DNA of 64,000 nt from Lama guanicoe (lineage: Eukaryota): NCBI GenBank assembly GCA_013239625.1, contig MU053196.1, positions 186,001 through 250,000 on the forward strand, written 5' to 3'. The notes below the pieces were generated by a model, which saw only the letters and a list, made by a program, of their open reading frames with translations, was not told the DNA's origin and searched no databases. Position 1 is the stretch's first letter, and every line of letters starts with the position of its first letter. Shown piece after piece: positions 1 through 64,000 of the stretch. The position numbers were made by a program, and so were the translations under genes.

Positions 1-2409
1 GAAATACTATTACTCAGAGCTTCCTAACTAATGCGCTGTGACACCACGGGCATGTCTATGCTGAGACACAGGTCTCTTGGCCCTCAGAGTTTGTGGGGAA
101 GGGCTGGGGTGAATCAAGCTCTCAATGACTTAGAGCTTTTCCTGATTACTCCAGATAGAAATATCATTTTCTATCTATGCAATGTCATGAAAAGGGTAGG
201 GAAGTTACGGCTGTAACTAACCACAAAATATATACAGTATATTTAAATCTGTATGTGGAGAGTTCTGTTGCTTACATGATGCTATTATCCAGAGAGTGTC
301 TTATAATCACAAGATTACTAGGACAATGATTAGCAAGAGAAGCAAAGGGAGGCCAGGGATGCCAGGTCTGAAAAGTCATAAAGGCTTCTGAACAGATTAA
401 AAGAAAATATATGTGTGTCTCTCCACATTGTCTTCCTTAGCACCATTCATTAAATAGTTTCTCCAGTGAGAGAACAGGTTGTATCACCATTCAGTCAAGT
501 AAAACTTTAAATATATAGGCAAATTCATCAAAGTTACAAAACATTTTAAAATGGAGTTCAAAGGATCACAGTAACATCTATCATGTTAGAACTCAAAATA
601 AAAAGAATGAGAATTACAAAGGTCATTACCCACTGTTTTAGCAGCACTATGAACAAAGGAAAATGAGAAATCAAAGTCTGAGCACAAATTCTGAATTCTG
701 CATGAACTAAACCACCACACATTCAGTCACAGATGAAGCAATCATACACAAAGGAGAAAACAGTGACCATATTTTCTGACGCCATCATTTACTGACTCAT
801 TCTCAAAGAGGTTAATTTCAACTCAGACGCATACATAGTTAACCTTGATCTCCACATAATTATTTTCTTGAGAGCAAGAAGACAAATTATACATGAAATA
901 CTCAATATATGAACACCTCCTTCTAAATTGTAAAGTTAAATCAAAGCCTTAACGTTGACTATCATATCATACCAGTCTTCACAAAAATCTTCTCGCCCCT
1001 TACAGAAAACAAACCAGCGCAATTACTTTAAGAGGCTTCTCAGGGAACAAGCTTCCCTAGTGACTGTGAGTTTCAAATCCCTATCGAACTACTAGTCATC
1101 ACTCACTTCTTTTCTTGCCCACACTATGTAAACAAAAGTGGGTACATTTTCAAACTATTTACCGCATTTCCCTCTATAACTCAGCGTTGCCTTCTGTAAG
1201 CTGCCTTACATGGTCTCTCTTGAATATTACTGTGACTCTTTTGCATTAAGATTCTTCCACTTTCAGATCTTTTTAAAGCAGATCAGATTAAGCCCATAGT
1301 TAACAAAAAACTAACAAATCCACTAGAAACATTTTCATCATTTTTTTCTATAATCCAGTTAGAAAAAATTCTCAATGTTCCAATTTTAAATTAGTTGCAG
1401 TCATAGAAGGAACTTATTATTAAAAGCAGAATTAAGTGATTGAGAAAAACCTCTCCCTTTGTTAATCTCTTCCTTTCGCCAATGAAGACATCATTCTTCC
1501 AGTCTATCCTATTTATTATATACCTACTAAAGCAAAACTATTACCAATGTCTTACGCATTTCTCAAGATCCATTTCAAGTGTTACTTCCTCTGCAAAATA
1601 CCTCTATAGATTGAATTTGAAATCATTTCTCTATAATTGCAGAGCATGATTATCTCTGTTACATCTTATATCATGGTCACCACATCCTCTGTATAATTTG
1701 TAGACAGCACCACTCAAACTGTACTTTGTGTGAATGGCAGTCCATAGATGTATGACCAACAGGTATGACCATTCCCGTTGGAGCCCTGTCTTTTCTGGAC
1801 CTGCAGTGTTTTTTAAATAACTCTTTCTAGAAGACCACTCCCAAGATAGGCAGTCATGTTCATACTACCATCACAATTAATACAGTACTTCACCAAGAAC
1901 TGTTTAGTGGAACACTCTCCCTCCTGCCACTGAAACATCCAGAAGATTTAACTTAATTCATAATTTCACTTGTACTAGCCGTGTCTAGCAATTTAACACC
2001 CTGAGCTTTGATTACTCTACCAAAGTATTTTACTACGTGTATTTTGTGCAATGTTAACATGTAGTGTATGAAAAAGGGGTCTTTGGTTAAATACGTTAGG
2101 AAACTACTACATTCAATAAAGTTAAAAAGTTTTCTTTACTGTAGGAGCCTTTGTATTATCCTAAGAAAATTAGGAATCTCCAAAAAGAATTCATTGTTTT
2201 TACCCTAAAAGGATATGCCTCACTGACTTAAAAAGGGAATATTTCTAGATTTTCATTTGAAGGGAAAACAAAAAGTAATCCTATCACTTAGGTCACTGAG
2301 TTTCTTAAGATTGGGAATAAGCAGGGACAGAGAAATTGCTTGTGCAGGGGTCAAATAGATCTACTTCAACACGTGTTTACACAAAAAGGAAAACTACCTC
2401 CATCTATGA

Positions 2410-3105
2410 CAGTAGTTCTCAGGGGTTAGAGTTCAGGCCACACGGCGGTGTTTTGAGAATGTTTTAGGATGTTTCTGGCTGACTGATAATTCAATGTCAC
2501 TACTGGCATTTAAGAGTTACCAGTTAGGGTATCAAGAGGCCCTATGATGAACAGGACAATCTTGAAAAATGAAGCCTATCTCACAGGCATTGAAGTAGGT
2601 GAAATCCTATTTATAAGCAAACATATGGGCATCAAATTGGGTTCTGTTTTAAATGTAAACACTTTTTTTTTTTTGCATTTCTGCATTGATCTTATTACAT
2701 ACCAAGAGTCCTAGAAATGCAACTACGGAAATGAGAGGGAGAATAATCTTTGTTTTGTTCAAAACTTTACCAAGTTTGCTATCACTTCAGAAAATCACAG
2801 CATCAACTTGAGGTATTTAACACAGGCCTGCACAAGTCTACCTGTATCAATCACATTCACAGTAATTGTATATACCTGGCTACTTCATTATGTCTTCTAT
2901 GTAGCCATGCCTGAGCATTTTTATATTGAAATATGTATTACTGTACCTTAAATTACTTTCTTTTAATCCTTTCCACTTTATTCAAGATATCAGAAAATTT
3001 TGAAATTATATACATATAATGATTATATATATAATATATAATTATATATATAAAAGAAGGTTGTATTTTTTATTTTCATTTCAGGATAGTAAAGGGGGCA
3101 TTATC
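2410..3105 (+). mobile_element. hAT-Charlie DNA transposon remnant (MER20B-like)
   Basis: Begins cagtagttctca; internal tactggcatttaag...ggacaatc; distal ggatagtaaagggggcatta resembles the recalled MER20/MER20B consensus. Confidence 0.55.
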
Positions 3106-3130
3106 ACCAGCATGAAAGGTAGAGATAAAA

Positions 3131-3154
3131 AACACACACACACACACACACACA
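3131..3154. repeat. (AC)n microsatellite
   Basis: acacacacacacacacacacaca. Confidence 0.9.
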
Positions 3155-3289
3155 AAAGGAGCTTGGGGTAAAAAGATAATGCCAGGAATAGAAAACTTAA
3201 AATAATGATAATTATTATTATTTATTACTTATTACTACTGTTTATTATTACTATTACTACTACCACTAGTATCCTCGGAGGCAGTACAG

Positions 3290-4430
3290 AAGATGCTACA
3301 ACAAGAACATGATGTCTTGAAATTAAGAACATGATGTTAATTCTCCCTAAATTAACAGGAAGAAAAAAAAAATAAAATTGAGGAATTCTACCACATAAAT
3401 GAAAAACGAAAAATCCAAAGAGATTGAAAATGGAAGAAAAATGACCCCAAAATGAAAGGATCAACAGAAAGAAATATCTGAAAAACAAAAGTTCTAGAAA
3501 GAACTATTAAAACAAAATGGAGAAAATAATCAAAGAAATAATTCAAAAAGGTTTCCTCAAACTGAAGTACATGAGGTTCAGATTAAAAGGGTATACCATA
3601 TATCCAACACAGCAAATGAAAAAATAAGTATCAGGGCTAAAGAAAAGCTCCTAGAAGCATTGGAGAGGGAAAAACAGAAGCATAGAAACAGAAAAAAATT
3701 AACATACAACATACAATTAGAATGGCATCAAACTTCTGAACAGAAGCACTGGAAACAAGAAGACAACAGCACAATGCTTTTAAAATTCTGTAGGAAAATC
3801 ATTTCCAACCTACAACTCTATTTACACACCCAAACTACCTTCACATATGAAGGTAGAATAAAGATTCACTCAAACACACCAGATCTGAAAGAAGTTTACT
3901 TCCTCTGCTAGAAGGATAACTAGAGAATTATGCTCCACCGAAAAGAGGAAGTAAATGAGGAAAGAATAACATATGCGACCTAAGACACAGGGGATCCAAC
4001 ATAAGAGAAAAGGAAATTCTCAGGACAACGATAAAAGGAAATTTCAAGACATCTCTACAGCAGGATTAGAAGCAGACAGAGATTGAAACAGGAGGAAAGT
4101 ACACTAAAAAAATGATGACTACAAAAATTAAAATGAATTATCGAATGCATCTGAACATACTGAGAGAAGATTTATGCTTCTGTAAGAATTCTGGGGAATT
4201 AATAAATACTAAGGACGTGGAATACTAATGAAACCAAAAAAAGCAGTTATTAACTCCAAGAAGAGAAACTGCATTAAAAAAAATTGCATGGTAGTACACT
4301 ATAATTCATATATACATGGTTATAATATACTAATATTGAATATATATTTAACTGAAAATTAATTATAGTCAATGATTTTGGAAAAAGGAAGAATAGAGAT
4401 AAAAAGAGTTGAGTATTGGCCCTAAAAGTT
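3290..4430 (+). mobile_element. Old L1M fragment (ORF1 / inter-ORF region)
   Basis: A-rich degenerate ORF1-like text (aataatcaaagaaataattcaa..., gaatggcatcaaacttctgaacag..., atgaaggtagaataaag). Confidence 0.6.
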
Positions 4431-4439
4431 TAATCCCCT

Positions 4440-4925
4440 TGGCAGGTAGAATAATGCTGCCCCCACTCCCCAACCAAATGTCCACATCCTAATACTAGGA
4501 CCTGTGAATATATTACCTTACATGGCAATGGAGACCTAAGGTTGCAACAGAATTAAGGTTACTAATCAGCTGATTTGAAATACAGAGATTATCCAGGTGT
4601 ACCCAATGTAATCATCAGGATTCTTGAAAAAGAAAGAAGGCAGAAGAGGAGAGTCAGAGAAAGACATGTCATAACAGAAGCATTGTCACAGAAACGCAAT
4701 GTTGCTGGCTGTGAAGGTGGGGATGTGGGCCACAGGCCAACGAATGCTGGTAACTTATAGAAGGTGGAAAGGCAAGGAAACAGATTCTCTTGTAGAGGCT
4801 TCAAAGAGGAACACAGCCCTGCTGACACCTTGCTTCTAGTATGAGACTCATTTTAGCCTTTTAAACTACAGAATTGTAAGAAAATAAACTTAGGTTGTTT
4901 TAAGGCATTATGATTGTTTTAGTAA
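4440..4925 (+). mobile_element. MaLR solo LTR (MLT1D/E-like)
   Basis: tggcaggtagaataatg...tgtccacatcctaat...tgtgaatatattaccttacatggc...gattctcttgtagaggcttc...agaattgtaagaaaataaac. Confidence 0.8.
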
Positions 4926-6771
4926 AGTATGTACATAATACCTAAACGCAGAAGTTAAGAAAATTTCACTATGCATATTTTATTTAGAAATTTAGAGGTA
5001 TCTAAGAATTAGGTGAAAATGACTGCTTCTAATAAAACCATGATGATGATAAGGGCCCAGAGGGCTGCCCTTTTTGTTACCAGCCTTACAAAACCTGTAA
5101 TTTAATCAAATAAAACACAAAGTCTTTCAGGACACTCAAGCATCCAGGACTCAGTACAGATACACAAAAATAATAAAAATCAGAGAACAGTGAACCAATA
5201 GTGAAGGTTTCTGAAGAGGGAAGCAGTAAGTTCTTTAAAAATATGCATTGAATGGATAGTCATCCCAGTAGGATTATTAAGGAACACTCCACAAAATGAC
5301 AAAAGCAAAGAGCTTCCAAATGGTGGATACTGTAGTAAAAACCAAGCATTAGCCTTTCAGATGAAGAATAAAAGGAGAAAGTGAAATGAGAGGAGAAGAA
5401 AGTGGAAGTCTTAACAAGAATGGCTGGACAGGCAAGAACAAATAGGCGTAGCAGGAAAGCGGGTTCGCTTCAAGGCTCGATACGTGACAAAGACTGGAAA
5501 GGCTCCCCGTGAGATCACACGCAAACAGGGGACAGCAAACTTTGGAAGATAGTGGTTGTTTTATTATTACTGTTGATGATGATTTTCTTGCCTTTAACAT
5601 GGAAAAGCAGATGAAGTAACATTCCAGGGTTAAGCCAAAGTATTTCAGTAAAAATCACTTAATATTCTCAACAGAATATAAAATATAACCATTGAACTAT
5701 AACCAATTAAATGATATAAAACAAAAAGTAATATCGAAAGCATAGGTTACAATGATAATTAGGTGACAGAACTGAACTTTAAATCTTCACAAGGAGCAAA
5801 ACACAAAGTCTTCTATAGCAAAAGCCAACTTTTCATTGTTCTACTCTCACTGCAATCCCTGTCCATATTGCTGCAGTTTCCAACAAAAAGAGAGTCAACA
5901 GGTATTTACTGAGCAACATGTTATCTACAGACAGGCTTCTTTTAATTCTTAAAGCACACCCTGGGCCCGCGTCACTGGTGTTGAAGGCACACACTCGGCA
6001 TGGGTCACTGGCGCTGATGGCTTATGCTGTATGGTTATTCCCTGCTGTCAGCGTTTCAACAATGTCCGCTGCTTTATGGGTTTTTTTTTTTTTGGCATCT
6101 TGGTTTTCTCTCAAGGTAAGCCTCAGGTGGGGGCTGGCTAGAGGAGAGTTTCTGTTGGGGGCGAAGTGGGGGCACCAGGGGTCTGCCTACATGGGGGAGG
6201 AGGGAGGGGGCCAGGTGTGTGTGGAGAATTGTGTGGGGGCCCTGCTTGATGTGGCTGCACTCCCCAGCGTTGTCGAGATATGTCCGGAATCAAAGCAGGT
6301 TAAATGGCCACTCCCTTGGGTATGGGCTCCAGTCACAGCTTCACCTCATCAGGCACCTGACTGACGCAATCCCCCCTCACAGTGTGAGTGAAAGGGGCCT
6401 GGCCTCCAGATAGCCAGGTGCAGAGAGGGCGGTGTTGAGTCTTTTAACTGGTGTTTGGTCACCAACCCTGAGACGTTCAGTCACTCAAGGCTGAATCAGC
6501 TGGGGGATTAAAAAAGTTGAAAACAGTGTCTGTGACCACCAGGTTGTTTCTGCTTCTGCCCGTAACTTTGAGACACACTGGCCAAGCTACTTCCTGCCTG
6601 GATATTGTTTCCTTATTGTGAGCTGAGGAGGTGGAGTGGGACCTCTGTCTATATCAGAGAACCCAACTAGAAGGTGTATCTTTGCCCACAGTTTGAAGAA
6701 TGTGAATTTGAATGCCTTTAAAGGGGGCATATATTCTTTACTTGGCCACAGCCCTCACCAGTCCTAGATTC

Positions 6772-7365
6772 TTTTTTTTAAACATTTGTTTTATTGATTT
6801 ATAATCATTTTACAATGTTGTGTCAAATTCCAGTGCAGAGTACCACCTTTCAGCTATACATGAACATGTGTACATTCATTGCCACATTTTTTTCTCTGTG
6901 AGCTACCATAAGATCTTGTATGTATTTCCCTGTGCTACACAGTATAATCTTGTTTATCTACTCTACAATTTTGAAGTCCCAGTCTATCTCTTCCCACCTC
7001 CTGCTCCCTTGGCAACCACAAGTTTATATTCTATGTCTGTGAGTCAATTTCTGTTTTATATTTATGCTTTTTTTTTTTTAGATTCCACATATGAGCAATC
7101 TCATATAGTATTTTTCTTTCTCTTTCTGGCTTACTTCACTTAGAATGACATTCTTTAGGAGCATCCATGTTGCTGCAAATGGCGTTATGTTGTTGGTTTT
7201 TATGGCTGAGTAGTATTCCATTGTATAAATATACCACTTCTTCTTTATCCAGTCATCTGTTGATGGACATTTAGGCTGTTCCCATGTCTTGGCTATTGTA
7301 AATAGTGCTGCTATGAACATTGGGGTGCAGGTGTCTTTTTGAAGTAGGGTTCCTTCTGAATATAT
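6772..7365 (-). mobile_element. Young 5'-truncated L1 (ORF2 C-terminus + 3' UTR), camelid-type
   Basis: ORF 7078-7320 encodes the intact ORF2 end MFIAALFTIAKTWEQPKCPSTDDWIKKKWYIYTMEYYSAIK; poly-T at 6772. Confidence 0.9.
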
Positions 7366-7844
7366 GTACGTTAGATTTTTACGTCCAAACCTAACAATTT
7401 ATTTCTTAGTCAGTCAATAATTATTCATCCAATAACCCTCATATTTTATATCATTCTTGGAATTAATGAACATATAAAAGAAAGGGTAGAAATGTCATAA
7501 TGATAGCTTGTGATATGAGTACTTGCAGTCATATAGTCTAAAGAAAAAACACATTGAAATGAATCAGAACCTAGAAGTAGAATTCTGTATTAAAATGAGT
7601 AGCCACTGGAAGACCATACTAACTGTCTGTACACAGTCAGTCTTACCATTGTTCCTGAATTGGTATGTCTGCCTTTTTATCAGAGAATGGAACTGGAAAC
7701 ATCTGAAAGTATGTATAAATAATAGCTCCTCTAAGTTAAACATACAAAAGTTCAAAGAACTAGGCAGAGATTGTTGTTAAATAAGGGCAACATAACCGGA
7801 ATTGGAAACCAAAGGACTAAGCAAGTAAAATAAGTAAAGAAAAT

Positions 7845-10160
7845 AAGACTTCCACTTCAAGCTACAATGGAGTAGCTTATGCAGAACAGTGCTCCCGCTG
7901 AGAACACCTAGAAAAACTGAATGAAGTTTTAAAAGATTTCTTTTTTAAGGGTATCAGACAGTTATTTAGACAACTAGGAAGTTAAAGCCCAAATTCCTGG
8001 AGAAAGGCAAAACTTGAGAGGAGAAGCAACCTCTGCAGTTACTTTTTCCCTGAGGATATTTATTATTTTTAGACATTGGCAAGAAGCTGAGATTTTGGCA
8101 AAGGGTCTGAGAGGAAAAACAAAAAACAAATCTAGTAAGATGACAAAAAACTGGCACAACTTTTGACAGACCTATGAACCTAAAGAGACCAAAATTAGGG
8201 CATGGTGTGGGGCAGGATATTTCAGTAAGGAGAAAGGTAGATAAGTGAGATAACACTCTGTTGGGTTTTCAGTTACTACATTTGCTGAATTATAAATCTT
8301 AGAGCTAAAATCAAGCAGAAATCTTGTAAAAAGCAGAGAAAAATTTCACCGGTATTGTGATGCTCTATAGATAAGAGTTCAAATTTAGAAAGTGCTGTTG
8401 TGGAGAAACTGTGGTAAACACCAGATGTTCACAATTGATATTTCTGTAAGGTTAAGACCTAACAGTGAGGGCTTCCCTAAAGTGCTGTAACTCAGACAGG
8501 AGTTAATCTGTTCTCTAAGTGGATTAATTTGGTCAGCCAGCACTCTATCTAGCAGCCAGAAGACAGACTCAGCTCTCTCAAAGAAGGATAATACCATACA
8601 AAGCTGTAAAATGTTATTGGCAAGGTTCTTACATATATATATATATGGGTAGGCCAAGGACATGGCCAAAATCCATGAAACAAAACAGATGATAGAATAG
8701 ACCCATAGGGGATCTAGATATTGCATTAAACAAATAAGGATGTTAAAATAGTAGTTATATGTGCAGTAATACAAATGACTGTGAATTTCTCATCAGAAAA
8801 CCTAGTTTCTGGTGTAAAATTGTGTGTAGGGGGAGAAGAGGCATATGCTCAATTATTATGTAGATCTAGAACTGTTATGAAAAATAAATTCTAGTAAAAA
8901 AGGATATACAACAGACAGTACAAGTTTTGTAAAGCCTAAATATTTACTATTTGGCCCCTTATAGAAGATATTTATTGATCCCTAATGTAAACCTACCTAT
9001 TTGAAGGCAGCAATTGTCAGATTGTATAAAAAAGTAAACCCCAACTAAATACAGTCTACATGAATCCTACAATAAAAAATGATTTCTGTAGTTTAAAAGT
9101 TAAAAAGATGAAAAAAATTATACAAACACTAAATAAAAGAAAGCTAAAATATTAATATCAGACTTAAGAACCAAGAAAATTACAGGGATAAAGAGACATA
9201 GAATTATAAAATGGTCAATTTACAAAGAACAAACAAAATTCTATTTATGTATGCAGCTAACAACAGAGCCTCAAGATTTAAGAGGGAAAAATGTACAACT
9301 GGAAAAAAAAGAAGATAAATCCAAAAATATACTTGGAAACTTTATCACTACCCTCTCAAGGGAGAATAAAGAAGTACTGAATAACGCAATCAACTTGAAC
9401 TAATTTTATTCTTTATGGAACACTCCAGTCAACAACAGCAGAATACCTATTCTTTTTTAGTACAAATGGAATATTCACCAAAATAGACCATACTATTGAG
9501 TCATAGAACAGACCTCAGAAGTTTAAAAGAACTGTAACTATACAGAGTGTTTCCTACCACAACATAATCAAACTATAGTCAAAACAGAAAGATAATGAGA
9601 CAATCTCCAAACACTTGGAACTAAATGGCACACTTCTTAAAAAGTCCGTGTGTAAAAAAGGAAGTCTGAAGGGAAATAAAAAGAAAATACATTACATTGA
9701 ACTGAATGAAAATGAAGCTACCATATATCACAATTGTGAGACAAAACTAAAACAGTATTTAGAGGGAAATTTATAGTACTAACTACATACAATAGGAAAT
9801 AGGAAAACCTCAAATCAATAATCTAAGCTCCTATCTCAAGAATTTAAGAGCAAAATAAACCTAAAAGAAGCTAAAGGAAGCAAATAATAAAGATACAGGT
9901 AAAAATCAATTAAACAAAAACCTAATTCTTTGAGAGATCAATAAAATTGACACATTTCTAGCAAGATTAACTAAGAAAAAAAGCATGGAACACACCAATT
10001 ACCATTATCGGGAATCAAATAGGCAATAACTATCTACACAGATATTTAAATTGTAATGAGGGACTACCACAAATAACTCCACAAACATAAATTTGACAGG
10101 TAATTTGGACTAATCCTTGAAAACCATGCTGAAAAAACTCACCCAATATGAAAAAGATAA
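7845..10160 (+). mobile_element. Old L1M, 5' region through degenerate ORF2 endonuclease region
   Basis: Degenerate ORF2 motifs (caacaacagcagaatacctattc...ggaatattcaccaaaatagaccata; ttctttgagagatcaataaaattgac). Confidence 0.75.
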
Positions 10161-10165
10161 TTCGC

Positions 10166-11134
10166 TTAGTTATAAAAGAAACTGTTTTCTCGTTTCCTGA
10201 GGTAGGCTTGTATTACCATGAACTTCCATCTTAGAATTACTTTTGCTGTTTCCCAGTGATTTTGGATCGTGTTTTCATTTTCATTTGTGTCCAAGTGTTT
10301 TATGATTTCTTCTTTGATTTCTTTGGTGATCCTTTGGTAGTTTAGTAGCATATTGTTTAGCCTCCATGTGTTTTTGTTTTTTGCAGTTTTTTTTTCTTGT
10401 AGTTAATTTCTAGTGTCATATAGTGTTGTGGTCAGAAAATGTGCTTGATATGATTTCAGTTTTCTTTAATTTGCCAAGGCTTGTTTTGTCACCTAGCATG
10501 TGATCTATCCTGGAGAATATCACATGTGCACTTGATAAAATGTGTATTCTGTTGCTTTTGGATGAGATGTTCTGAATATATATCCATTAAGTCCAGCTGG
10601 TCTAATGTCATTTAAGGCCAGTGTTTCCTTTTTATTTTCTCTCTGGATGATCTGTCCACTGATGTAAGTGGAATGTTAAAGTCCCCTACTATTATTGTAT
10701 TATTGTGATTTCTCCTTATATGTCTGTTGATATTTGCTTTATTTATTTATGTTCTCCTATGTTGGGTGTGTATATATTTATAATTGTTATATGTTCTTGG
10801 GTTGATCCTTTGATCATTATGTAATATCCTTCTTTGTCTACTATAACATTTTTTGCTTTGAAGTCTATTTTATCTGATATAAGTATTGCTACCCCAGCTT
10901 TCTTTTCATTTCCATTTGCATGGAATACCTTTTCCCATCCCCTCACTTTCAGTTTGTTTTTGTGTCCTTTCAGCCACTCTATGTCTTTTGATGGGAGCAC
11001 TTAATCCATTTACATTTAAAGTAATTATTGATAGGTATGTACTCATTGCCATTTTGTTAATTGTTTTGGGGTTGCTTTTGTCATTTCTTTTTGTTCCTTT
11101 CTTCTTCCCTTGTGATTTGATGACAATCTTTAGT
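10166..11134 (-). mobile_element. L1 fragment, inverted (inter-ORF + ORF2 endonuclease region)
   Basis: Minus-strand ORFs TYLSIITLNVNGLSAPIKRHRVAE, KKAGVAILISDKIDFK and LRWKFMVIQAYLRK. Confidence 0.9.
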
Positions 11135-12605
11135 ATCAACAACTATGCACCAATAATATGGACAGCCTAGAATAAATGGACAAATTCCTAGAAATATACA
11201 ATCTCCCAAGGCTATACCAAGAAGAAATAGAAAATATGAACAGACCAATCAGTAATGAAAGTGAATCAATTAAAAAAAACAAAATTCCCAACAAAAAAGC
11301 TCAGGACCAAATGGCTTCACAGATGAATTCTACCAAACATTTAAAGAATTAATACATACCCTTCTCAAACTATTCAAAAAAATGGATTAAAGACTTAAAT
11401 GTAAGATGTGAAACCATAAACTTCTAGAAGAAAACATAGGCAGTATGCTCTATGACACAGTCTTAGTAAATTTTTTGAATGTCTCCTCAGTTACGGGAAA
11501 CAAAAACAAAAATAAACAAATGGGACTACATCAGAACTAGAAAGCTTTTACTCAGTAAAGGGAAGCATCAACAAGGCAAAAAGGCTGCTTAATGAATGTG
11601 AAAAGATATTTGCAAACAATATATCTGGTAAGGGATTAATATCCAGAACATACAAAGAACACATACAAATCAACATCAAAAACAAACATCCCTATTAAAA
11701 ATGGGCAGAGGATTTGAGTAGACATTTTTCAGAAAGAGAACATATGGATGGCCAACAGACACATGAAAAAAATTTTAAAATCACTAATCATCAAGGAAAT
11801 GCAGATAAAAACCACAATGAGATATCACCTCACATTGGACAGAATGGCTATCATCAAAAAAGATGACAAATAACAAGTGTTGGCAGTGATGTAGAGAAAA
11901 GAGAATGCTCATGCATTGTTGGTGGCAATGTAAATTGTTGCAGCCTCAGAGCAATCTCCAGTATGGAGATTGCTCCAAAAATTAAAATTAGAACTTCCAC
12001 ATTATCCAGCAGTTCCACTCTTGGGTATTTATTGGAAAAGAAGAAAAATACTAATTAGAAAAGAACCATGCACCCTATATTTATTGCAGCATTATTTACA
12101 ATAGTCAAGATATGGAAGCAACCCAAGTGCCCATCAACAGATGAACGGATAAAAAAGATGTAGTATATAAACAGTGGAATATTACTCAGCCATTAACACT
12201 AATGAAATCTTGCTATTTGCAACAACATGGATAGAACCAGAGGGTAATGTGCTAAGTGAACTATTTCAGACAAAGAAAAATACTGTATGTTTTCACTTAT
12301 ATGTGGACTCTAAGAAACAATTGAACAAACATAACAAAACAGAAACAGTTCTAGATACAGAGAACAAACAAGTGGTTGCCAAAAAGGAGGGAGTTGGGGG
12401 AGGAAAGAAATAAGGAAGGAGTTTTGGAGTTTTTTAAGAGGTACAGACTTCCAGTTGCAAAATAAATGTCATGAGTATGAAATGTATAGTGTGGGAAAAC
12501 TAGACAATAACTATGTATTATATTTGTATGGTGGCATATTGTTAACTGGATTTACTGTAGTGATCAGTTTGAAATATATAGAAATACGAAATCACTATGC
12601 TGTGT
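11135..12605 (+). mobile_element. L1 ORF2 fragments + 3' UTR (L1MA9-like)
   Basis: aatggacaaattcctagaaa..., MEYYSAINTNEILLFATTWIEPE, 3' UTR ending aatcactatgctgtgt. Confidence 0.9.
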
Positions 12606-12940
12606 AAGTTTTAGATTTATAGAGTTTTTGCACAAAAAATTTACAAATAAACTAGAGAGTTCCCCTTATTACATTAATGAACTAATATTGATACATTATT
12701 ATTTACTAAAATCTATATTCACTCAGACTCTATCATTTTTTTCCGAATGTTTTCTTTACCAGGATCATCCAGTAGTCATGCTTCCTTAGGATCCTCTTGA
12801 TCGTGATATTTTCTCAGAATTTCCTTATTTTTGATGATTTTGATAATTTTGAGAATTACTGGTCAAATATTTTATAGAATGTCTCTCAACTGGGATTTGT
12901 TTATTGTTTTTATCAAGGAAGACTGGGTGATGGGAAGTAC
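12606..12940 (-). mobile_element. L1MC/MD-type 3' UTR remnant
   Basis: aatattgatacattattat...ttttgagaattactggtcaaatattttatagaatgtctctcaactgggatttg. Confidence 0.6.
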
Positions 12941-13006
12941 ATATTACCGCCTCCTCCAATATATCTTTAAAACCTTCCCTTTCTGGGCAGTTTTCTCTGA
13001 GACCAC

Positions 13007-13400
13007 TTTAAATTTCCCGCCTCTCCAGCTGGCGCAACTTCTCGTGGGACGTGTGCGGCGTGGGCGGGGCCCCGCAGCTGCTGCCGGTTGACTTGGGCGG
13101 TTGAGTTCCGGTCCGTGGGGAAGTCGCCGGCTCTGTTCCAACCGGCTGGATGCGGCGGCAGGCGAGGCCCAGCGGAGCCGCTAGGCCGAGTTGCTGACCA
13201 CGGAGAAGCCACATTGCAGCGGGACAGCGACTGTGTCGGCTCCGGAGAGGCGCGAAGACCGGCCTGGAGGTAGGGCAGGCGGCGAGGGCAGTGCTCCGAG
13301 CTAGGGAGAGCGGGCTCGGGGGCCGCGCGCAGTGAGGCCGCAGAGGCCGAGGTGAGGAGAGCGGAGCCAGGGAGGCCCAGCCCGGCTTTAACGGTCGGGC
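13007..13400. promoter_or_regulatory. Compact CpG island / probable promoter with a + strand non-coding first exon
   Basis: Dense CpG in an AT-rich background. GC box GGGCGGGG at 13062-13069, ETS-like TTCCGG at 13106-13111, E2F-type TTTCCCGC at 13013-13020. Donors GAG|GTAGGG (13269/13270) and GAG|GTGAGG (13351/13352). Confidence 0.8.
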
Positions 13401-14559
13401 TTCTAGTGACAAACTCTTTCTCACTCTTCCTTTGTAGGAGAACATCTGTATTTCTCTTTTCTTGTTGAAGTTTAATCCTCTGGAGTTAGAGGCAGAAAAG
13501 TTCTGCAGCGATATTTTTAAAACATAAATTTTGGAAGAGGTAGTGTCAAAAGTTAAGAAAAGACTAAAACCAATAAATCGCTGAAGTAGTAATTAGTAAA
13601 ATCTCATTTTCACACACACCAAAAGATAGTGAACCAGGAGCACTCAAACCAGAAGGTGGAATGAGGTTCAGGGGTATTTTGTTATAAAGCAACTTTTATA
13701 GTGAGAAGGCCGTGACTTAATTTTGCTTATGATTTCCAGATAGCAAAGAGTCTCAGGTTTGACTGTTGAAAACCAGTGTAATTCAACAACATAGCATTTG
13801 CAAGCTAGAGATCTTGGAAAAACATTAGGTAACAATGAAAGATACAGTGAATTGAATTCAATTAAAATTAAAGGAAAGCATGGATAACAAATAATAAAAA
13901 TACAGTAACGAAAATCATTATGTGATAACAAATAGAAGTCTTAATGCTGAGTAATATAAAACCAAAATGTAAAAAACAAATTTCTGTATACAAAAGAATT
14001 TATGAAAGCGTATTGTATTTGGAGAGTAAAAAAAAAAAAGAATCTGTGACTGATCAGGTAGATAAAATTTAAATGAGAAAATGAGAACCTGCCATATAAT
14101 AAGCACCAAAATAATCTTTAATTAAATTGATATAAATACTTCAGTAAATAAGTAGAACCAATAGATGTATGTTGTATTTTATATGGTGTAGTCAATAGTT
14201 TTTCATATGGTCATGGAATGTTTTCCCCCAATGCCAAATATTAGATACTAGACCACAAAAAGTTCAATAAATGTTTAAAAAATATTGATGTAAAATATAA
14301 ATCCAAAAAATCAAGAAACTCTGCTAAACACATGGGGAAAGATGATGGAGCTGATTAAAGGAATTCTGGTCCTTATTTTAATATTTCCCAAGATCATTCC
14401 AGATGGCCAGCATGAGTTCAAATATGTTTTTGATAATCATGTAAAAGTACCACTTTCCATCACCAATAAATTAAAAAACTAAACTGCAATGAAGATTTTC
14501 ACTGGAGATTTATATAAAATCTGTAATTTTTTCATGAAACACAATAAAAAGGAAAACAA

Positions 14560-15810
14560 AGTTATTTATATCTTATAAATCTCTTCTCCCCCTCCCTCCC
14601 TCACCTCAGGCATCCATCTGTTCCCTGTATCCGTAACTCTGTTTCAGCTTTGTTCTATTTGTTCATTTTTGTTTTTCAGATTCCACGTATAAGTGAAGTC
14701 ATACAGTATTTGTCTTTGTCTGACTTCACCATTCATAATATCCTCTAGATCCATCCATGTTGTCACGAATGGCAAGATTTCATTCTTTTCTTATGGCTGA
14801 GAATTGTTTCATTGTATATATAGACATCATCTTTGTTCATTTGTCTATTGATGGGCACTTTGGTTGCTTCCATATCTTGGCTATTGTAAATAATGCTGCA
14901 GTGAACACTGGGATACATATATCATATATTTTGGACAAATAACCATGAGTGGAATTTCTGGATTGTATGGTGGTTTTTTTACTTGGGTTGTTTGTGTGTT
15001 TAATGTTGAGTTGCATAAGTTCTTTGTATATCTTGGACAGTAACCATTATTGCCTATGTCATTTGCAAATGTCTTCTCGCATTCAGTGGGCAGCCTTTTT
15101 ATTTTGTTAATAGGTCCCCTTCACTGTGCAGAAGTTTTCTGGTTTGATTAGGTCCCATTTGTTTATTTTTGCTTTTGTTTCTTTTGTCTGAGGAGACAAA
15201 TCCAAAAAATACTAATAATATGTCAGAGAGTGTACTGCCTGTGTTTTCTTCCAGAAGTTTTGCGGTCTCAGGTCTTACATGTAAGTCTTCAATACATTTT
15301 GAATTTATTTTTGTATATGATGTGAAACACTAGTCCAGTTTGATTGTTTTGCATGGAGCTGTCCAGCTTTCCCAAGACCATGTATTGGAGAGTCTGTCTT
15401 TTCCCCGTTATGTATTCTTGCCTCCTTTGTCATAGATTAATCACTCATGAAAAGGTGGGTTCATTTCTAGGCTCTCTGTTCTGTTTCATTAATCTATGTG
15501 TTGATTTTTCTGCCAGTACCATAATGTTTTGATGACTGTAGCTTTAGTTTGAAATTAGGGAGCATGGTATCTCCAGCTTTGTTCTTTAGATTATTTTGGC
15601 AGTTCTTGGGTCTTTCGTGTTTCCATACAAATTTTAGAATTATTTGTTCTAGTTCTGTGAATAATACCATTGATATTTCCATAGGGATGGCATTAAAGCT
15701 GTAGGTTGCTTTGGGTACTGTGGTCATTTTCACAATATTAATATGCAACATAGCTTTCCATCTGTTTTTGTCATCTTCAGTTTCTTTCATCAGTGTCTTA
15801 TAGTTTTGGC
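14560..15810 (-). mobile_element. L1 (3' UTR and ORF2 C-terminal half)
   Basis: Minus-strand ORF INIVKMTTVPKATYSFNAIPMEI...ELEQIILKFVW; plus-strand text agattccacgtataagtgaagtcatacagtatttgtc. Confidence 0.9.
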
Positions 15811-18800
15811 TTTATTCTTCATCTTATACTTGGTGCTTTTCTCACCAGCCCAATTCAGGCTTCTGCTGAGGGACAGGCAACAAGAGAAGACACCAAGTTT
15901 AGAGGAAGATGCTCACGCACTTATAGAATTCCCTGAGCCAGCTCAAGAATAGACAAAGTGACTTTCTTTTTCAGATCTCTATATCTGGTAACTTAGTGTC
16001 ACTTGTCAGTAACAAAACCCCCGAATGGAGCCAGAATACCAGCTGCTTCACGCTCATTGTTGTCCAGGGCAGCTGTAGACGTGTACCTTTCTTTTACTCT
16101 GAGGCTTATTCAAGTTGATGTCCATATTTGGCTGTTTCAGTAAATGAAAGTTAAAAAATAAAAAGGTGTATGTGATGAGAGTAAAACTAGTTGAAGACCC
16201 ATGAAAGTAGTCAGAAAGATGAATGTTCTCCAAGTGTTCTGTGTTCATTAACCAATTAGGATTTTCATATCAGTTGTACTGTCAGACCAAATGGGTAAGT
16301 TTTTCAGAGCCTGCCCTGTGAGCTCAACTGACAATCACAAAATTAGGCTGCATGCTTTTCAAATTCATACACATCACCAACAATAAAAATTCTGAAGTCT
16401 GAGTAAGTTTGCAGTTACGCTGATGCGTAAGGAAGATCGGAACCCAAGGGGTAGTCTTCATAATACTCACTTTCCATCAAGGCTTCCAGGGAGTATGGGC
16501 CCCAGTACTGTTCTGCACATTTATGAGGCATCTGGGAGGGGCTCAGCTATGACTCTGTAACAAGGTGAAAATCCGGAGATAAAAGGCTCGTCTCTCTTTG
16601 GTTAACCTTGTGAACATCTCCTGTATTCTTCTCTGCAGAGCCGGCCCTCTCCATGATGGCTGCTGGCTGTGAAAAGCACGAGTGTGTCACGAGGCTGATG
16701 CCCACCTCGACAATGCCATTGTCAGTGCCTTAACCTAGGTTCTGAGAGTCACAAAGTTGGGACCCAGAGTTATGAGTGCTGCAGCCCCTTCAGCTGTGCT
16801 GAGTGTTTAGGAGTGGGGAGAATGTTGATTTTCTGATTCAAGCTTATATCTTCTTAAAGACTAGAACCAAACATAGTATGTCATGAATGTGGCTCAAGTA
16901 TATATGCTTGCAGCCCCACTTACTGGTGGCTCAGATTCCAGTCTAGCAGGAGGCTAGGACTTCATGCATCCATTTCTCTCATGGAGATCAGCTCAGCCCA
17001 CAAAACTTACCCGACTGCCCACCTCTGGCCAACTCTGATTCCCAGGGAGGGACACAAGGTGGACTCAACACTAACAGAAATACACACAAGTGCATCTTCA
17101 ACTTTGACCTAAGTTGGTATTTTGTTAATCTTGCAATGTAAAAATGATAATTCACCCTTTCTGGATTTTATCCTTTTGAGCAACTGTTGTAGCCAAACAA
17201 AGATGTCCATTGAAACTGAAGCCAGTGTTTCAATTTCCCAGAATGTCTCCTCTTTATAGATTATTTTCCATTTCCTTTAGGCAGAAAGTCCTATAATGGT
17301 ATTTATCTGAATCCCTAATACAGATGCTCCTCAGAGGATTCATATTTGAGATGAGTAGAATTCCTATTCCTATGAAAATTATTTCTCTTCATTGTTTCCT
17401 TCTGTTTCAAGGGCAAGTAATTCAATTTCTTAATGTCTCTAGTGATCTGCTGACCACTGTCAAGCAATTATCATAATGATCAAAGAGTAGGCCATTATCT
17501 GAGATGGTGTGATAGCTCTGCTAACTTCTGAAGTGAGCATCCATGCGTTTAAGGACAGTGAATGTTCTCCACGTTATAATCTGGACTATATATCTCTTAA
17601 CAATAGGCAATAAACACAGGAGGTAGAAATCATTTATTGAAGTGGAGATAGAGTGATATATTTCTACTGGTTATAAAATTCAGCATATCTTGAGTCAATG
17701 GGAGACCGTAGTAAGAAAATACATTTTAAGAATTAATGGAATTTAGGGATTTAAAGGAAGTGGAAATGTCACTTCAAACCTAATAAACCATTTAGGTCTT
17801 TGCCACAGTTTGATGTCAAGCTGAGGCAAGGTGAAGGAGAGTAAGAACTCTTTCTTGCCTTGAAGTTACTCATCAGTGGACTTCTCCCACAATGAATAGG
17901 GTTTTAGAAACGATGATGTATCTGTGGAGCAGCTAATCTGTGTTTTTGGACAGCTTGCTTGCGGAAGACCTCTCCCAGCTAGACCGGAGGTCTTGGAGTC
18001 TGTTCAGCCTTGTGATGACTCATTCTGGCCGTGGTGCCAGCTTCTTGGGAACTGCCTCTAGTTCTCTCTCGAGGTTCTTGGTGTATAACAGAGATAGTCG
18101 TCAGTCATAGGTTTCTGAGCAGTCTCACACTAAGGCAGAATAAATACCATCTTCCACATCACCTAACTTTTCTTTAACTGCCCTGCTCAGCTTTTTGTTC
18201 CCCTTTCCTCCTCCCTGGCTCCCTGGACCACTATTCACCCCCTTCTTTTCCAGCTGACTTAGCCTAGTTGGTGACGCAGATGCATCATCTTTCTCTTGAA
18301 GATTTCCCTGCTCTGGAATATGTTAAAAAAAAAAAGAACTTCCACTTGACGAAATTCATAATTTTCCTGTTTGACCTGATACTAAAGTTGACAAATTTGG
18401 GTGAATTAATGAACCTGCAGCAGATATAATTAAATGTTAGTATGCAGCCATACTAGGCCATCCCACTCGTGTTTCAAATAAAGTAAAATAGGGTTGGAAA
18501 TTTAATCAACAAAATGGGCACGGGAATTTGTCTTGATGCAGTCCTTAGTGGAGCTCTCAAATCAGCCAAATAGGGAGACACTGCTTCGAGTGGCTTCTAC
18601 TTTAAATTTACCTGTAGCTGCATGAATTGAATGCAGTTGAATTCATAATCCATCTATAATTCATCTGTTACGCTGTTGAAAAGCACTCATTCTGTAATTG
18701 TCTGAGTTAAAGAAAATAGTAGATGCTTCTGAGAAAATCTGACCTCATTGTCCTTGACTGGAGCATTATATGATGCTTCATACCAAGACCTTTTCAGATT

Positions 18801-20239
18801 TTAATTGAGTTTTTATTTATTTTATACTTAATTTAGAGATGCCTTTTCTTTTTCAGCAGTCATACCCTCATATAGAGGTTGGGCTCTCCTCTGTCAGATC
18901 CAGTAGCTGCCAGTCATAGCAACAGAGCATTTTTAGCCTCAGCTGACTTGCTTGGACATTTGAGATGAGATCACCAGCGATCATCAGTTTCCTCTTCTAC
19001 CAACTGCAGCCACAAGATGGCGATGTGACAATTTAAATAAAGCCAAAAGGTTTAGAGCTTTGTTTCATTTCGTTCAGGGAATTTTAAAGACAGTAGAATC
19101 CACTTTTAGCAACTACTTAAGTTGGATTGGGAACCATATCCCACAAAGGGTGACTGTTGGTGCTGTGGTTCATGAGACGGCTGACCTCTAGTCAGTGGTG
19201 CCACGTGGAACAGGATACAGTTCTATAGGTGCAAGCACACCTCTTGCCTTTTCCTTCTCTCTGATGTGCTCAGGTATAGTGGTTGGTGCACGTCCATGGC
19301 TTCAGCCTTGACAGAGTGATGAGAAGGTTTCAAATGACTTTGTCTGTCCCTGGAAGACAGTAGCAGACACTTTGATTTTGTTTTTCTTCCTGTGAGATGA
19401 ACAGAGTAAATTCCATCCAAAAAGTTAGCTTTTGTAGGACAATAAATCCTACTCTTTGATAGTTAAGTCATTTAATAATTCTTCAAAATCTCTTGTTTTT
19501 CTCAGTGAGATGCTATATGATGAGCCTTACTTTGTAATTATTTGGGTTCTTGATTCATTATAGAGAAATGTTTCATGTATTTTGGGACCATGCAGTTTGA
19601 AATATGCAAGTGTGTGTGTGTTTTTTTAGAATGTACAGGCCATGTTTCTTTCCATGTGACCTAGAATTTAAAAGTATATAGTAACTATCTAATGGAAAAT
19701 TTGTGAAGATTAAGGAAATAATCCATGTAAAACATGTGGTACATGTACATCATACAACAAATGTTAGTTATTATGTTATTACTGTTTTTTTGTTGTCATG
19801 TTCATAGTTGGTGTTCCATTGGCAGTTATTCCTGGGAACCAGTTAGCTTTGTTCTGTCACAAAGCCACAGCTAAGGTGATTAGCTGATTTGAAAATGCAA
19901 TCAAAATAATATTAATAGCTAATTCACGTTGACTAAAACTTTAAAATGTATGATTTATATGCATCATTTCTGCCTTCTCCCTCATTCTTCCTTTTAGATT
20001 GCCCAGAACAGCTCAGCTCTTTCCCCTACAGTCAGGAATTACTGAATAAGATGTTTTCACCACTTTAACCAATGCTTAGCTGTGTTTATCTTTGACAGAA
20101 CCATAGGAGAAAAGCAACTGTGATCTCAGGTACTGTCACTCATAGTGATCTGAGTGGGGCTGGATGCCTTTTGCCCCTGCAACTCTGGACTCTGAGGGTT
20201 AGATGTCCTGGTCCCTCAGAGTGCACTTTTGCCAGGGTC

Positions 20240-21550
20240 CTTGTAAATTACCATCTACATCAGTCAACTGGGCACGTTGAATTCGTTGTTTACAGAGACT
20301 GACAGGCAGGTGCAGACACCGTCTTGGCAGGAATAATTGATGCTGAACATCAAGAGGATGAGGACTTCTGATACACAGTTGTGTTGAGGGTGATACTTAA
20401 GGAACCAAAGTGGACTGTTTAGGTACCCTTGGTTCTCCTTATGGATTGAATTGTGTCCCCTCCTCCAAATTGGTGTGCTGAAGTGTTAACCTCTAGTGTG
20501 ACTACATTTGGAGATGGGACACTTAAAGAGGGAATTAAGGTTCAATGAGGTTATAAGGGAGGAGCCCTAATCCAACAAGACTGGTAAAACTTAGAAAAGA
20601 GGAAGAGAAACCAGAGCTCACGAATCTCCCTGCATGTGTAGAGGAAAGGCTGTGAGAGGGCATGGTAGGAAGGTGACCATCTGTAAGCTAGGAAGAGGGG
20701 CCTCACTGTAAATCACCTCTGTTGGACCTTGGACTTCCAGCCTCCAGAACTGTGAGGAGGTAAACGTCTGTTGTTTAAACCACTTAGTCTGTGTATTCTG
20801 TTAGGGCAGCCTGAGCAGAGTAAGACATTCCTCTTGTCCATTTTATTCTATAAATGAACAGTTATAGCAACTCCAGCCTGAGAACAGCATGCCAAATGGG
20901 GACCCAGTCCCCTCCGGGATCAGAGTTTGGATTGTGTCACCAAATAAGCCCTGAGACCAGAGGAGATGGGAGCTGAGAGTCCGGGAATCCTGCAGGGGTA
21001 GTGGAAGAAGGTGAAAATCAGTGTTGATTGTGGATTGGACAGCAGTTTCTCTCTACAAAGCTGCTTTTACATTTCTCTCAAGAAGCGAGGCTTTGTGATT
21101 CCTGAAGATGCTGTTCCTTGAGGATACATGCAGGTAGGACTCACAGTGGTGCACAGGGGGTATCTGTAGTAGGACTGTGGACCACCAGATCCCTTTTGAG
21201 GGGAGTGCTTGTTACCTCAGGTGTTGCAGCAAATAGTCTTTACCTGTTGAATGATGTCTCAGTGGCATAGCCATCTCATATAAAGGCATGTCCTCTCAGG
21301 GTCATTTCACATCCAGTGGCTGATGGAGGCCAAAGTATAAAGGCTCATTTGTTTTGTTCCAAAGCAGGTCCACTCCAAAGTGTCAGTTGAGCTCTGGCGA
21401 GGCTGTCAAACCTTACAGCAGTTTGACCTTTTCCTCTGCTCAATTCTGATTCCTCCCCTTCCAGGATTGTTGATTTAACTGATGCTCCGTTATCAGTATC
21501 TTAACCCTAAACTGTCTCAGAGTCTGCTTTCCAGTAACTTTAACCTGTAA
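20240..21550 (+). mobile_element. ERVL internal remnant + LTR16-like LTR (~21165-21550), interrupted by an MLT1A-like LTR
   Basis: Polypurine-like ggggg followed by tgtagtagga at ~21165; LTR end tctcagagtctgctttccagtaactttaacctg. Confidence 0.5.
20438..20828 (+). mobile_element. MaLR solo LTR (MLT1A-like)
   Basis: tatggattgaattgtgtcccc...ttggacttccagcctccagaactgtgag...tctgttgtttaaaccac...gcagcctgagcagagtaagaca. Confidence 0.85.
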
Positions 21551-22485
21551 TGTTCACTAACAGTTGGGGTACTCTTCTTAATGGGGACTGTTTAAAGTCT
21601 CTGTTTTTCATTTGAGATCCTAGTCACCTCTGACAAAATGCAGAGTCACATTTACCATTTGGTTGCATAAACAATTACCTTTTGACTGAGGTTTGTGTGA
21701 GTTGGTTCATAGTCCAGAGAGTCCTCAGTGTAACCAAGAGATGAGGCTTGTATGCATGAAAATGTGTCAGTGTTGTATTGGAGCTCACTGCTAGGCCCCC
21801 GTCACTCTGATGCCTCCTTTCCTGAGAAGACCATACAGGTTGTAGGGAGATGGAAAAGGCTAGTATAATAGAGCTGAGAAACACTGAATTTTCCTTCCAT
21901 GGGTGATACATAACTAGGTATAATCTTATTTTTGTGCTAAAATTGTGTCCAACCGACAGTCATTGTAATTGATATTAAAGGGACCAAAACAAATGGGACA
22001 AGCTGTGTGTGATCAGTTTATTTTGAGATGAGACACCCATCCTGGGTAGACAGCCTGTAATTCTGTAATTACATTCTGCAAGCTATGTGAAACAGCAACA
22101 GCAACAGCAGCGGAAAGCACCGTGTTCGATTTGCGCATCCTGATTGGCACAACGCAGAATAAGAACATCCGACTTGATTGATAAACTCCTTTTCTGAACA
22201 GTTCCTATCAGTCCATATTTCTTTGGTGCATCAGATGTCTTTGTTCCACTGAGATTGCCCTTGGATTAGCCATATTCCTCTACAGAAACTGGGGGAAAAG
22301 AAAAAGGAAAACAATCTGAGGAATTTAAATAGAAGAAAAATCCTTTACAAACTAAATGACTTTATATTACAAACAAATCATTAAACAATAAAATACTTAG
22401 AAGAGTTTTTAGTTTAGTTTTTGTATAGTAACTTAGATCTGGATTAATGGAATTTTATGATACAGAACACTGATACTGACTAATT

Positions 22486-22780
22486 ATTTTTTATATTATT
22501 TGCTGAAGTATAGTCAGTTATGTTGTGTCAATTTCTGGTGTACAGCATGTTTCAGTCACACATACATACATATATTTGTTTCATATTTTTCATTATAGAT
22601 TTCTACAAGATACTGAATATAGTTTCTTGTGCTATACAAAAGAAATTTGGTTTTTTAAAATCTATTTTATATATAGTAGTTAATATTACCAATTCTTGAA
22701 CTCTCAGTGTATCCCTTCTCTCCCCTTTTCTACCTGGTAATTATAGGATTGTTTACTATGCCTGTGAGTTTGTTTCTGCA
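22486..22780 (-). mobile_element. L1-derived 3' tail / camelid SINE-like fragment
   Basis: tgaagtatagtcagtta tgttgtgtcaatttctggtgtacagc...gtgctatacaaaaga...tgtgagtttgtttctg. Confidence 0.7.
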
Positions 22781-23669
22781 AAACACATTTAAAAATTATT
22801 TTCTTTTAGTCCTTCATCAGACTTATTTCTGTGGCCTACATTTTGAACTCCCTAAGTCCACCATTACCTCTCTTATTAACTAATGTGTGTTTTAAGTTTT
22901 AAAAATTTTCTTAAAAGTTAAAAAAATAACTAAATCTAATTTCAGTGGATATTTGCTGTTTCACATAGTGGCTTTGTATTTTTACCTCAGTTTCCCTAGT
23001 CTCCATTCTGTTGGTAATGGCTTTTGATTTCCTTTTAGAGAGTTATGCCTCCCCTGGTGTCAGAATCTCAGTGTATATCCAGGTGCTCTGCATGGAGTTA
23101 AGGGACAGAGAACAGAACAGTGTTCCGGGGTGGCAGCCTCACGAGGCTGCTCAGCAGCTCCGGTGGCCATGACCTCAGGGGCATCCTTGCTTTTCTCCTT
23201 CTACTCAGTTTTTGATCTTCTGTTACTCTCACTGATGCTATGAGTAGCCAGATAATTTTCTAATAAAGTCTCTCTTCAATTGTGTTAGCCAACCGCTTGA
23301 TACTGAAGTGATGAAAATAAAATCTCTGACTGATTTAAAACCTTAATAGTACCTGAAAATGTCAAATGTTACATTACTAAAGCAACTATAAAGTAAGGAA
23401 CTATTTTACCTTAAGTGTTTTAAAGCCAAGGAGTTTTATACTTTGTCATTTGATAAATTTCTTACTCATTTTCCTCCATGATCACTAGTATTTTCTCCTT
23501 ATGTGCTTTAATAATTTATTTGACCCAAGAACATGTCTCCACTGCACTGGAAGTTCTTTATTCTGGAGAATACATGCCAGATGATTGTCAGAGTGTAGAA
23601 CCTTTAGTGAGTGAGCAGGATAGGGGAGTAGGGTCTGAATCAAGTAGCAGTAATGCTCATATCAATCAT

Positions 23670-24255
23670 CTTGACTGGTTCCTTCATCCACTGGACAAAC
23701 ATCGTGCACTGTTTGTGTGCCAGACAGATAGTGGAGGGAGACACTGAAATAAAGAGCATGTTGCAGTGCCTGAAGGTAAGAAAGCATGGGGTGCTGTGGA
23801 AGCTCAGGGGGATCCTGAAAGGGCCCTCGAATTGTGGGATTAGATGATGCTTGTTTTGGGTCTGGAAAAATTTATAGGAAGTATTCTGGCAAAGAATGAG
23901 TAAAGGGAAAAAGAACAAAAGCACATGGGCAGGATCACTCACACACACACAAAACTACAATACCTTTGGAAAAAGGAAGCGGTTCAGTGTGGCTGAAACA
24001 GAGTTTGAAGGTTTACATGAAGTATTTGACAGATGAATCTAAGGACGGTGGAAGTAACTAACAAAAGAAAATTTTATATGTCAGGTGATCTGATCTACAA
24101 ACCTGTGAGGACCTTGGGAGCTACAGGGTTGATACGTGTCTTCGGGAAAATGAACCTGACTGCTATACAGGAAGTGAATTGTAGGAGATCTAAAATCAAA
24201 ATGGAGAGAGTCAAGGCAATTTTCAGAGTCTAGGTGAGATGTTGGAGGGAAGATG
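23670..24255 (-). mobile_element. L2 remnant
   Basis: cttcatccactggacaaacatcgtgcactgtttgtgtgccagac...tattctggcaaagaatgag...ggttcagtgtggctgaaacagag. Confidence 0.6.
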
Positions 24256-27200
24256 GAAGGCAGAGACTCACTATAATTAATCTGAATGTCCCTTCGTTGT
24301 CGTCACCAAAGGAGGGAACACGAAACCCACTGTTAATTTAAAATACCAGTCCAGTAAGCAGATTTTTTCCCTCCTCCTTTCTTTCCTTTTTCATTCATTC
24401 ATGAATTAAAGGTTTATTATGTGTCCTGGCCCTGCATTAGTCAAGCTACTCAGTGAGTGGTGGGGGATGAAGCAGGTGTCTTGTCCACCCTCAGGTCTGT
24501 CAGCCAGGATTCCAGCAGGAAGCAGTGACACACTCCAAATTCCAAAATTCAAGGATGACTCAATAAAGGGAATGGTTTTTAAGGTGGTGGAAGGTTGTAG
24601 CTTGGGGCTGATAACAGCTGTAAATACTCTTGATCTGAAGAAACAAGGGAAGGGAGTGGTTTTTATAACCTGGAAGAAGACAGCTGTGTGGAGAGCAGCT
24701 ACCTTGGGGGAAACCATGACCTTCACTGGAGTGGAGGGCACTGCCAATCCAAGGGGACTTTCACAATGGGAGCTGGAGAACTCTGTGCTCTGTCTTTCCC
24801 TCCAGTAGCCTGCTGGGCTCTCAGCTGACTCAGCCACATGGAAGGGCAGAAGGCATGGGGATCTGTGATATTTTCTCTTCGGGTCCTTATCCTGGAACAA
24901 AAGGTGCAGAATTTTGGAGAATTAACTGGGAGGAGCAAACAAAAGGTATAGAGAATGTCAGGAAACTCATGCTTTCTCCCATGGGTGTGTGTGCAGGTGT
25001 TCCTCCTCTCAAGACTGTATGTAATGTTCGTCTCAGCGTGGCCTCACCCACAAGGAGCCCGAGGGAAAGGGATTAGTATGCTGTGGGTTTCCCCTGTCAG
25101 GGCTGCCTCCCTGGACCACATCCCCTTCTTCAAAAGAGCCTTGTTTTTGAACTAGACAAGCAAATAGGAGATACAAAGCAAATATTTGTTTGTGGTGTAT
25201 TCAGTGTCCTATGCAAATGGCATTTAGGTGTATGTAACTGGTGCTATGGAGCCTGGCATTTTAAGCAAACTCCAACTTGTATAAAGAAGCATTTAAAAGG
25301 AAGAAGGTTGAATGCTGTGGCCTGTGTTGGCCTGTGTGTGAATTATATGGCATTTTTGCTTTCTACACTGTTTGAGGTCTGCAGTGATGAAATGCTTCAG
25401 TGTCAAATCTGTAAAATCCACTGCCCTCTGTTCTTTTTCCTGTATAAATAGAAGCTGACAGTTGGAGCTTTTGTCACTGGCAATTTCAGATTCATTATTC
25501 TGAATAGACCTGACATTCAGGTCCTTGGTTGTAAAAGACTTTTAAATGACAAGCAGAGTCAATTTCCTTAGGTAAGGGGAATTTGTGGTTGTGTGTTTAC
25601 CTTTGATATTGTCAAAAAAGAAGCGTCATGACATCCTGGAAGGATAGATTTATGATTATAAGGAGTCAAAAACATTAATCTTACTTCTAGATGTCTTCCA
25701 AATGGACATTAATAAAGTGCTTTCATAAAGAAAAGAAGCAGAGTCTGATCAGCTCTGCAGTGGTATGTCTGAGAATACCAGTTTTTACTTATTGAGCATA
25801 TGCCAGTGTTGTGGGGAGTATTCCTTCCATCTGTAGTATACTTTATTTACGTGGGAAAAACATTAATAAACAAAGAACTACCATGAAGTTTAAAAACAGG
25901 AAAGCCACTGGAATCAGGCGGCATACTGGAAGAGGACTGCCTCTGTCCTCCACTCTCACTGGCAGAGATAGTTAAAAGCAGTATCATAGCATGTTGGGGC
26001 AAGGAGAATTCAGAAGTAAAAGACTGGATCGCATGCTTCGGAGGTGAGAGGTAGGATGTGAGCACAAGTGGATCCCAAGACTGTAATAGCCCATTCTAGA
26101 AAATGCAGAAGGCCAAAGTCTGCACAGGACCTCCAGGGAACTCCACCTGTACTGCACTTTCAAAAGGCCATGTGCCTGCTGTGCAGAGGTATATTGGAGG
26201 TCACCCAGTGTGAGTCAGCAAGAGAGAAATGCGAATATAAAATTTCATCTGCTTTCTTTAAATTTCTCACAGACTCAAGAAAAAGCCGGAAATGGCAGGG
26301 AAAGAGGTCAAGTGGTAGTGAAGGAACAGGTGTTACCTCTCCTACTATAGCTCCATGGTTCAGGCTCGTATTGGAGGAGGAAAGCTTTGGGTTGAGAAGG
26401 AGATGAAAGTTTTGATTTAAAATCGATGAAGTTTTTCACCTAAAGGTGAATCTTACTTACTGACCATGGATTTTGATCCTTTAAAATGACTCAGAAGTCA
26501 TGTGATATGTGTAAAATGGGAGCAGAGATTAAGCAGAATGTGTTTAAAGACAATATTTGTAGGAAAATAAAGCTACTCCCTGGTCTCTGTACACCAGTTA
26601 TAATAATAACCTAGGATTTTCTGCATATTGAATTTGAAGCCACAGTAACCTGATGAGTCAGTACTACGCTTTCTGAATAGTTTTATTTCATTAACAAATA
26701 GGGTGAAAACATTGAGATCACTTGGATTGAGCAGAATACATCTAGTAGTAATTGTTCAACCAGAGTAAACTGAGTCACTGAGTCTTGGTCTTCACAACTG
26801 CTACTTTTGATGCTTAACTCTTTAACTTCTAGGAAAGCTTCCACTAAACTTGTAATTACTGTAACTCAGCAGTAATACAGACAGCATTTCATTCCAGTTT
26901 TTAAACATCAGTGTCTGTGGGTAGGCATGCGAAACATGCAGATGATTGAGAATCTAAGGAATTGGGAGAAAAAAAAACCCAAAGGAAAGTCTCACTTTGA
27001 AAAAAGGAAGAAGACAGCAGTGGAAAGGGGAGTATGTATATATTGGGCAAAGAAAGATTAATGCAGTGGTTAATGATGAGTTTACTAATAGACTGTAAAG
27101 AGGCATTGAAATGTGGCAGAGTTTAGGAAAGATAATAGAGTTGGACAAGAAGGAGTTTTTTGTCATGAAAGTTTGTGAGAAAGAGGAAGGGAGGGAGGGA

Positions 27201-27283
27201 GAAATAGGATTGATAGGAATCAAAGTGAAAAAACAAGAAAGGGAAAATTTCATAAATCCTGTATGGGTAAAAAAATGAATTCC

Positions 27284-27284
<1 letters not shown>

Positions 27285-27314
<30 letters not shown>
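27285..27314. repeat. (TG)n microsatellite
   Basis: ~15 TG units. Confidence 0.95.
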
Positions 27315-27316
<2 letters not shown>

Positions 27317-27479
27317 TTTGAGTTTTGTGTGTGGCTTTACATTATCCTGGATATATTGCTGCTTTATCCTAATCAGTCAAAATACTCTCCATGCTGTTGA
27401 TGTGATTTGAAGTTTAAAGTTCTTGGTGACTATGCAGGATGCTTGCTTTTCTCTCATGATGTTATCAAGCAAGGGTTGC

Positions 27480-28020
27480 CTGTGACACAGAAAGCTAAAC
27501 TCTGACAAGTAGGTGTTTGCAGCGAAGGATTTTTTTTTAATTTTTTTTTTTGCAGGGCACCAAGTAAGGGAGTGGGAGACAAATCTCAGATCGCCTTCAT
27601 CTTGATCTTTGAGTTAGGGATGTTTTAAAGGGGAAGAACAGAGAAACTGTGAAAGAAAAATCATCTTGTGACGGTTCTGTGACATTGCCTAACCAAGGTT
27701 TCTGGAGTCAGGATGTCTCCAGTTTATGATTCTCTGTCAGGGTGGTCCATGGCTCGTGGTTCTGTGAACTCATCTTGCCCTGGGGGAAAAGCCTGAGTCT
27801 GTATGTTAATGATATCTACAAGGCAATGTTAGTACATTGATGCTATCAGTAACAGCTGTCTTAGTCTTCTGACTGTGGTTTAGTGTTCAGTTAGCACAGG
27901 ATTGAGGTCAGAGGGGACAAGAAAGGGATTCAGGTCAGAGGAGACAAGGGAATAGTTTTAGATGGAGAGGTGAATCATAACCTCGGTAAGGAAACTCAGT
28001 TGTAGGGGGCTCTGTTTAAA
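27480..28020 (-). mobile_element. ERV1-class solo LTR
   Basis: Starts tgtgacacagaaagc; contains gggagacaaatctcagatc...gttttaaaggggaag, typical of the antisense strand of ERV1 LTRs. Confidence 0.5.
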
Positions 28021-29079
28021 TCATGTAAACTGAGCATTTCCTCCAGTATAGAGATATTCTCAGTGAAGAGCTGTAAGCTCTTAGAATAGATCTGGTGAGA
28101 AACTTATTTTAGCGAGAGGAATGCATTACCCCAGGCTGTCACTGTAACAAGGGCTTAAATCACAGTCCCCAGAGTGAGGAACGATGCCAGGCACCATGAG
28201 CATGCCTTTCCTGGTGTATTCTGTGCACCTGGAGCCGAGCGCTCACACTGTTCTTCAGCTTTTCCCTCCCCCTGTTAGCGTGGTTCAGTCTTTCTCAGCA
28301 GGTTTTCTACTGGGCTGGTTAGTCGTTTGCAGCCACCCTGTTGCTGGTGGACTGTCTGCAGCCCATGTGATGTTGATGGTACCATTGGCTGCATTTTCAG
28401 TGTGATGACACCATAATTTTGATGGTTACTTTTGATTTCTTTAGGGGTTTTGACTTGTTTTTCAAAGTATTTCTTTTTGAGGGAGACATTTATTTCAGTT
28501 GTTGGCTTGGGCAAAGCCATAGAACTAATGCTATGAGGCAAAATACCAAAAGCACTCTGGACTATTTGAAGAGCAGAATTCATAAGGTATTGGTGTATTT
28601 GTTCATCTACAGTGTAGAGAGAGCAGAGATGGGATTCCCAGGCTGTGCTTCCCTCAGATTGTGCTGTAAAACATTAATCTTTAATAATTGAGGGTAAAGG
28701 ACAGTTAATCAGCAATTTCTTCCAGTAGTAACTTACATTTGATATATATTCCTGTCCTTTTTACAGGCTACATGAGGGCCCATAGTTTTATATCTCCTGC
28801 TCGCTGGCATCTAATAAAAAATGCCAGTGTATAAATCAACTATGAAATTGGCCTAAATTGTACAATAAATTGTGTCACACTTTAGTGTTTTTGAAAATCT
28901 TCATTAACCTCTTTGTAACTTTACTTACTAGAATAAAGTGAAAACTTTCCTCTCTTCACTTTCATGTATCTGTATGTGCACGAATGCATACATAGCATGT
29001 TTGGTTAATTATTTGAAGAATTTACTGAGTTTTGAATGTAAAACAACTTAAAAGTTTATCCGGAGTTCTCCTTCTACCT

Positions 29080-30900
29080 GGCATATTGAAAGTTGCAAAA
29101 AGTGTCACTCTCAAACTAAGTAAACCAAAAAATTAAAACTTTTTTTGTACTCACTAGAGAGCTGAAGTCACAGGACAAGCAAGTTATCTGATTTCTAGTG
29201 AAAAACAGGTCCCTCTAAGGGTATCAGACACAGCTGTGCAGGATATGGGAGGATGGCACATGGGCAAGAATCCGGTTAACTTTGTAACCACTTCCTAAAG
29301 GCTGAGTATGAATTCCAGTGAGAAGATAACCCCTCTCTCCTAACATGGACAGAAGGGAATTTGCACCCATTCACAGGCTTTTCTCCACGAACCTCCAAAG
29401 GGTCCTCACAGGAAAGACGGGAGGTCAGGCGGGAGATGGGAAGCCTGGCTGGAGGTGGGGTCCTGGGAGGAGGGGTGGCCCCCTGGGGCAGGGGCTCTAG
29501 GGGCCTCACTCCCTTGTGAAATGAAAGCCTTAGTCTCGGAGAGAAAAGCAGCAAGCCCCGTGGCCCCCAGGGCACAATTCAAGTTTCATTTTAGACACAA
29601 AAATATGTTATCCCGGAGAAAGAAAAAAAAAAAAGGTGATTGGATTTTATCAAAATTAAAAACATTTGCTCTGGAAAGGACATTTTTTAAGAGAATGCAA
29701 TGACTAACAACAGACTATGAGAAAATACTTGCAATCTGCTTACCTGTTAAAGGAGTCAAAACAGTTATATAAAGAATTGTTAAAACTCAAAAGAAAATAA
29801 ACACAAGAAAATGGGTAAAAGGTTTGAGCTCATACTTAAAAGAAGACGTAAGTATGGTGAGTATGCATATTAAAAGATGCTAAACATTATTTATCATTAC
29901 AGAAATTCAAATTAAAACAGCAGTGAGATACCATTATGCACTTATTTATGTGGCAAAACCCCCAAATCTGACAATACTAACTGCTGGCAATGATGCAGAA
30001 AAACAAGAAAAAATAATTATCATTGCTCTTTGGTTTTATAGCATATGTAAAAGCAAGGACAGCAGTAGCATGAAAGATGGGATATGGAAATAAAGAGATT
30101 TAAATGTGTATTCGTAAATATTTGCACACATCTGTGTATGCATGTATGTCTTCAATTAAACATGTTCCCTAGCTCTCTCCCCTGCGATTAAGTGAAAACA
30201 GCTCATCTCAATAGCAATTAGCAACATAGAGCCTTTGATCTCTGAACATTTGTCCACCGAAAAGAACCAGGGTTCCATCCAGGAAGAAATGCCTGGGCTG
30301 GGATAGGGAACGTACCAGATAAGACTGGAACTTCTTTTTGAAATACAGAGTAAAGAAGTGTTCATAAATGATGGGGATATGTTGAAAGTACATAGGAGCC
30401 AGCTTTGATAGGGTTTCCAAGGGTTAAATCTGGAAACATTTAACACTTAAACTTAAATATTGTTAGTAATGGATCATGACTCATTGAATAAAGTAGGTAT
30501 CCTTATGTTCATATTGATATAAGCAAATCAATAAATTCAGTTTATTATTAGGGATGGAATTTTTACAGAGCCTCAAGATAACTTCCAACAAAATACGTGT
30601 TCATTACAAAAGGGAAGAGGGTGACTTCTTAGTGACGAAGCCTGGTAAACACTACTCTGGTCAAGTGATCAAAGTGAACATTGTCAATAATGGGACAAGT
30701 TTAAATCCTGGGACTCCTGATAGGATGCAAAATAAAGGACACAGAATCAGTAATGTGTAAATACTTATTTCCTTTCTTCAGTTTTCATACTGGATTACAT
30801 AGAAGATGGCCTTCATTTGTAAGGAACCCACTCAAGTATTCGGGGGAGTACAGCATCATGTCCACAGCTGAGACTCAAATAGTGTAAACATTTTTGAGGT
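29080..30900 (+). mobile_element. Old L1MC/MD fragments (5' region, ORF2 end, 3' UTR)
   Basis: atcaaaattaaaaacatttgctct...agaaattcaaattaaaacagcagtgagatacca...gtgatcaaagtgaacattgtcaataatgggac. Confidence 0.7.
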
Positions 30901-32759
30901 TTTCTTAAATTCTCTGTTGGAGTTGAGTTTTTTTTTTCCTGAAGAAATGCTTTTAGAGTTTTAATTGCAGTTTACATTCTGTATCTTGTTTTTGCTGCAA
31001 TAAAGAGATTGGTGCATCCAGTTAGACCAATTAAATTATTAATTTTGGTTAAAGACTTTTCAGAGATCATTTAATGAAAAAAATTAGGCTTTACAGATTT
31101 GAGATTCAAGGTAGTAAGTTCCCAGAAATCATGAAACCATATTACATTCTAGAGTGATTCAAATATTTTACGACAGCAGTGGGACTATGGAAATTTATTG
31201 AAAATTTGACTTGAATCTGTTTTTTTTTTAAATGTTAAGATTGTTGTTATAAATGACAAATTTAATTCTTGATTGATGAAAATCTTTATTTTTCAGCCTT
31301 TCCCAAATACCAGTGGCATGTCTGTCTCCACCTATTACTCAAATTTAATCATGGAGGACTTGTGAAATAAGGCAAATAAGATAGAAAAAGGTTATCTAAT
31401 CCATTTAAGATCTTAATAGTACTCTTTCTAAGTTATTAAGAGAACCATCACTTAGAGACTGAAATTATTTTATTTTCCTAGATGACATCTCCTATTTCCC
31501 TGTGATCTTTTCAGAGGTTTCAGAAACGCATGCGTAACACAATCATGTATGCCTCAGGGATGGCACATTGTATAGCTCTGCCATTAGATAAGGGTACTTG
31601 CTGTATCTATGGGGGAAATGCCGTGCTTTGTCAATTTACTGCCTCTCTGAATCTGAAGGCACCATTTAAAACTGGATGTAGTAGTTTACTAAGTGGTGTC
31701 AAGTGTTTAAGCTCTAGAAAATAAGCTGTTTGAACCGTGGTTGCCCAGGGATCAGATTTCCTTTTCTTGGTTGTTGGAAGTTGTTTCTCCCAGGAGTGTG
31801 TGTAGGTATGTGTGCAAGAGAGAGAGAGGGAGGAAGGGAGAAAGAGTGAGTTGGATACTAAATTATTTCCATTTTTGATGTCCTTTGGGTATTGGTAAGA
31901 GCTCTTTTGAAATGATCCAAGATTTCTGGAATTGTAATTTAAGCGTATAATATAGGATTGAATTATCAATATCCTGGACCAGTTTGTGACTAAGGAACCC
32001 TTTGAGGTGACATTTAGGTGCAAATAGCCAGGCTGAGAGACTTGACTTGCATAAGTGATACTTTATGAACTCCACAAGCATGCCCTAGTTAGTAGCTGAG
32101 TCTCTGTGCTTGCTCCGCACTAAAAGCCACTTTTACTTTACATTTGAGAGAGTGCCTCACGTTGGTGGCATTCAGAGCCAGGGTGTATTCCCGCAGTGGG
32201 CAGTGAAAGGCCCAGCAGTTTTTAGATTTTGTGAAAAAACTATTGTAGAAACCGAGTAGCCCTAGGAAAGCCTGAGGACTTACTTTGACTTTTTGAGTAG
32301 ATGATACACACTCTAACACTTGATCCTAAGTGGTCTTATGTTGAGGTCTGTTGATACGTTGGTATTATACTTATCAAAACAGCTCACTCTTACTCATCAA
32401 GAAAAAAAAATCATCTGTTTTTCTTAGGTCTCTCATGATGAAATCAGTGCTCTAAAGTCCACGATCTCTGGATTCCATGATTCACAACACAGTCGAATCA
32501 CAGAATTATGTAGTGTCTCTTTTCTGAATGCTGGGTCTTCAAAAAGTGCTTAAAATTTCAGAGTCCATAGAAAGGCCAAATGATAGGACAGAGTTTGATC
32601 TCTTTGAACATCTATGGTAGCAGCCTGAACAATAATTTATAAACATAGGATGTATTCAGTTTTCGAGACTTCTGTCAGGGAGAGTCAGGAGTTAGCACTG
32701 CAGGTGAGTTGGCCATGATGCTGAAGTGCCTCATCATCAGAGGCCAGATCATCTGCTAG

Positions 32760-33535
32760 GCATAGGTTTATCCTCTTAAGAGCGAGTGAAGCTGTGTTCT
32801 GTAGCCGTACCCTCTGGATCCCACCAGCAGTGGGCCCGACTCCGGCTGCTCCACATCCTCACCAGCACTGGATGTAGGCAGTCTTTCTTGCCATTCTTAA
32901 AGCTGGGTAGTGGGATCTTACTGTGGTTTTTTCATTTGTATTTCCCTAATGACTGATGGTGTCAAATGTCTTTTCATGTGCACATGTCTTTGGTGAAGGA
33001 TCTGTTCAAGTCTTTTGTCCATTTTCTTATTGGGTTGTTCTATTACTGAGTGGAGAGTTCTTTATATGTTTTGGTAACAAGTTTTTATCAGATATGTAAT
33101 TTGCAAATACATCCCTCCAGTCTGACTTGTCTTTTATTCTCCTAACAGTATGTTTTGTAAAGCAAAATTTCAAAATTGTGTCCAGTTTATCAGGTTTTTT
33201 TGTTTTGTGTTTTGTGGATCTTGCTTTTTGTGTTGTACCTAAGAAATCTTTGTTTAATCTCAGGTCACTAAGGTTTTCTCCAGTGAGTTGTATGGTTTTA
33301 AATTTTACAATTTTTAGGTCTGTGGTCCATTTTAATCTAATTTTTGTAGTGTGTGAGGTATGAAGCAAAATTCTTTTTTTTTTCCCCATGTGGACATGCT
33401 GCTCAGCCCCACATATCAGAAAGGCTCTCTTTTCTCCATTGCACTGCCTCTGTGCCTTTGTCAGAATCCTTTGAAGCATGTAGGTTTATCTCCAAGCTAT
33501 CTCTTCTCCATAGGTTGGTTTGTTTTTATGACTGT
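32760..33535 (-). mobile_element. Old L1M ORF2 3' fragment
   Basis: cccaccagcagtg...ctccacatcctcaccagcact...tgtatttccctaatgact; minus-strand ORF 33027-33479 is degenerate ORF2. Confidence 0.8.
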
Positions 33536-35276
33536 AAGTAACTCTTAGAAACAGGTATGTTTGGTTTTGCTGGTGGTTCCATGAGGGGAGATAACTCCAG
33601 GCCCTGCTCCCCATCTTGCCTGAAAGCAGACGACCTCCTGTCTTGCTGTGGGAAGAGCAGTTCACACCCTGACACCTCGAATCTCCCGGTCCTCCGTCCC
33701 CAAACCCTTCACCTGCCGTGTCAGGAACCTTCCACGTAGTTGTATCCTCTCTCATGTTCAGTGAAACCGCCCTCCACACCCTGTCTCCCCCATCAGAACT
33801 CTCCGGAATCATCTGGACCAGCTGTCTCTGTGCACCTCTGGCTCCCTCTCCAGCCCCGTGTGGAGTGGCTGGGTGGCACGACGGCCCCGTGCCCTGTGGT
33901 TTTCCTCCACTGTGTCACAGTCTGCCTGACACTGTTTGTTTACTGTTTACTTGTTTAACTTTTGATTGCCTCCCACTGAGAGCAGAGGCTTTGCCTCACT
34001 GAGGCTGAACAAACAGCTTTGACGGTGCCTGGCACACAGGAGACATGTAGTGAATATCTGAAACGTGGGGTGTGGAATGTGAATTCGCCTGGGTGCTAAA
34101 ACAGGCCTTTCTGGATGAAGGAGTGAAATGAGATTGTAGCTTCAAGAGCCGTTTCTAGTTTTCAGTCTCATCAGGTCCATTGGTTTTGTTTTGTCTGGTT
34201 TTTTTGCTGGTGGGGGGTGGATTTTGTTAAAGCTCTTTATATAAAAGAAACTCTCTGTCTTTATTTGTTGTAAATGCCCCTGCTTTGTCTTTGCTTTTTG
34301 ATGGTTTTTGACTTTTAAAATACCAGTGTCTCTTGTTTTAAAATACCAGTGTCACATGTATTATTGTACCATGAAACTTATGTAGAAGTGTGCAGCCAGA
34401 AACTAACACGTCATAAATCAACTACTCTTCAGTTTTAAAAGTTTTTTTTTTAAGTGTGCAAAAAAACTCTTAGTTCTTAGAATTTAAGTGCTTTTCCTCT
34501 CCTAGTGCCACCTTAAAATGGGATCCTGACCTGGTGAGCAGAGTGCTGGGGAGGGCCCGGGGCCTCACCCTGAGCTCAGCGCACCGTCCTGGAGACCCCG
34601 GTCCATGGTAGGTGCTCCGTGTGACCCCCACACAGAAGTTACCCACATGCCATCTGACAACTTAGGAGGGCTCTCCAGAATCTAGTACCAGGTTCTGTTT
34701 CTGCTAGCGGATCTGTTCACTTAGTGTTCTCTGGTGGGGTCGCTGTACCCGAGTGACCTGCCTTGTCCCTTTGCCTGTCCGGCAGTGTAAGGGCCGATGT
34801 GTCAGGCTGTGGTGTAGACACAGCATAGCCTCACCACCACGTGTGTTCAGGATCCCCAGCCTTGATTTTTGGGGGGCCTGTATTTATCTTTTCCTTATTT
34901 TTATTCTTTCCTTTATATTTTATTGTCATTTTATTATCTTGTGTTTTTCTAGGCTACCTGAAAATCTCTTTAGAATTGAGACAAAACGTTAAATAAGCTT
35001 ATACTCATTTTGTGATAAAAAGCACCTGCTAAACTTCACTAATAAATACCACTTCTTAGGCTGTTTTTTTGAAACTCTGTTTTTGTGTGGGGGAGAAGGG
35101 GTTTTTTGTTTGCTTTTGCTTATGATTTCCTTGTAAAATAGCATTTTTCTTATTTCTCTATCTTAATTGTGCAGATGAATTAATATGTATATTGAAAAAT
35201 GAGCATTGTTGTACAGAATTATCTGTTTGGTAAATTTTAAGCCATTTTCCCTGAGCTAACCATTGCTTCTGTGTAG

Positions 35277-35355
35277 GAAGAAATGAATCACAACCAGAAA
35301 GCCAGGAAGACCCCCGGGAAGTACTTAAGAAAACATTGGAATTCTGCTTGTCCAG
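35277..35355 (+). CDS. LARP4B: LARP4B-like exon 1 of 13 visible (start of La motif; phase-1 acceptor)
   Basis: tgtgtag|GA AGA AAT...TCC AG|gtaagg; [25 protein letters not shown]. Confidence 0.95.
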
Positions 35356-38300
35356 GTAAGGGTGGTGGTGCTTGTGCTGGCGCCTTGTGGCCAAGGTGGT
35401 GTGCACTGGAACTGCACACACAGACAGGGTGCTTTCCACGGGAGAAGAGGCTGTCTGTCAGCCTCTGTGTCTTACATCTGTTGATAGGGAATGGAGACTG
35501 TTGGCCTGCTGCCCACTGTCCACAGGTGTGTCTTGATCGTTACCTGGGTTGCTTTTGAACTTTGGTTTCCTCCCATCCCTACCCACCCTCCTGTTGTGAG
35601 TGAGGAGCCTTGGGGGGGGTCAATCTCACAGAGACATTTTTTAGCACGCCGAAGTTCGAGGACACGTTTCCTATATTAGTTCTCAAAGTATGCCAAGCGC
35701 TGCACTGTGAAGCTGTTTTCTTTGTGTAGCAGTCATATTTTTGTTTTTTCTGTTAAATAGAGCAGAATGTGTAGGGTCGCGTTGCGGACCGGGGCGTGTG
35801 GGGAGGTGGGGCTGAGTGTGAGGGGACAAGCCAGGTGAGACGCTCCCTGTCAGTCAGGGCAGTTCTCCGGGTGTTCCTCTGGGCCGCCTCTGCCCTCAGA
35901 CCTGGCGCAGGTGTCCGGTGCAGGTGTGTGAGGGTGAGGGGAGGGGCGCTGTGCTGGGCGCCTTCCACTGCTGTGCAGCCCAGACTGGGACACCGCCTCG
36001 ATGGCTTGCTGATCAACTCCCCGGGAGGAGGTGCTCCCGCAGGCCTGCCCTGGGCTCCTGCAGCAGAGTCCACACCTGCGGGGCTGCTGGGGGGCAGGGT
36101 GCACCCTTGCACAGCACTGGCTTCGTGGGGCCTTCTTTTGGGAACCAGAGTTCAGCTGTGTGTGGTGCTGAGGGGTTTCTGAGCGCGTGGTCCTCTTTGT
36201 GGAAACTCCCCGGGACACCTGCCCTCCTCCCTCCAGGGCTGTCAGTGGTTTAACTGGCCCCGTGGCATATGTGGTTGGCCACATGCACAGCTTTGTCACC
36301 CTGGCCGCTCCAGGGGGCTGGGAGGCCAGAGTCAGAGTCCTGGCCTCTGCAGGTGTCCAGCCTGAGCCACAGGCACTCTGGGCACCAGCCTTCCCTGGTG
36401 TTTCTGCATTTTTCTTTCTTTTGTTCTATCACTGGATTTCCTTACTTTAAAAGGTTGGGTTTATATTTTTAATAAGCTACTCAAACACTTTGGGACAGAG
36501 ATAAGCTATAAGCACATTTGTGAAAGTTTTACCTGCTTGCTGATTGTGATTGTACAAAGTGCAGCATACTTTTACTTTTGCTCTCTCTGCCTCCTCAGAT
36601 GTCTTTGATAAAAATTGTCCCAAGGTAAGAGAGGTGGCAAATGGTAGGTGGGGTTGGAATTTAGAGAAAACTTCAAAGCAACACCGTACCACGCTTGTAC
36701 CTCTTGCGAGGCTTCCTTTTAAAGAAGTTATCAATTAAGAGAGATTGTCTTCTTTCTGCAGGGAGAATCTTGCTAGTGACATGTACCTTATATCGCAGAT
36801 GGACAGTAATCAGTACATGCCAATCACCATGGTTGCTAACCTGGGCCACATCAAGAAGCTTAGCACCGACATGGACTTGATTGTCGAAGTGCTGAGGTGT
36901 AAGTAGGCCGCAGCCGGCCGAGATGCACGTGGCCCAGACGGCATCTTTCTTGCTGACGTGACCATCAGGTGCTCAGCCATTCGTGAGGAGATACTCGGTG
37001 GCAAGTGGAGTCTCCCCTCGCCTCCCAGGCCTTTCTGACAGTCCTGGTATCTGGTGAGGCACATGGCGCTGGGGCACTGATGGGGCTCCATGACAGCCCT
37101 CAGGAGCATCTTAGATTGTGGCCTGTGGGGTAGAAAAGGCTAATGGAGAGGTTAACCGTTGTGTATTCATAGTAGAGTCATGTGCATTTTGATTAGCATG
37201 CCAGCTGCTGAAAGAGTTTTTCAAATTTCAGCTTCCTACTGAAGTTCTGTTTGGGTTTATTGCATTCTTCCTTAGAAACATTCTGTGAATTAGGTTGTTC
37301 CTTGGACATTTGGCAACATCAAAAGAAGATTTAAACATATCGAGACCCACAGGGATTCAGGAAGAGTGGGTATTTAAAGTGTGACCTGGCCTAGTTTGCT
37401 TTGCAGACAGGCTTCTCACAACCTAACCATTTTATTATTTGTAAAAAACATTTTACTGAGGTATAGTCGCACGTCGTGAACTGTGTGTGTTTAAAGTATA
37501 CAGTTGGATCATTTTGGACCCACATGTATGTTGGTGAAACCCAGTTTCCTCGTGCCCTGTCACGCTGCGCCTGTCCCCTCCCACCCGGGATGGCTTCTAC
37601 AGGTGTTAATTTCATAGTAAATGTGCACTGTGTGGGATTTTTTTAAAAATGGGATGATGTTTAATTCTTTATAAAGTTGCACTTTTTATGATGGGGCTAC
37701 AAGTACCAGCTGGTGGTTTCTGCCCCCGCAGTTCTGAGCATCTCTGAGGGGCACCCTTCGTGAGGCACGCAGTGGTGGGTGCCCGAGTTAAAGCCACCTT
37801 TCTGTGTCTCCGCCATGACTTTCCATCACTGACTCTTACACAGAGTGTTCATGTTCTCCCAGCTTAGCTGTGCTGCTGACAGTGAAGATTTTTTTTCTCA
37901 CGTGCATTCGATTTAACAGCAGTAGAAAAAGATGAACATCCTATTTTAGAACTTAGTTGGATTTTCTGTTCACATAAAAAAGTTCTCTATTTCTGTTCCT
38001 CTGTAAATCTCATAAGGCCATTAAATTAATTAAAAAAAACTGGCAAACATAGAAATACATTAAGTTTAGTTCTGAAAATTATACCCCCATTTCTTTCCCA
38101 AGGCAGTGTTGTGTCTCCAGTGGTGCTTTGTCTCTTGGGTCCATTGAGAGCAGGCCCTGTTGTGTGTCAGCTGAGTTTGGTTCCCATCTGACCAGCAGCT
38201 TTCTTTACTCTGTTAACAGTCTTTGGTTATTGTTAAGAATCTCATATTTACTTATTTCTTTCAGGCTGTCCTTATAAACTTTGCTGCCCTGCTGAGGATA

Positions 38301-41300
38301 ATTTTCCATTGACACTTGATGGCTGGGAGCATGTTTGGTAACCCTGTGTAGTTGCTTAAAGGAGCCATTTCTGCCACGGGCAGCCCTGTTCTCCCCTACT
38401 GTTTCCCACTTCCTTCTCCAGTACTGTTTCTGTGCGAGTTCTTGGGTTGGAATGTTGTTGTCTGTCCATTAATATTCAGCTAGTTTTGTCCAATTGTTTT
38501 CACTTAACTTTTGGACAGAAATATATGTACGTATGTAATAACCTGCATAATCAGAGTAGAGTCAGCGCATTACCGTATTAGTTGTAGTTCTGGAGAGGGT
38601 GAGCAGAGAGGCTTCTTAAGTTTGAATCTTATCCCCATCCCCAAAATACCTAACATAGAATCAGATACAACACAGACAGTTGGTAATACCTTGTTTTAAT
38701 TTAAATATTCTCATGTTGACTGAGTTGCATAAATTACTTTTTTAGACTTTTTATAATCAATACGTATATAGTGCATGTCACACTATATCTAATTCAGGTG
38801 CTCTATATTTATAGTTAATTTAATTGAAATTGTTAATTTAAAAGAACTCTAAAACATTTGTCATCAGGGTGTGAATAAATACACTGAGCTAGCCACACAG
38901 TGAATGCTAGAGCAGATAAAATGAACTCGGCATATGTTTTTCAACAAGAATAAAATTTAAGGTCATAATGTTGATTAAAAGGGTGTTTCAAATTACGTAC
39001 AAGGTAATACCATTTGTATAAAGTTTCGGCATGTGTAAACAGAACTATGTTTTTGTGGATTCAGAGATAAGGGGTAGGAGCATAAACACGTGACTAGGAC
39101 TGAAGCTGCTGACTCAGCGTGTTGGGGGCAGCTAAGCGGGGAGAGAGACTGGCAGAGGCGGGGAGGGAGGGCACGGAGTGCTTTGCCACCGCCTGGTTTT
39201 TGTATCGGTTTACAGCTTTCCTTGTTGGTGAGGCGGAGTTTACACACTTCAGATTCACATGGTGTAAGTGTACATCTGGTACATTTTGCCATGTTTATAC
39301 ACTTGAGGATCTGCCACCATCAGCATGATGAACGTGTCCATCAACCTGCCCCAACCCACCAGAGTTTACTCCTGCCCCAGGCAACTACCCTGCTTGTTCG
39401 TTTTTTTGTCATTATAGATTAGTTTAAATTTTTAGGAAAGTGTATATAAATGGAATCAGTCATGAACTGTCTTTTTTCGGGGAGTGTCTGCATTCTTTCA
39501 CTCGGCGTAATTATTTTTTTTAGTGTCAGTAGATTGTGGCTTTTTATCGCTGAGTCATGCTCCATCGAGTAGATACAGCACAGTTGGTTTGTCCCCCAAA
39601 TCGGAAGATGCTTAGGTCATGGCAGGTTTTGGCCGTTACAGATGAAGTTGCCAGGAACGTTGGTGTGAGTCTGTGTGGACAGACATCCCCGCCTCTCTTG
39701 GGTAGGTCGCTGCGAGTGGGAGGTCGGAGCAGGTGGCAGGTGTGTGCGCTTGGGAAGCTGCTGCCTGTTTCTGGAGTGCTGAGCCGTGACCAGGGCAAGC
39801 GCTCCCAGCGATTCTGCGTCAGTTTTCCCAGCGGGTGTGGGTGTGTCCGTGTGGCTTCATTTTCTCTCTCCCAGGTGCCCCCACCTTGTCCCCTCCTGTC
39901 TTTGAAGACGCCCCGCCGTAGCCCAGCTGACTACCTTGTTTCTTTCACAGAGCTTGCTTTGGGTATTGTTCCTAAGAAATCTTTGCTAAATCCCAGGCCA
40001 CAAGTGATTTCTCCTAGATGTTTCTGGGTTTAGGTTTACATTTTTAGGTCTGTGATCCCCACAAGCTCATTTTTGTGTATGGCATGAGGTGGATCTGAGT
40101 CCCCAGCTCCTGGTGTGTTGGTGTGCGGCTGCTCCCGCCCCTTGTCGGAAAGGCTCAGCCTTCCCCACTGTACTGCCTGTGCCGCTCTCAGTCATTTACC
40201 TCACAGGTGGGGGCTCCTCTCCGGCTGGGGGTCGGCCTGAGTCTGCTGGGCTGTTCTGACACCTGTCCTGCAGTGTCCGGGTGGTGCTGGCTTGACAGTA
40301 GGTCTTAGAGGAGGTGCAGAGTCTCCCACTTATTTTGGCTCTCTGCATTTTGCATAAATGCTTGCATTTCCATGTGAACTTTAGAATTAACATTTTGGTT
40401 TTTCAAAAGGGCCTGTTGGTATTTCTATTGGGATTACACTGAATTAATAAATCAGTTTGGAGAGAATTGACACTGTAACAATATTGAGTTTTCCAATCCA
40501 CTGACACAGAATATCTTTCCATTTACTAAGGAAAGTCTTAAAATTTTTTCCTTTGGCAATGTTTTGCAGTTTCCAGTGTGCAGGTCTTTCATATCTTTCC
40601 AGATTTATAACTAAGTATTTCATATTTTGGACACAATTTTAAATATTTTTATTTCAATTTCTGATTGGTGCCAGTATGTAGCAATACAGTGTATTTTTGT
40701 GTGTTGATCTTATACTTAAACCTTTTCTAGACTCACAGTTGTAGTGTTTTATAGAAATTGTATGAGGTTTTCTATATAGAGCTTAGCGTATCTGCAAATG
40801 AAAAGCTTTACCTTCCTGCACCCAGTCTGCGTGCATGTAATCTCTATTTCTTGTGTTACAACCCTGGCTGAGGCCTCCAGGGCTGTGCAGAATAGAGTGG
40901 GGGTCAGCATCCTTGCCTAACCCATCTACTGGCACGAGTGGTGCTGGACGTTGGCATTTTGTCAGTGAGGAGGTTTGCCTTCCCCTTCCTTGTTTGCTGA
41001 GTATTTTTATCAGGAATACAAGTTGGATTTTGTCAGATGCTTCTGTGTCTATGTGGTAATTGTGTTTTTGTTTGTTTTTTAAGTCCATTAATATGGTGAA
41101 TTACGTTGTTTAATTTTCTTTGGAAACCAGTCTTATTTACTGAGAAAAATCCACTTGTCATTATATAGTTCTATTTTTATGCTTTGTTGGATTCAATTTG
41201 GCAAAATTTGATGAGAATTTTTTATTAATCTTCCTGAAGGATATTGGTCTGTAGTTTTTTTGTCTTGTGATGTCTTTGCTTAGTTTGGGTGTAGAAATGC

Positions 41301-44300
41301 TGGCTTTGTAGGTTGAGTTGGAAAGTACTCTAAAGTGTTTTGGAAGAGTTTGTACTGTAGAATTGGTGTTTTTTTGTTTTTGTTTGTTTTCCTGAATGTT
41401 TGATAGGATTGTGTAGAAAATGTTCTTTTTTTCTATAGTACGCTTTGGTATGCTCTGTGTGCTTTACGGACTGTTTCTGTTTCATGGAAGTTGTCTGATT
41501 TACTAGCAGGAGCTTTTCCATAATGTTCCCTTGTTACCCCCTTGATAGCAGTAGAACCAGAGTGAATTTATGTCCTTTCTGGAGCTGGTAACGCATGTCG
41601 TCGTGGTGGTGGATGGCCCTGAGCTCTGATAGTGACCTTGATGTGCTGTGACCTGACTCTGTATGGGATACAAGTTTACAGAGTGACACCAAAAGGCAAA
41701 ACCTAACCGAAAGGAGATCAGTAAAAGCCAGTGAGGCCTGAGTCAAGCCTGACTGGTACTGGCGGTGTTTACCCCTGTTTCAAAGGTGCAAAACCTTTTG
41801 ATAGTTTGTGTTGAACTGTCAGGATTTCTGGTGTTTACCTGTCGCACAGCTTTCTTTAACGCAGTTAGTAGTACAGTCTAGCACGCCCCTCCAGGGTATC
41901 TATGTGGTCGTAATGAAAAACAAATGGTTGATTTGTTTTAATTTTGTGCACCATCCTTTTCCCTTCTCTGCACAGCTTTACCTTTAGTCCAAGTGGACGA
42001 GAAGGGAGAAAAAGTGAGGCCATACCAGAACCGCTGCATAGTCATCCTGCGCGAGGTATCTGAGTCCACCCCCGTAGAGGTAAGTCGCTTCTGCTCCGAA
42101 GGGTATTTGCACTTCTCTGTGGCTTTTCTGCTTACTTCTGTGGGTTTTGGAGGGTGTATTTTAAAGAATGAGTAGGTAAAGTAACACTTTTCCCCAGGAT
42201 TTACACACTCAGAGTGAGAGTGGTTCTCAAGCTTTCTGGTCTTGGGACTTCGAGTACACACTTGACGTTAAAAAAAAAAAACAGTTTATGGTAGCTTCCA
42301 TTTTTAGAAATTAAAAGGAGAAAGGCTTAAATATTTATTCGTTTTAAAATAAGAATAATAAATCCACAAGTTGAGACAAAACATATTTTTATGCTAAATA
42401 ATTTTTTGGAACAAACGCTTTTTTGAGGAGAGGGCCGCCACGGGCGCCAGTGTGCATGTGCTGGTTCGAGCCAATGTGCGGCCTTAGCGCCTTTCTGGGG
42501 CCAATTTGAATGATGATTTTTTTCTCATTATACATCATATCTTTATGTCTCTTTGTGTGCCTGGTAAATTTTGAATGCATGCCGGGCATTTTGGAGTTCA
42601 CTTTATACTGAGTGGTGGTGTTTCCCTGGGCTCTGTGTTGAGGTTTAGTCAGTGGCGGGGGAGCAGAGCAGATGCACCGGACACTTCCCGGCTGAGGCTG
42701 GTGGGAGGGGCAGTCATGCGTCCCAGAGAGCTCAGGGGTTCCCTCTCGTCGGGTGGCTATTTCCTGCGTGCTGGGTCCTGGGGTGCCCCTGAGCTTGCAG
42801 TTTTGGGCTGGCCTGTGCTCACTCTCCTGGCACCATGGCTTGGGAACCCCAGGCCCTCACTGGGCACTCGGGCTCACTTACACCTGTCCCCCAGGGACTG
42901 TGCTCCTGTGTGGCCTCAGAAACCATTCTCTCTTATATTTTGTCTTTGTTTCCTGTGGGGAGGGTATGTTTGGTCCATCTTAGCTGGAACTGAAAGCCCA
43001 GCTAATTTTTAAGTTTCTTAAATTACCTTCCTCCCCTCCTCCCCCAGTTGTGTGGTTATTGGCCTCCTGGTAAGATAAAATGGTATTTTCACGGTAATTG
43101 AGTCAGTGGTACATTGGAGGTCAGTAGGTTGTGAGCTTGTTTCCTGTGGCAGTGGGATCCTCACTCTGGAAGCCACACTGAACGCCTAGCCACTTTGGGA
43201 GGGTTCTAGACATCAGTGTGTTTGGCTTGTCTTCTAAGCATCTGTCCTTCAGAGTGTGTCATTTCTGTTTAGGGAGGACAAATGGTGGCACAGCTGGGAA
43301 TTTAATTAACTTCTGACCTCTTTCCTGTAGGAAGTAGAAGCACTATTTAAAGGAGACAACTTACCAAAGTTCATAAACTGTGAATTTGCCTATAATGATA
43401 ATTGGTTTATTACATTTGAGACAGAGGCAGACGCACAACAGGTGAGCTCGCTGCCCCTCCCCCCACCCCACCCCACCCCACCCCGTGGAGCGCACTAGCC
43501 GTTGGTACACAATGGGACTCTGCGCCTGTGGGCCGCTCTCGTGCCGCGGTGCTGGGTTTGAACATAAGTGCAGAGCAAACCAGAGCAGGTGTGTGTGTGC
43601 AGACAGTTCTGTAGCAACATGGAAAGTGCAGGCATGACTTCCTAAGGACGTGGGAGACTGACAGCGTAGGAAAACTGGTTCTGCTCTTTCATCTGTGCAG
43701 AAAAAGGTTTGAATATTTAGAAAAGTGTTTGGGGGTTTTGAACCTGACCCTGACGTTGCAGGGCAATGTTGCATTGCAACATCCTTAAAAAAAGCGTCAA
43801 GAGGCTCTCTGTGGGAGACAGGGAGTTCAGGGGGTTCCCTTCCCGTAAAGGAAGACTCTTCCTTACGGAGACATGCGCCCATGTAGGGAGTGCCCTGTAT
43901 GTAGTACCAGGTGTTGTCAGCGAGACTGCTGGGGCTCGGCCAGAGAAGCCAGGGTCTGAAAGCTGGGTTTTAACTGGGTGAAGGGAAGAGGGCCTCACAG
44001 GAACAGAGAAATGGGAGGAGGGAGAGCCTGTCTGGAGCAGCACGAGCCCTCCTTCCCACGTGGGGCGGCTCAGAGCCCTCGGGGTCGTGGGGGACGTGCG
44101 GAGAAGGAGGTGGTTCGTAAATAATGACTTGAACACTGTGATCTTCACTCTTTCTTTCCCAGTCTGTGTAATTCCAGGTGCACGTTGGGGTCATTGTTTC
44201 CCCGGGTGAGGATTCTTAGCCTGTGATCTGTGGGATGCTGTTGTAGTTTCTGTTAATGCTTAGAAAGCTGTATACAGATATTGTTCGTGAGAATTTTTGA

Positions 44301-47300
44301 CAGTTCCGTAGCCTCTGTCAGGTTCTTTTGAGGAGTGTGACCCAAAAAGGTCAAAGGGTACTGTTCTTGGTCACGTCCACCGTGTGTTAAGTACACAGCT
44401 CCTTATTCGAGGCACTGAGTTGTCAGTTCGTCTTATTCGTAAGATTAACACGTTGGTATCACGGATGGTTCTTGCCCTCAGGCGTACAAATATCTGCGAG
44501 AAGAAGTCAAAACTTTCCAAGGAAAACCAATTAAGGTAAGCGGGACCTTTGGCTGTACTTTGTGTGCGAATCAGTGTTCCTTAGTATTCTCCCAGAAGCT
44601 TACTGTTTTCACACAGGTGCGGATAAAAGCAAAGGCAATAGCTATAAACACATTTTTGCCAAAGAACGGCTTCCGGCCCCTGAACTTGAGCCTCTACACG
44701 CAGCAGCGCTACACGGCCTCGTTCTACTTGCCTTCGTTCTACTTGCCTCCGGTCTACAGCGCCCAGCAGCACTTCCCTCTCTACAGCCTGGTCGCCCCCC
44801 AGGCCTGGTCAGCCACACACAGCTATCTCAACCCGCCCCTGGTGAGTCCGGCTTCATGTGGGGCTCAGGCGGGGACACCTGCCCCAGCGCAGCAGCCCTC
44901 ATGGTCAGTTTATTGGGAGGCACGGGGGCTGGCTGCACACACTGAATGCATTTTGTGTGATGTGATCCAGCCCTTTGCCCAGGTTGCCTCCCTCCAGTCT
45001 GGCGTTCCCTAAGCTGTGTAGTCCTTCGTACAACGCAGAATGTGACTGCACGTTCCAGGAGAGCTGGGGCACTTGCAAGCATGAGGGGTGCAAGGAGGTG
45101 CATCTGAAAAGGGTTTTGCAGTGGGCTCCCAGCAGTGCAGCCGAGGAGAAGACACTCTAGCGGGCCTCACCCTGCTGCGCCTTTCTCGGAGTGGACGTTC
45201 CTTGCAGAACGTGGAACAGAGGTGACCCAGGTTGCCGCAAGGTGCAGCACTAACCAACTGAAGTCTCTTTGTTCTTAATAAATCTAGGTAACTCCATTTC
45301 CAAATGCTGGATTTATAAATGGGTTCACGTCTCCCACCTTCATACCTGCAGCATTTCCTCTGGCCTCCCTCAGACAGTACCCTCCAGGAAGCAGGTAAGT
45401 AATATGAGGTCACCGCCATACTGTGTGCTTTCAGAGCAGAGCAGAAACATGACACGTGGAAAACCTTGGCAGTCCTCACCACGTGCTCAAGTCCCCCTGA
45501 CACTCGCTGATGATAGATTTGACCAGCGTTAATGTCCATCAGACATGAAACACCCAGAAGTGTGGGATCACGCACTCTGAGAATTAGACCCTCAAATGTG
45601 TGCTGTGGTGCCTGCAGAAAGGACAGGCTCACTGGAGACAAAGGCTTCTGGGGACCTGGACCATAGCCAAGCAGAGCATTGATGTTGTTTTCAGATTGGC
45701 ATTATCAGACATACTATAAGTTAACAATGCTAAATAAAGCTTTTTGTATTTTTTTCTAAATAGAACACTTTTGCCTAGACGTTTGCGTATTAGCATGCTC
45801 ATTTTGTGACTCTGTGACCGTTCTAGAGCTGAGCTGTACAAATGCTTTATTTATAGGAACCCTAGTAATTCTCATCCATGCCATGCCATCCCCAGTGCAG
45901 AGAGAGGGCCTGGGCTCCTGGAAAGTCCTTGCATGTTTACCTTCACTGAGGATCAGCTGATTAATGGTGTCCAGAGCCCGCAGATGAGGCCGGCAGGTCA
46001 GCCTCAAGCACGGGCACAGAACCCTCCAGCCTTCGCCAAGAGAGACGCAGGGCCGGGGCGCGTGGAGCCGGGCAGTCTGGAGCCCTCCCCTGGCTTAGGT
46101 AGAGGAAGGTGAGTGCTTAGTCTTTGCTGGGCAGGCACCTGGTGTTCTATAAACTGTTTGTAGTTTCAGGTTCCATTCATTTAGGTGTGTTCTGCAATCA
46201 TTATTTTCAAATCCATCACAGAAAATCACATTGAAGGCTGTAGCCATCAGAGGTTTTGTGTGATTACTTAGAGGGTAACTTTCAGAGCAGGCACTTGCTG
46301 GTTCCCTCTTTTTGGTGATAGGACACCGTCCTGTGAGGACTGGGGGTGGGCTGAACCGTGTTAGGTCCCAGTCATCCTTTGTGGAGAATTGACCAGCCTC
46401 CGTGTTCTGTGAGCCTGTGGTCGCCCCGCCTCACTCCTCCTGCCACTGCAGAGTCATATGGCAGGCAGGCAGTGAGTTGTGTGGGCGGGCAGACCAGAGT
46501 TTAAATTCATATTGAACTTACTTATAAACAAGAGCTGTTCCGGTTACGTGGTGCCGCTGGCCACATTTAGGGGAGGTCTCGCCTGCCCTTCCATGGCTCT
46601 GGCAGGTCCTGCACAGCCTGCCCCTTGTGCCCTCTCCCCGCTCACTTCCATGGGTGCCACTCCCTGTCTCGCCCTCTGCGGGGGACAAGATGGGAACGGG
46701 GAGGGGTGCAAGGGTTCATCAGTGATGTCTGGCACGGCCTTGACAGGTGGAGGCTGGCTTTATCCATTTCCTTCCCTCAGCGGTTAATTCCAAACGGGCT
46801 GCCAGGAAGGACTTGCCCTCTGACCCAAAGCCACAACCAGCACGTGTTCAACCTGCCTAAGATTTTTTTTTACCCACTTGGAAAACTTTTAAGAACAATT
46901 TCTTCATGTGTTCTGTACAGAGCAGATAGGACCATGTCTGACACACAGAAGCCCCTCCGTCAGGCACCCGGTGTGCACCCAGGGCAGTGTGGATGTCCCG
47001 TTCACCATGGCTGGGTGGAGTTGGCATGGCCGGGGCTGCGTAGCATCAGGAAATTGGACATGAAGTTGGCTGGACAGGCACTGGAGGGCTGAGGGGCAGA
47101 GGGGACACTGAGGAAGTGCAGACGCAGCGACCTCAGGAAGCACCTGCTGCTGGGGGAACGGCATGGGTTGTAAACTGAGGGGCCTGGAGCAGGGCCTGCG
47201 GAGCTGAGGCTAGGCCCTCAGAAAGGTGGTCCTTGGGCGCAGTCAGGGCTGGTTAGAGATGGTGCGGGAAAAGTGCCACCAGGAAGACTCGTTCCCAGGC

Positions 47301-50300
47301 CTCGCCATCGTCCTGGGCATGGAATAGGGCCCGCAGGTGCAGAGCCACTGCCCAGCGTCTCCACGGTGGGGGCAGGCCACGCATCTCAGGTGGTCCTGCC
47401 ACCACTTCCGGCTTCAGACCACAGCAAGATGCGTGTGGTTTGTCCAACTTGTGGAGACCTCCTCCAGTAGGGGGTCGAGCTCCCCCCAAAGAGTGCCCCA
47501 GGACTTCATCCAACACCAGCCAGACATCAGGAAGGGGGAATGGTCAGCTGAGGTGCCCTGGGACGTGAAGCCGGCAGGGAGGGGCTGGTCAGGACGCCCT
47601 CATGGTCCTTGTTTCCAGACCAGGCCTCGGGCTCTTCAGGGCTTTTCAGCTGGAGTGTCGTTCAAACGCAGAGGGCAGGGGGGCTTTGTAGTAGGACTGC
47701 AGCCCAGGCCGAGACATGCTGCTTCTGCCGGGGTCGGGGTGGGGGTCTCATAGTCATGCCCGTCTTCATGACTTTGTGCCCATGCACCACGGGCAGAATG
47801 TTCCTCAGTCCTGTGGCATCCTGTGGGCAGGCATGTAGTCTCCATCTGCTGGGAGCCCCTTGAAAGCTGGGGACTATTTCTGGACTAGTTTCTACAGGAG
47901 GGTGTGGCTTTGGGCCAGAGTCCTGGAGGCCTGCACCGTGCTTCCCCTAGCGGGGCGGCCAGGCTGTCCCTGCTCAGCACAGGGGTCACACTCTGACACC
48001 TTAGGCCATCTTAGGCAAGGCTGCTGGGAGGTTCTCTGAGAAATAAAGGAATTAGTTGAGATTATTTCTAAATTCCCTTATAGTTTATGTAATACAGCCC
48101 TTAGGGAGCCTTTGCTTTCAGTGAAATGACAATCGATAAGTAAATAAAAGTAAAATTATGAACTGGAATTAGTATGTGGCTTGTCAGGCCGTGGAAGCCC
48201 GGGCACCACCCACAGTTTTGGCTGCGGCGTGTGGAACGGCTCTGCTGCCTGCGGGTGTGACTCTGCAACCTGGGAGCCCAGAACGGGGGTGTAAGGATGG
48301 CAGACAGGTGTAGAAAGCACAGGGGCTCCGCGACCTGCGTGGTTGGTTCAGCCAGTGAAGGCTGTTGGCCCAGAGCATGAAGGCCGGGGCAGTGAGCGCC
48401 TGCAGCTGCTTGGCATCTTGGTGATGACCACGCAGATGGGCGTTCATCACCGCTCTTTAATGGTTCGTCTTTGTAGCTCAGGATCAGATCTTACACGTCT
48501 TCTACAACTGAACGGATACTCAAGTATTTGCATGCTAACAGAAGTTCCAAATGGGAAAATCCTTTCAGTGTGTGTTTTACTTACCTTGCTAGACCTCAGG
48601 TTTAGTCCATTACTGTAAAATGTCTGTTTTGCTTACGCTCGTTAGGGTTGGGAATTCAGAATCAGAAGTCATCTGTATAAAGGCTGAATATACGTGCACT
48701 ACCTATGTGCTCAGTGAAATATGTTTCAAGGGGAAAAATTTAACAGTCCTGTGCTTTCCTCTTCCCTAGGAAAAACTCCCTTGGCTTCCAGAAGAAGAGC
48801 GAAGAGAAGTTCACAGTGAGTACATCGTGCCGCGCTCGGGACACTGAGCCTGGTTTACACTGAACAGACTTGAAGTGTAATTCAGTCAATTAAGGCACGA
48901 GAAGGAGCTTTTCAAAAGCCGTTTCCTCATATTACGACGTCTGCCAGATGATAATGGACGGTATTGATGCTCTGAAGAGAAGGCGGTGGTGGCTGGTTTC
49001 CTGAGGAGCCCCCGGTGCCCACGTGTCCTGTGCAGGTCACAGGCGCAGCCAGGGCGCGGTGTGGGCACAGTGGGGTCCGTCCGCAGGTGTCTAGCTGGGT
49101 TCTTTCTGTGTGGTAACCACGTCACCTGCTTTGAAATCCCTGGAGTTACAAGTTTGGGCACGCAGAACAGACCTCCCCCCCGTAGGAATTAGCTCATGAG
49201 TATTTCTGATTCACAGTAGCTTACTCTGTCCCCACTATGTAGGGAGCATAGTTGCCTCCTGCCATAACTCACGGTCGCGACAGACCCAGAAATGAGTGAT
49301 GATTTATGCAGGTGGTGGGTACCTGAGGCGTGGTCATGTCTGCTGGGGGTGGTTGAATGGCCCCTTCCGTGGGGGACACTCTGCAGGGCTCTGGGGTGGG
49401 TGCATGCGTCCCCACATGGCCAGGTGGGGTGCATGAATTTGGACGCTGGTTGTAGAGGGCAGGGAATGACCTTGGGGAGATTCTTGGTCTCACCCCGAGC
49501 CACTGAGCATGTGCCTTCTCCTCACAGAAGGTACCAGGTATTTGCCTGGAGCTTGGAAAGGGCAAATTGGTAGAAAATGAACACCCCTAATTCTATCATA
49601 TTGGTCATTTCAGGCCAGTTTTCGGTGAACCCTTCGGTAAGGCAGTTTTATGTCTGTTCTCGTTGGAACCAATGAATTCCTGTAACATTTGGATGAACAA
49701 GTCTGTGTCTGATGTCTCCTCAGACACTCGTTACCTTTTAGTCACTACATCACCTTCAAAGGTGACATTTTTTTTCCATTGCCATTTCCATTTCATTCTG
49801 TTTTGCATTCCGTTCCCATATTTGGACCTGGCGCCACTTAGAAGCCCAGCACGTGGAGCAGATGTGTGTGTTCAAGAGTGGGCCTCTTGTTGCGCTGGGT
49901 GGTCTGAGGGCCTGAGAAACCAGCGATGGGTCCCAGACTGTGTGAGCGGGAGGCGAGGCCCAGCCCGGCCCGTGGCACCAGGGGCAGCGCTGTGTCTCTC
50001 CTAACGCTGTTGAGACCCTGAAAATGCTACACACATCTCCTTCGTTCCTGGAAATTGAGACTTAGTAAATTTTTTTCAAGTATTTTTTCCTAAAAATGTG
50101 TATTTTCTAAAAAGCTGAGTTCACCTCAGAAACATGCAGATGTTTAAAATAAAGCCTCTAAAAATTGCTCTGAGCTGGTGGGGTCTGAGCACGAGCTTGC
50201 CGAACCTCAGAGTGTGCAGCAGCCTCGTTCCGAGGGCTCGTGCCTGCCTGAGTCGGGCTGCCGCGGGCCCCAGTGGCACTGAGGGGATGCAGGCAGGGGG

Positions 50301-53300
50301 CCCAGAAGACATGGCTTCGTCAGCTTGGGTCCGCTTTCATCCTCACCTGCTCTCCCCTGAGTGCTAACAGAGTCTTCTCCAGATTTTCCTTCTGTGGGGA
50401 TGGTTTTCCTGTTGGTGTAAGTTTCTGGGACAGGTTGGCCCTTTCAGGCTTCGTGGGCCCTGTGAGAGCCGAAGGGGCCCACGGCCCACCGCTCACCGCG
50501 AACGCCCCTGCTCTACTGAATACGAACGCGGTTCCTTGTCTGCTCCTTGTCCCTTTCAGCCAAGGAGCTGGGTGCTTACAGAACAGCATCCAGCAGGATG
50601 ACTAACAGTGTTTCAGTAAAAATACGTCACTGCCTTTCTCCTGAGATCCTGGGCTTATAAATCATGCTCAGATATCACTGTGCTGAGTCACTGTCTTACA
50701 GTCAGGGGACATGATGAGACTCTTAGCAAATACCATGCTTTTACTTACTGATTAAAATACAGGGCATTTCAGTAAGTTAGTTTTCAGATAACTGGAGCCC
50801 CCTCCCTTTTTCTGTTAAACTGTTTCTTTTAAAGGAAATCTCTGTAACATTTCTTACATAAGTTGTAGGGAGCTGAGAGAGTGGCCTCTGTTTTTCTTTT
50901 ACTGTTTCCTTTGTGACTTAGATTGCAGACTCTGCTGTAATAACACGGAACTTGTCAGGAGTGAGGAAGGTGAAGGCTGGACTCGGGCTCTTCTGCATCT
51001 GGCACTTTGCTGTGTCCTCCTGGTCTGTGTCGGCTGCCAGAGGGTCTTGGTGGCTGTACAGATGCGGCTCTTACCCCCATCTCTGACCGTGGCTGCAACA
51101 GCCCTGAGGTTTCATCTTCTCAACTCTGCCCTTGAAGAGCTCTTGCCTAACAGATGAGCTCTTTTCAGGTGACCACGGCTTGGCATGGTTGGACTAGCTG
51201 TCCATTTGGAGGCAGGTGTGGACACCAGGAGACTGGGGACCAAGCGTGGGCCTCCCTCACCTGCTGTGTTTCTCAGCACCTTCCTGCCCGTCCACCCCAG
51301 GCAACTTCATGGTGTTCTTCTCTTTCAGAGGAGTCAGACTCAGTCTCCAACACCACCCAGGCCTCCGTCCCCTAGCTTTGAATTAGGGCTGTCCAGCTTC
51401 CCCCCGCTGCCCGGGGCAGCAGGGCATCTGAAGACAGAGGATTTGTTTGAGAACAGGCTGTCTGGATTGCTCACAGGATCGTCCAAAGAAAGGGTAAGAC
51501 CCAGCTCCCACCCTCTGCTCGCTGACACCTACCCAGCACCTATGTGGGCTCTGTGCTCACCTGCTCGCTTCCACATGCACAGGAGGCTCGTTATGTGCCG
51601 GGCTGTGCTGGGCACTGTGCTGTCAGGGTGAACCGAGGACTTCCGATGCCTGGCCAGTGGGGAGGAGGGCTGCAGCTGGTGGTGCTGGACCACAGAAAAG
51701 GGCCTCGGATGAGATACGTCGACAGCTGCAAGAGGATGGGGGCGGCTGCGGCCTGGCTGTGTTTCCAGCTCTGGTCTGGGCTGAGCACACCCGTCCTCAG
51801 GGCAGGACCACACCTGGGCTTCCAGCACTGTCAGCCACATATTTGTCATTACGTCTGGGGTCTCACAGACGCTTGTCTACCGGTTGTAAACTGTTTTTCC
51901 GATGGTTTTCAGAGCCTAAACGCAGATGCCAGCATGAACACTCTTCCCACGGTAGTCCCCCAAGAGCCCTTGTTGCCGGCCCCCTGTGCCACACCCACCA
52001 CCATCGAGCATGCTCCCTTCCTCCCCCGCCCGCCCAAGTAAGTGCCACCCTGTCCCCATCCCCACGTGTCCCCACTGGGCTGCCCGTGGGCGGGGCACTC
52101 ACAGGCCTGTTGGGTGGCACTTTTGCAGGGATCCCAAGGTGGTGGAGAAGCAGAGGGACACCACAAATGTGTTCAGACTTCCTCCTGTCCTGAGTACAAC
52201 CGCCAGCAAATCTGTGCAGGTGAACGGCGCCACCACGGTAGGTGCCCCGCTGGGCGCTGTGCTCTGTCCAGGGTGCCCTGCGGGGTGCTGGCACTCGTGA
52301 CTGCCCGCTCTGCTCATTTCTCCTGCCACGGCCAAGGGTCTCCCGGCCTTGGGCTCCTGAGCGGGGCTGCCTTCCTGAGTGGCCTGGGGCTTGCAGCTCC
52401 AGGCTCCGCGGGGCTTCTGGCCACCTGAGCATGTTGGGACCAGGGCCACTGGCCCAGCCCCGCCCCAGGCCGCTGGCCCCTCCTCTTGTCTCCTCCCCTG
52501 GGTGCTGGTCCCGACTCCTTTCTGTCTGATCTGTGTTGTCCTCAGCTTGATGCCGGGTGGGCTTTAATCACCTGGATTTGGAAGTTAAGCGCTTCTTGTC
52601 CACTAGGTTTTCTCATAAGTTACAGTTATTTTTAAGTTAATAAGCAGTTGATGGAGGTGACGTAGCTTTAAATGTTCTCTTCTGTCTTAACCTTCATCCT
52701 CCACTTACCTGCAAGCCCCGCTCACTTTTTAAACCTTTTTAGCTCTTGCCCGAGCCCCAGCCCGTGGTCGTTGCCAGATGCCCTGGAGCCGTGTTGCAGT
52801 TCACCTGCCTTGCATCCCTGAGGCTCGCACTGGGCTGCACAGGGTGTCTGGCGTGGAAGCACGTGCTGCCTCTGTGTTTCTCTAGGCGTCTGGTGTCTTC
52901 GCCTCCTTTCTGGCTGGAATGTGGCTCAGAAACGCCAGAAGGCCAGAGGCTGGAAGGAGTTTAGTTGGCACTTTGTATCCCCACACCTTTTCCAGTTTTA
53001 CCTGTTTTTACCACGTGTTTCTAGAGTATCTTGGAAGGAAAGATGGGCTGCAGTGGAAACTCATTGTTGAAATGTGGAAACTTTTTATTTAAAAGTAACA
53101 GTACTTTAGAGTGTGGAGATTTAGTTACAGTTGAATCTCTTTGAACTTTACGTCAAGTGACCTTGACCTTCGCATGCTGTCCTGTAACCCCAGAGCTGTG
53201 TCTGCTTCCCAGGAACTGCGAAAACCCAGCTACGCAGAGATCTGTCAGAGGACGAGTAGGGAGCCGCCGCCGCCCCCACTGCAGCCCCCAAAAGAGCAGA

Positions 53301-53485
53301 AGCTAAACACTGTCGGCTGTGGGAAGGAAGAGAGGAAGCTCGCCGAGAGGGAGCCCCCTGCCCCCAAGTCCAGCCCGAAACCACCCAGAGACCAGAGGAG
53401 GCCACTGGGGCACCGGCCCTCACCCCCAGCTGCGGGGCAACATCCGCACAGAGAACAGAGCACCCTCCCCAGGTCCCCTCAGTGA
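35277..53485 (+). CDS. LARP4B: La-related protein 4B-like (LARP4B homologue), 13 coding exons, 5'-incomplete; join(35277-35355,36762-36898,41976-42079,43331-43441,44482-44535,44617-44841,45288-45394,45857-46108,48770-48815,51329-51493,51913-52037,52129-52237,53213-53485)
   Basis: Manual splicing at AG/GT sites gives one open frame from [40 protein letters not shown]... to ...[11 protein letters not shown]. It contains the La motif, RRM and C-terminal motifs recognisable as LARP4B. May be a paralogue rather than the orthologue. Confidence 0.95.
36762..36898 (+). CDS. LARP4B: LARP4B-like exon 2 (La motif)
   Basis: tctgcag|G GAG AAT...AGG T|gtaagt; [45 protein letters not shown]. Confidence 0.95.
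39215..41530 (-). mobile_element. Intronic L1MB-type element (3' UTR + ORF2), GC-shifted
   Basis: tataaatggaatcag...cattctttcactcggcgtaatt; minus-strand ORFs [10 protein letters not shown] and [20 protein letters not shown]. Confidence 0.75.
41976..42079 (+). CDS. LARP4B: LARP4B-like exon 3 (end of La motif, start of RRM)
   Basis: gcacag|CT TTA...GTA GAG|gtaagt; [34 protein letters not shown]. Confidence 0.95.
42218..42480 (+). mobile_element. hAT-Charlie DNA transposon remnant
   Basis: agtggttctcaagctttctggtcttgggac, resembling a Charlie1 terminus. Confidence 0.45.
43331..43441 (+). CDS. LARP4B: LARP4B-like exon 4 (RRM)
   Basis: cctgtag|GAA GTA...CAA CAG|gtgagc; [37 protein letters not shown]. 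Confidence 0.95.
44482..44535 (+). CDS. LARP4B: LARP4B-like exon 5 (RRM)
   Basis: ccctcag|GCG TAC...ATT AAG|gtaagc; [18 protein letters not shown]. Confidence 0.95.
44617..44841 (+). CDS. LARP4B: LARP4B-like exon 6
   Basis: acacag|GTG CGG...CCC CTG|gtgagt; [22 protein letters not shown]...[14 protein letters not shown]; follows an 81-nt intron. Confidence 0.95.
45288..45394 (+). CDS. LARP4B: LARP4B-like exon 7
   Basis: aatctag|GTA ACT...AGC AG|gtaagt; [35 protein letters not shown]. Confidence 0.93.
45857..46108 (+). CDS. LARP4B: LARP4B-like exon 8
   Basis: tttatag|G AAC CCT...GGA AG|gtgagt; [24 protein letters not shown]...EPSPGLGRG. Confidence 0.93.
48770..48815 (+). CDS. LARP4B: LARP4B-like exon 9
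   Basis: ttccctag|G AAA AAC...TTC ACA|gtgagt; [15 protein letters not shown]. Confidence 0.92.
51329..51493 (+). CDS. LARP4B: LARP4B-like exon 10
   Basis: ctttcag|AGG AGT...GAA AGG|gtaaga; [55 protein letters not shown]. Confidence 0.95.
51913..52037 (+). CDS. LARP4B: LARP4B-like exon 11
   Basis: ttttcag|AGC CTA...CCC AA|gtaagt; [41 protein letters not shown]. Confidence 0.9.
52129..52237 (+). CDS. LARP4B: LARP4B-like exon 12
   Basis: tttgcag|G GAT CCC...ACC ACG|gtaggt; [36 protein letters not shown]; follows a 91-nt intron. Confidence 0.92.
53213..53485 (+). CDS. LARP4B: LARP4B-like last coding exon
   Basis: ttcccag|GAA CTG CGA AAA...[28 protein letters not shown]...STLPRSPQ*. Confidence 0.95.
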   Translation, partial: ELRKPSYAEICQRTSREPPPPPLQPPKEQKLNTVGCGKEERKLAEREPPAPKSSPKPPRDQRRPLGHRPSPPAAGQHPHREQSTLPRSPQ

Positions 53486-56400
53486 GTACCAAGGTCTGGC
53501 GGGCTGCGAGGAGCTGGGGTCGCCACAACGAAGCACTGTCCCTCTCGAGACGGGAGTGAGCTGCTGGTTAGGAGGTTGCAGTGTAGATAAGGTCCCCGAG
53601 GTACCTGCAAGTTATTTTTCTTCTATGAGTCGGATTTCCCCCCTCTTGAAAAAAATCTATTTTTCAGGATTTAATTAATATAAATCTTATTTTAGGTTGG
53701 TGCTTAACTGGAGATGATGCATAAGTCTGATTTTTTTCAGGATATAAAATGCATTTATCCTAACAAATTGATATTTTTTATTAAACCTCCATGTGACTAT
53801 GAATGCAAGCTATATATATAGTGAGTTTTTCTAAATTAAGCAGAACTATTGTACTTCATTTTTTAAAATAACTGGTTAGCAAGTGCATATCTCTAAGATG
53901 TCCAGACCGATGGATGAGGCTGAGGACAGTGGGACTGAGGCACGGGGCAATGCTGAGTGTAGCCCGGAGGTGGTATGGGTCAGAGGGCGCCGCACGCTGG
54001 CCTGGAGGTGTCCATCCATTCAGAATCTTGACAAGGGTTCTAGCATTTTCTTAAGTCTAGCCCGTTTTGATCGCCTGGGCAGAGTGACCCTGCAGAGCAC
54101 CCCAAGAGCCCTCCTGTCCTGCCAGCAAGTAACCAGCTTCTCACTCCAGTCTCAAGTGGCTGTTAAGTGAGATAAACCCAAAGCACATTGTGAATGGAAC
54201 CTACATGAGAACATAAACTTTGTTGCCCACTGACACGTTATCGCAAAATGATACCCTGATGTTGTCTTACTCCCGCGAGCTGGCAGGGAGGGTGTGGAGC
54301 CGGCTCCTGCATCGGCCCGTTGCCGGGGTGCCTCCCCATCCCTCTGCACTGGTGCGCAGCTCGGAACATTCCTGAATTGTGAGAGAAAGTGTTTGTGGTG
54401 CCCGTGTGGTTGTGGAGGACCAGTTTCCCGCTCTCTTCCCAAGACGAGGGTCTCATGGACCCTTCTGAAAGTGCTGCTCTCAGAAGAACACACATGCACT
54501 AAAGCTAGCAGTTGATGATAAAGTTAAACATAAGTTATTTTGTTTTAAAATACCTAAATTTTTCCTTTAAGTGTGCTAAGCAGCAGACATTAAAATAAGA
54601 ATATTTCCTGCTAAATGTAACCATACAGTTTATTCCACAAAATGTTATTTAACAAGCCTGAGGTTTTGTTTTTTTTTTTTTAACATGATTTCCATCCAAT
54701 ATTTAAAGACTTGAATTTTATTTAAACTTGAAAATGACTTTGCCTTAACTTTTGTATAGGACAGCTTAGAGTCCATGAGACCGGCCCCTGGGTTGGCGCG
54801 AGTGGTTGCCGCTGCTCAGCCGCGTGGGCTCTGTGTCGCTCGGGCTGCTGAGTGAGCGTGCTGCAGGACAGGACGTGGCGGCAGTGCTGTGACACCGGGA
54901 GGTCCTAAGCAGTTGGTCTTTCTTCAGATTGTTGAGAAATCCTGTAAGTGCAAATAGTTGATACTGTATTATACATGTGCACTTGGGAGCGTGTGGTTTG
55001 CTTGTACAGTTGTAAGTAATCAGAACATATTAAAAAGGTTCCCTACAGAGAAAAATCTGATAAAAACTGATATATTATAAATGTTGCTATTGAGCTGGAT
55101 GTAGATAAACTCAGTGTTGTGGTTTGAACATTATTTTAATTCTTTGAGGTTTTTTCTTTTTCTCTTGTACTGGTGTGTTGGGCTGACTCTGCCTCTTTGC
55201 TGCTGTGAAAGGGAGATGAAAAGTCTTATTAAAACCTTCCAATATTTTCATGCTCTTCCTAAAAGTATGTAAATATGTACTAATCACAGCTAATGTGAAA
55301 GGGTTTTTGAGGTATAATCCAGAAAGTAGAAACTGGCAGGATCTCAAGTGAAAGTAAGAAATGAGTCTACCTAGAATCACAGGCGGCTCGCGCGACCCTC
55401 CCGCCGGAGGAAACGGTGTCTCCCTCGAGCAGCGCCTCTGTCCTAGCGCGAGGCCCACATGGCGCCATGCTGCTGGTGCCCCAGGAAGGAACGGGGGACC
55501 TTGCTTCTTTGTGGTTGTGAGATTGCTGGCTGAAAGATCAGAAATAACTGGCCTCCTGCACCCAAACTGGTGAGTGCTGTAGAAGGAGTCAGAAAGGCCA
55601 GCTCCCAGTGCTGAGATCCCCTGACGCTGCAGTCTGTGCTGGAGGAGGGGGTGGATGTCGCCAGCCACCGTCACCCCCGAATGTCACCGCCTGAATCCGC
55701 ACCCTCTTGGAGCCCGAGGCCCTGGAGGCGTGTGCTTGGCCCCGTGCTGCTGCCGTTGGAGGATGGGTGGAGGTGGCCTGTGGCGGCCGTGGCCTACACT
55801 GCCCCCTCTGCAGTCCTGGCTTCTAGAGTTGACCCCACTCGGGGGTGATTTTTGCAGCATCCTTTCTAATTAAGCCAGGGTGCGTGCCCAACGGCCCCCA
55901 CCTTTCTGATCCTCCTCAGAAAAGAACGGAAGGTGCAGGGCAGGAAGCTGGGAGGGCAGCTCTGCCACGTGCAGCTGCCCGTGTGGCTCTTCCTCCCCCA
56001 ACAGTGTCTCGAGGTGCAGAGTCAGAGGTACCACAGTCACAACGGCGCTCTCGCCTGTTCAGCTATGTGACGACCCGCACCTCCTGAAGTGTAAGGGTGA
56101 GACCCTGGCGCCTCACCAGATGTGAATTTCAAGCAGTGTAGTTGCTTTTTAGGAGTCAGCGTCTTGCTGTTCTGACCAGGCCTCCTGTGATGGCATCACT
56201 TCTGGTCACTCCAGCAGCAGGAGCGCCTTCTGTGGCCGTGGGGAGGCCGCAGCGGGGCAGGCGAGTGTCCCCGGGGAGCAGTGACAATCGCAGCTGGAGG
56301 AGGGGCCTGAGCCCAGCTCCCGGGGGGCTGGACGCTTGGCCGAGAGCTTTTGTTTTTGTTCTGCTTCTTTTCATTGAGACTGGAATCAAGCTTACGTGTA

Positions 56401-56505
56401 AACTATTGGTAATTTAAGTTTCCTTTTGTGTCACTTCAGTGTAAAACTGTCTAATTTGAAAAAATGTAGGTTATGAAAAATAAAGATTTAGGCACTGGTT
56501 TTTCT
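53486..56505 (+). other. LARP4B: LARP4B-like 3' UTR (~3 kb)
   Basis: Follows the stop codon. AU-rich blocks alternate with GC-rich blocks, ending at AATAAA followed by a U-rich tract. The 3' end is approximate. Confidence 0.7.
56479..56484 (+). terminator. Polyadenylation signal AATAAA
   Basis: gttatgaaaAATAAAgatttaggcactgg followed by a T-rich downstream element, with several TGTA motifs upstream. Confidence 0.75.
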
Positions 56506-59500
56506 TTTGATTCTTTTTAAATTAAAATTTTCTTCAAGAGTGCATCCTTTTAAAAGATACTTTATTCCCATCTGTGTCATGAGAGTGACATGTGTGCTCC
56601 GTCCACCCCGTGTTCGAGCTTCGAGTTGTAGTTGGTGGGGTGGGGGTGGTGGGCGCGGTGTCAGACCATGGGTGAGCCTCCAGAGCAGGGTGGCTGACTC
56701 AGCCCTGAGTGCAGGTGACACAGCGCTGGGCAGGCGGGAGGTGGGGGCCGGGCACGTCGGGGCGGCTGGTCTGCGAGCCTACCCCCTTTTCTGCTGGGGC
56801 GTCCTCCCTGGTTGGCTCCGTGTTCTTTGTCTCCAGCTGTTCATCCTTTGTTACGCATCTCCTGTCGGTCTCTACCAGTTGTCTTTACCTTATTTAGCGA
56901 ATCTTATCTTACAGTTTCTAATTATGTAGTAAAACTGATGGATCTCCTTTGTGGTTCGAGTGTCTTGATCTTGTTTATGAAGTCTCCCTCCTCCAGGGTC
57001 ACAAAGACAGTCTCCTTCTATGTGGTCCCCTGGGGTTGGCTGACGTGTTCGTGCCTGTGTGGTCTGAGGTGAGGGCGCAGGTGTTCTCTTCACCACGTAG
57101 GAAGTTTTGTATCACACGGTCGTGAGCCCCACCCTCATTACTTCCGGACTTCTCCCCTTTGCAGATCAGCCTTTTCTAGGTACTCTGTTCCATTCTGTGT
57201 GTCGGTCAATCTCTGCTGACAGCGTGGACTCGCATTCACCCATCAGTCTAAACTCCTACGAGTTTCCTTCCTAGGACTCCCCACGGAGATGGGGAACATG
57301 CTCCCTGAAAGTGGGGGTCAGCCCGGCTCAGCCTCGGCACTCTGCCTGCAGCACAGTCGATGCTCAGTGAATACCTGTTGGCTTGGCGAGGTGTCTGTCG
57401 ACTGTTCTCCACGCATGGCATGGGCCTTAGAAATTTGGGGGGAAATGGGTGAAGCTTTGATTTGCACTTTCCGTGTGACCATCCCCAAACCCTAGCTTCA
57501 AATGACACACGTCAGGGTCGGCTGAGGCTTACGCTCAGCTTGGAGGCCAGCTGCACCTGCGGGCAGGTGTATGCGTCTGCTGGTGGGCGGGCACTGGGTT
57601 CTGGGACACACCGCTCACTGCCAGCGCGTCTCGTCAGTGGGCCAGCCAGCGTGCTCTTTCACACCATGGGTGTTGCACAGGAGCTGAACCCGAGAACCCC
57701 GACTGTCCCCCCACCTCAGGAACTGAAGGGTCTGCACTGCATCCCGTGGCATGTGCACATCTGCTCACGTTAAATTGCTGCGTTTGTCTACATCCGTGGA
57801 TGAAATCCCCGGCTTTCTCTCTGATCGGGACCAGTGATGTATGTGTGGAGAAGGTTGGCAGGATGGGGTGAGGTGCGCCCTTCTCAGTCTGAAATGCTGC
57901 CTGGGCGAGGGGCTGGGCTCTGAGCTGCGGGTGAACTTGAGAATGCCCCAACTGAAACACCTGGGCCTCTGACAGCAGAAATGACAGCCTGGAGCAGGTG
58001 CCCTACGTCCTTCACTGCCTGCTTCCTCTGCAGCAGGTCCTCGTGAAGCCGGGGGGGCTCCGGTTTCCATGATGGGAAACGCTTGGCTGTTAGGGTGAGG
58101 AGCCTGCACATTCCATCCGGTTCCATCCGGGCTCTGCTCAGAAGCATCAGGTGTGTTTCCTGGATGTGCGCCACCAAGCACAGACAGCATCTTTCCCCCA
58201 TTTATGGGCGATGAATTCCTCTAATGTTTTGCCAGTTACTCTCTGGAGCTCATTAGAGTTAATCAGCTGAGTACACAATACAGAATGAGGAGAAAAGAGA
58301 TGGGCCTCGAAACACTAAAAAATAACTGCTGTGGTGCACGGTTATAATTGCGTTGTTCTCTGCTCTTTGAACACACACATTAGCTCTGGGGGAAGAAAAC
58401 CCTTGTTCCATAAGTCGCACAATTTATTGCAAACCTGAAATGATTGAGAATTGGTTTCCAAGAGAGGAAGGGAGTGCAGCTGCTTACACAGCGCTGCAAG
58501 GTGCGTGGAGCCTGGAGAGCAGTGACGACACAAGTGCGGAGATTCCAGCCTCGGTCCTGCAGCAGAAGCTGACAAATGAAAACGCAGCAGCAGTGATTCC
58601 AGAAGCTCAGAACACAGCATGGGCACAGCAGCAGAAGGGAATGGGAGGGGAGCGGGGCGTGGAGGTCATGTGGGGCCGGCTGGACCCGCACGCGTTGCAG
58701 GAGGCTCGGTCACTCCTCTGACCCTGAGGGCTGCAGCCCTTCTCTCTGCAACGTGGGTGGGGGGTGGGAGGTGTTGAGGGGGGTGTAATGACTCACTCCC
58801 TTCCCTGTGCCTCTGGCCCAGGGCAGGTTCCTGGTGATGTACCTGTGCCCGCAGGGCTCTGCTCGGTGCCCACACCGGGTGAGGGAGGAGGGTTCCTGGG
58901 CTGGCTTTTGGGGGCAGTGAGTGGGCAGTGGCTGCCTCCCCTTTCCAGGCTGCTGGGCCTCTGTGTAAAGGAGGGGGACCCACGGCCTGGCTCCAGCATC
59001 TCATAGCCTCTAAGGTTCCTTTCAGCAACAAAGATGGATTGGATTTCAGTCTGAGAACCAGGGACAGGCTGACCAGGCTGTGACCAGAGCCCACTTTGGG
59101 CCTGTGTGGGGTCAGCGGGGAGGGCCATGAGTGTCACACTACCCTATCCCAGAGCCCCGCTTCTTGCACAGATGCACCCCAGGCGGCTGGGGCAGGTCTT
59201 CCCGCCAACACGGAGAGAAGCAGGTCAGCCTCCCATAGCTGGGCCCGCCGTCAGCAGAAGTGTAACGTGAGAAACTGATGTGACTTTAAGTTGCCTAGTG
59301 GCCAGGCTACCTCGATTTTCTTGTATTTTATTCACTTACTATGTGCAAAGCACCACCACTTCGACAGGTAACAAGTATCAACAATTATCCATGTGAGCTC
59401 ACACTCAACCTTGGAGGCTGGATGTGCTTCACACCCACGCCGGCAGCCCAGGGCCAGTGGCCACCCTTGGACAACACAGGTCTCGTTGGCCTGGGATGGT

Positions 59501-60224
59501 CTAAAACCATAGGCCCTGCAGCTCACGGAACTGCCCCTTCCCGAGGCCAGGAGTGGCTCCACTGAGAGCAGGGCCGAGGCAGTGGGGGCTGCTGAGGGCC
59601 CCTCAGGTCAGCAGAGCCACCTCGGCTTTCAGCGGCCGGAGCAGGGCCAACCTGCAAAGAAACGCCTGAGGGGGACATAAAAAGCAAGCGTGTGCAGGCG
59701 ACGGGTGGGTGGTGGGTGGAAGCGGTTTCTTTGTAGGTAAAGCTGTGCATGTATGCGTGTGCACGCATGTGATCTGCATGTGCATGCATGTGTGCGTGGA
59801 TGCGTGAGGGAGATGAAGTGTGAGGGGACCGGTGTTCAGAGCACTGCCCATTTTCCAGTGAGCTGCTTCGGGTAAGGCGTTGAACTGAGTGAAGCTACTT
59901 TGGGCCTGTCTCCCTCCCTGGAGGGTCTCTGGGGCTCGTCTGGGAAGCGAGACCCCTTTGTCTCTGTGGTTTCAGGCCAGATGCCCCTTGGAGCTGAGGA
60001 CCCACTACAAGGCACTGGCCTGGGCTCTCCCATCCAGAACGCTCGGGGCGTGGAGCGCTCACAGCCGCACATGGAGTCAGGCCGTGGAGCTGCTTTCCTT
60101 GGCTGAGGCAGGGACAGCGAAGCTGCAGGTGCCCCAGCCCCTCTTACAAGGGACAAGCCCTGGACTGTGCCCAGCTCTGGGGGCTCAGGTGTCCACCAGC
60201 TCCCAAGTGTCTCAAGGAGGTCCG

Positions 60225-60372
60225 AGTTCTGCTCCATTGTTTAATAGCTGTGTGACCTTAGGCATGTCACCTACCCTTTCTGAGCCCCCTTTTACTCACC
60301 TCACAAATGAGGGAAATAGCACCAACCTGTGGGGTCATCTGAGAGCATTGAAGGAGATGGCATGAAAATGCG
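60225..60372 (+). mobile_element. MIR SINE
   Basis: tagctgtgtgaccttaggcatgtcacctaccctttctgagccc...ctcacctcacaaatgagggaaatagcaccaacct (MIR core). Confidence 0.75.
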
Positions 60373-61753
60373 GAGATCAGGAGCGAGGGGAACCCCAGCA
60401 GGTTACCCCCCTCCCCACCCCATGAGGAGCACCTGTTCCCCCAGGACCACCCAGTCCAAGGCCCAGCCACCCCTCCTGCCCTGTGCCCCATAGCTTCAAC
60501 CCGCCTCCCACACAGACTAATTCTCTGAGAGAGACAGAGACAGAGACAGAGAAAGTCAGGAGCATGCTGGGTGGGGAGTCTGGCCTGTGTTCCTAATGGT
60601 CTGTCCTGGGTCATGCCCCATCGTGAGGCCTGGCGGTACCCCTACCCTTCCTGCCTCAGTGGGAATGGTCCCTGGTCCTCGGCGAAGCGAGGCTGGACGA
60701 GCAGGGGTGGGACAGGGCTGCAGCCCAACGTACCGTCCTGTCATGGAAGGGCTGAGCTCTCCCTGAGGCCGCAGCCCAGCGGGTTCCCCATGCTGTGCTG
60801 GCCACGGTGCCTGGGGCTGGCCTAGGGACCCACAGCTGTCCCTGCAACCTGGGGGTGTGGGGCCCACAGTTGAGCTCTAGTACGGTGGGGAGCCCAGCCC
60901 CCACCTCCGCCCAGCACGCTGGGACCCTGCCTGCACCACGGGGACCCCAGCAGGCATTGCCCCCCCATGCCCCGCTCCACCCAACTCTGGTTGGCCTGTT
61001 CTCCCATCTAGGCTCAGCACATCTGTCTGAAACAGGAAGGCTGCTGCCAGCCCCCTCGATCTGAGTGCTTCCCTATGGGGAAGCCGCTAGCCGAGCATCT
61101 GCTTGGGGAAGTCAGCCCCTCAGTGTGGTGAAGAGTCTGTGCTGGTGCCGGGGAACAGGGTTCGACTGCTGCATCTCGTGCTGCAGCCCCGCTCCCCACA
61201 CAGGCTGGACCAGTGACTCTTCCGAGTCCTGAGTAGAAAGTAAACATGGGAAATGTTTATGCAGGATGGTCACTTCCAAGATCAGGTCACAGAGATGGTG
61301 TCCCTGGCTAAGCCACGCCGGTACTCCTAAGCCGGATGTGGAGATAATAATTTGTTACACGGCTGTGGATAGCCGCTACAACCCTCACTGTGTGTGCTCC
61401 TCAGCTGAGTGTGACTTCTGAGTGCAGCCCGTTCAACTGGACTCAGATCCTGGGCTTGACCCTTAGCTTTCCTCCCAGGACAGCAGTACTTTCCCTGCCC
61501 AGCTGCAGCCACAGCCCCATGAAGCAGCAGTCGGAGAAGAAAGATGGTGGTGCACCTGCCTGAGCAGGAGGAAGTCAGGGCAGGTGGGTGCTGGCGTCAC
61601 CTGGGGTGTTGAGCTGGTGCTCAGGACAGTGGCTGACCATGGCCACCTGCTCTGCTCACCACAGTCCAGCAGGCCTGGCCCATGGCTTCCTTCAGACGCT
61701 CACGAAAGGCCCAGCCCATGATCCGTACCGACCTGGGCCCCCTCCCCGTGTGG

Positions 61754-61784
61754 ACTCTCCTTCGTATACTCTCCTTCGTATACT
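61754..61784. repeat. 14-bp tandem duplication
   Basis: actctccttcgtat actctccttcgtat act. Confidence 0.9.
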
Positions 61785-63939
61785 GACCTCTGGGAGAGGC
61801 TGGGTCACAGGGCCTGTGTGAGAGGCCTCATCCCACCGCATGGGCTCCTTCCCTTCCTGCCCTGCCTGCTGGGAAATAGCGTTTCTGCAAATTATATTTC
61901 AGTAGTGGAAGGTCTGATTTACTGGCACTGAGCCCTCGGTGAGGCTCTAAAAACAGCATTTCCGATCACTGAGTCAGTGGTTAGGAGGCATCTGGAAGGT
62001 TCGTCCCTGCTATGGAGGAGGAATGCCTCATCCTCCCTGCACGGGGGACTGGGAAGCTCCTCTGACCCAGCTCAGGAGTCCAATGCCAAGTCTGGGCTGG
62101 TCCCGACCCAGGCAAGGGCAGGGAAGCCCCAGCAGGTCCAAGTGTAGGAGGGTGCCCTGTCCCAGGAGGAGAAGAGCTCTTCACTTCTCCCAGCTAGGAG
62201 GGGCTTCCCAGAGGGTGTGGCAGCTGGCTGGTCTGCAGGAGGCCCTCCGGCCGCCAGGGGCTGTGATGCCTCTGGATTGATGCGGAGATAGGGTGCCACC
62301 TGGGCCAGGCAGTCAGGGCAAATCCCAGGCCCAGAACAAATATGCTTACGTTTCTGGGGTTCTGGCCCCTCTCATTTCTGTCTGTCTTCTCTCCCCTCGG
62401 TGTCCACACGGGAGTCTGCGTGCGCGTGACTCAGGCTGGGGCCTCCCCACGAGCATGTGGGCCATTTGCGAGGTGGTCACAGAAGAGCCCGCTGGGGAGA
62501 CGGGCAGGGGGCCGGCAGACCCGGGAACCTCATCCGGCTATTGGATTGGAGTGGGCAGGTCTGGGAGTCCCCAGAGGTGGAATCTGGGGTGTTACCCACA
62601 ACTCTGCCTGGGGGCCCCTCCTGCAGCCCAGGGAGACGCCGTCCGGCCGCAGGGCCCCATTCTGTGCCTCAGCCATTCCACAGCCTCAGTCAGACTATCC
62701 TCCTCTTCCTGTCAAGGCAACAAGAGGGTGCACCGACAACGTCTTCACAGGACGCTCGGGAAATGCCACGGGCTCATCCTGGAAGATAAATACAGGAACA
62801 AACGTCGGGGGGACAGTGAGGGAAGAAACCGGCCCTGAGACCCCCAGCCGCAGGTCCACCTGCGGTGCCAGGAGGCCTGCTCCACGGGCGCCCCTTCCTA
62901 GGGGGGAGCGCGCCCCTGGCCTCCAGCCCCCCGGAAGAGGCTGGTGGGCTGAGTGCTTCGCTGGCCGCCTGCTTGGCCTGGAGAGGAGCTGCTGGAGGCT
63001 CAGCACCTGCCTTGTAAACCCCCCAGGAGCGAGCTTCCCTGGGCGGGGCCCAGAGAGCAGGGCCCAGCTTTCTGGCTTCGGGGACACCGGGAAGGAGCTT
63101 GTCGCCGGGGCTGCATTGACCGCGGCTGCCTTGGAATCAGGCTGGAGGCAGAGTGCCGCTTTCAGGCCAGGGCTTCTCACTGACGATGCGGTGGAATCTG
63201 CCAGAAGCTCTCTGAGCGTGTTTCTGGGACCCAGCTCTGCAGGCCTGACGGGCCTGGGCACCCGGGCCAGGACCACGGACCCTCCTCTGAGGAGCTGAAC
63301 CCCGGCCGGTTCGCCGTCAGAAAGTAGGGCTCCTGGTCCGCGCGCCCGGGCCCTGCTCCTGGGGGGGCCTCCCACTGAACCCCCAAGTCAGGGGAAGGGC
63401 ACCGATCCTTCAGGGCCGTGAGAGGGTCAGGCTAACTGCTCACAGGCCCCCTCCGCCACAGGAGCGCCCCGGGCCGGGCAGACACCCTCAGGCCCCACCG
63501 GTGCCTCTCCTGGAGCCCTCACCAGGGTTTTCAGAGGGACAGGCCCAGTTACAGGTGGGCGGGAAACTGAAGCCCCGCCAGCGGCCTGCACAACCGCCAG
63601 GCCTCACGCCCACGTGCGAGGCGCCTCAGGAGCTGTTGGGCAGAGGGTCTTCCCGAGTCCTGGCTCCCTCACCACACTGGATGCTCCCGCGCTCTCCGAG
63701 GGCACCGAGCGAGCACTGGTGGACACGGACCTGAGGACGAGGCCACCACTGCTCTGGAAATGTCCCCATGGCCGCCTTGCAGGTAGGGGTGACAGGTGGG
63801 CTATCCAAAGCCGTCGCAGCACTGGGCGGGGGGGGGGTCGACTGACACAGTAGCCTCTGGGGCGTGGGGTCCAGATGTGTCAGGGCAGCAGCTGGAAGGG
63901 CAACGGGGCGGGGAGTGTCTGCCGCCCTCCTTTACAGCG

Positions 63940-63962
63940 CTAACCCTAACCCCAACCCTAAC
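63940..63962. repeat. Short telomere-like (CTAACC)n tract
   Basis: ctaacc ctaacc ccaacc ctaac. Confidence 0.6.
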
Positions 63963-64000
63963 TGACCTCAGGCCCGCCCCGTGGTGGGGGCCTTGCAGGC

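Follow-up and report, generated by a model that had tools for sequence, protein, structure and literature searches.

LARP4B binds the MLLE domain of PABP through its N-terminal PAM2w motif. It belongs with LARP4 (LARP4A) to a family whose members have in common the fold of the La module, PABP and RACK1 as partners and the conserved regions CR1 and CR2, and LARP4A structures are available for the La module (6i9b) and the La motif (2cqk). Further contacts are described in three papers: CR2 of LARP4 and LARP4B binds RACK1, to which CR1 contributes (PMC11565960); recruitment of LARP4B survives deletion of PAM2w, and the C-terminal part is enough for stress granules (PMC7356810); and there is a second site for PABP, located after the RRM (PMC6486636). 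The last of these papers also identifies the N-terminal region of LARP4A as its main RNA binder.

The locus described here lies in a window of 64,000 nucleotides of the guanaco, Lama guanicoe (contig MU053196.1 of assembly GCA_013239625.1, positions 186,001 to 250,000, forward strand), which is free of N. Its closest described counterparts are RefSeq genes named LARP4B-like, in the database as automatic predictions without described function, and our literature search found no description of a camelid LARP4B duplicate. RefSeq holds LARP4B and LARP4B-like as two separate genes in alpaca (Vicugna pacos), C. bactrianus, C. ferus and C. dromedarius, that is, in all four annotated camelids. The canonical proteins have 730, 754 or 1629 aa and the LARP4B-like ones 508-634 aa; among the latter, the model for C. 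ferus carries the flag LOW QUALITY and that for the dromedary ends at 508 aa. By names and accessions, each pair lies on one chromosome-scale scaffold, which places a full-length parental LARP4B elsewhere in the genome in these four camelids. The alpaca models XP_072811103-112 and the Camelus models XP_074214098, XP_064335415 and XP_032329725 represent the same gene as the window, with a matching exon set, five-residue insertion and alternative first exons. The Camelus models differ from the window in beginning with ATG where it has CTG, and the alpaca model differs from it at three of 562 residues, all non-synonymous, which means that the window derives from a different individual or a closely related Lamini species.

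The product modelled from the window is identical to alpaca LARP4B-like isoform X1 at 554/557 residues (99.5%) and to the C. bactrianus LARP4B-like model at 568/590, but to canonical alpaca LARP4B at only 537/590 (91%). Protein searches likewise returned alpaca LARP4B-like as the best match (99%), with Camelus at 93% and 89%. In the tree the duplicates group together (100/100), with the canonical camelid clade next to them, the camelids as a whole being supported at 100/99, and the stem of the duplicates is far longer than that of the canonical proteins (0.118 against 0.0077); 29 substitutions relative to the outgroups are common to all four camelid sequences. As the duplicate clade is sister to the canonical camelid clade, the duplication is older than the parting of Old World from New World camels. 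The tree also makes clear that the duplicate descends from LARP4B, LARP4/LARP4A being a different and ancient vertebrate paralogue. Twelve parental introns are retained, at the exact breaks of the tblastn blocks in the protein alignment, which rules out a processed retrocopy. What the window holds is thus a partial LARP4B duplicate, DNA-based and specific to camelids, in the form that it has in Lamini (the llama and alpaca group); it was born on the camelid stem.

The earlier note on this DNA, made from its letters alone, had likewise called the gene a paralogue rather than the canonical gene partly seen, and had named a sole LARP4B locus or a misassembly as the outcome that would speak against it. 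Because no more than 35 kb of the window precede the first visible exon, it could be supposed that the N-terminal exons lie beyond its edge and that this is an ordinary LARP4B locus, or else that the assembly is at fault, but this is very improbable. The 53 differences in 590 residues from the alpaca canonical protein, together with the five-residue insertion, cannot be explained by a misassembly or a haplotype copy. The annotation of both genes in four independent assemblies and their full separation in the tree contradict a single locus seen in part. Against an artefact also stand 14 DNA runs from five organisms and six studies, one possibly the source sample, in which 78-86% of the words of 51300-56500 are present.

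The spliced model comprises 13 exons on the plus strand within 35277-53485, with AG...GT and a pyrimidine tract at every junction and 595 open codons (1785 coding bases) ending in the stop TGA at 53483-53485; across these exons we found neither a disabling stop nor a frameshift, and none of the splice sites is lost, all 24 junctions being kept. These features, with the 3' UTR and polyadenylation signal discussed below, agree with what had been read from the letters alone, as does the entry of the first LARP4B-derived exon (35277-35355) in phase 1, 16 codons upstream of the Pfam La domain. That exon also contains an out-of-frame ATG at 35283. It is followed by the 137-nt La-motif exon (36762-36898), in which the first in-frame ATG lies at 36781, where alpaca isoform X1 starts, and which isoforms X2 and X4 skip. 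Exon 41976-42079 completes the La motif and encodes the linker and the first part of the RRM, and the RRM continues through 43331-43441, where the protein is identical to canonical camelid LARP4B, and 44482-44535 into 44617-44841, which also encodes the post-RRM region. A perfect 15-nt tandem duplication (44719-44748) in this last exon accounts for the insertion of five residues, which is present in the window and the Camelus duplicates and absent from every canonical LARP4B examined. Two exons of the disordered region (45288-45394 and 45857-46108, the latter our first search query) and one of 46 nt (48770-48815) precede the exon with CR1 (51329-51493), recognisable by FPPLP followed by AAG as in PMC11565960. 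After it come the part most diverged from the canonical protein (51913-52037), a further coding exon (52129-52237) and the last coding exon (53213-53485), with the stop and the YAEIC turn of CR2 as given in the same source.

The 3' UTR of about 3 kb (53486-56505) contains AATAAA at 56479, consistent with the end that the earlier note had set at 56505. The stop codon overlaps a strong donor (TCA|GTGAGT after 53481), which with an acceptor at 54760 would yield the C-terminus '...QTA' of the alpaca RefSeq models. That these models require a splice from 53481 to 54760 hints at transcript support for them.

From canonical residue 141 onward the duplicate thus has the intron-exon structure of vertebrate LARP4B, with the La-motif exons, a near-identical RRM, CR1, CR2, the stop position and the long 3' UTR in common, whereas it differs in lacking residues 1-140 with PAM2w, in evolving about five times faster, in having lost the constraint on invariant sites and in possessing new 5' exons. 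Canonical alpaca LARP4B (P0133, 730 aa) aligns to the window only from residue 141, and tblastn with residues 1-140 at permissive settings (word size 2, E up to 5) found no exon upstream of 35277, its three weak matches (E 0.77-3.0) all lying downstream of 53 kb. The proposed absence of the N-terminal exons from the upstream DNA is therefore upheld within this gap-free window, and PAM2w is missing from all LARP4B-like models in the alignment. CR1 and CR2, read directly in the translated model, are both intact, as expected of the copy without PAM2w but with C-terminal motifs that had been suggested. The stretch corresponding to the second PABP-binding region (PBM) of LARP4A is also present, with seven changes in 105 columns, the PBM itself being only loosely mapped in LARP4A (PMC6486636). 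If the N-terminal region of LARP4B binds RNA as that of LARP4A does, the duplicate would be without its main RNA binder too.

Several features are candidates for the 5' end of the gene. A CpG island had been noted at 13 kb; it is real but small (about 13010-13400, plus strand; 47 CpGs, observed/expected 0.87-0.91) and could serve as a promoter and non-coding first exon. It lies within AT-rich DNA, its CpG content is undecayed, and it has GC boxes at 13062 and 13095; donors on its plus strand follow 13269 and 13351, whereas a pattern scan of the minus strand in 12700-13700 gave no AGGTRAG donor. Further downstream, 25926-26043 is homologous to the exon with which the coding sequence of the Camelus LARP4B-like models begins, whose 40 novel residues show that a non-parental exon was joined to the parental frame there (the tblastn block, running to 26045, has 92.5% identity to residues 1-40 of the Camelus model P0003). 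In the window the donor of this exon is retained (GAG|GTGAGA) and an in-frame stop lies upstream, but the ATG of Camelus is CTG (context ataCTGg), and an out-of-frame ATG at 25883 precedes it. A word-based search found no credible protein relative of this exon outside the Camelus duplicate cluster. Two matches from an exhaustive HMMER search were rejected as artefacts: one is a tandem-repeat translation that matched weakly nine times over 22 residues, the other lacks any passing stretch. Two further first exons are recognisable: 32715-32744 is homologous to that of an older C. bactrianus model (P0127), although the next bases are GC and not GT, and 38319-38337 (donor G|GTAACC) encodes the six codons and one base that begin alpaca isoform X6 (P0123). 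There is no start codon common to Camelus and the guanaco window.

The consequences fall on the La motif (PF05383), which exons 35277-35355, 36762-36898 and 41976-42079 together encode whole in the open frame. For the Camelus orthologue P0003 the score is 61.8 bits (profile positions 1-59), above the Pfam cut-off of 37.1, whereas the product from ATG 36781, matching alpaca isoform X1 (P0124), scores 31.4 bits over positions 19-59. No ATG in frame with the La motif precedes it through the strong donors of the island joined to 35277, the donor at 26043 or any other candidate upstream exon ending at a strong donor, and an ATG-started product of this genome with a complete La motif was not found; nor does any of the six alpaca RefSeq isoforms examined contain one. 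When the La exon is retained, ATG 35283 opens an out-of-frame ORF of 63 codons that overlaps ATG 36781; when it is skipped, the same ATG opens a La-less ORF of 547 codons. Given CTG in place of the Camelus ATG, two products are likely from the reading frames: one of 562-564 residues from ATG 36781, its La motif cut by about a third, and one of 547-549 residues from ATG 35283 with the La exon skipped and no La motif.

The earlier note had proposed a PAM2w-less protein with a working La module, transcribed from the 13-kb island and acting either competitively or in a new role in mRNA regulation. In its favour are the whole La motif encoded in a frame open from 35277, the full La domain of the Camelus models, the island with its GC boxes, donors and undecayed CpGs, and the context of CTG 25926 (A at -3, G at +4), which is favourable enough to make near-cognate initiation conceivable. 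The missing upstream in-frame ATG, the out-of-frame ATG ahead of the CTG, the incomplete La motif of every alpaca isoform examined and the changes at conserved La positions, three on the stem and one in Lamini, render this version improbable, and the retention of the La module fails for this genome. As for a neofunctionalised gene or a PAM2-less competitor, the loss of PAM2w stands, while neofunctionalisation is not favoured by a pattern of substitution that looks largely relaxed.

That pattern, compared at the protein level, is neutral-looking outside the RRM, which is spared, and rich in CpG decay. Changes on the duplicate branch fell on outgroup-invariant and variable sites at equal rates (28/374 and 20/216, p=0.44), whereas on the canonical branches invariant sites are avoided (p=0.0018 and 3e-12). 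CpG transitions could account for up to 22 of 50 changes, as expected from relaxed constraint. The La motif was not spared (five changes against 5.9 expected). The RRM core (model residues 96-180), in contrast, carries one change from canonical against 6.9 expected (P=0.008; about 0.005 when weighted by mutability) and retains eight undecayed CpGs; in CR1 there is one change where 4.1 were expected, and the YAEIC turn within CR2 has none. The RRM assignment rests on identity to canonical and on precomputed Pfam hits, which give PF26088 for the duplicate's models, our own hmmscan having returned this family for no protein, canonical included. The Lamini branch has 14 changes and the Camelus branch six. 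The dromedary and Bactrian duplicates differ at none of 508 residues, their canonical proteins at three of 730, across a split dated to 5-8 My (PMC4884201). On assumed indel and substitution rates, the chance of there being no stop, frameshift or lost splice site had the 43-49 missense changes been neutral is about 5e-5 to 2e-3. The duplicate is fast-evolving and may function only in part.

The Lamini copy might be a transcribed relic, an unprocessed pseudogene in the making that has lost its start and its LARP4B-type constraint and gives RNA without protein function, its frame being open by chance, by ascertainment (it was chosen as intact) or through gene conversion from the canonical gene, which could also explain the identity of the RRM to canonical. 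The equal rates at invariant and variable sites, the CpG-rich spectrum, the longer Lamini branch, the exclusively non-synonymous differences from alpaca, the replacement of ATG by CTG, the truncation of the La motif below its Pfam cut-off and the upstream ORF overlapping ATG 36781 are all in keeping with this. So is the short-protein search, where the best 120 of 238 matches included no transcript-derived fragment with the duplicate's residues: the Logan-derived matches among them reached at most 92% identity at 13-15% query cover, and the sole closer match was a partial NCBI dromedary model. Six RNA runs, in which 15-19% of the sampled words were present, have no bearing on expression either way. 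An open frame with every junction kept would, however, be improbable under neutrality, and the deficit of RRM changes, the undecayed RRM CpGs, the identity of the Camelus orthologues and the splice implied by the alpaca C-terminus all point away from a relic. We regard it as possible but clearly less than evenly likely.

The explanation that we prefer, and to which as a whole we give about an even chance, is that of a copy under relaxed but residual constraint. The copy that arose on the camelid stem has the 13 exons that begin shortly ahead of the La motif and run to the poly(A) site, but not the coding sequence for residues 1-140 with PAM2w. LARP4B-type site constraint has since mostly lapsed, while the frame, splice sites, RRM core, CR1 and CR2 were retained. 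The copy is probably read from recruited upstream exons of non-LARP4B origin; in the Camelus models one such exon contributes an ATG plus 40 new residues in front of the complete La module. If translated, the product could still dock on RACK1 and ribosomes via CR1 and CR2, and perhaps on PABP via the post-RRM region, contact with the PABP MLLE domain presumably being impossible without PAM2w. It would then be a weak modulator or competitor of LARP4B and LARP4 on mRNPs, under relaxed selection. A stronger version, which we consider rather doubtful, has camelids keeping under selection a separation-of-function LARP4B that is PAM2w-less, and in llamas and alpacas La-less too. Its RRM, post-RRM region, CR1 and CR2 would act on RACK1 and ribosomes, perhaps on PABP, and would tune the action of LARP4B and LARP4 on poly(A) tails, with the tribes differing in their start: in Camelus, an exon that arose out of non-coding DNA would provide the ATG, whereas Lamini would rely on exon skipping or an internal ATG.

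Elsewhere in the window no other gene was recognised: Pfam found no family in nine flank ORFs, and Rfam (whole window) and Tandem Repeats Finder (score 80) returned no matches. Should the copy be slowly dying, it would be an ordinary partial duplicate already present in annotation pipelines and a warning for read mapping and orthology at camelid LARP4B. It is also a compact case of a 5'-truncated duplicate gaining new first exons, with solutions that differ between sister lineages. For 11-25 million years two tribes have carried a LARP4B-derived gene that lacks PAM2w but has an intact frame, RRM and set of RACK1-binding motifs, and this long survival makes the locus a natural deletion experiment on the rest of LARP4B.

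The window is gap-free mammalian DNA whose first 32 kb or so are AT-rich and the rest GC-rich, and on its plus strand LARP4B-like pieces are already visible in a listing of stop-to-stop open reading frames. Exon placement by tblastn with nine, and then ten further, proteins, with the boundaries fixed exactly by a junction-by-junction search, gives 13 exons running from 35277 to 53485, each flanked by AG and GT, which carry 595 open codons entered in phase 1 and closed by a TGA at 53483-53485. An AATAAA at 56479 agrees with the 3' end given in an earlier note on this DNA, and the intact 13-exon frame with canonical splice sites and polyadenylation signal described there is borne out. Canonical LARP4B proteins from deer, peccary, mole, gorilla, hippo, alpaca and Bactrian camel match the window by tblastn only from about residue 140 on. 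Residues 1-140 of the alpaca protein, searched against the whole window at word size 2 and with E up to 5, gave three matches (E 0.77-3.0), all of them downstream of 53 kb, which upholds the claim that the N-terminal LARP4B exons are missing upstream. As had also been proposed, the product lacks PAM2w, the N-terminal motif that binds the PABP MLLE domain, while the RRM and the conserved regions CR1 and CR2 are kept.

The window gene is, on several lines of sequence comparison, a second gene and not canonical LARP4B seen in part. When the exon at 45810-46112 was compared with the protein collection, the top match among the best 120 of 359 candidates (E<=0.001) was a Vicugna pacos 'la-related protein 4B-like' protein with 99% identity, with Camelus bactrianus at 93%, C. 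dromedarius at 89% and other mammals at no more than 79%. By these matches the window derives from a camelid of South America or from a very near relation of one. According to a cluster look-up, alpaca, C. bactrianus, C. ferus and C. dromedarius each have two protein sets in RefSeq. One is 'la-related protein 4B' (730, 754 and ~1629 aa); the members of the other are shorter (alpaca, 531-564 aa; Camelus, 508-634 aa), and most are called 'la-related protein 4B-like'. The two sets lie on a single chromosome-scale scaffold in every one of the four species, their accession numbers well apart, and the two Camelus forms share 90% identity over 608 residues. In a 590-column alignment the window product is identical to alpaca 'like' isoform X1 at 554/557 positions and to the Bactrian 'like' protein at 568/590, but to alpaca canonical LARP4B at only 537/590, whereas canonical alpaca and canonical Bactrian proteins agree at 584/590. 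In a maximum-likelihood tree of 24 sequences the five duplicates group together (100/100), the four canonical camelid proteins form their sister group, and a camelid clade (100/99) encloses both. The earlier view of a paralogue born by duplication is supported. The duplicate is already listed by automatic annotation in the four species, and an open-access literature search found no paper on it. DNA runs from five organisms and six studies contain 78-86% of the words of 51300-56500, which speaks for a real sequence, with the reservation that the source sample may be among these runs. Six RNA runs contain 15-19%, shares that are not taken as evidence on expression.

Two features bear on the age of the duplication. 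Twenty-nine substitutions relative to outgroups are common to all four camelid sequences, and a perfect 15-nt tandem duplication on the plus strand (44719-44748), which adds five residues, is present in the window and in Camelus duplicates and missing from every canonical protein examined. Together these place the duplication on the camelid stem, before Old World and New World camels parted, a divergence that one account dates to 11-25 Mya (PMC4884201). The two units of this repeat have no mismatches between them, though it is common to Camelus and so at least 11-25 My old.

Parsimony counts over the 590 columns indicate how differently the two copies have since changed. The stem after duplication carries 29 changes in the duplicate against 5 in the canonical copy, the Lamini (llama and alpaca) branch 14 against 2 and the Camelus branch 6 against 2; the corresponding stem lengths in the tree are 0.118 and 0.0077. 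Model residue 401, in the CR1 exon at 51329-51493, is Gly in the window and in all canonical proteins and Arg in the alpaca and Camelus duplicates. It was counted on the Camelus branch, but since the alpaca model also has the Arg, a change on the stem that the window has undone is the better reading; the Gly may reflect reversion, polymorphism or a minor conversion event with the canonical copy as donor. At the 374 of 590 columns that are invariant among 15 outgroups, the duplicate branches show 28 changes (7.5%), against 20 (9.3%) at variable columns (Fisher p=0.44). By comparison, the canonical copy after duplication has 1 at invariant and 8 at variable sites (p=0.0018), and the camelid stem before duplication 5 and 36 (p=3e-12). 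With change equal at both kinds of site, positions normally protected in LARP4B are no longer off limits in the duplicate. A single CpG transition could explain up to 22 of 50 changes (a total that includes a few canonical-stem changes), with Arg replaced by Gln, Cys or His in many of them, and such a spectrum is what relaxed constraint looks like.

This relaxation is uneven along the duplicate. Within the RRM core (model residues 96-180) a single change stands against 6.9 expected (P=0.008). This deficit persists when missense mutability is weighted by each of three mutation models, with P close to 0.005, and about 0.05 once nine regions are corrected for. CR1 has one against 4.1 expected. 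The La region was not spared, with 5 changes against 5.9 expected. Under neutrality, 43-49 missense changes would be accompanied by about 2 nonsense changes, 2.5-6 frameshifts and about 2 splice-site lesions, and the probability of seeing none is about 5e-5 to 2e-3, an estimate that takes 0.05-0.1 as the assumed ratio of indels to substitutions and that loses force through ascertainment, the locus having been chosen for its intactness. Within those limits the intact frame and splice sites argue against free drift. As evidence independent of this estimate, dromedary and Bactrian duplicates show no differences over 508 residues, novel first exon included, and their canonical proteins differ at 3/730; the split between these species is put at 5-8 Mya in the same account (PMC4884201). 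That the copy has become a transcribed relic in Lamini would suit the loss of constraint and sits less well with the frame and splice sites; we regard it as possible, but on the doubtful side.

Where translation begins in the window differs from the Camelus models. The first 40 residues of those models map to 25926-26045 with 92.5% identity, and in the window the first codon of this exon is CTG, with an in-frame stop upstream. Its splice donor, after 26043, is preserved and is preceded by 53 open codons without an ATG; an out-of-frame ATG stands at 25883, before the CTG. Protein searches with the exon returned no credible relative in other proteins, and it seems to have arisen from local non-coding DNA rather than by capture from another gene. 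The first exon of an older Bactrian model (32715-32744) is followed in the window by GC, not GT. The CpG island from which the gene had been proposed to be transcribed stands out sharply from AT-rich surroundings over about 400 bp (13010-13400). It contains 47 CpGs (observed/expected ~0.9) and two GC boxes, and donors on the plus strand follow 13269 and 13351; its strong donors 13269, 13331 and 13351, joined to 35277, supply no in-frame ATG. With no in-frame ATG from the upstream exons and donors examined, the first in the LARP4B frame is at 36781, inside the La motif, which is also the start of alpaca isoform X1. The product from this ATG covers only positions 19-59 of the Pfam La profile and scores 31.4 bits, below the cut-off of 37.1, whereas the Camelus and canonical proteins match the whole profile with 61.8 and 64.2 bits. 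The retained La module of the earlier note therefore fails in this genome, and a La-retaining product, which the Camelus score would favour, is improbable here.

Other starts are available. If the 137-nt La exon (36762-36898) is kept, the first ATG after 35277 is that at 35283, out of frame, which opens a 63-codon ORF overlapping the ATG at 36781; if it is skipped, the same ATG opens a 547-codon ORF into the RRM and onward, which is alpaca isoform X4. An alternative first exon with an ATG at 38319 and a donor after 38337 matches isoform X6. At the other end, a strong plus-strand donor (TCA/GTGAGT, exon end 53481) overlaps the stop TGA (53479-53490 region), and joining it to an acceptor at 54760 (54740-54770 region) would replace the stop with two extra codons that are the alpaca RefSeq C-terminus, and would place an intron within the apparent 3' UTR. 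The alpaca models may rest on transcript data, as hinted by a C-terminus that needs this splice. No transcript-derived fragment of the duplicate was seen among the 120 short proteins listed of a longer match list.

What such a protein could do is suggested by studies of LARP4 and LARP4B. The N-terminal PAM2w of LARP4B is described as binding the MLLE domain of PABPC1, and LARP4B with PAM2w mutated or deleted as still recruited to stress granules, the C-terminal part being sufficient (PMC7356810). A second PABP-binding region is placed after the RRM, and the main RNA binder of LARP4A is reported to be the N-terminal region and not the La module (PMC6486636). RACK1 is reported to be bound directly by CR2 of both proteins, with a contribution from CR1 (PMC11565960), and one study describes the part of LARP4B that binds AU-rich targets as not known (PMC4478348). 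The predicted protein would still have access to RACK1 and ribosomes, perhaps also to PABP, but none to MLLE, and La-type RNA binding by the Lamini product would be weak or none. A modulator or competitor of this kind, blind to MLLE and under relaxed selection, is the best reading, to which we give about even chances. The duplicate is a LARP4B-family gene that lacks a motif thought fixed in that family, and it arose from ordinary partial duplication.

Some further observations concern the flanks and the database proteins. Downstream of the gene, 57000-64000 has a GC content of 0.57-0.68 without CpG-island character (o/e 0.27-0.5), and its long open frames (e.g. 62267-63295, 343 codons) have no Pfam match. 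A short alternating Thr-His codon run on the minus strand (26957-27376) points to a CA/TG dinucleotide run, absent from the output of Tandem Repeats Finder at score 80. Many mammals have a predicted LARP4B 'isoform X1' of ~1500-1870 aa (P0004, P0129, P0135, P0137 and others), for which precomputed Pfam gives La and RRM families only; the dromedary one (P0004, 1625 aa) corresponds to the window from residue 1035 on, and nothing in its extension maps there. Similar peptide strings occur in ORF translations of 33350-33541 and 40088-40240, the former also being similar to the N-terminal end of P0002, an old unnamed model; the probable explanation is an interspersed repeat that gene predictors have made into a first exon.

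Follow-up and report, generated by a model that had tools for sequence, protein, structure and literature searches.

Truncated or chimeric genes born by segmental duplication are known from primates, SRGAP2C, ARHGAP11B and NOTCH2NL among them, and truncated paralogues of this kind may modulate the pathway of their parent. LARP4B and LARP4 form a link between mRNA 3' ends, PABP and the ribosome. We analysed a stretch of 64,000 nt from Lama guanicoe (assembly GCA_013239625.1, contig MU053196.1, positions 186,001-250,000, forward strand), called the window below, whose positions are used as coordinates wherever no contig is named. The locus in this window is a camelid-specific chimeric LARP4B paralogue made from two abutting segmental duplications. 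Like the primate genes, it is a lineage-specific, DNA-level duplication that was broken inside the parent gene and left a truncated paralogue with some interaction domains kept; unlike them, it has a 5' end from a second duplicated locus and evolves nearly neutrally. The gene is already listed by RefSeq as 'LARP4B-like', and we found no published analysis of it, a literature search for LARP4B in camel or alpaca having returned no paper on the duplicate.

The exons were mapped by tblastn of the full-length mole LARP4B (P0012) and a camel model of the paralogue (P0001) against the window, and their boundaries were read. Thirteen LARP4B-type exons were found on the forward strand between 35277 and 53485, with E-values down to 1e-52, which removes a chance match as a concern. 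All 13 acceptors are AG and all 12 donors are GT, and the joined exons (1787 nt) keep a 595-codon LARP4B frame with no internal stop that ends in a TGA at 53483-53485. Exon 1 (35277-35355) opens with two codon bases, in phase 1, eight codons ahead of the Pfam La domain, and encodes (G) and a 25-residue stretch with the start of the La motif; exon 2 (36762-36898) continues the motif and contains the first in-frame methionine (MYLISQ...), and exon 3 (41976-42079) holds the end of the motif and a linker. The RRM is encoded by exon 4 (43331-43441), exon 5 (44482-44535), which lies within a 277-bp stretch identical to the parent, and exon 6 (44617-44841), which carries a paralogue-specific, in-frame 15-nt tandem duplication visible as a 10-residue repeat. 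They are followed by exons 7 (45288-45394), 8 (45857-46108) and 9 (48770-48815), by exon 10 (51329-51493), which encodes CR1 (FPPLP-AAG), has 1 mismatch in 165 nt against the parent and falls within a 251-bp identical run, and by exons 11 (51913-52037), 12 (52129-52237) and 13 (53213-53485), the last encoding CR2 in a 13-residue stretch and the stop. A 3' UTR homologue, 5.0% diverged from the parent, occupies 53486-56505 and has a polyadenylation signal in common with it, AATAAA at 56479-56484. An earlier, sequence-only reading had listed 13 exons with canonical splice sites, an open frame, a 3' UTR and a polyA signal, and a first visible exon in phase 1 just ahead of the La motif, all of which was thus re-derived. 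Residues 1-142 of the mole protein gave no tblastn match on the forward strand of the window; the sole match in this range was spurious, on the minus strand, at E=4.

A genome-wide search revealed two LARP4B loci, a complete copy at C8182:2315228-2362291 and the window copy, which is represented from residue 144 on; the exons for residues 1-143, including PAM2w, were found on C8182 only. The complete copy lies in the GTPBP4-DIP2C interval, between a NOG1/GTPBP4 exon at C8182:2237183 and DMAP_binding (DIP2-type) exons at C8182:2540240 and 2557481, and the window copy lies outside that position. LARP4 (LARP4A), a different gene from LARP4B and an old vertebrate paralogue of it, is on contig C8676. 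The LARP4B-derived duplicated segment occupies 32747-64000 of the window on the forward strand, corresponding to C8182:2341467-2372672 (blastn, MAFFT), and runs past the window to at least C332:275157 (C8182:2400000), which gives a length of at least 56 kb. Blastn HSPs covered 17,987 nt (92.8% identity) and 13,748 nt (90.3%), and identity in the MAFFT alignment was 92-98% per kb. The introns are collinear and differ by p=5.26% (JC-corrected K=0.0546), the exons are 94.9% identical, and 13 exon-intron junctions are shared from the La-motif exon to the stop. The window copy is therefore a DNA-level duplication with introns, broken inside the parent gene; a processed (retrotransposed) pseudogene was rejected, since all 12 introns are kept at 94-95% identity to the parental introns. 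The breakpoint, at 32747, lies inside an intron of the parent, 2.5 kb short of the La exon, and there DNA derived from contig C55230 ends and DNA derived from C8182 begins, with no filler. Because the break fell in the intron before the La-motif exon, the copy received the 13 final coding exons together with the 3' UTR and lacks the exons for residues 1-143. The second complete locus and this breakpoint bear out the earlier proposal of a paralogue born by segmental duplication, without PAM2w but with the La module and the C-terminal motifs. Interlocus gene conversion, which could help to hold the frame open, very probably produced four runs of 251-407 bp that contain no mismatch and together cover only about 1.25 kb of about 24 kb; exons 5 and 10 look perfect because they lie within such runs.

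Two simpler explanations of this arrangement were weighed. If the window held an ordinary single LARP4B gene, its N-terminal exons would lie upstream behind a long intron; LARP4B does have long 5' introns, and in the parental copy about 29 kb separate the first coding exon from the La exon. We give this reading practically no chance: it is refuted by the complete second copy, with its N-terminal exons, in the expected synteny, by the 5.3% difference between the copies, by the end of homology to the parental locus at 32747, before which the DNA comes from a different contig, and by a comparison of the 100 kb that precede the window on the same contig with C8182:2300001-2400000, which contains the N-terminal exons. 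The only sequences in common were repeats of 65-77% identity, and no N-terminal exon was found, which agrees with the absence of such exons upstream of 35277 in the sequence-only reading. An assembly artefact, either a chimeric contig or an uncollapsed parental haplotype, is very improbable. In its favour, the assembly is broken into 55,231 contigs, duplicated pieces form a mosaic in this region, and there are redundant scraps such as the tiny contig C26135, a fragment 100% identical to the window copy; however, a divergence of 5.3% and 68 intron indels far exceed what two alleles would show, and the same paralogue-specific substitutions and 15-nt insertion occur in models from separate assemblies of four camelid species. 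A false junction at 32.7 kb is also unlikely, since the camel and alpaca models, which come from other assemblies, connect exons of the foreign segment with the exon at 35277 across it.

The upstream flank of the window copy consists of DNA copied from C55230 and C55226. The foreign 5' segment (12937-32747, forward strand) is a copy of C55230:31213531-31236637 in the same orientation, 85-93% identical by genome search and alignments, and it brings about 20 kb of formerly non-coding DNA and a CpG island. The earlier suggestion that the island at 13 kb is foreign to LARP4B was upheld: it is a true island (12990-13400, forward strand; 411 bp, 69% G+C, CpG observed/expected 0.90, 43 CpGs) within the segment copied from C55230, and it contains a candidate non-coding first exon, with candidate donors GAG/GTAGGG near 13270 and GAG/GTGAGG near 13352. 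The island and its source proved equally rich in CpG, with 43 against 43 CpGs, observed/expected ratios of 0.88 against 0.90, and symmetric CpG-to-TpG/CpA changes (8 against 10).

According to the alignments, predicted short exons of the camel and alpaca RefSeq models map inside this foreign DNA, and the N-termini of three camelid models fall at the junction or upstream of it (25926-26045, 29854-29856 and 32715-32744). The exon at 25926-26045 (forward strand) corresponds to the start codon and the 40-residue novel N-terminus of the camel models, ends in phase 1 at a donor G/GTGAGA, and matches residues 1-40 of P0001 at 92.5%; its start codon is CTG in the window. The C55230 source does have an ATG here, yet a stop follows after 10 codons, there is a 4-nt indel, and the donor, GTGGGG, is weak; it is therefore non-coding there. 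At 29854-29856, also on the forward strand, an ATG with a donor GTGAGT directly behind it is consistent with codon 1 of alpaca model X2 (P0003), in which exon 2 is skipped and exon 1 is read in another frame; a regex scan found it to be the only ATG/GTRAG site in 1-35277. An alternative first coding exon of alpaca model X6 (MAGSMF, donor GTAACC) lies inside intron 2, at 38319-38337 on the forward strand, as an exact peptide match.

The best 5 of the 120 protein matches listed were all camelid, with 97-99% identity; among the matches listed, canonical dromedary LARP4B reached 87% and other mammals 76-84%. RefSeq models named 'la-related protein 4B(-like)' represent the same gene as the window copy in four species: Vicugna pacos (XP_072811103-112), Camelus bactrianus (XP_074214098 and XP_045360341), C. 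ferus (XP_032329725) and C. dromedarius (XP_064335415). They are automated predictions, and the camel ones start at the ATG that is CTG in the window. A count by eye in the alignment gave 3 differences in 564 positions between the window frame and alpaca model X1, and 30-35 paralogue-specific changes are common to the window copy and the camel models. In the phylogenetic tree the camelid sequences formed a clade with 100/100 support, within which the paralogues of both Lamini and Camelus formed a clade that was also supported at 100/100; this topology indicates that the duplication is older than the split between camels and the llama/alpaca lineage. Some models are irregular: in alpaca, isoforms X2, X4 and X6 either leave out exon 2 or read exon 1 in another frame, the C. 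ferus model carries a LOW QUALITY flag, and the dromedary model ends after exon 11. The alpaca models end in ...SPQTA, which implies a predicted splice out of the stop codon. Compared with parental LARP4B, the window copy has another 5' flank, about 45 lineage-specific amino-acid changes and the SFYLP duplication, and has lost a third of its exonic CpGs.

The La domain (Pfam PF05383) is encoded by exons 1-3, and the camel model P0001 scored 61.8 bits over profile positions 1-59 of 59 against a cut-off of 37.1; thus, the window copy encodes this domain. Alpaca model X1, which starts at an internal methionine within the La motif, scored 31.4 bits against the same cut-off and covered positions 19-59 of 59. 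The first in-frame methionine of the window frame is likewise inside the La motif, in exon 2, and no in-frame ATG ahead of the motif is known in the guanaco genome, where the camel start codon is CTG. The LARP4/4B-type RRM (PF26088) is precomputed for all 5 closest camelid proteins, and exons 4-6 of the window copy are 96-100% identical to the parent; a Pfam profile search of the camelid models returned the La domain only. The closest solved structures to the La module of the camel paralogue are 6I9B (LARP4 La module, E=8e-76) and 2CQK (La motif, E=1e-33). PAM2w is absent from the window copy, and no match to residues 1-142 was found in the window or on its contig. In PMC7356810, human PAM2w is placed at residues 56-70, is described as binding the MLLE domain of PABP, and its deletion is reported not to have stopped recruitment to mRNPs. 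CR1 (FPPLP..AAG) and CR2 (RKPSYAEIC), described in PMC11565960 as C-terminal conserved regions that bind RACK1, are both present in the window and identical to the parent. CR1 lies within a likely conversion tract, and the alpaca and camel models show a G-to-R change directly after FPPLP.

The explanation that we consider probable as a whole combines the chimeric paralogue with transcription from the foreign segment and weak selection. Transcription would begin within the foreign segment, with the island as the likeliest start, and the transcripts would be spliced into the exon at 35277. Their product would be a LARP4B-like protein that keeps the La module, the RRM, the RACK1-binding CR1 and CR2 and the C-terminal part that interacts with PABP, but lacks PAM2w, the handle for the MLLE domain of PABP. 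Weak selection may have kept out disabling mutations and moderately constrained the La module, while most of the disordered C-terminal half drifted. The camel-type ATG was presumably lost in the guanaco lineage, where translation would start from the methionine within the La motif or from a non-AUG codon, and with its start so limited the gene may slide towards a non-coding or pseudogene state. A natural variant with the La module and the RACK1-binding regions, but without the N-terminal region, would be a separation-of-function allele for the role of PAM2w. The locus would also be a clean, datable case of two unrelated segmental duplications assembling a new, putative transcription unit. Its parts would be a CpG island brought in by copying, exons recruited out of what used to be intron, and a start codon of de novo origin, which camels have and the llama/alpaca lineage has lost.

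The copy and its parent differ by 55 non-synonymous and 35 synonymous changes, a pairwise dN/dS of 0.47. The paralogue lineage accounts for about 90% of the amino-acid changes, with 30 on the paralogue stem and 13 on the window lineage against 3+2 on the canonical side. This lineage, with an omega of about 0.9, changed 5-10 times faster than the parent, and a binomial test of 49:18 against the site numbers gave P=0.57. In the La motif and RRM there were 7 non-synonymous and 8 synonymous differences, with a pairwise omega of 0.22, from which a lineage omega of about 0.4 was derived with the help of the lineage assignment. The paralogue lost 34 of 88 exonic CpGs (39%), against 116 of 401 (29%) in its introns, whereas 3 of 57 exonic CpGs were lost in the parent (34 vs 3, P=1e-7). 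In 15,813 intron bases, 59 of 68 indels were of frameshifting length (42 of 46 outside repeats); the 1766 aligned exon bases contained no such indel. Under neutrality, the paralogue lineage should have accumulated 2.4-3.3 frameshifting indels, 1.2-2 stops and about 1.4-2.2 splice-site hits, yet none was observed, and the window copy has 25 of 25 splice dinucleotides intact. The neutral chance of finding no stop, frameshift or splice hit was 0.0005-0.003 with all intron indels, and about 0.007 with non-repeat indels only.

The evidence for function is mixed, and the locus may be either a new gene that is still young or a copy in slow decay. In the latter case, a duplicated pseudogene, transcribed or not, would be decaying without selection on the protein, its open frame being due to luck, occasional conversion by the parent and late loss of function. 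A lineage omega indistinguishable from neutral, a CpG loss at least as high in exons as in introns, the irregular models and the presence of conversion tracts all fit this account, as do the replacement of the ATG by CTG, which leaves a first methionine that puts the La domain below the Pfam cut-off, and the private amino-acid changes (12-13 in the window lineage, 5-6 in Camelus). We nevertheless regard it as possible but unlikely, given the joint improbability of escaping every disabling change, the open frame also kept in the independently evolving Camelus copy (P0001), the divergence of the La module below neutral, the small extent of the conversion tracts and the retention of the island CpGs. 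If the copy were only decaying, its 95% identical exons and 3' UTR could still cause errors in camelids when reads are mapped to LARP4B, variants called or orthologues assigned. At the other extreme, and doubtful enough to be offered only tentatively, promoter capture may have produced a working camelid-only gene, a PAM2w-less LARP4B that would bind RNA and ribosomal RACK1 without MLLE docking and tune or antagonise the control of poly(A) tails and translation by LARP4B and LARP4. The 40-residue N-terminus in camels would then be de novo coding sequence from an intron of another gene, and a burst of amino-acid change after the duplication would have been followed by purifying selection, at least in Camelus. 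In the tree, the paralogue stem has a length of 0.067, against 0.010-0.029 for the branches after the camel-llama split.

The guanaco assembly comprises 2.05 Gb in 55,231 contigs, and the window is G000:C332:186001-250000. When full-length mole LARP4B (P0012) and a camel paralogue model (P0001) were compared with it by tblastn, collinear exon matches were found on the plus strand between 35.3 and 53.5 kb. Together with reading of the boundaries, these matches defined 13 exons on that strand, at 35277-35355 (exon 1, beginning in phase 1 just 5' of the La domain), 36762-36898, 41976-42079, 43331-43441, 44482-44535, 44617-44841, 45288-45394, 45857-46108, 48770-48815, 51329-51493 (exon 10, carrying the C-terminal conserved region CR1), 51913-52037, 52129-52237 and 53213-53485. 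All 13 acceptors are AG and all 12 donors are GT, and the joined exons (1787 nt) keep an open frame to a TGA at 53483-53485; an AATAAA was read on the plus strand at 56479-56484. A CpG island of 411 bp is located at 12990-13400 (69% G+C, CpG observed/expected 0.90, 43 CpGs). In every one of these points, namely exon number, splice sites, open frame, phase-1 start, AATAAA and island, the sequence-only reading proved accurate. An Rfam scan of the whole window gave 0 matches.

The window copy is a second LARP4B locus in this genome. A six-frame search with P0012 returned 37 matches at E<=1, and a complete LARP4B exon series was found on contig C8182 (2315228-2362291), including residues 1-89 (weak), 45-93 and 95-144, whereas the series on the window's contig begins only at residue 144. 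The C8182 copy is flanked on one side by an exon encoding a NOG1 domain (GTPBP4-type; 2237183) and on the other by DIP2-type exons encoding DMAP_binding (2540240 and 2557481), and thus has the expected LARP4B synteny. The complete gene between GTPBP4 and DIP2C that the earlier reading had proposed to look for elsewhere is therefore present, and the window does not hold the tail of a single LARP4B locus with its N-terminal exons further upstream. Accordingly, we rejected the explanation that the window edge cuts the ordinary gene. The reading of the window copy as a haplotig or misassembly was also rejected, and each of the two artefact readings is extremely improbable. The same search placed LARP4, the old vertebrate paralogue, on C8676, and contig C26135 (229 bp) matches a fragment of the window copy at 100% identity. 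We also observed a weak LARP4B-like match on the minus strand of C4172 (15261104-15261421; residues 282-394, 46% identity, 3 stops), which may be an old processed fragment. In the parental gene, near C8182:2360843, the end of exon 11 reads ...CCCGAAAGTGCC, while the window copy reads ...CCCAAGTAAGTGCC; parental intron 11 apparently lacks its GT donor, so that splicing or the frame would be disrupted; a 2-bp sequencing error within G+C-rich sequence of the draft assembly is a possible cause.

A blastn comparison of C332:86001-250000 with C8182:2300001-2400000 revealed one long collinear match starting at window 32747 (C8182:2341467), with 17,987 nt at 92.8% and 13,748 nt at 90.3% identity, gaps counted. 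The match runs past the window to at least C332:275157, which corresponds to C8182:2400000, the end of the compared parental sequence, so that the size of the duplication is a lower bound. Because the match includes all introns and reaches this far, the event was a duplication at the DNA level spanning at least 56 kb; a processed retrocopy was rejected on this ground, and the segmental-duplication origin suggested earlier is confirmed by collinearity of exons and introns alike. The 5' breakpoint falls inside the intron that precedes the La-motif exon in the parent, 2.5 kb from that exon, and 5' of window 32747 the matches to the parental region were dispersed repeats only. Within the duplicated segment, window 59000-64000 has 59-66% G+C with a CpG observed/expected of 0.33-0.45, and hence no CpG island; it is 7.6% diverged from the parent, more than the gene body.

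The DNA 5' of the junction was copied from another contig, C55230. Window 12937-13560 corresponds to C55230:31213531-31214859 (85-90%), 13733-16500 to 31216731-31219519 (93%), the exon region at 25.9 kb to 31228993-31229242 (89%) and 29000-32747 to 31232801-31236637 (90-93%). This segment ends where the LARP4B-derived DNA begins, at about 32747, without filler, and the proposal that foreign DNA with a CpG island lies upstream of the gene is upheld. The copied island and its source have 43 CpGs each (observed/expected 0.88 vs. 0.90), and the CpG-to-TpG/CpA differences between them are symmetric (8 vs. 10), as would be expected of an island that has escaped germ-line methylation. Just downstream of the source island, about 694 bp (C55230:31214075-31214767; around 1075-1770 of the stretch L026) are absent from the copy at window 13470, having been either deleted from the copy or inserted at the source locus. 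To look for the gene owning the source island (C55230:31.2135 Mb), 64 ORFs of >=60 aa in the flanks of the source segment (9.5 kb before, 10 kb after) were scanned against Pfam, and 63 of them had no match; the remaining one, a BC10 hit of 17.9 bits against a cut-off of 27 in a low-complexity hydrophobic peptide, was dismissed as a chance match. Upstream of the island, window 1-12608 is likewise assembled from several duplicated pieces: 1-5952 from C55226 at 2.73 and 2.87 Mb (minus strand, 92-95%), and 6019-6765 and 6782-12608 from C55230 at 31.02 and 31.06 Mb (90-94%), with a high-copy repeat of about 600 bp at 6770-7366. The adjoining pieces copied from C8182, C55230 and C55226 indicate a mosaic locus, built from segmental duplications that are similarly old, and the whole contig looks like a duplication hub.

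The paralogue is shared among camelids. A protein search with exon 6 gave 678 candidates (658 at E<=0.001), and among the 120 proteins listed the best five, at 97-99% identity, were all camelid, compared with 87% for canonical dromedary LARP4B and 76-84% for other mammals. The models, named 'la-related protein 4B' or '4B-like', come from Vicugna pacos (six isoforms, 531-564 aa), Camelus bactrianus (634 and 603 aa), C. ferus (634 aa, flagged LOW QUALITY) and C. dromedarius (508 aa, ending after exon 11). The dromedary paralogue and parent are each on a 29,172,120-bp contig, and are thus probably on one chromosome. In the maximum-likelihood tree, the six camelid sequences formed a clade with 100/100 support, within which the four paralogue sequences formed a clade, also with 100/100 support. 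Because the paralogue clade contains both the llama/alpaca and the camel lineages, the duplication is older than their split, for which a passage of PMC12337305 gives about 16.3 million years. A count by eye in the alignment gave 3 differences in 564 positions between the window copy and the alpaca RefSeq protein. An in-frame 15-nt tandem duplication in exon 6 (SFYLP region) is common to the window and to the alpaca, Bactrian and dromedary paralogue models and is missing in every canonical LARP4B examined (the C. ferus model is garbled there), which makes it a handy diagnostic marker. A search of full-text literature on LARP4B with camel or alpaca found no paper on the duplicate, and a paralogue-specific 23-mer had 0 matches in metagenome contigs searched for camel paralogue DNA.

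The foreign segment also contains candidate first exons. The first 40 residues of the Camelus models (MEEDCLCPP...) align with window 25926-26045, which has a GTGAGA donor in a phase fitting the exon at 35277. The counterpart of this stretch at the source locus is interrupted by a stop after 10 codons, differs by a 4-nt indel and has a weak donor; it was therefore not coding prior to the duplication. Where the camel models start, the window has CTG (25926), with A at -3 and G at +4; ATG is present in the camel models and at the source locus alike, which places its loss in this lineage. A second camel model begins at 32715, at the junction, where the corresponding exon in the window is without a GT donor. 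The first codon of alpaca model X2 fits ATG|GTRAG at 29854, the sole such site in window 1-35277; by our own reading, this ATG would open an out-of-frame upstream reading frame running into exon 2. Exon 1 has no in-frame ATG, and the first in-frame methionine (MYLISQ) lies in exon 2, at the start of alpaca model X1. The X1 product matches the La profile over positions 19-59 of 59 with 31.4 bits, under the cut-off of 37.1, whereas the camel protein reaches 61.8 bits over positions 1-59. Fourteen runs marked or guessed as RNA that include part of the window copy contain 0.20-0.24 of its 3'-end words; the 95% identical parental 3' UTR would give about the same share (0.95^31 ~0.20), and this is no evidence either way on expression. 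Five runs of unknown kind contain 0.74-0.79, a share that likewise is no evidence on expression.

Several measures suggested that the paralogue has drifted. Exons have diverged from the parent about as much as introns (5.10% vs. 5.26%), which is evidence for drift. The Nei-Gojobori (NG86) comparison with the parent gave 55 non-synonymous and 35 synonymous differences (dN 0.042, dS 0.089, omega 0.47). By parsimony with outgroups, 30 amino-acid changes fell on the paralogue stem, 13 on the window lineage and 6 on the camel paralogue, against 3 on the parental stem and then 2+2; assuming that synonymous changes split evenly, omega for the paralogue lineage is about 0.9, and its 49:18 change ratio showed no difference from the ratio of sites (P=0.57). 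The stem of 0.067 in the tree, compared with 0.010-0.029 after the split, suggests an apparent early burst. CpGs have decayed in the exons, with 34 sites that are CpG in the parent and TpG or CpA in the copy vs. 3 in reverse (P=1e-7), and the CpG loss amounts to 39% in copy exons, 29% in copy introns and 5% in the parent. Private changes are about twice as numerous in the llama/alpaca lineage as in Camelus (12-13 vs. 5-6), a difference that is not significant (P=0.17). These signs are what a pseudogene without protein-level selection would display, an explanation that we consider possible yet rather unlikely in view of the intact frame. The introns contain 68 indels in 15,813 aligned bases, 59 of which are not multiples of three (42 of 46 outside repeats are frameshifting), while the exons contain two, of 15 and 6 nt, both in frame. 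When neutral substitution was simulated on the parental coding sequence, 13-29% of trials stayed stop-free; 2.4-3.3 frameshifts are expected under neutrality, and 50 splice-site bases are at risk. The probability of the intact state under neutrality is 0.0005-0.003, or about 0.007 with the conservative non-repeat indel count, and in the Camelus copy, too, the frame stays open through all 13 of these exons. Across La+RRM, 7 non-synonymous and 8 synonymous differences were counted (omega 0.22 pairwise, about 0.4 on the lineage), compared with an omega of 0.57 pairwise and about 1 on the lineage for the C-terminal part. CR2, which binds RACK1 in LARP4B according to a passage of PMC11565960, is unchanged in the window copy.

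Gene conversion somewhat weakens the argument from frame retention. Mismatch-free runs of 407, 319, 277 and 251 bp against the parent were found at window 38884-39291, 49857-50176, 44293-44570 and 51224-51475, respectively, and two of the four cover exons 5 and 10. Such runs cannot arise at 5.3% divergence and therefore represent short conversion tracts from one copy to the other, which makes the age estimate a minimum. Exon 10 has 1 mismatch in 165 nt because it lies in such a tract, and the residue after FPPLP is G in the window, probably owing to conversion, and R in the alpaca and camel paralogues; the perfection of CR1 was thus rejected as proof of selection. However, the tracts cover about 5% of the gene, so conversion alone cannot explain the open frame.

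Camelids thus possess a chimeric, N-terminally truncated LARP4B paralogue whose entire N-terminal region is missing, including PAM2w, the motif binding the PABP MLLE domain; the La module, RRM, CR1, CR2 and 3' UTR are retained, and foreign DNA with a CpG island precedes them. The earlier claim of PAM2w loss with retention of the La module and C-terminal motifs accordingly stands, the copy beginning at residue 144. The paralogue may be transcribed from the foreign part, and in camels it would encode a 634-aa protein with a de novo N-terminus. This protein would be unable to dock on the MLLE domain but could still join mRNPs, because, according to passages of PMC7356810, deletion of PAM2w did not stop LARP4B recruitment and the C-terminal region alone co-precipitates PABPC1. 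Selection on the paralogue is probably weak, and in the llama/alpaca lineage the paralogue may be failing. A transcribed, weakly selected chimeric paralogue, possibly failing in llama and alpaca, is on the whole the reading that we regard as fairly probable. In addition, all six alpaca RefSeq models end in ...SPQTA instead of ...SPQ-stop; window 53478-53490 reads CAGTGAGTAC, in which CA|GTGAGT could be a donor by which splicing to an exon farther 3' bypasses the stop codon.
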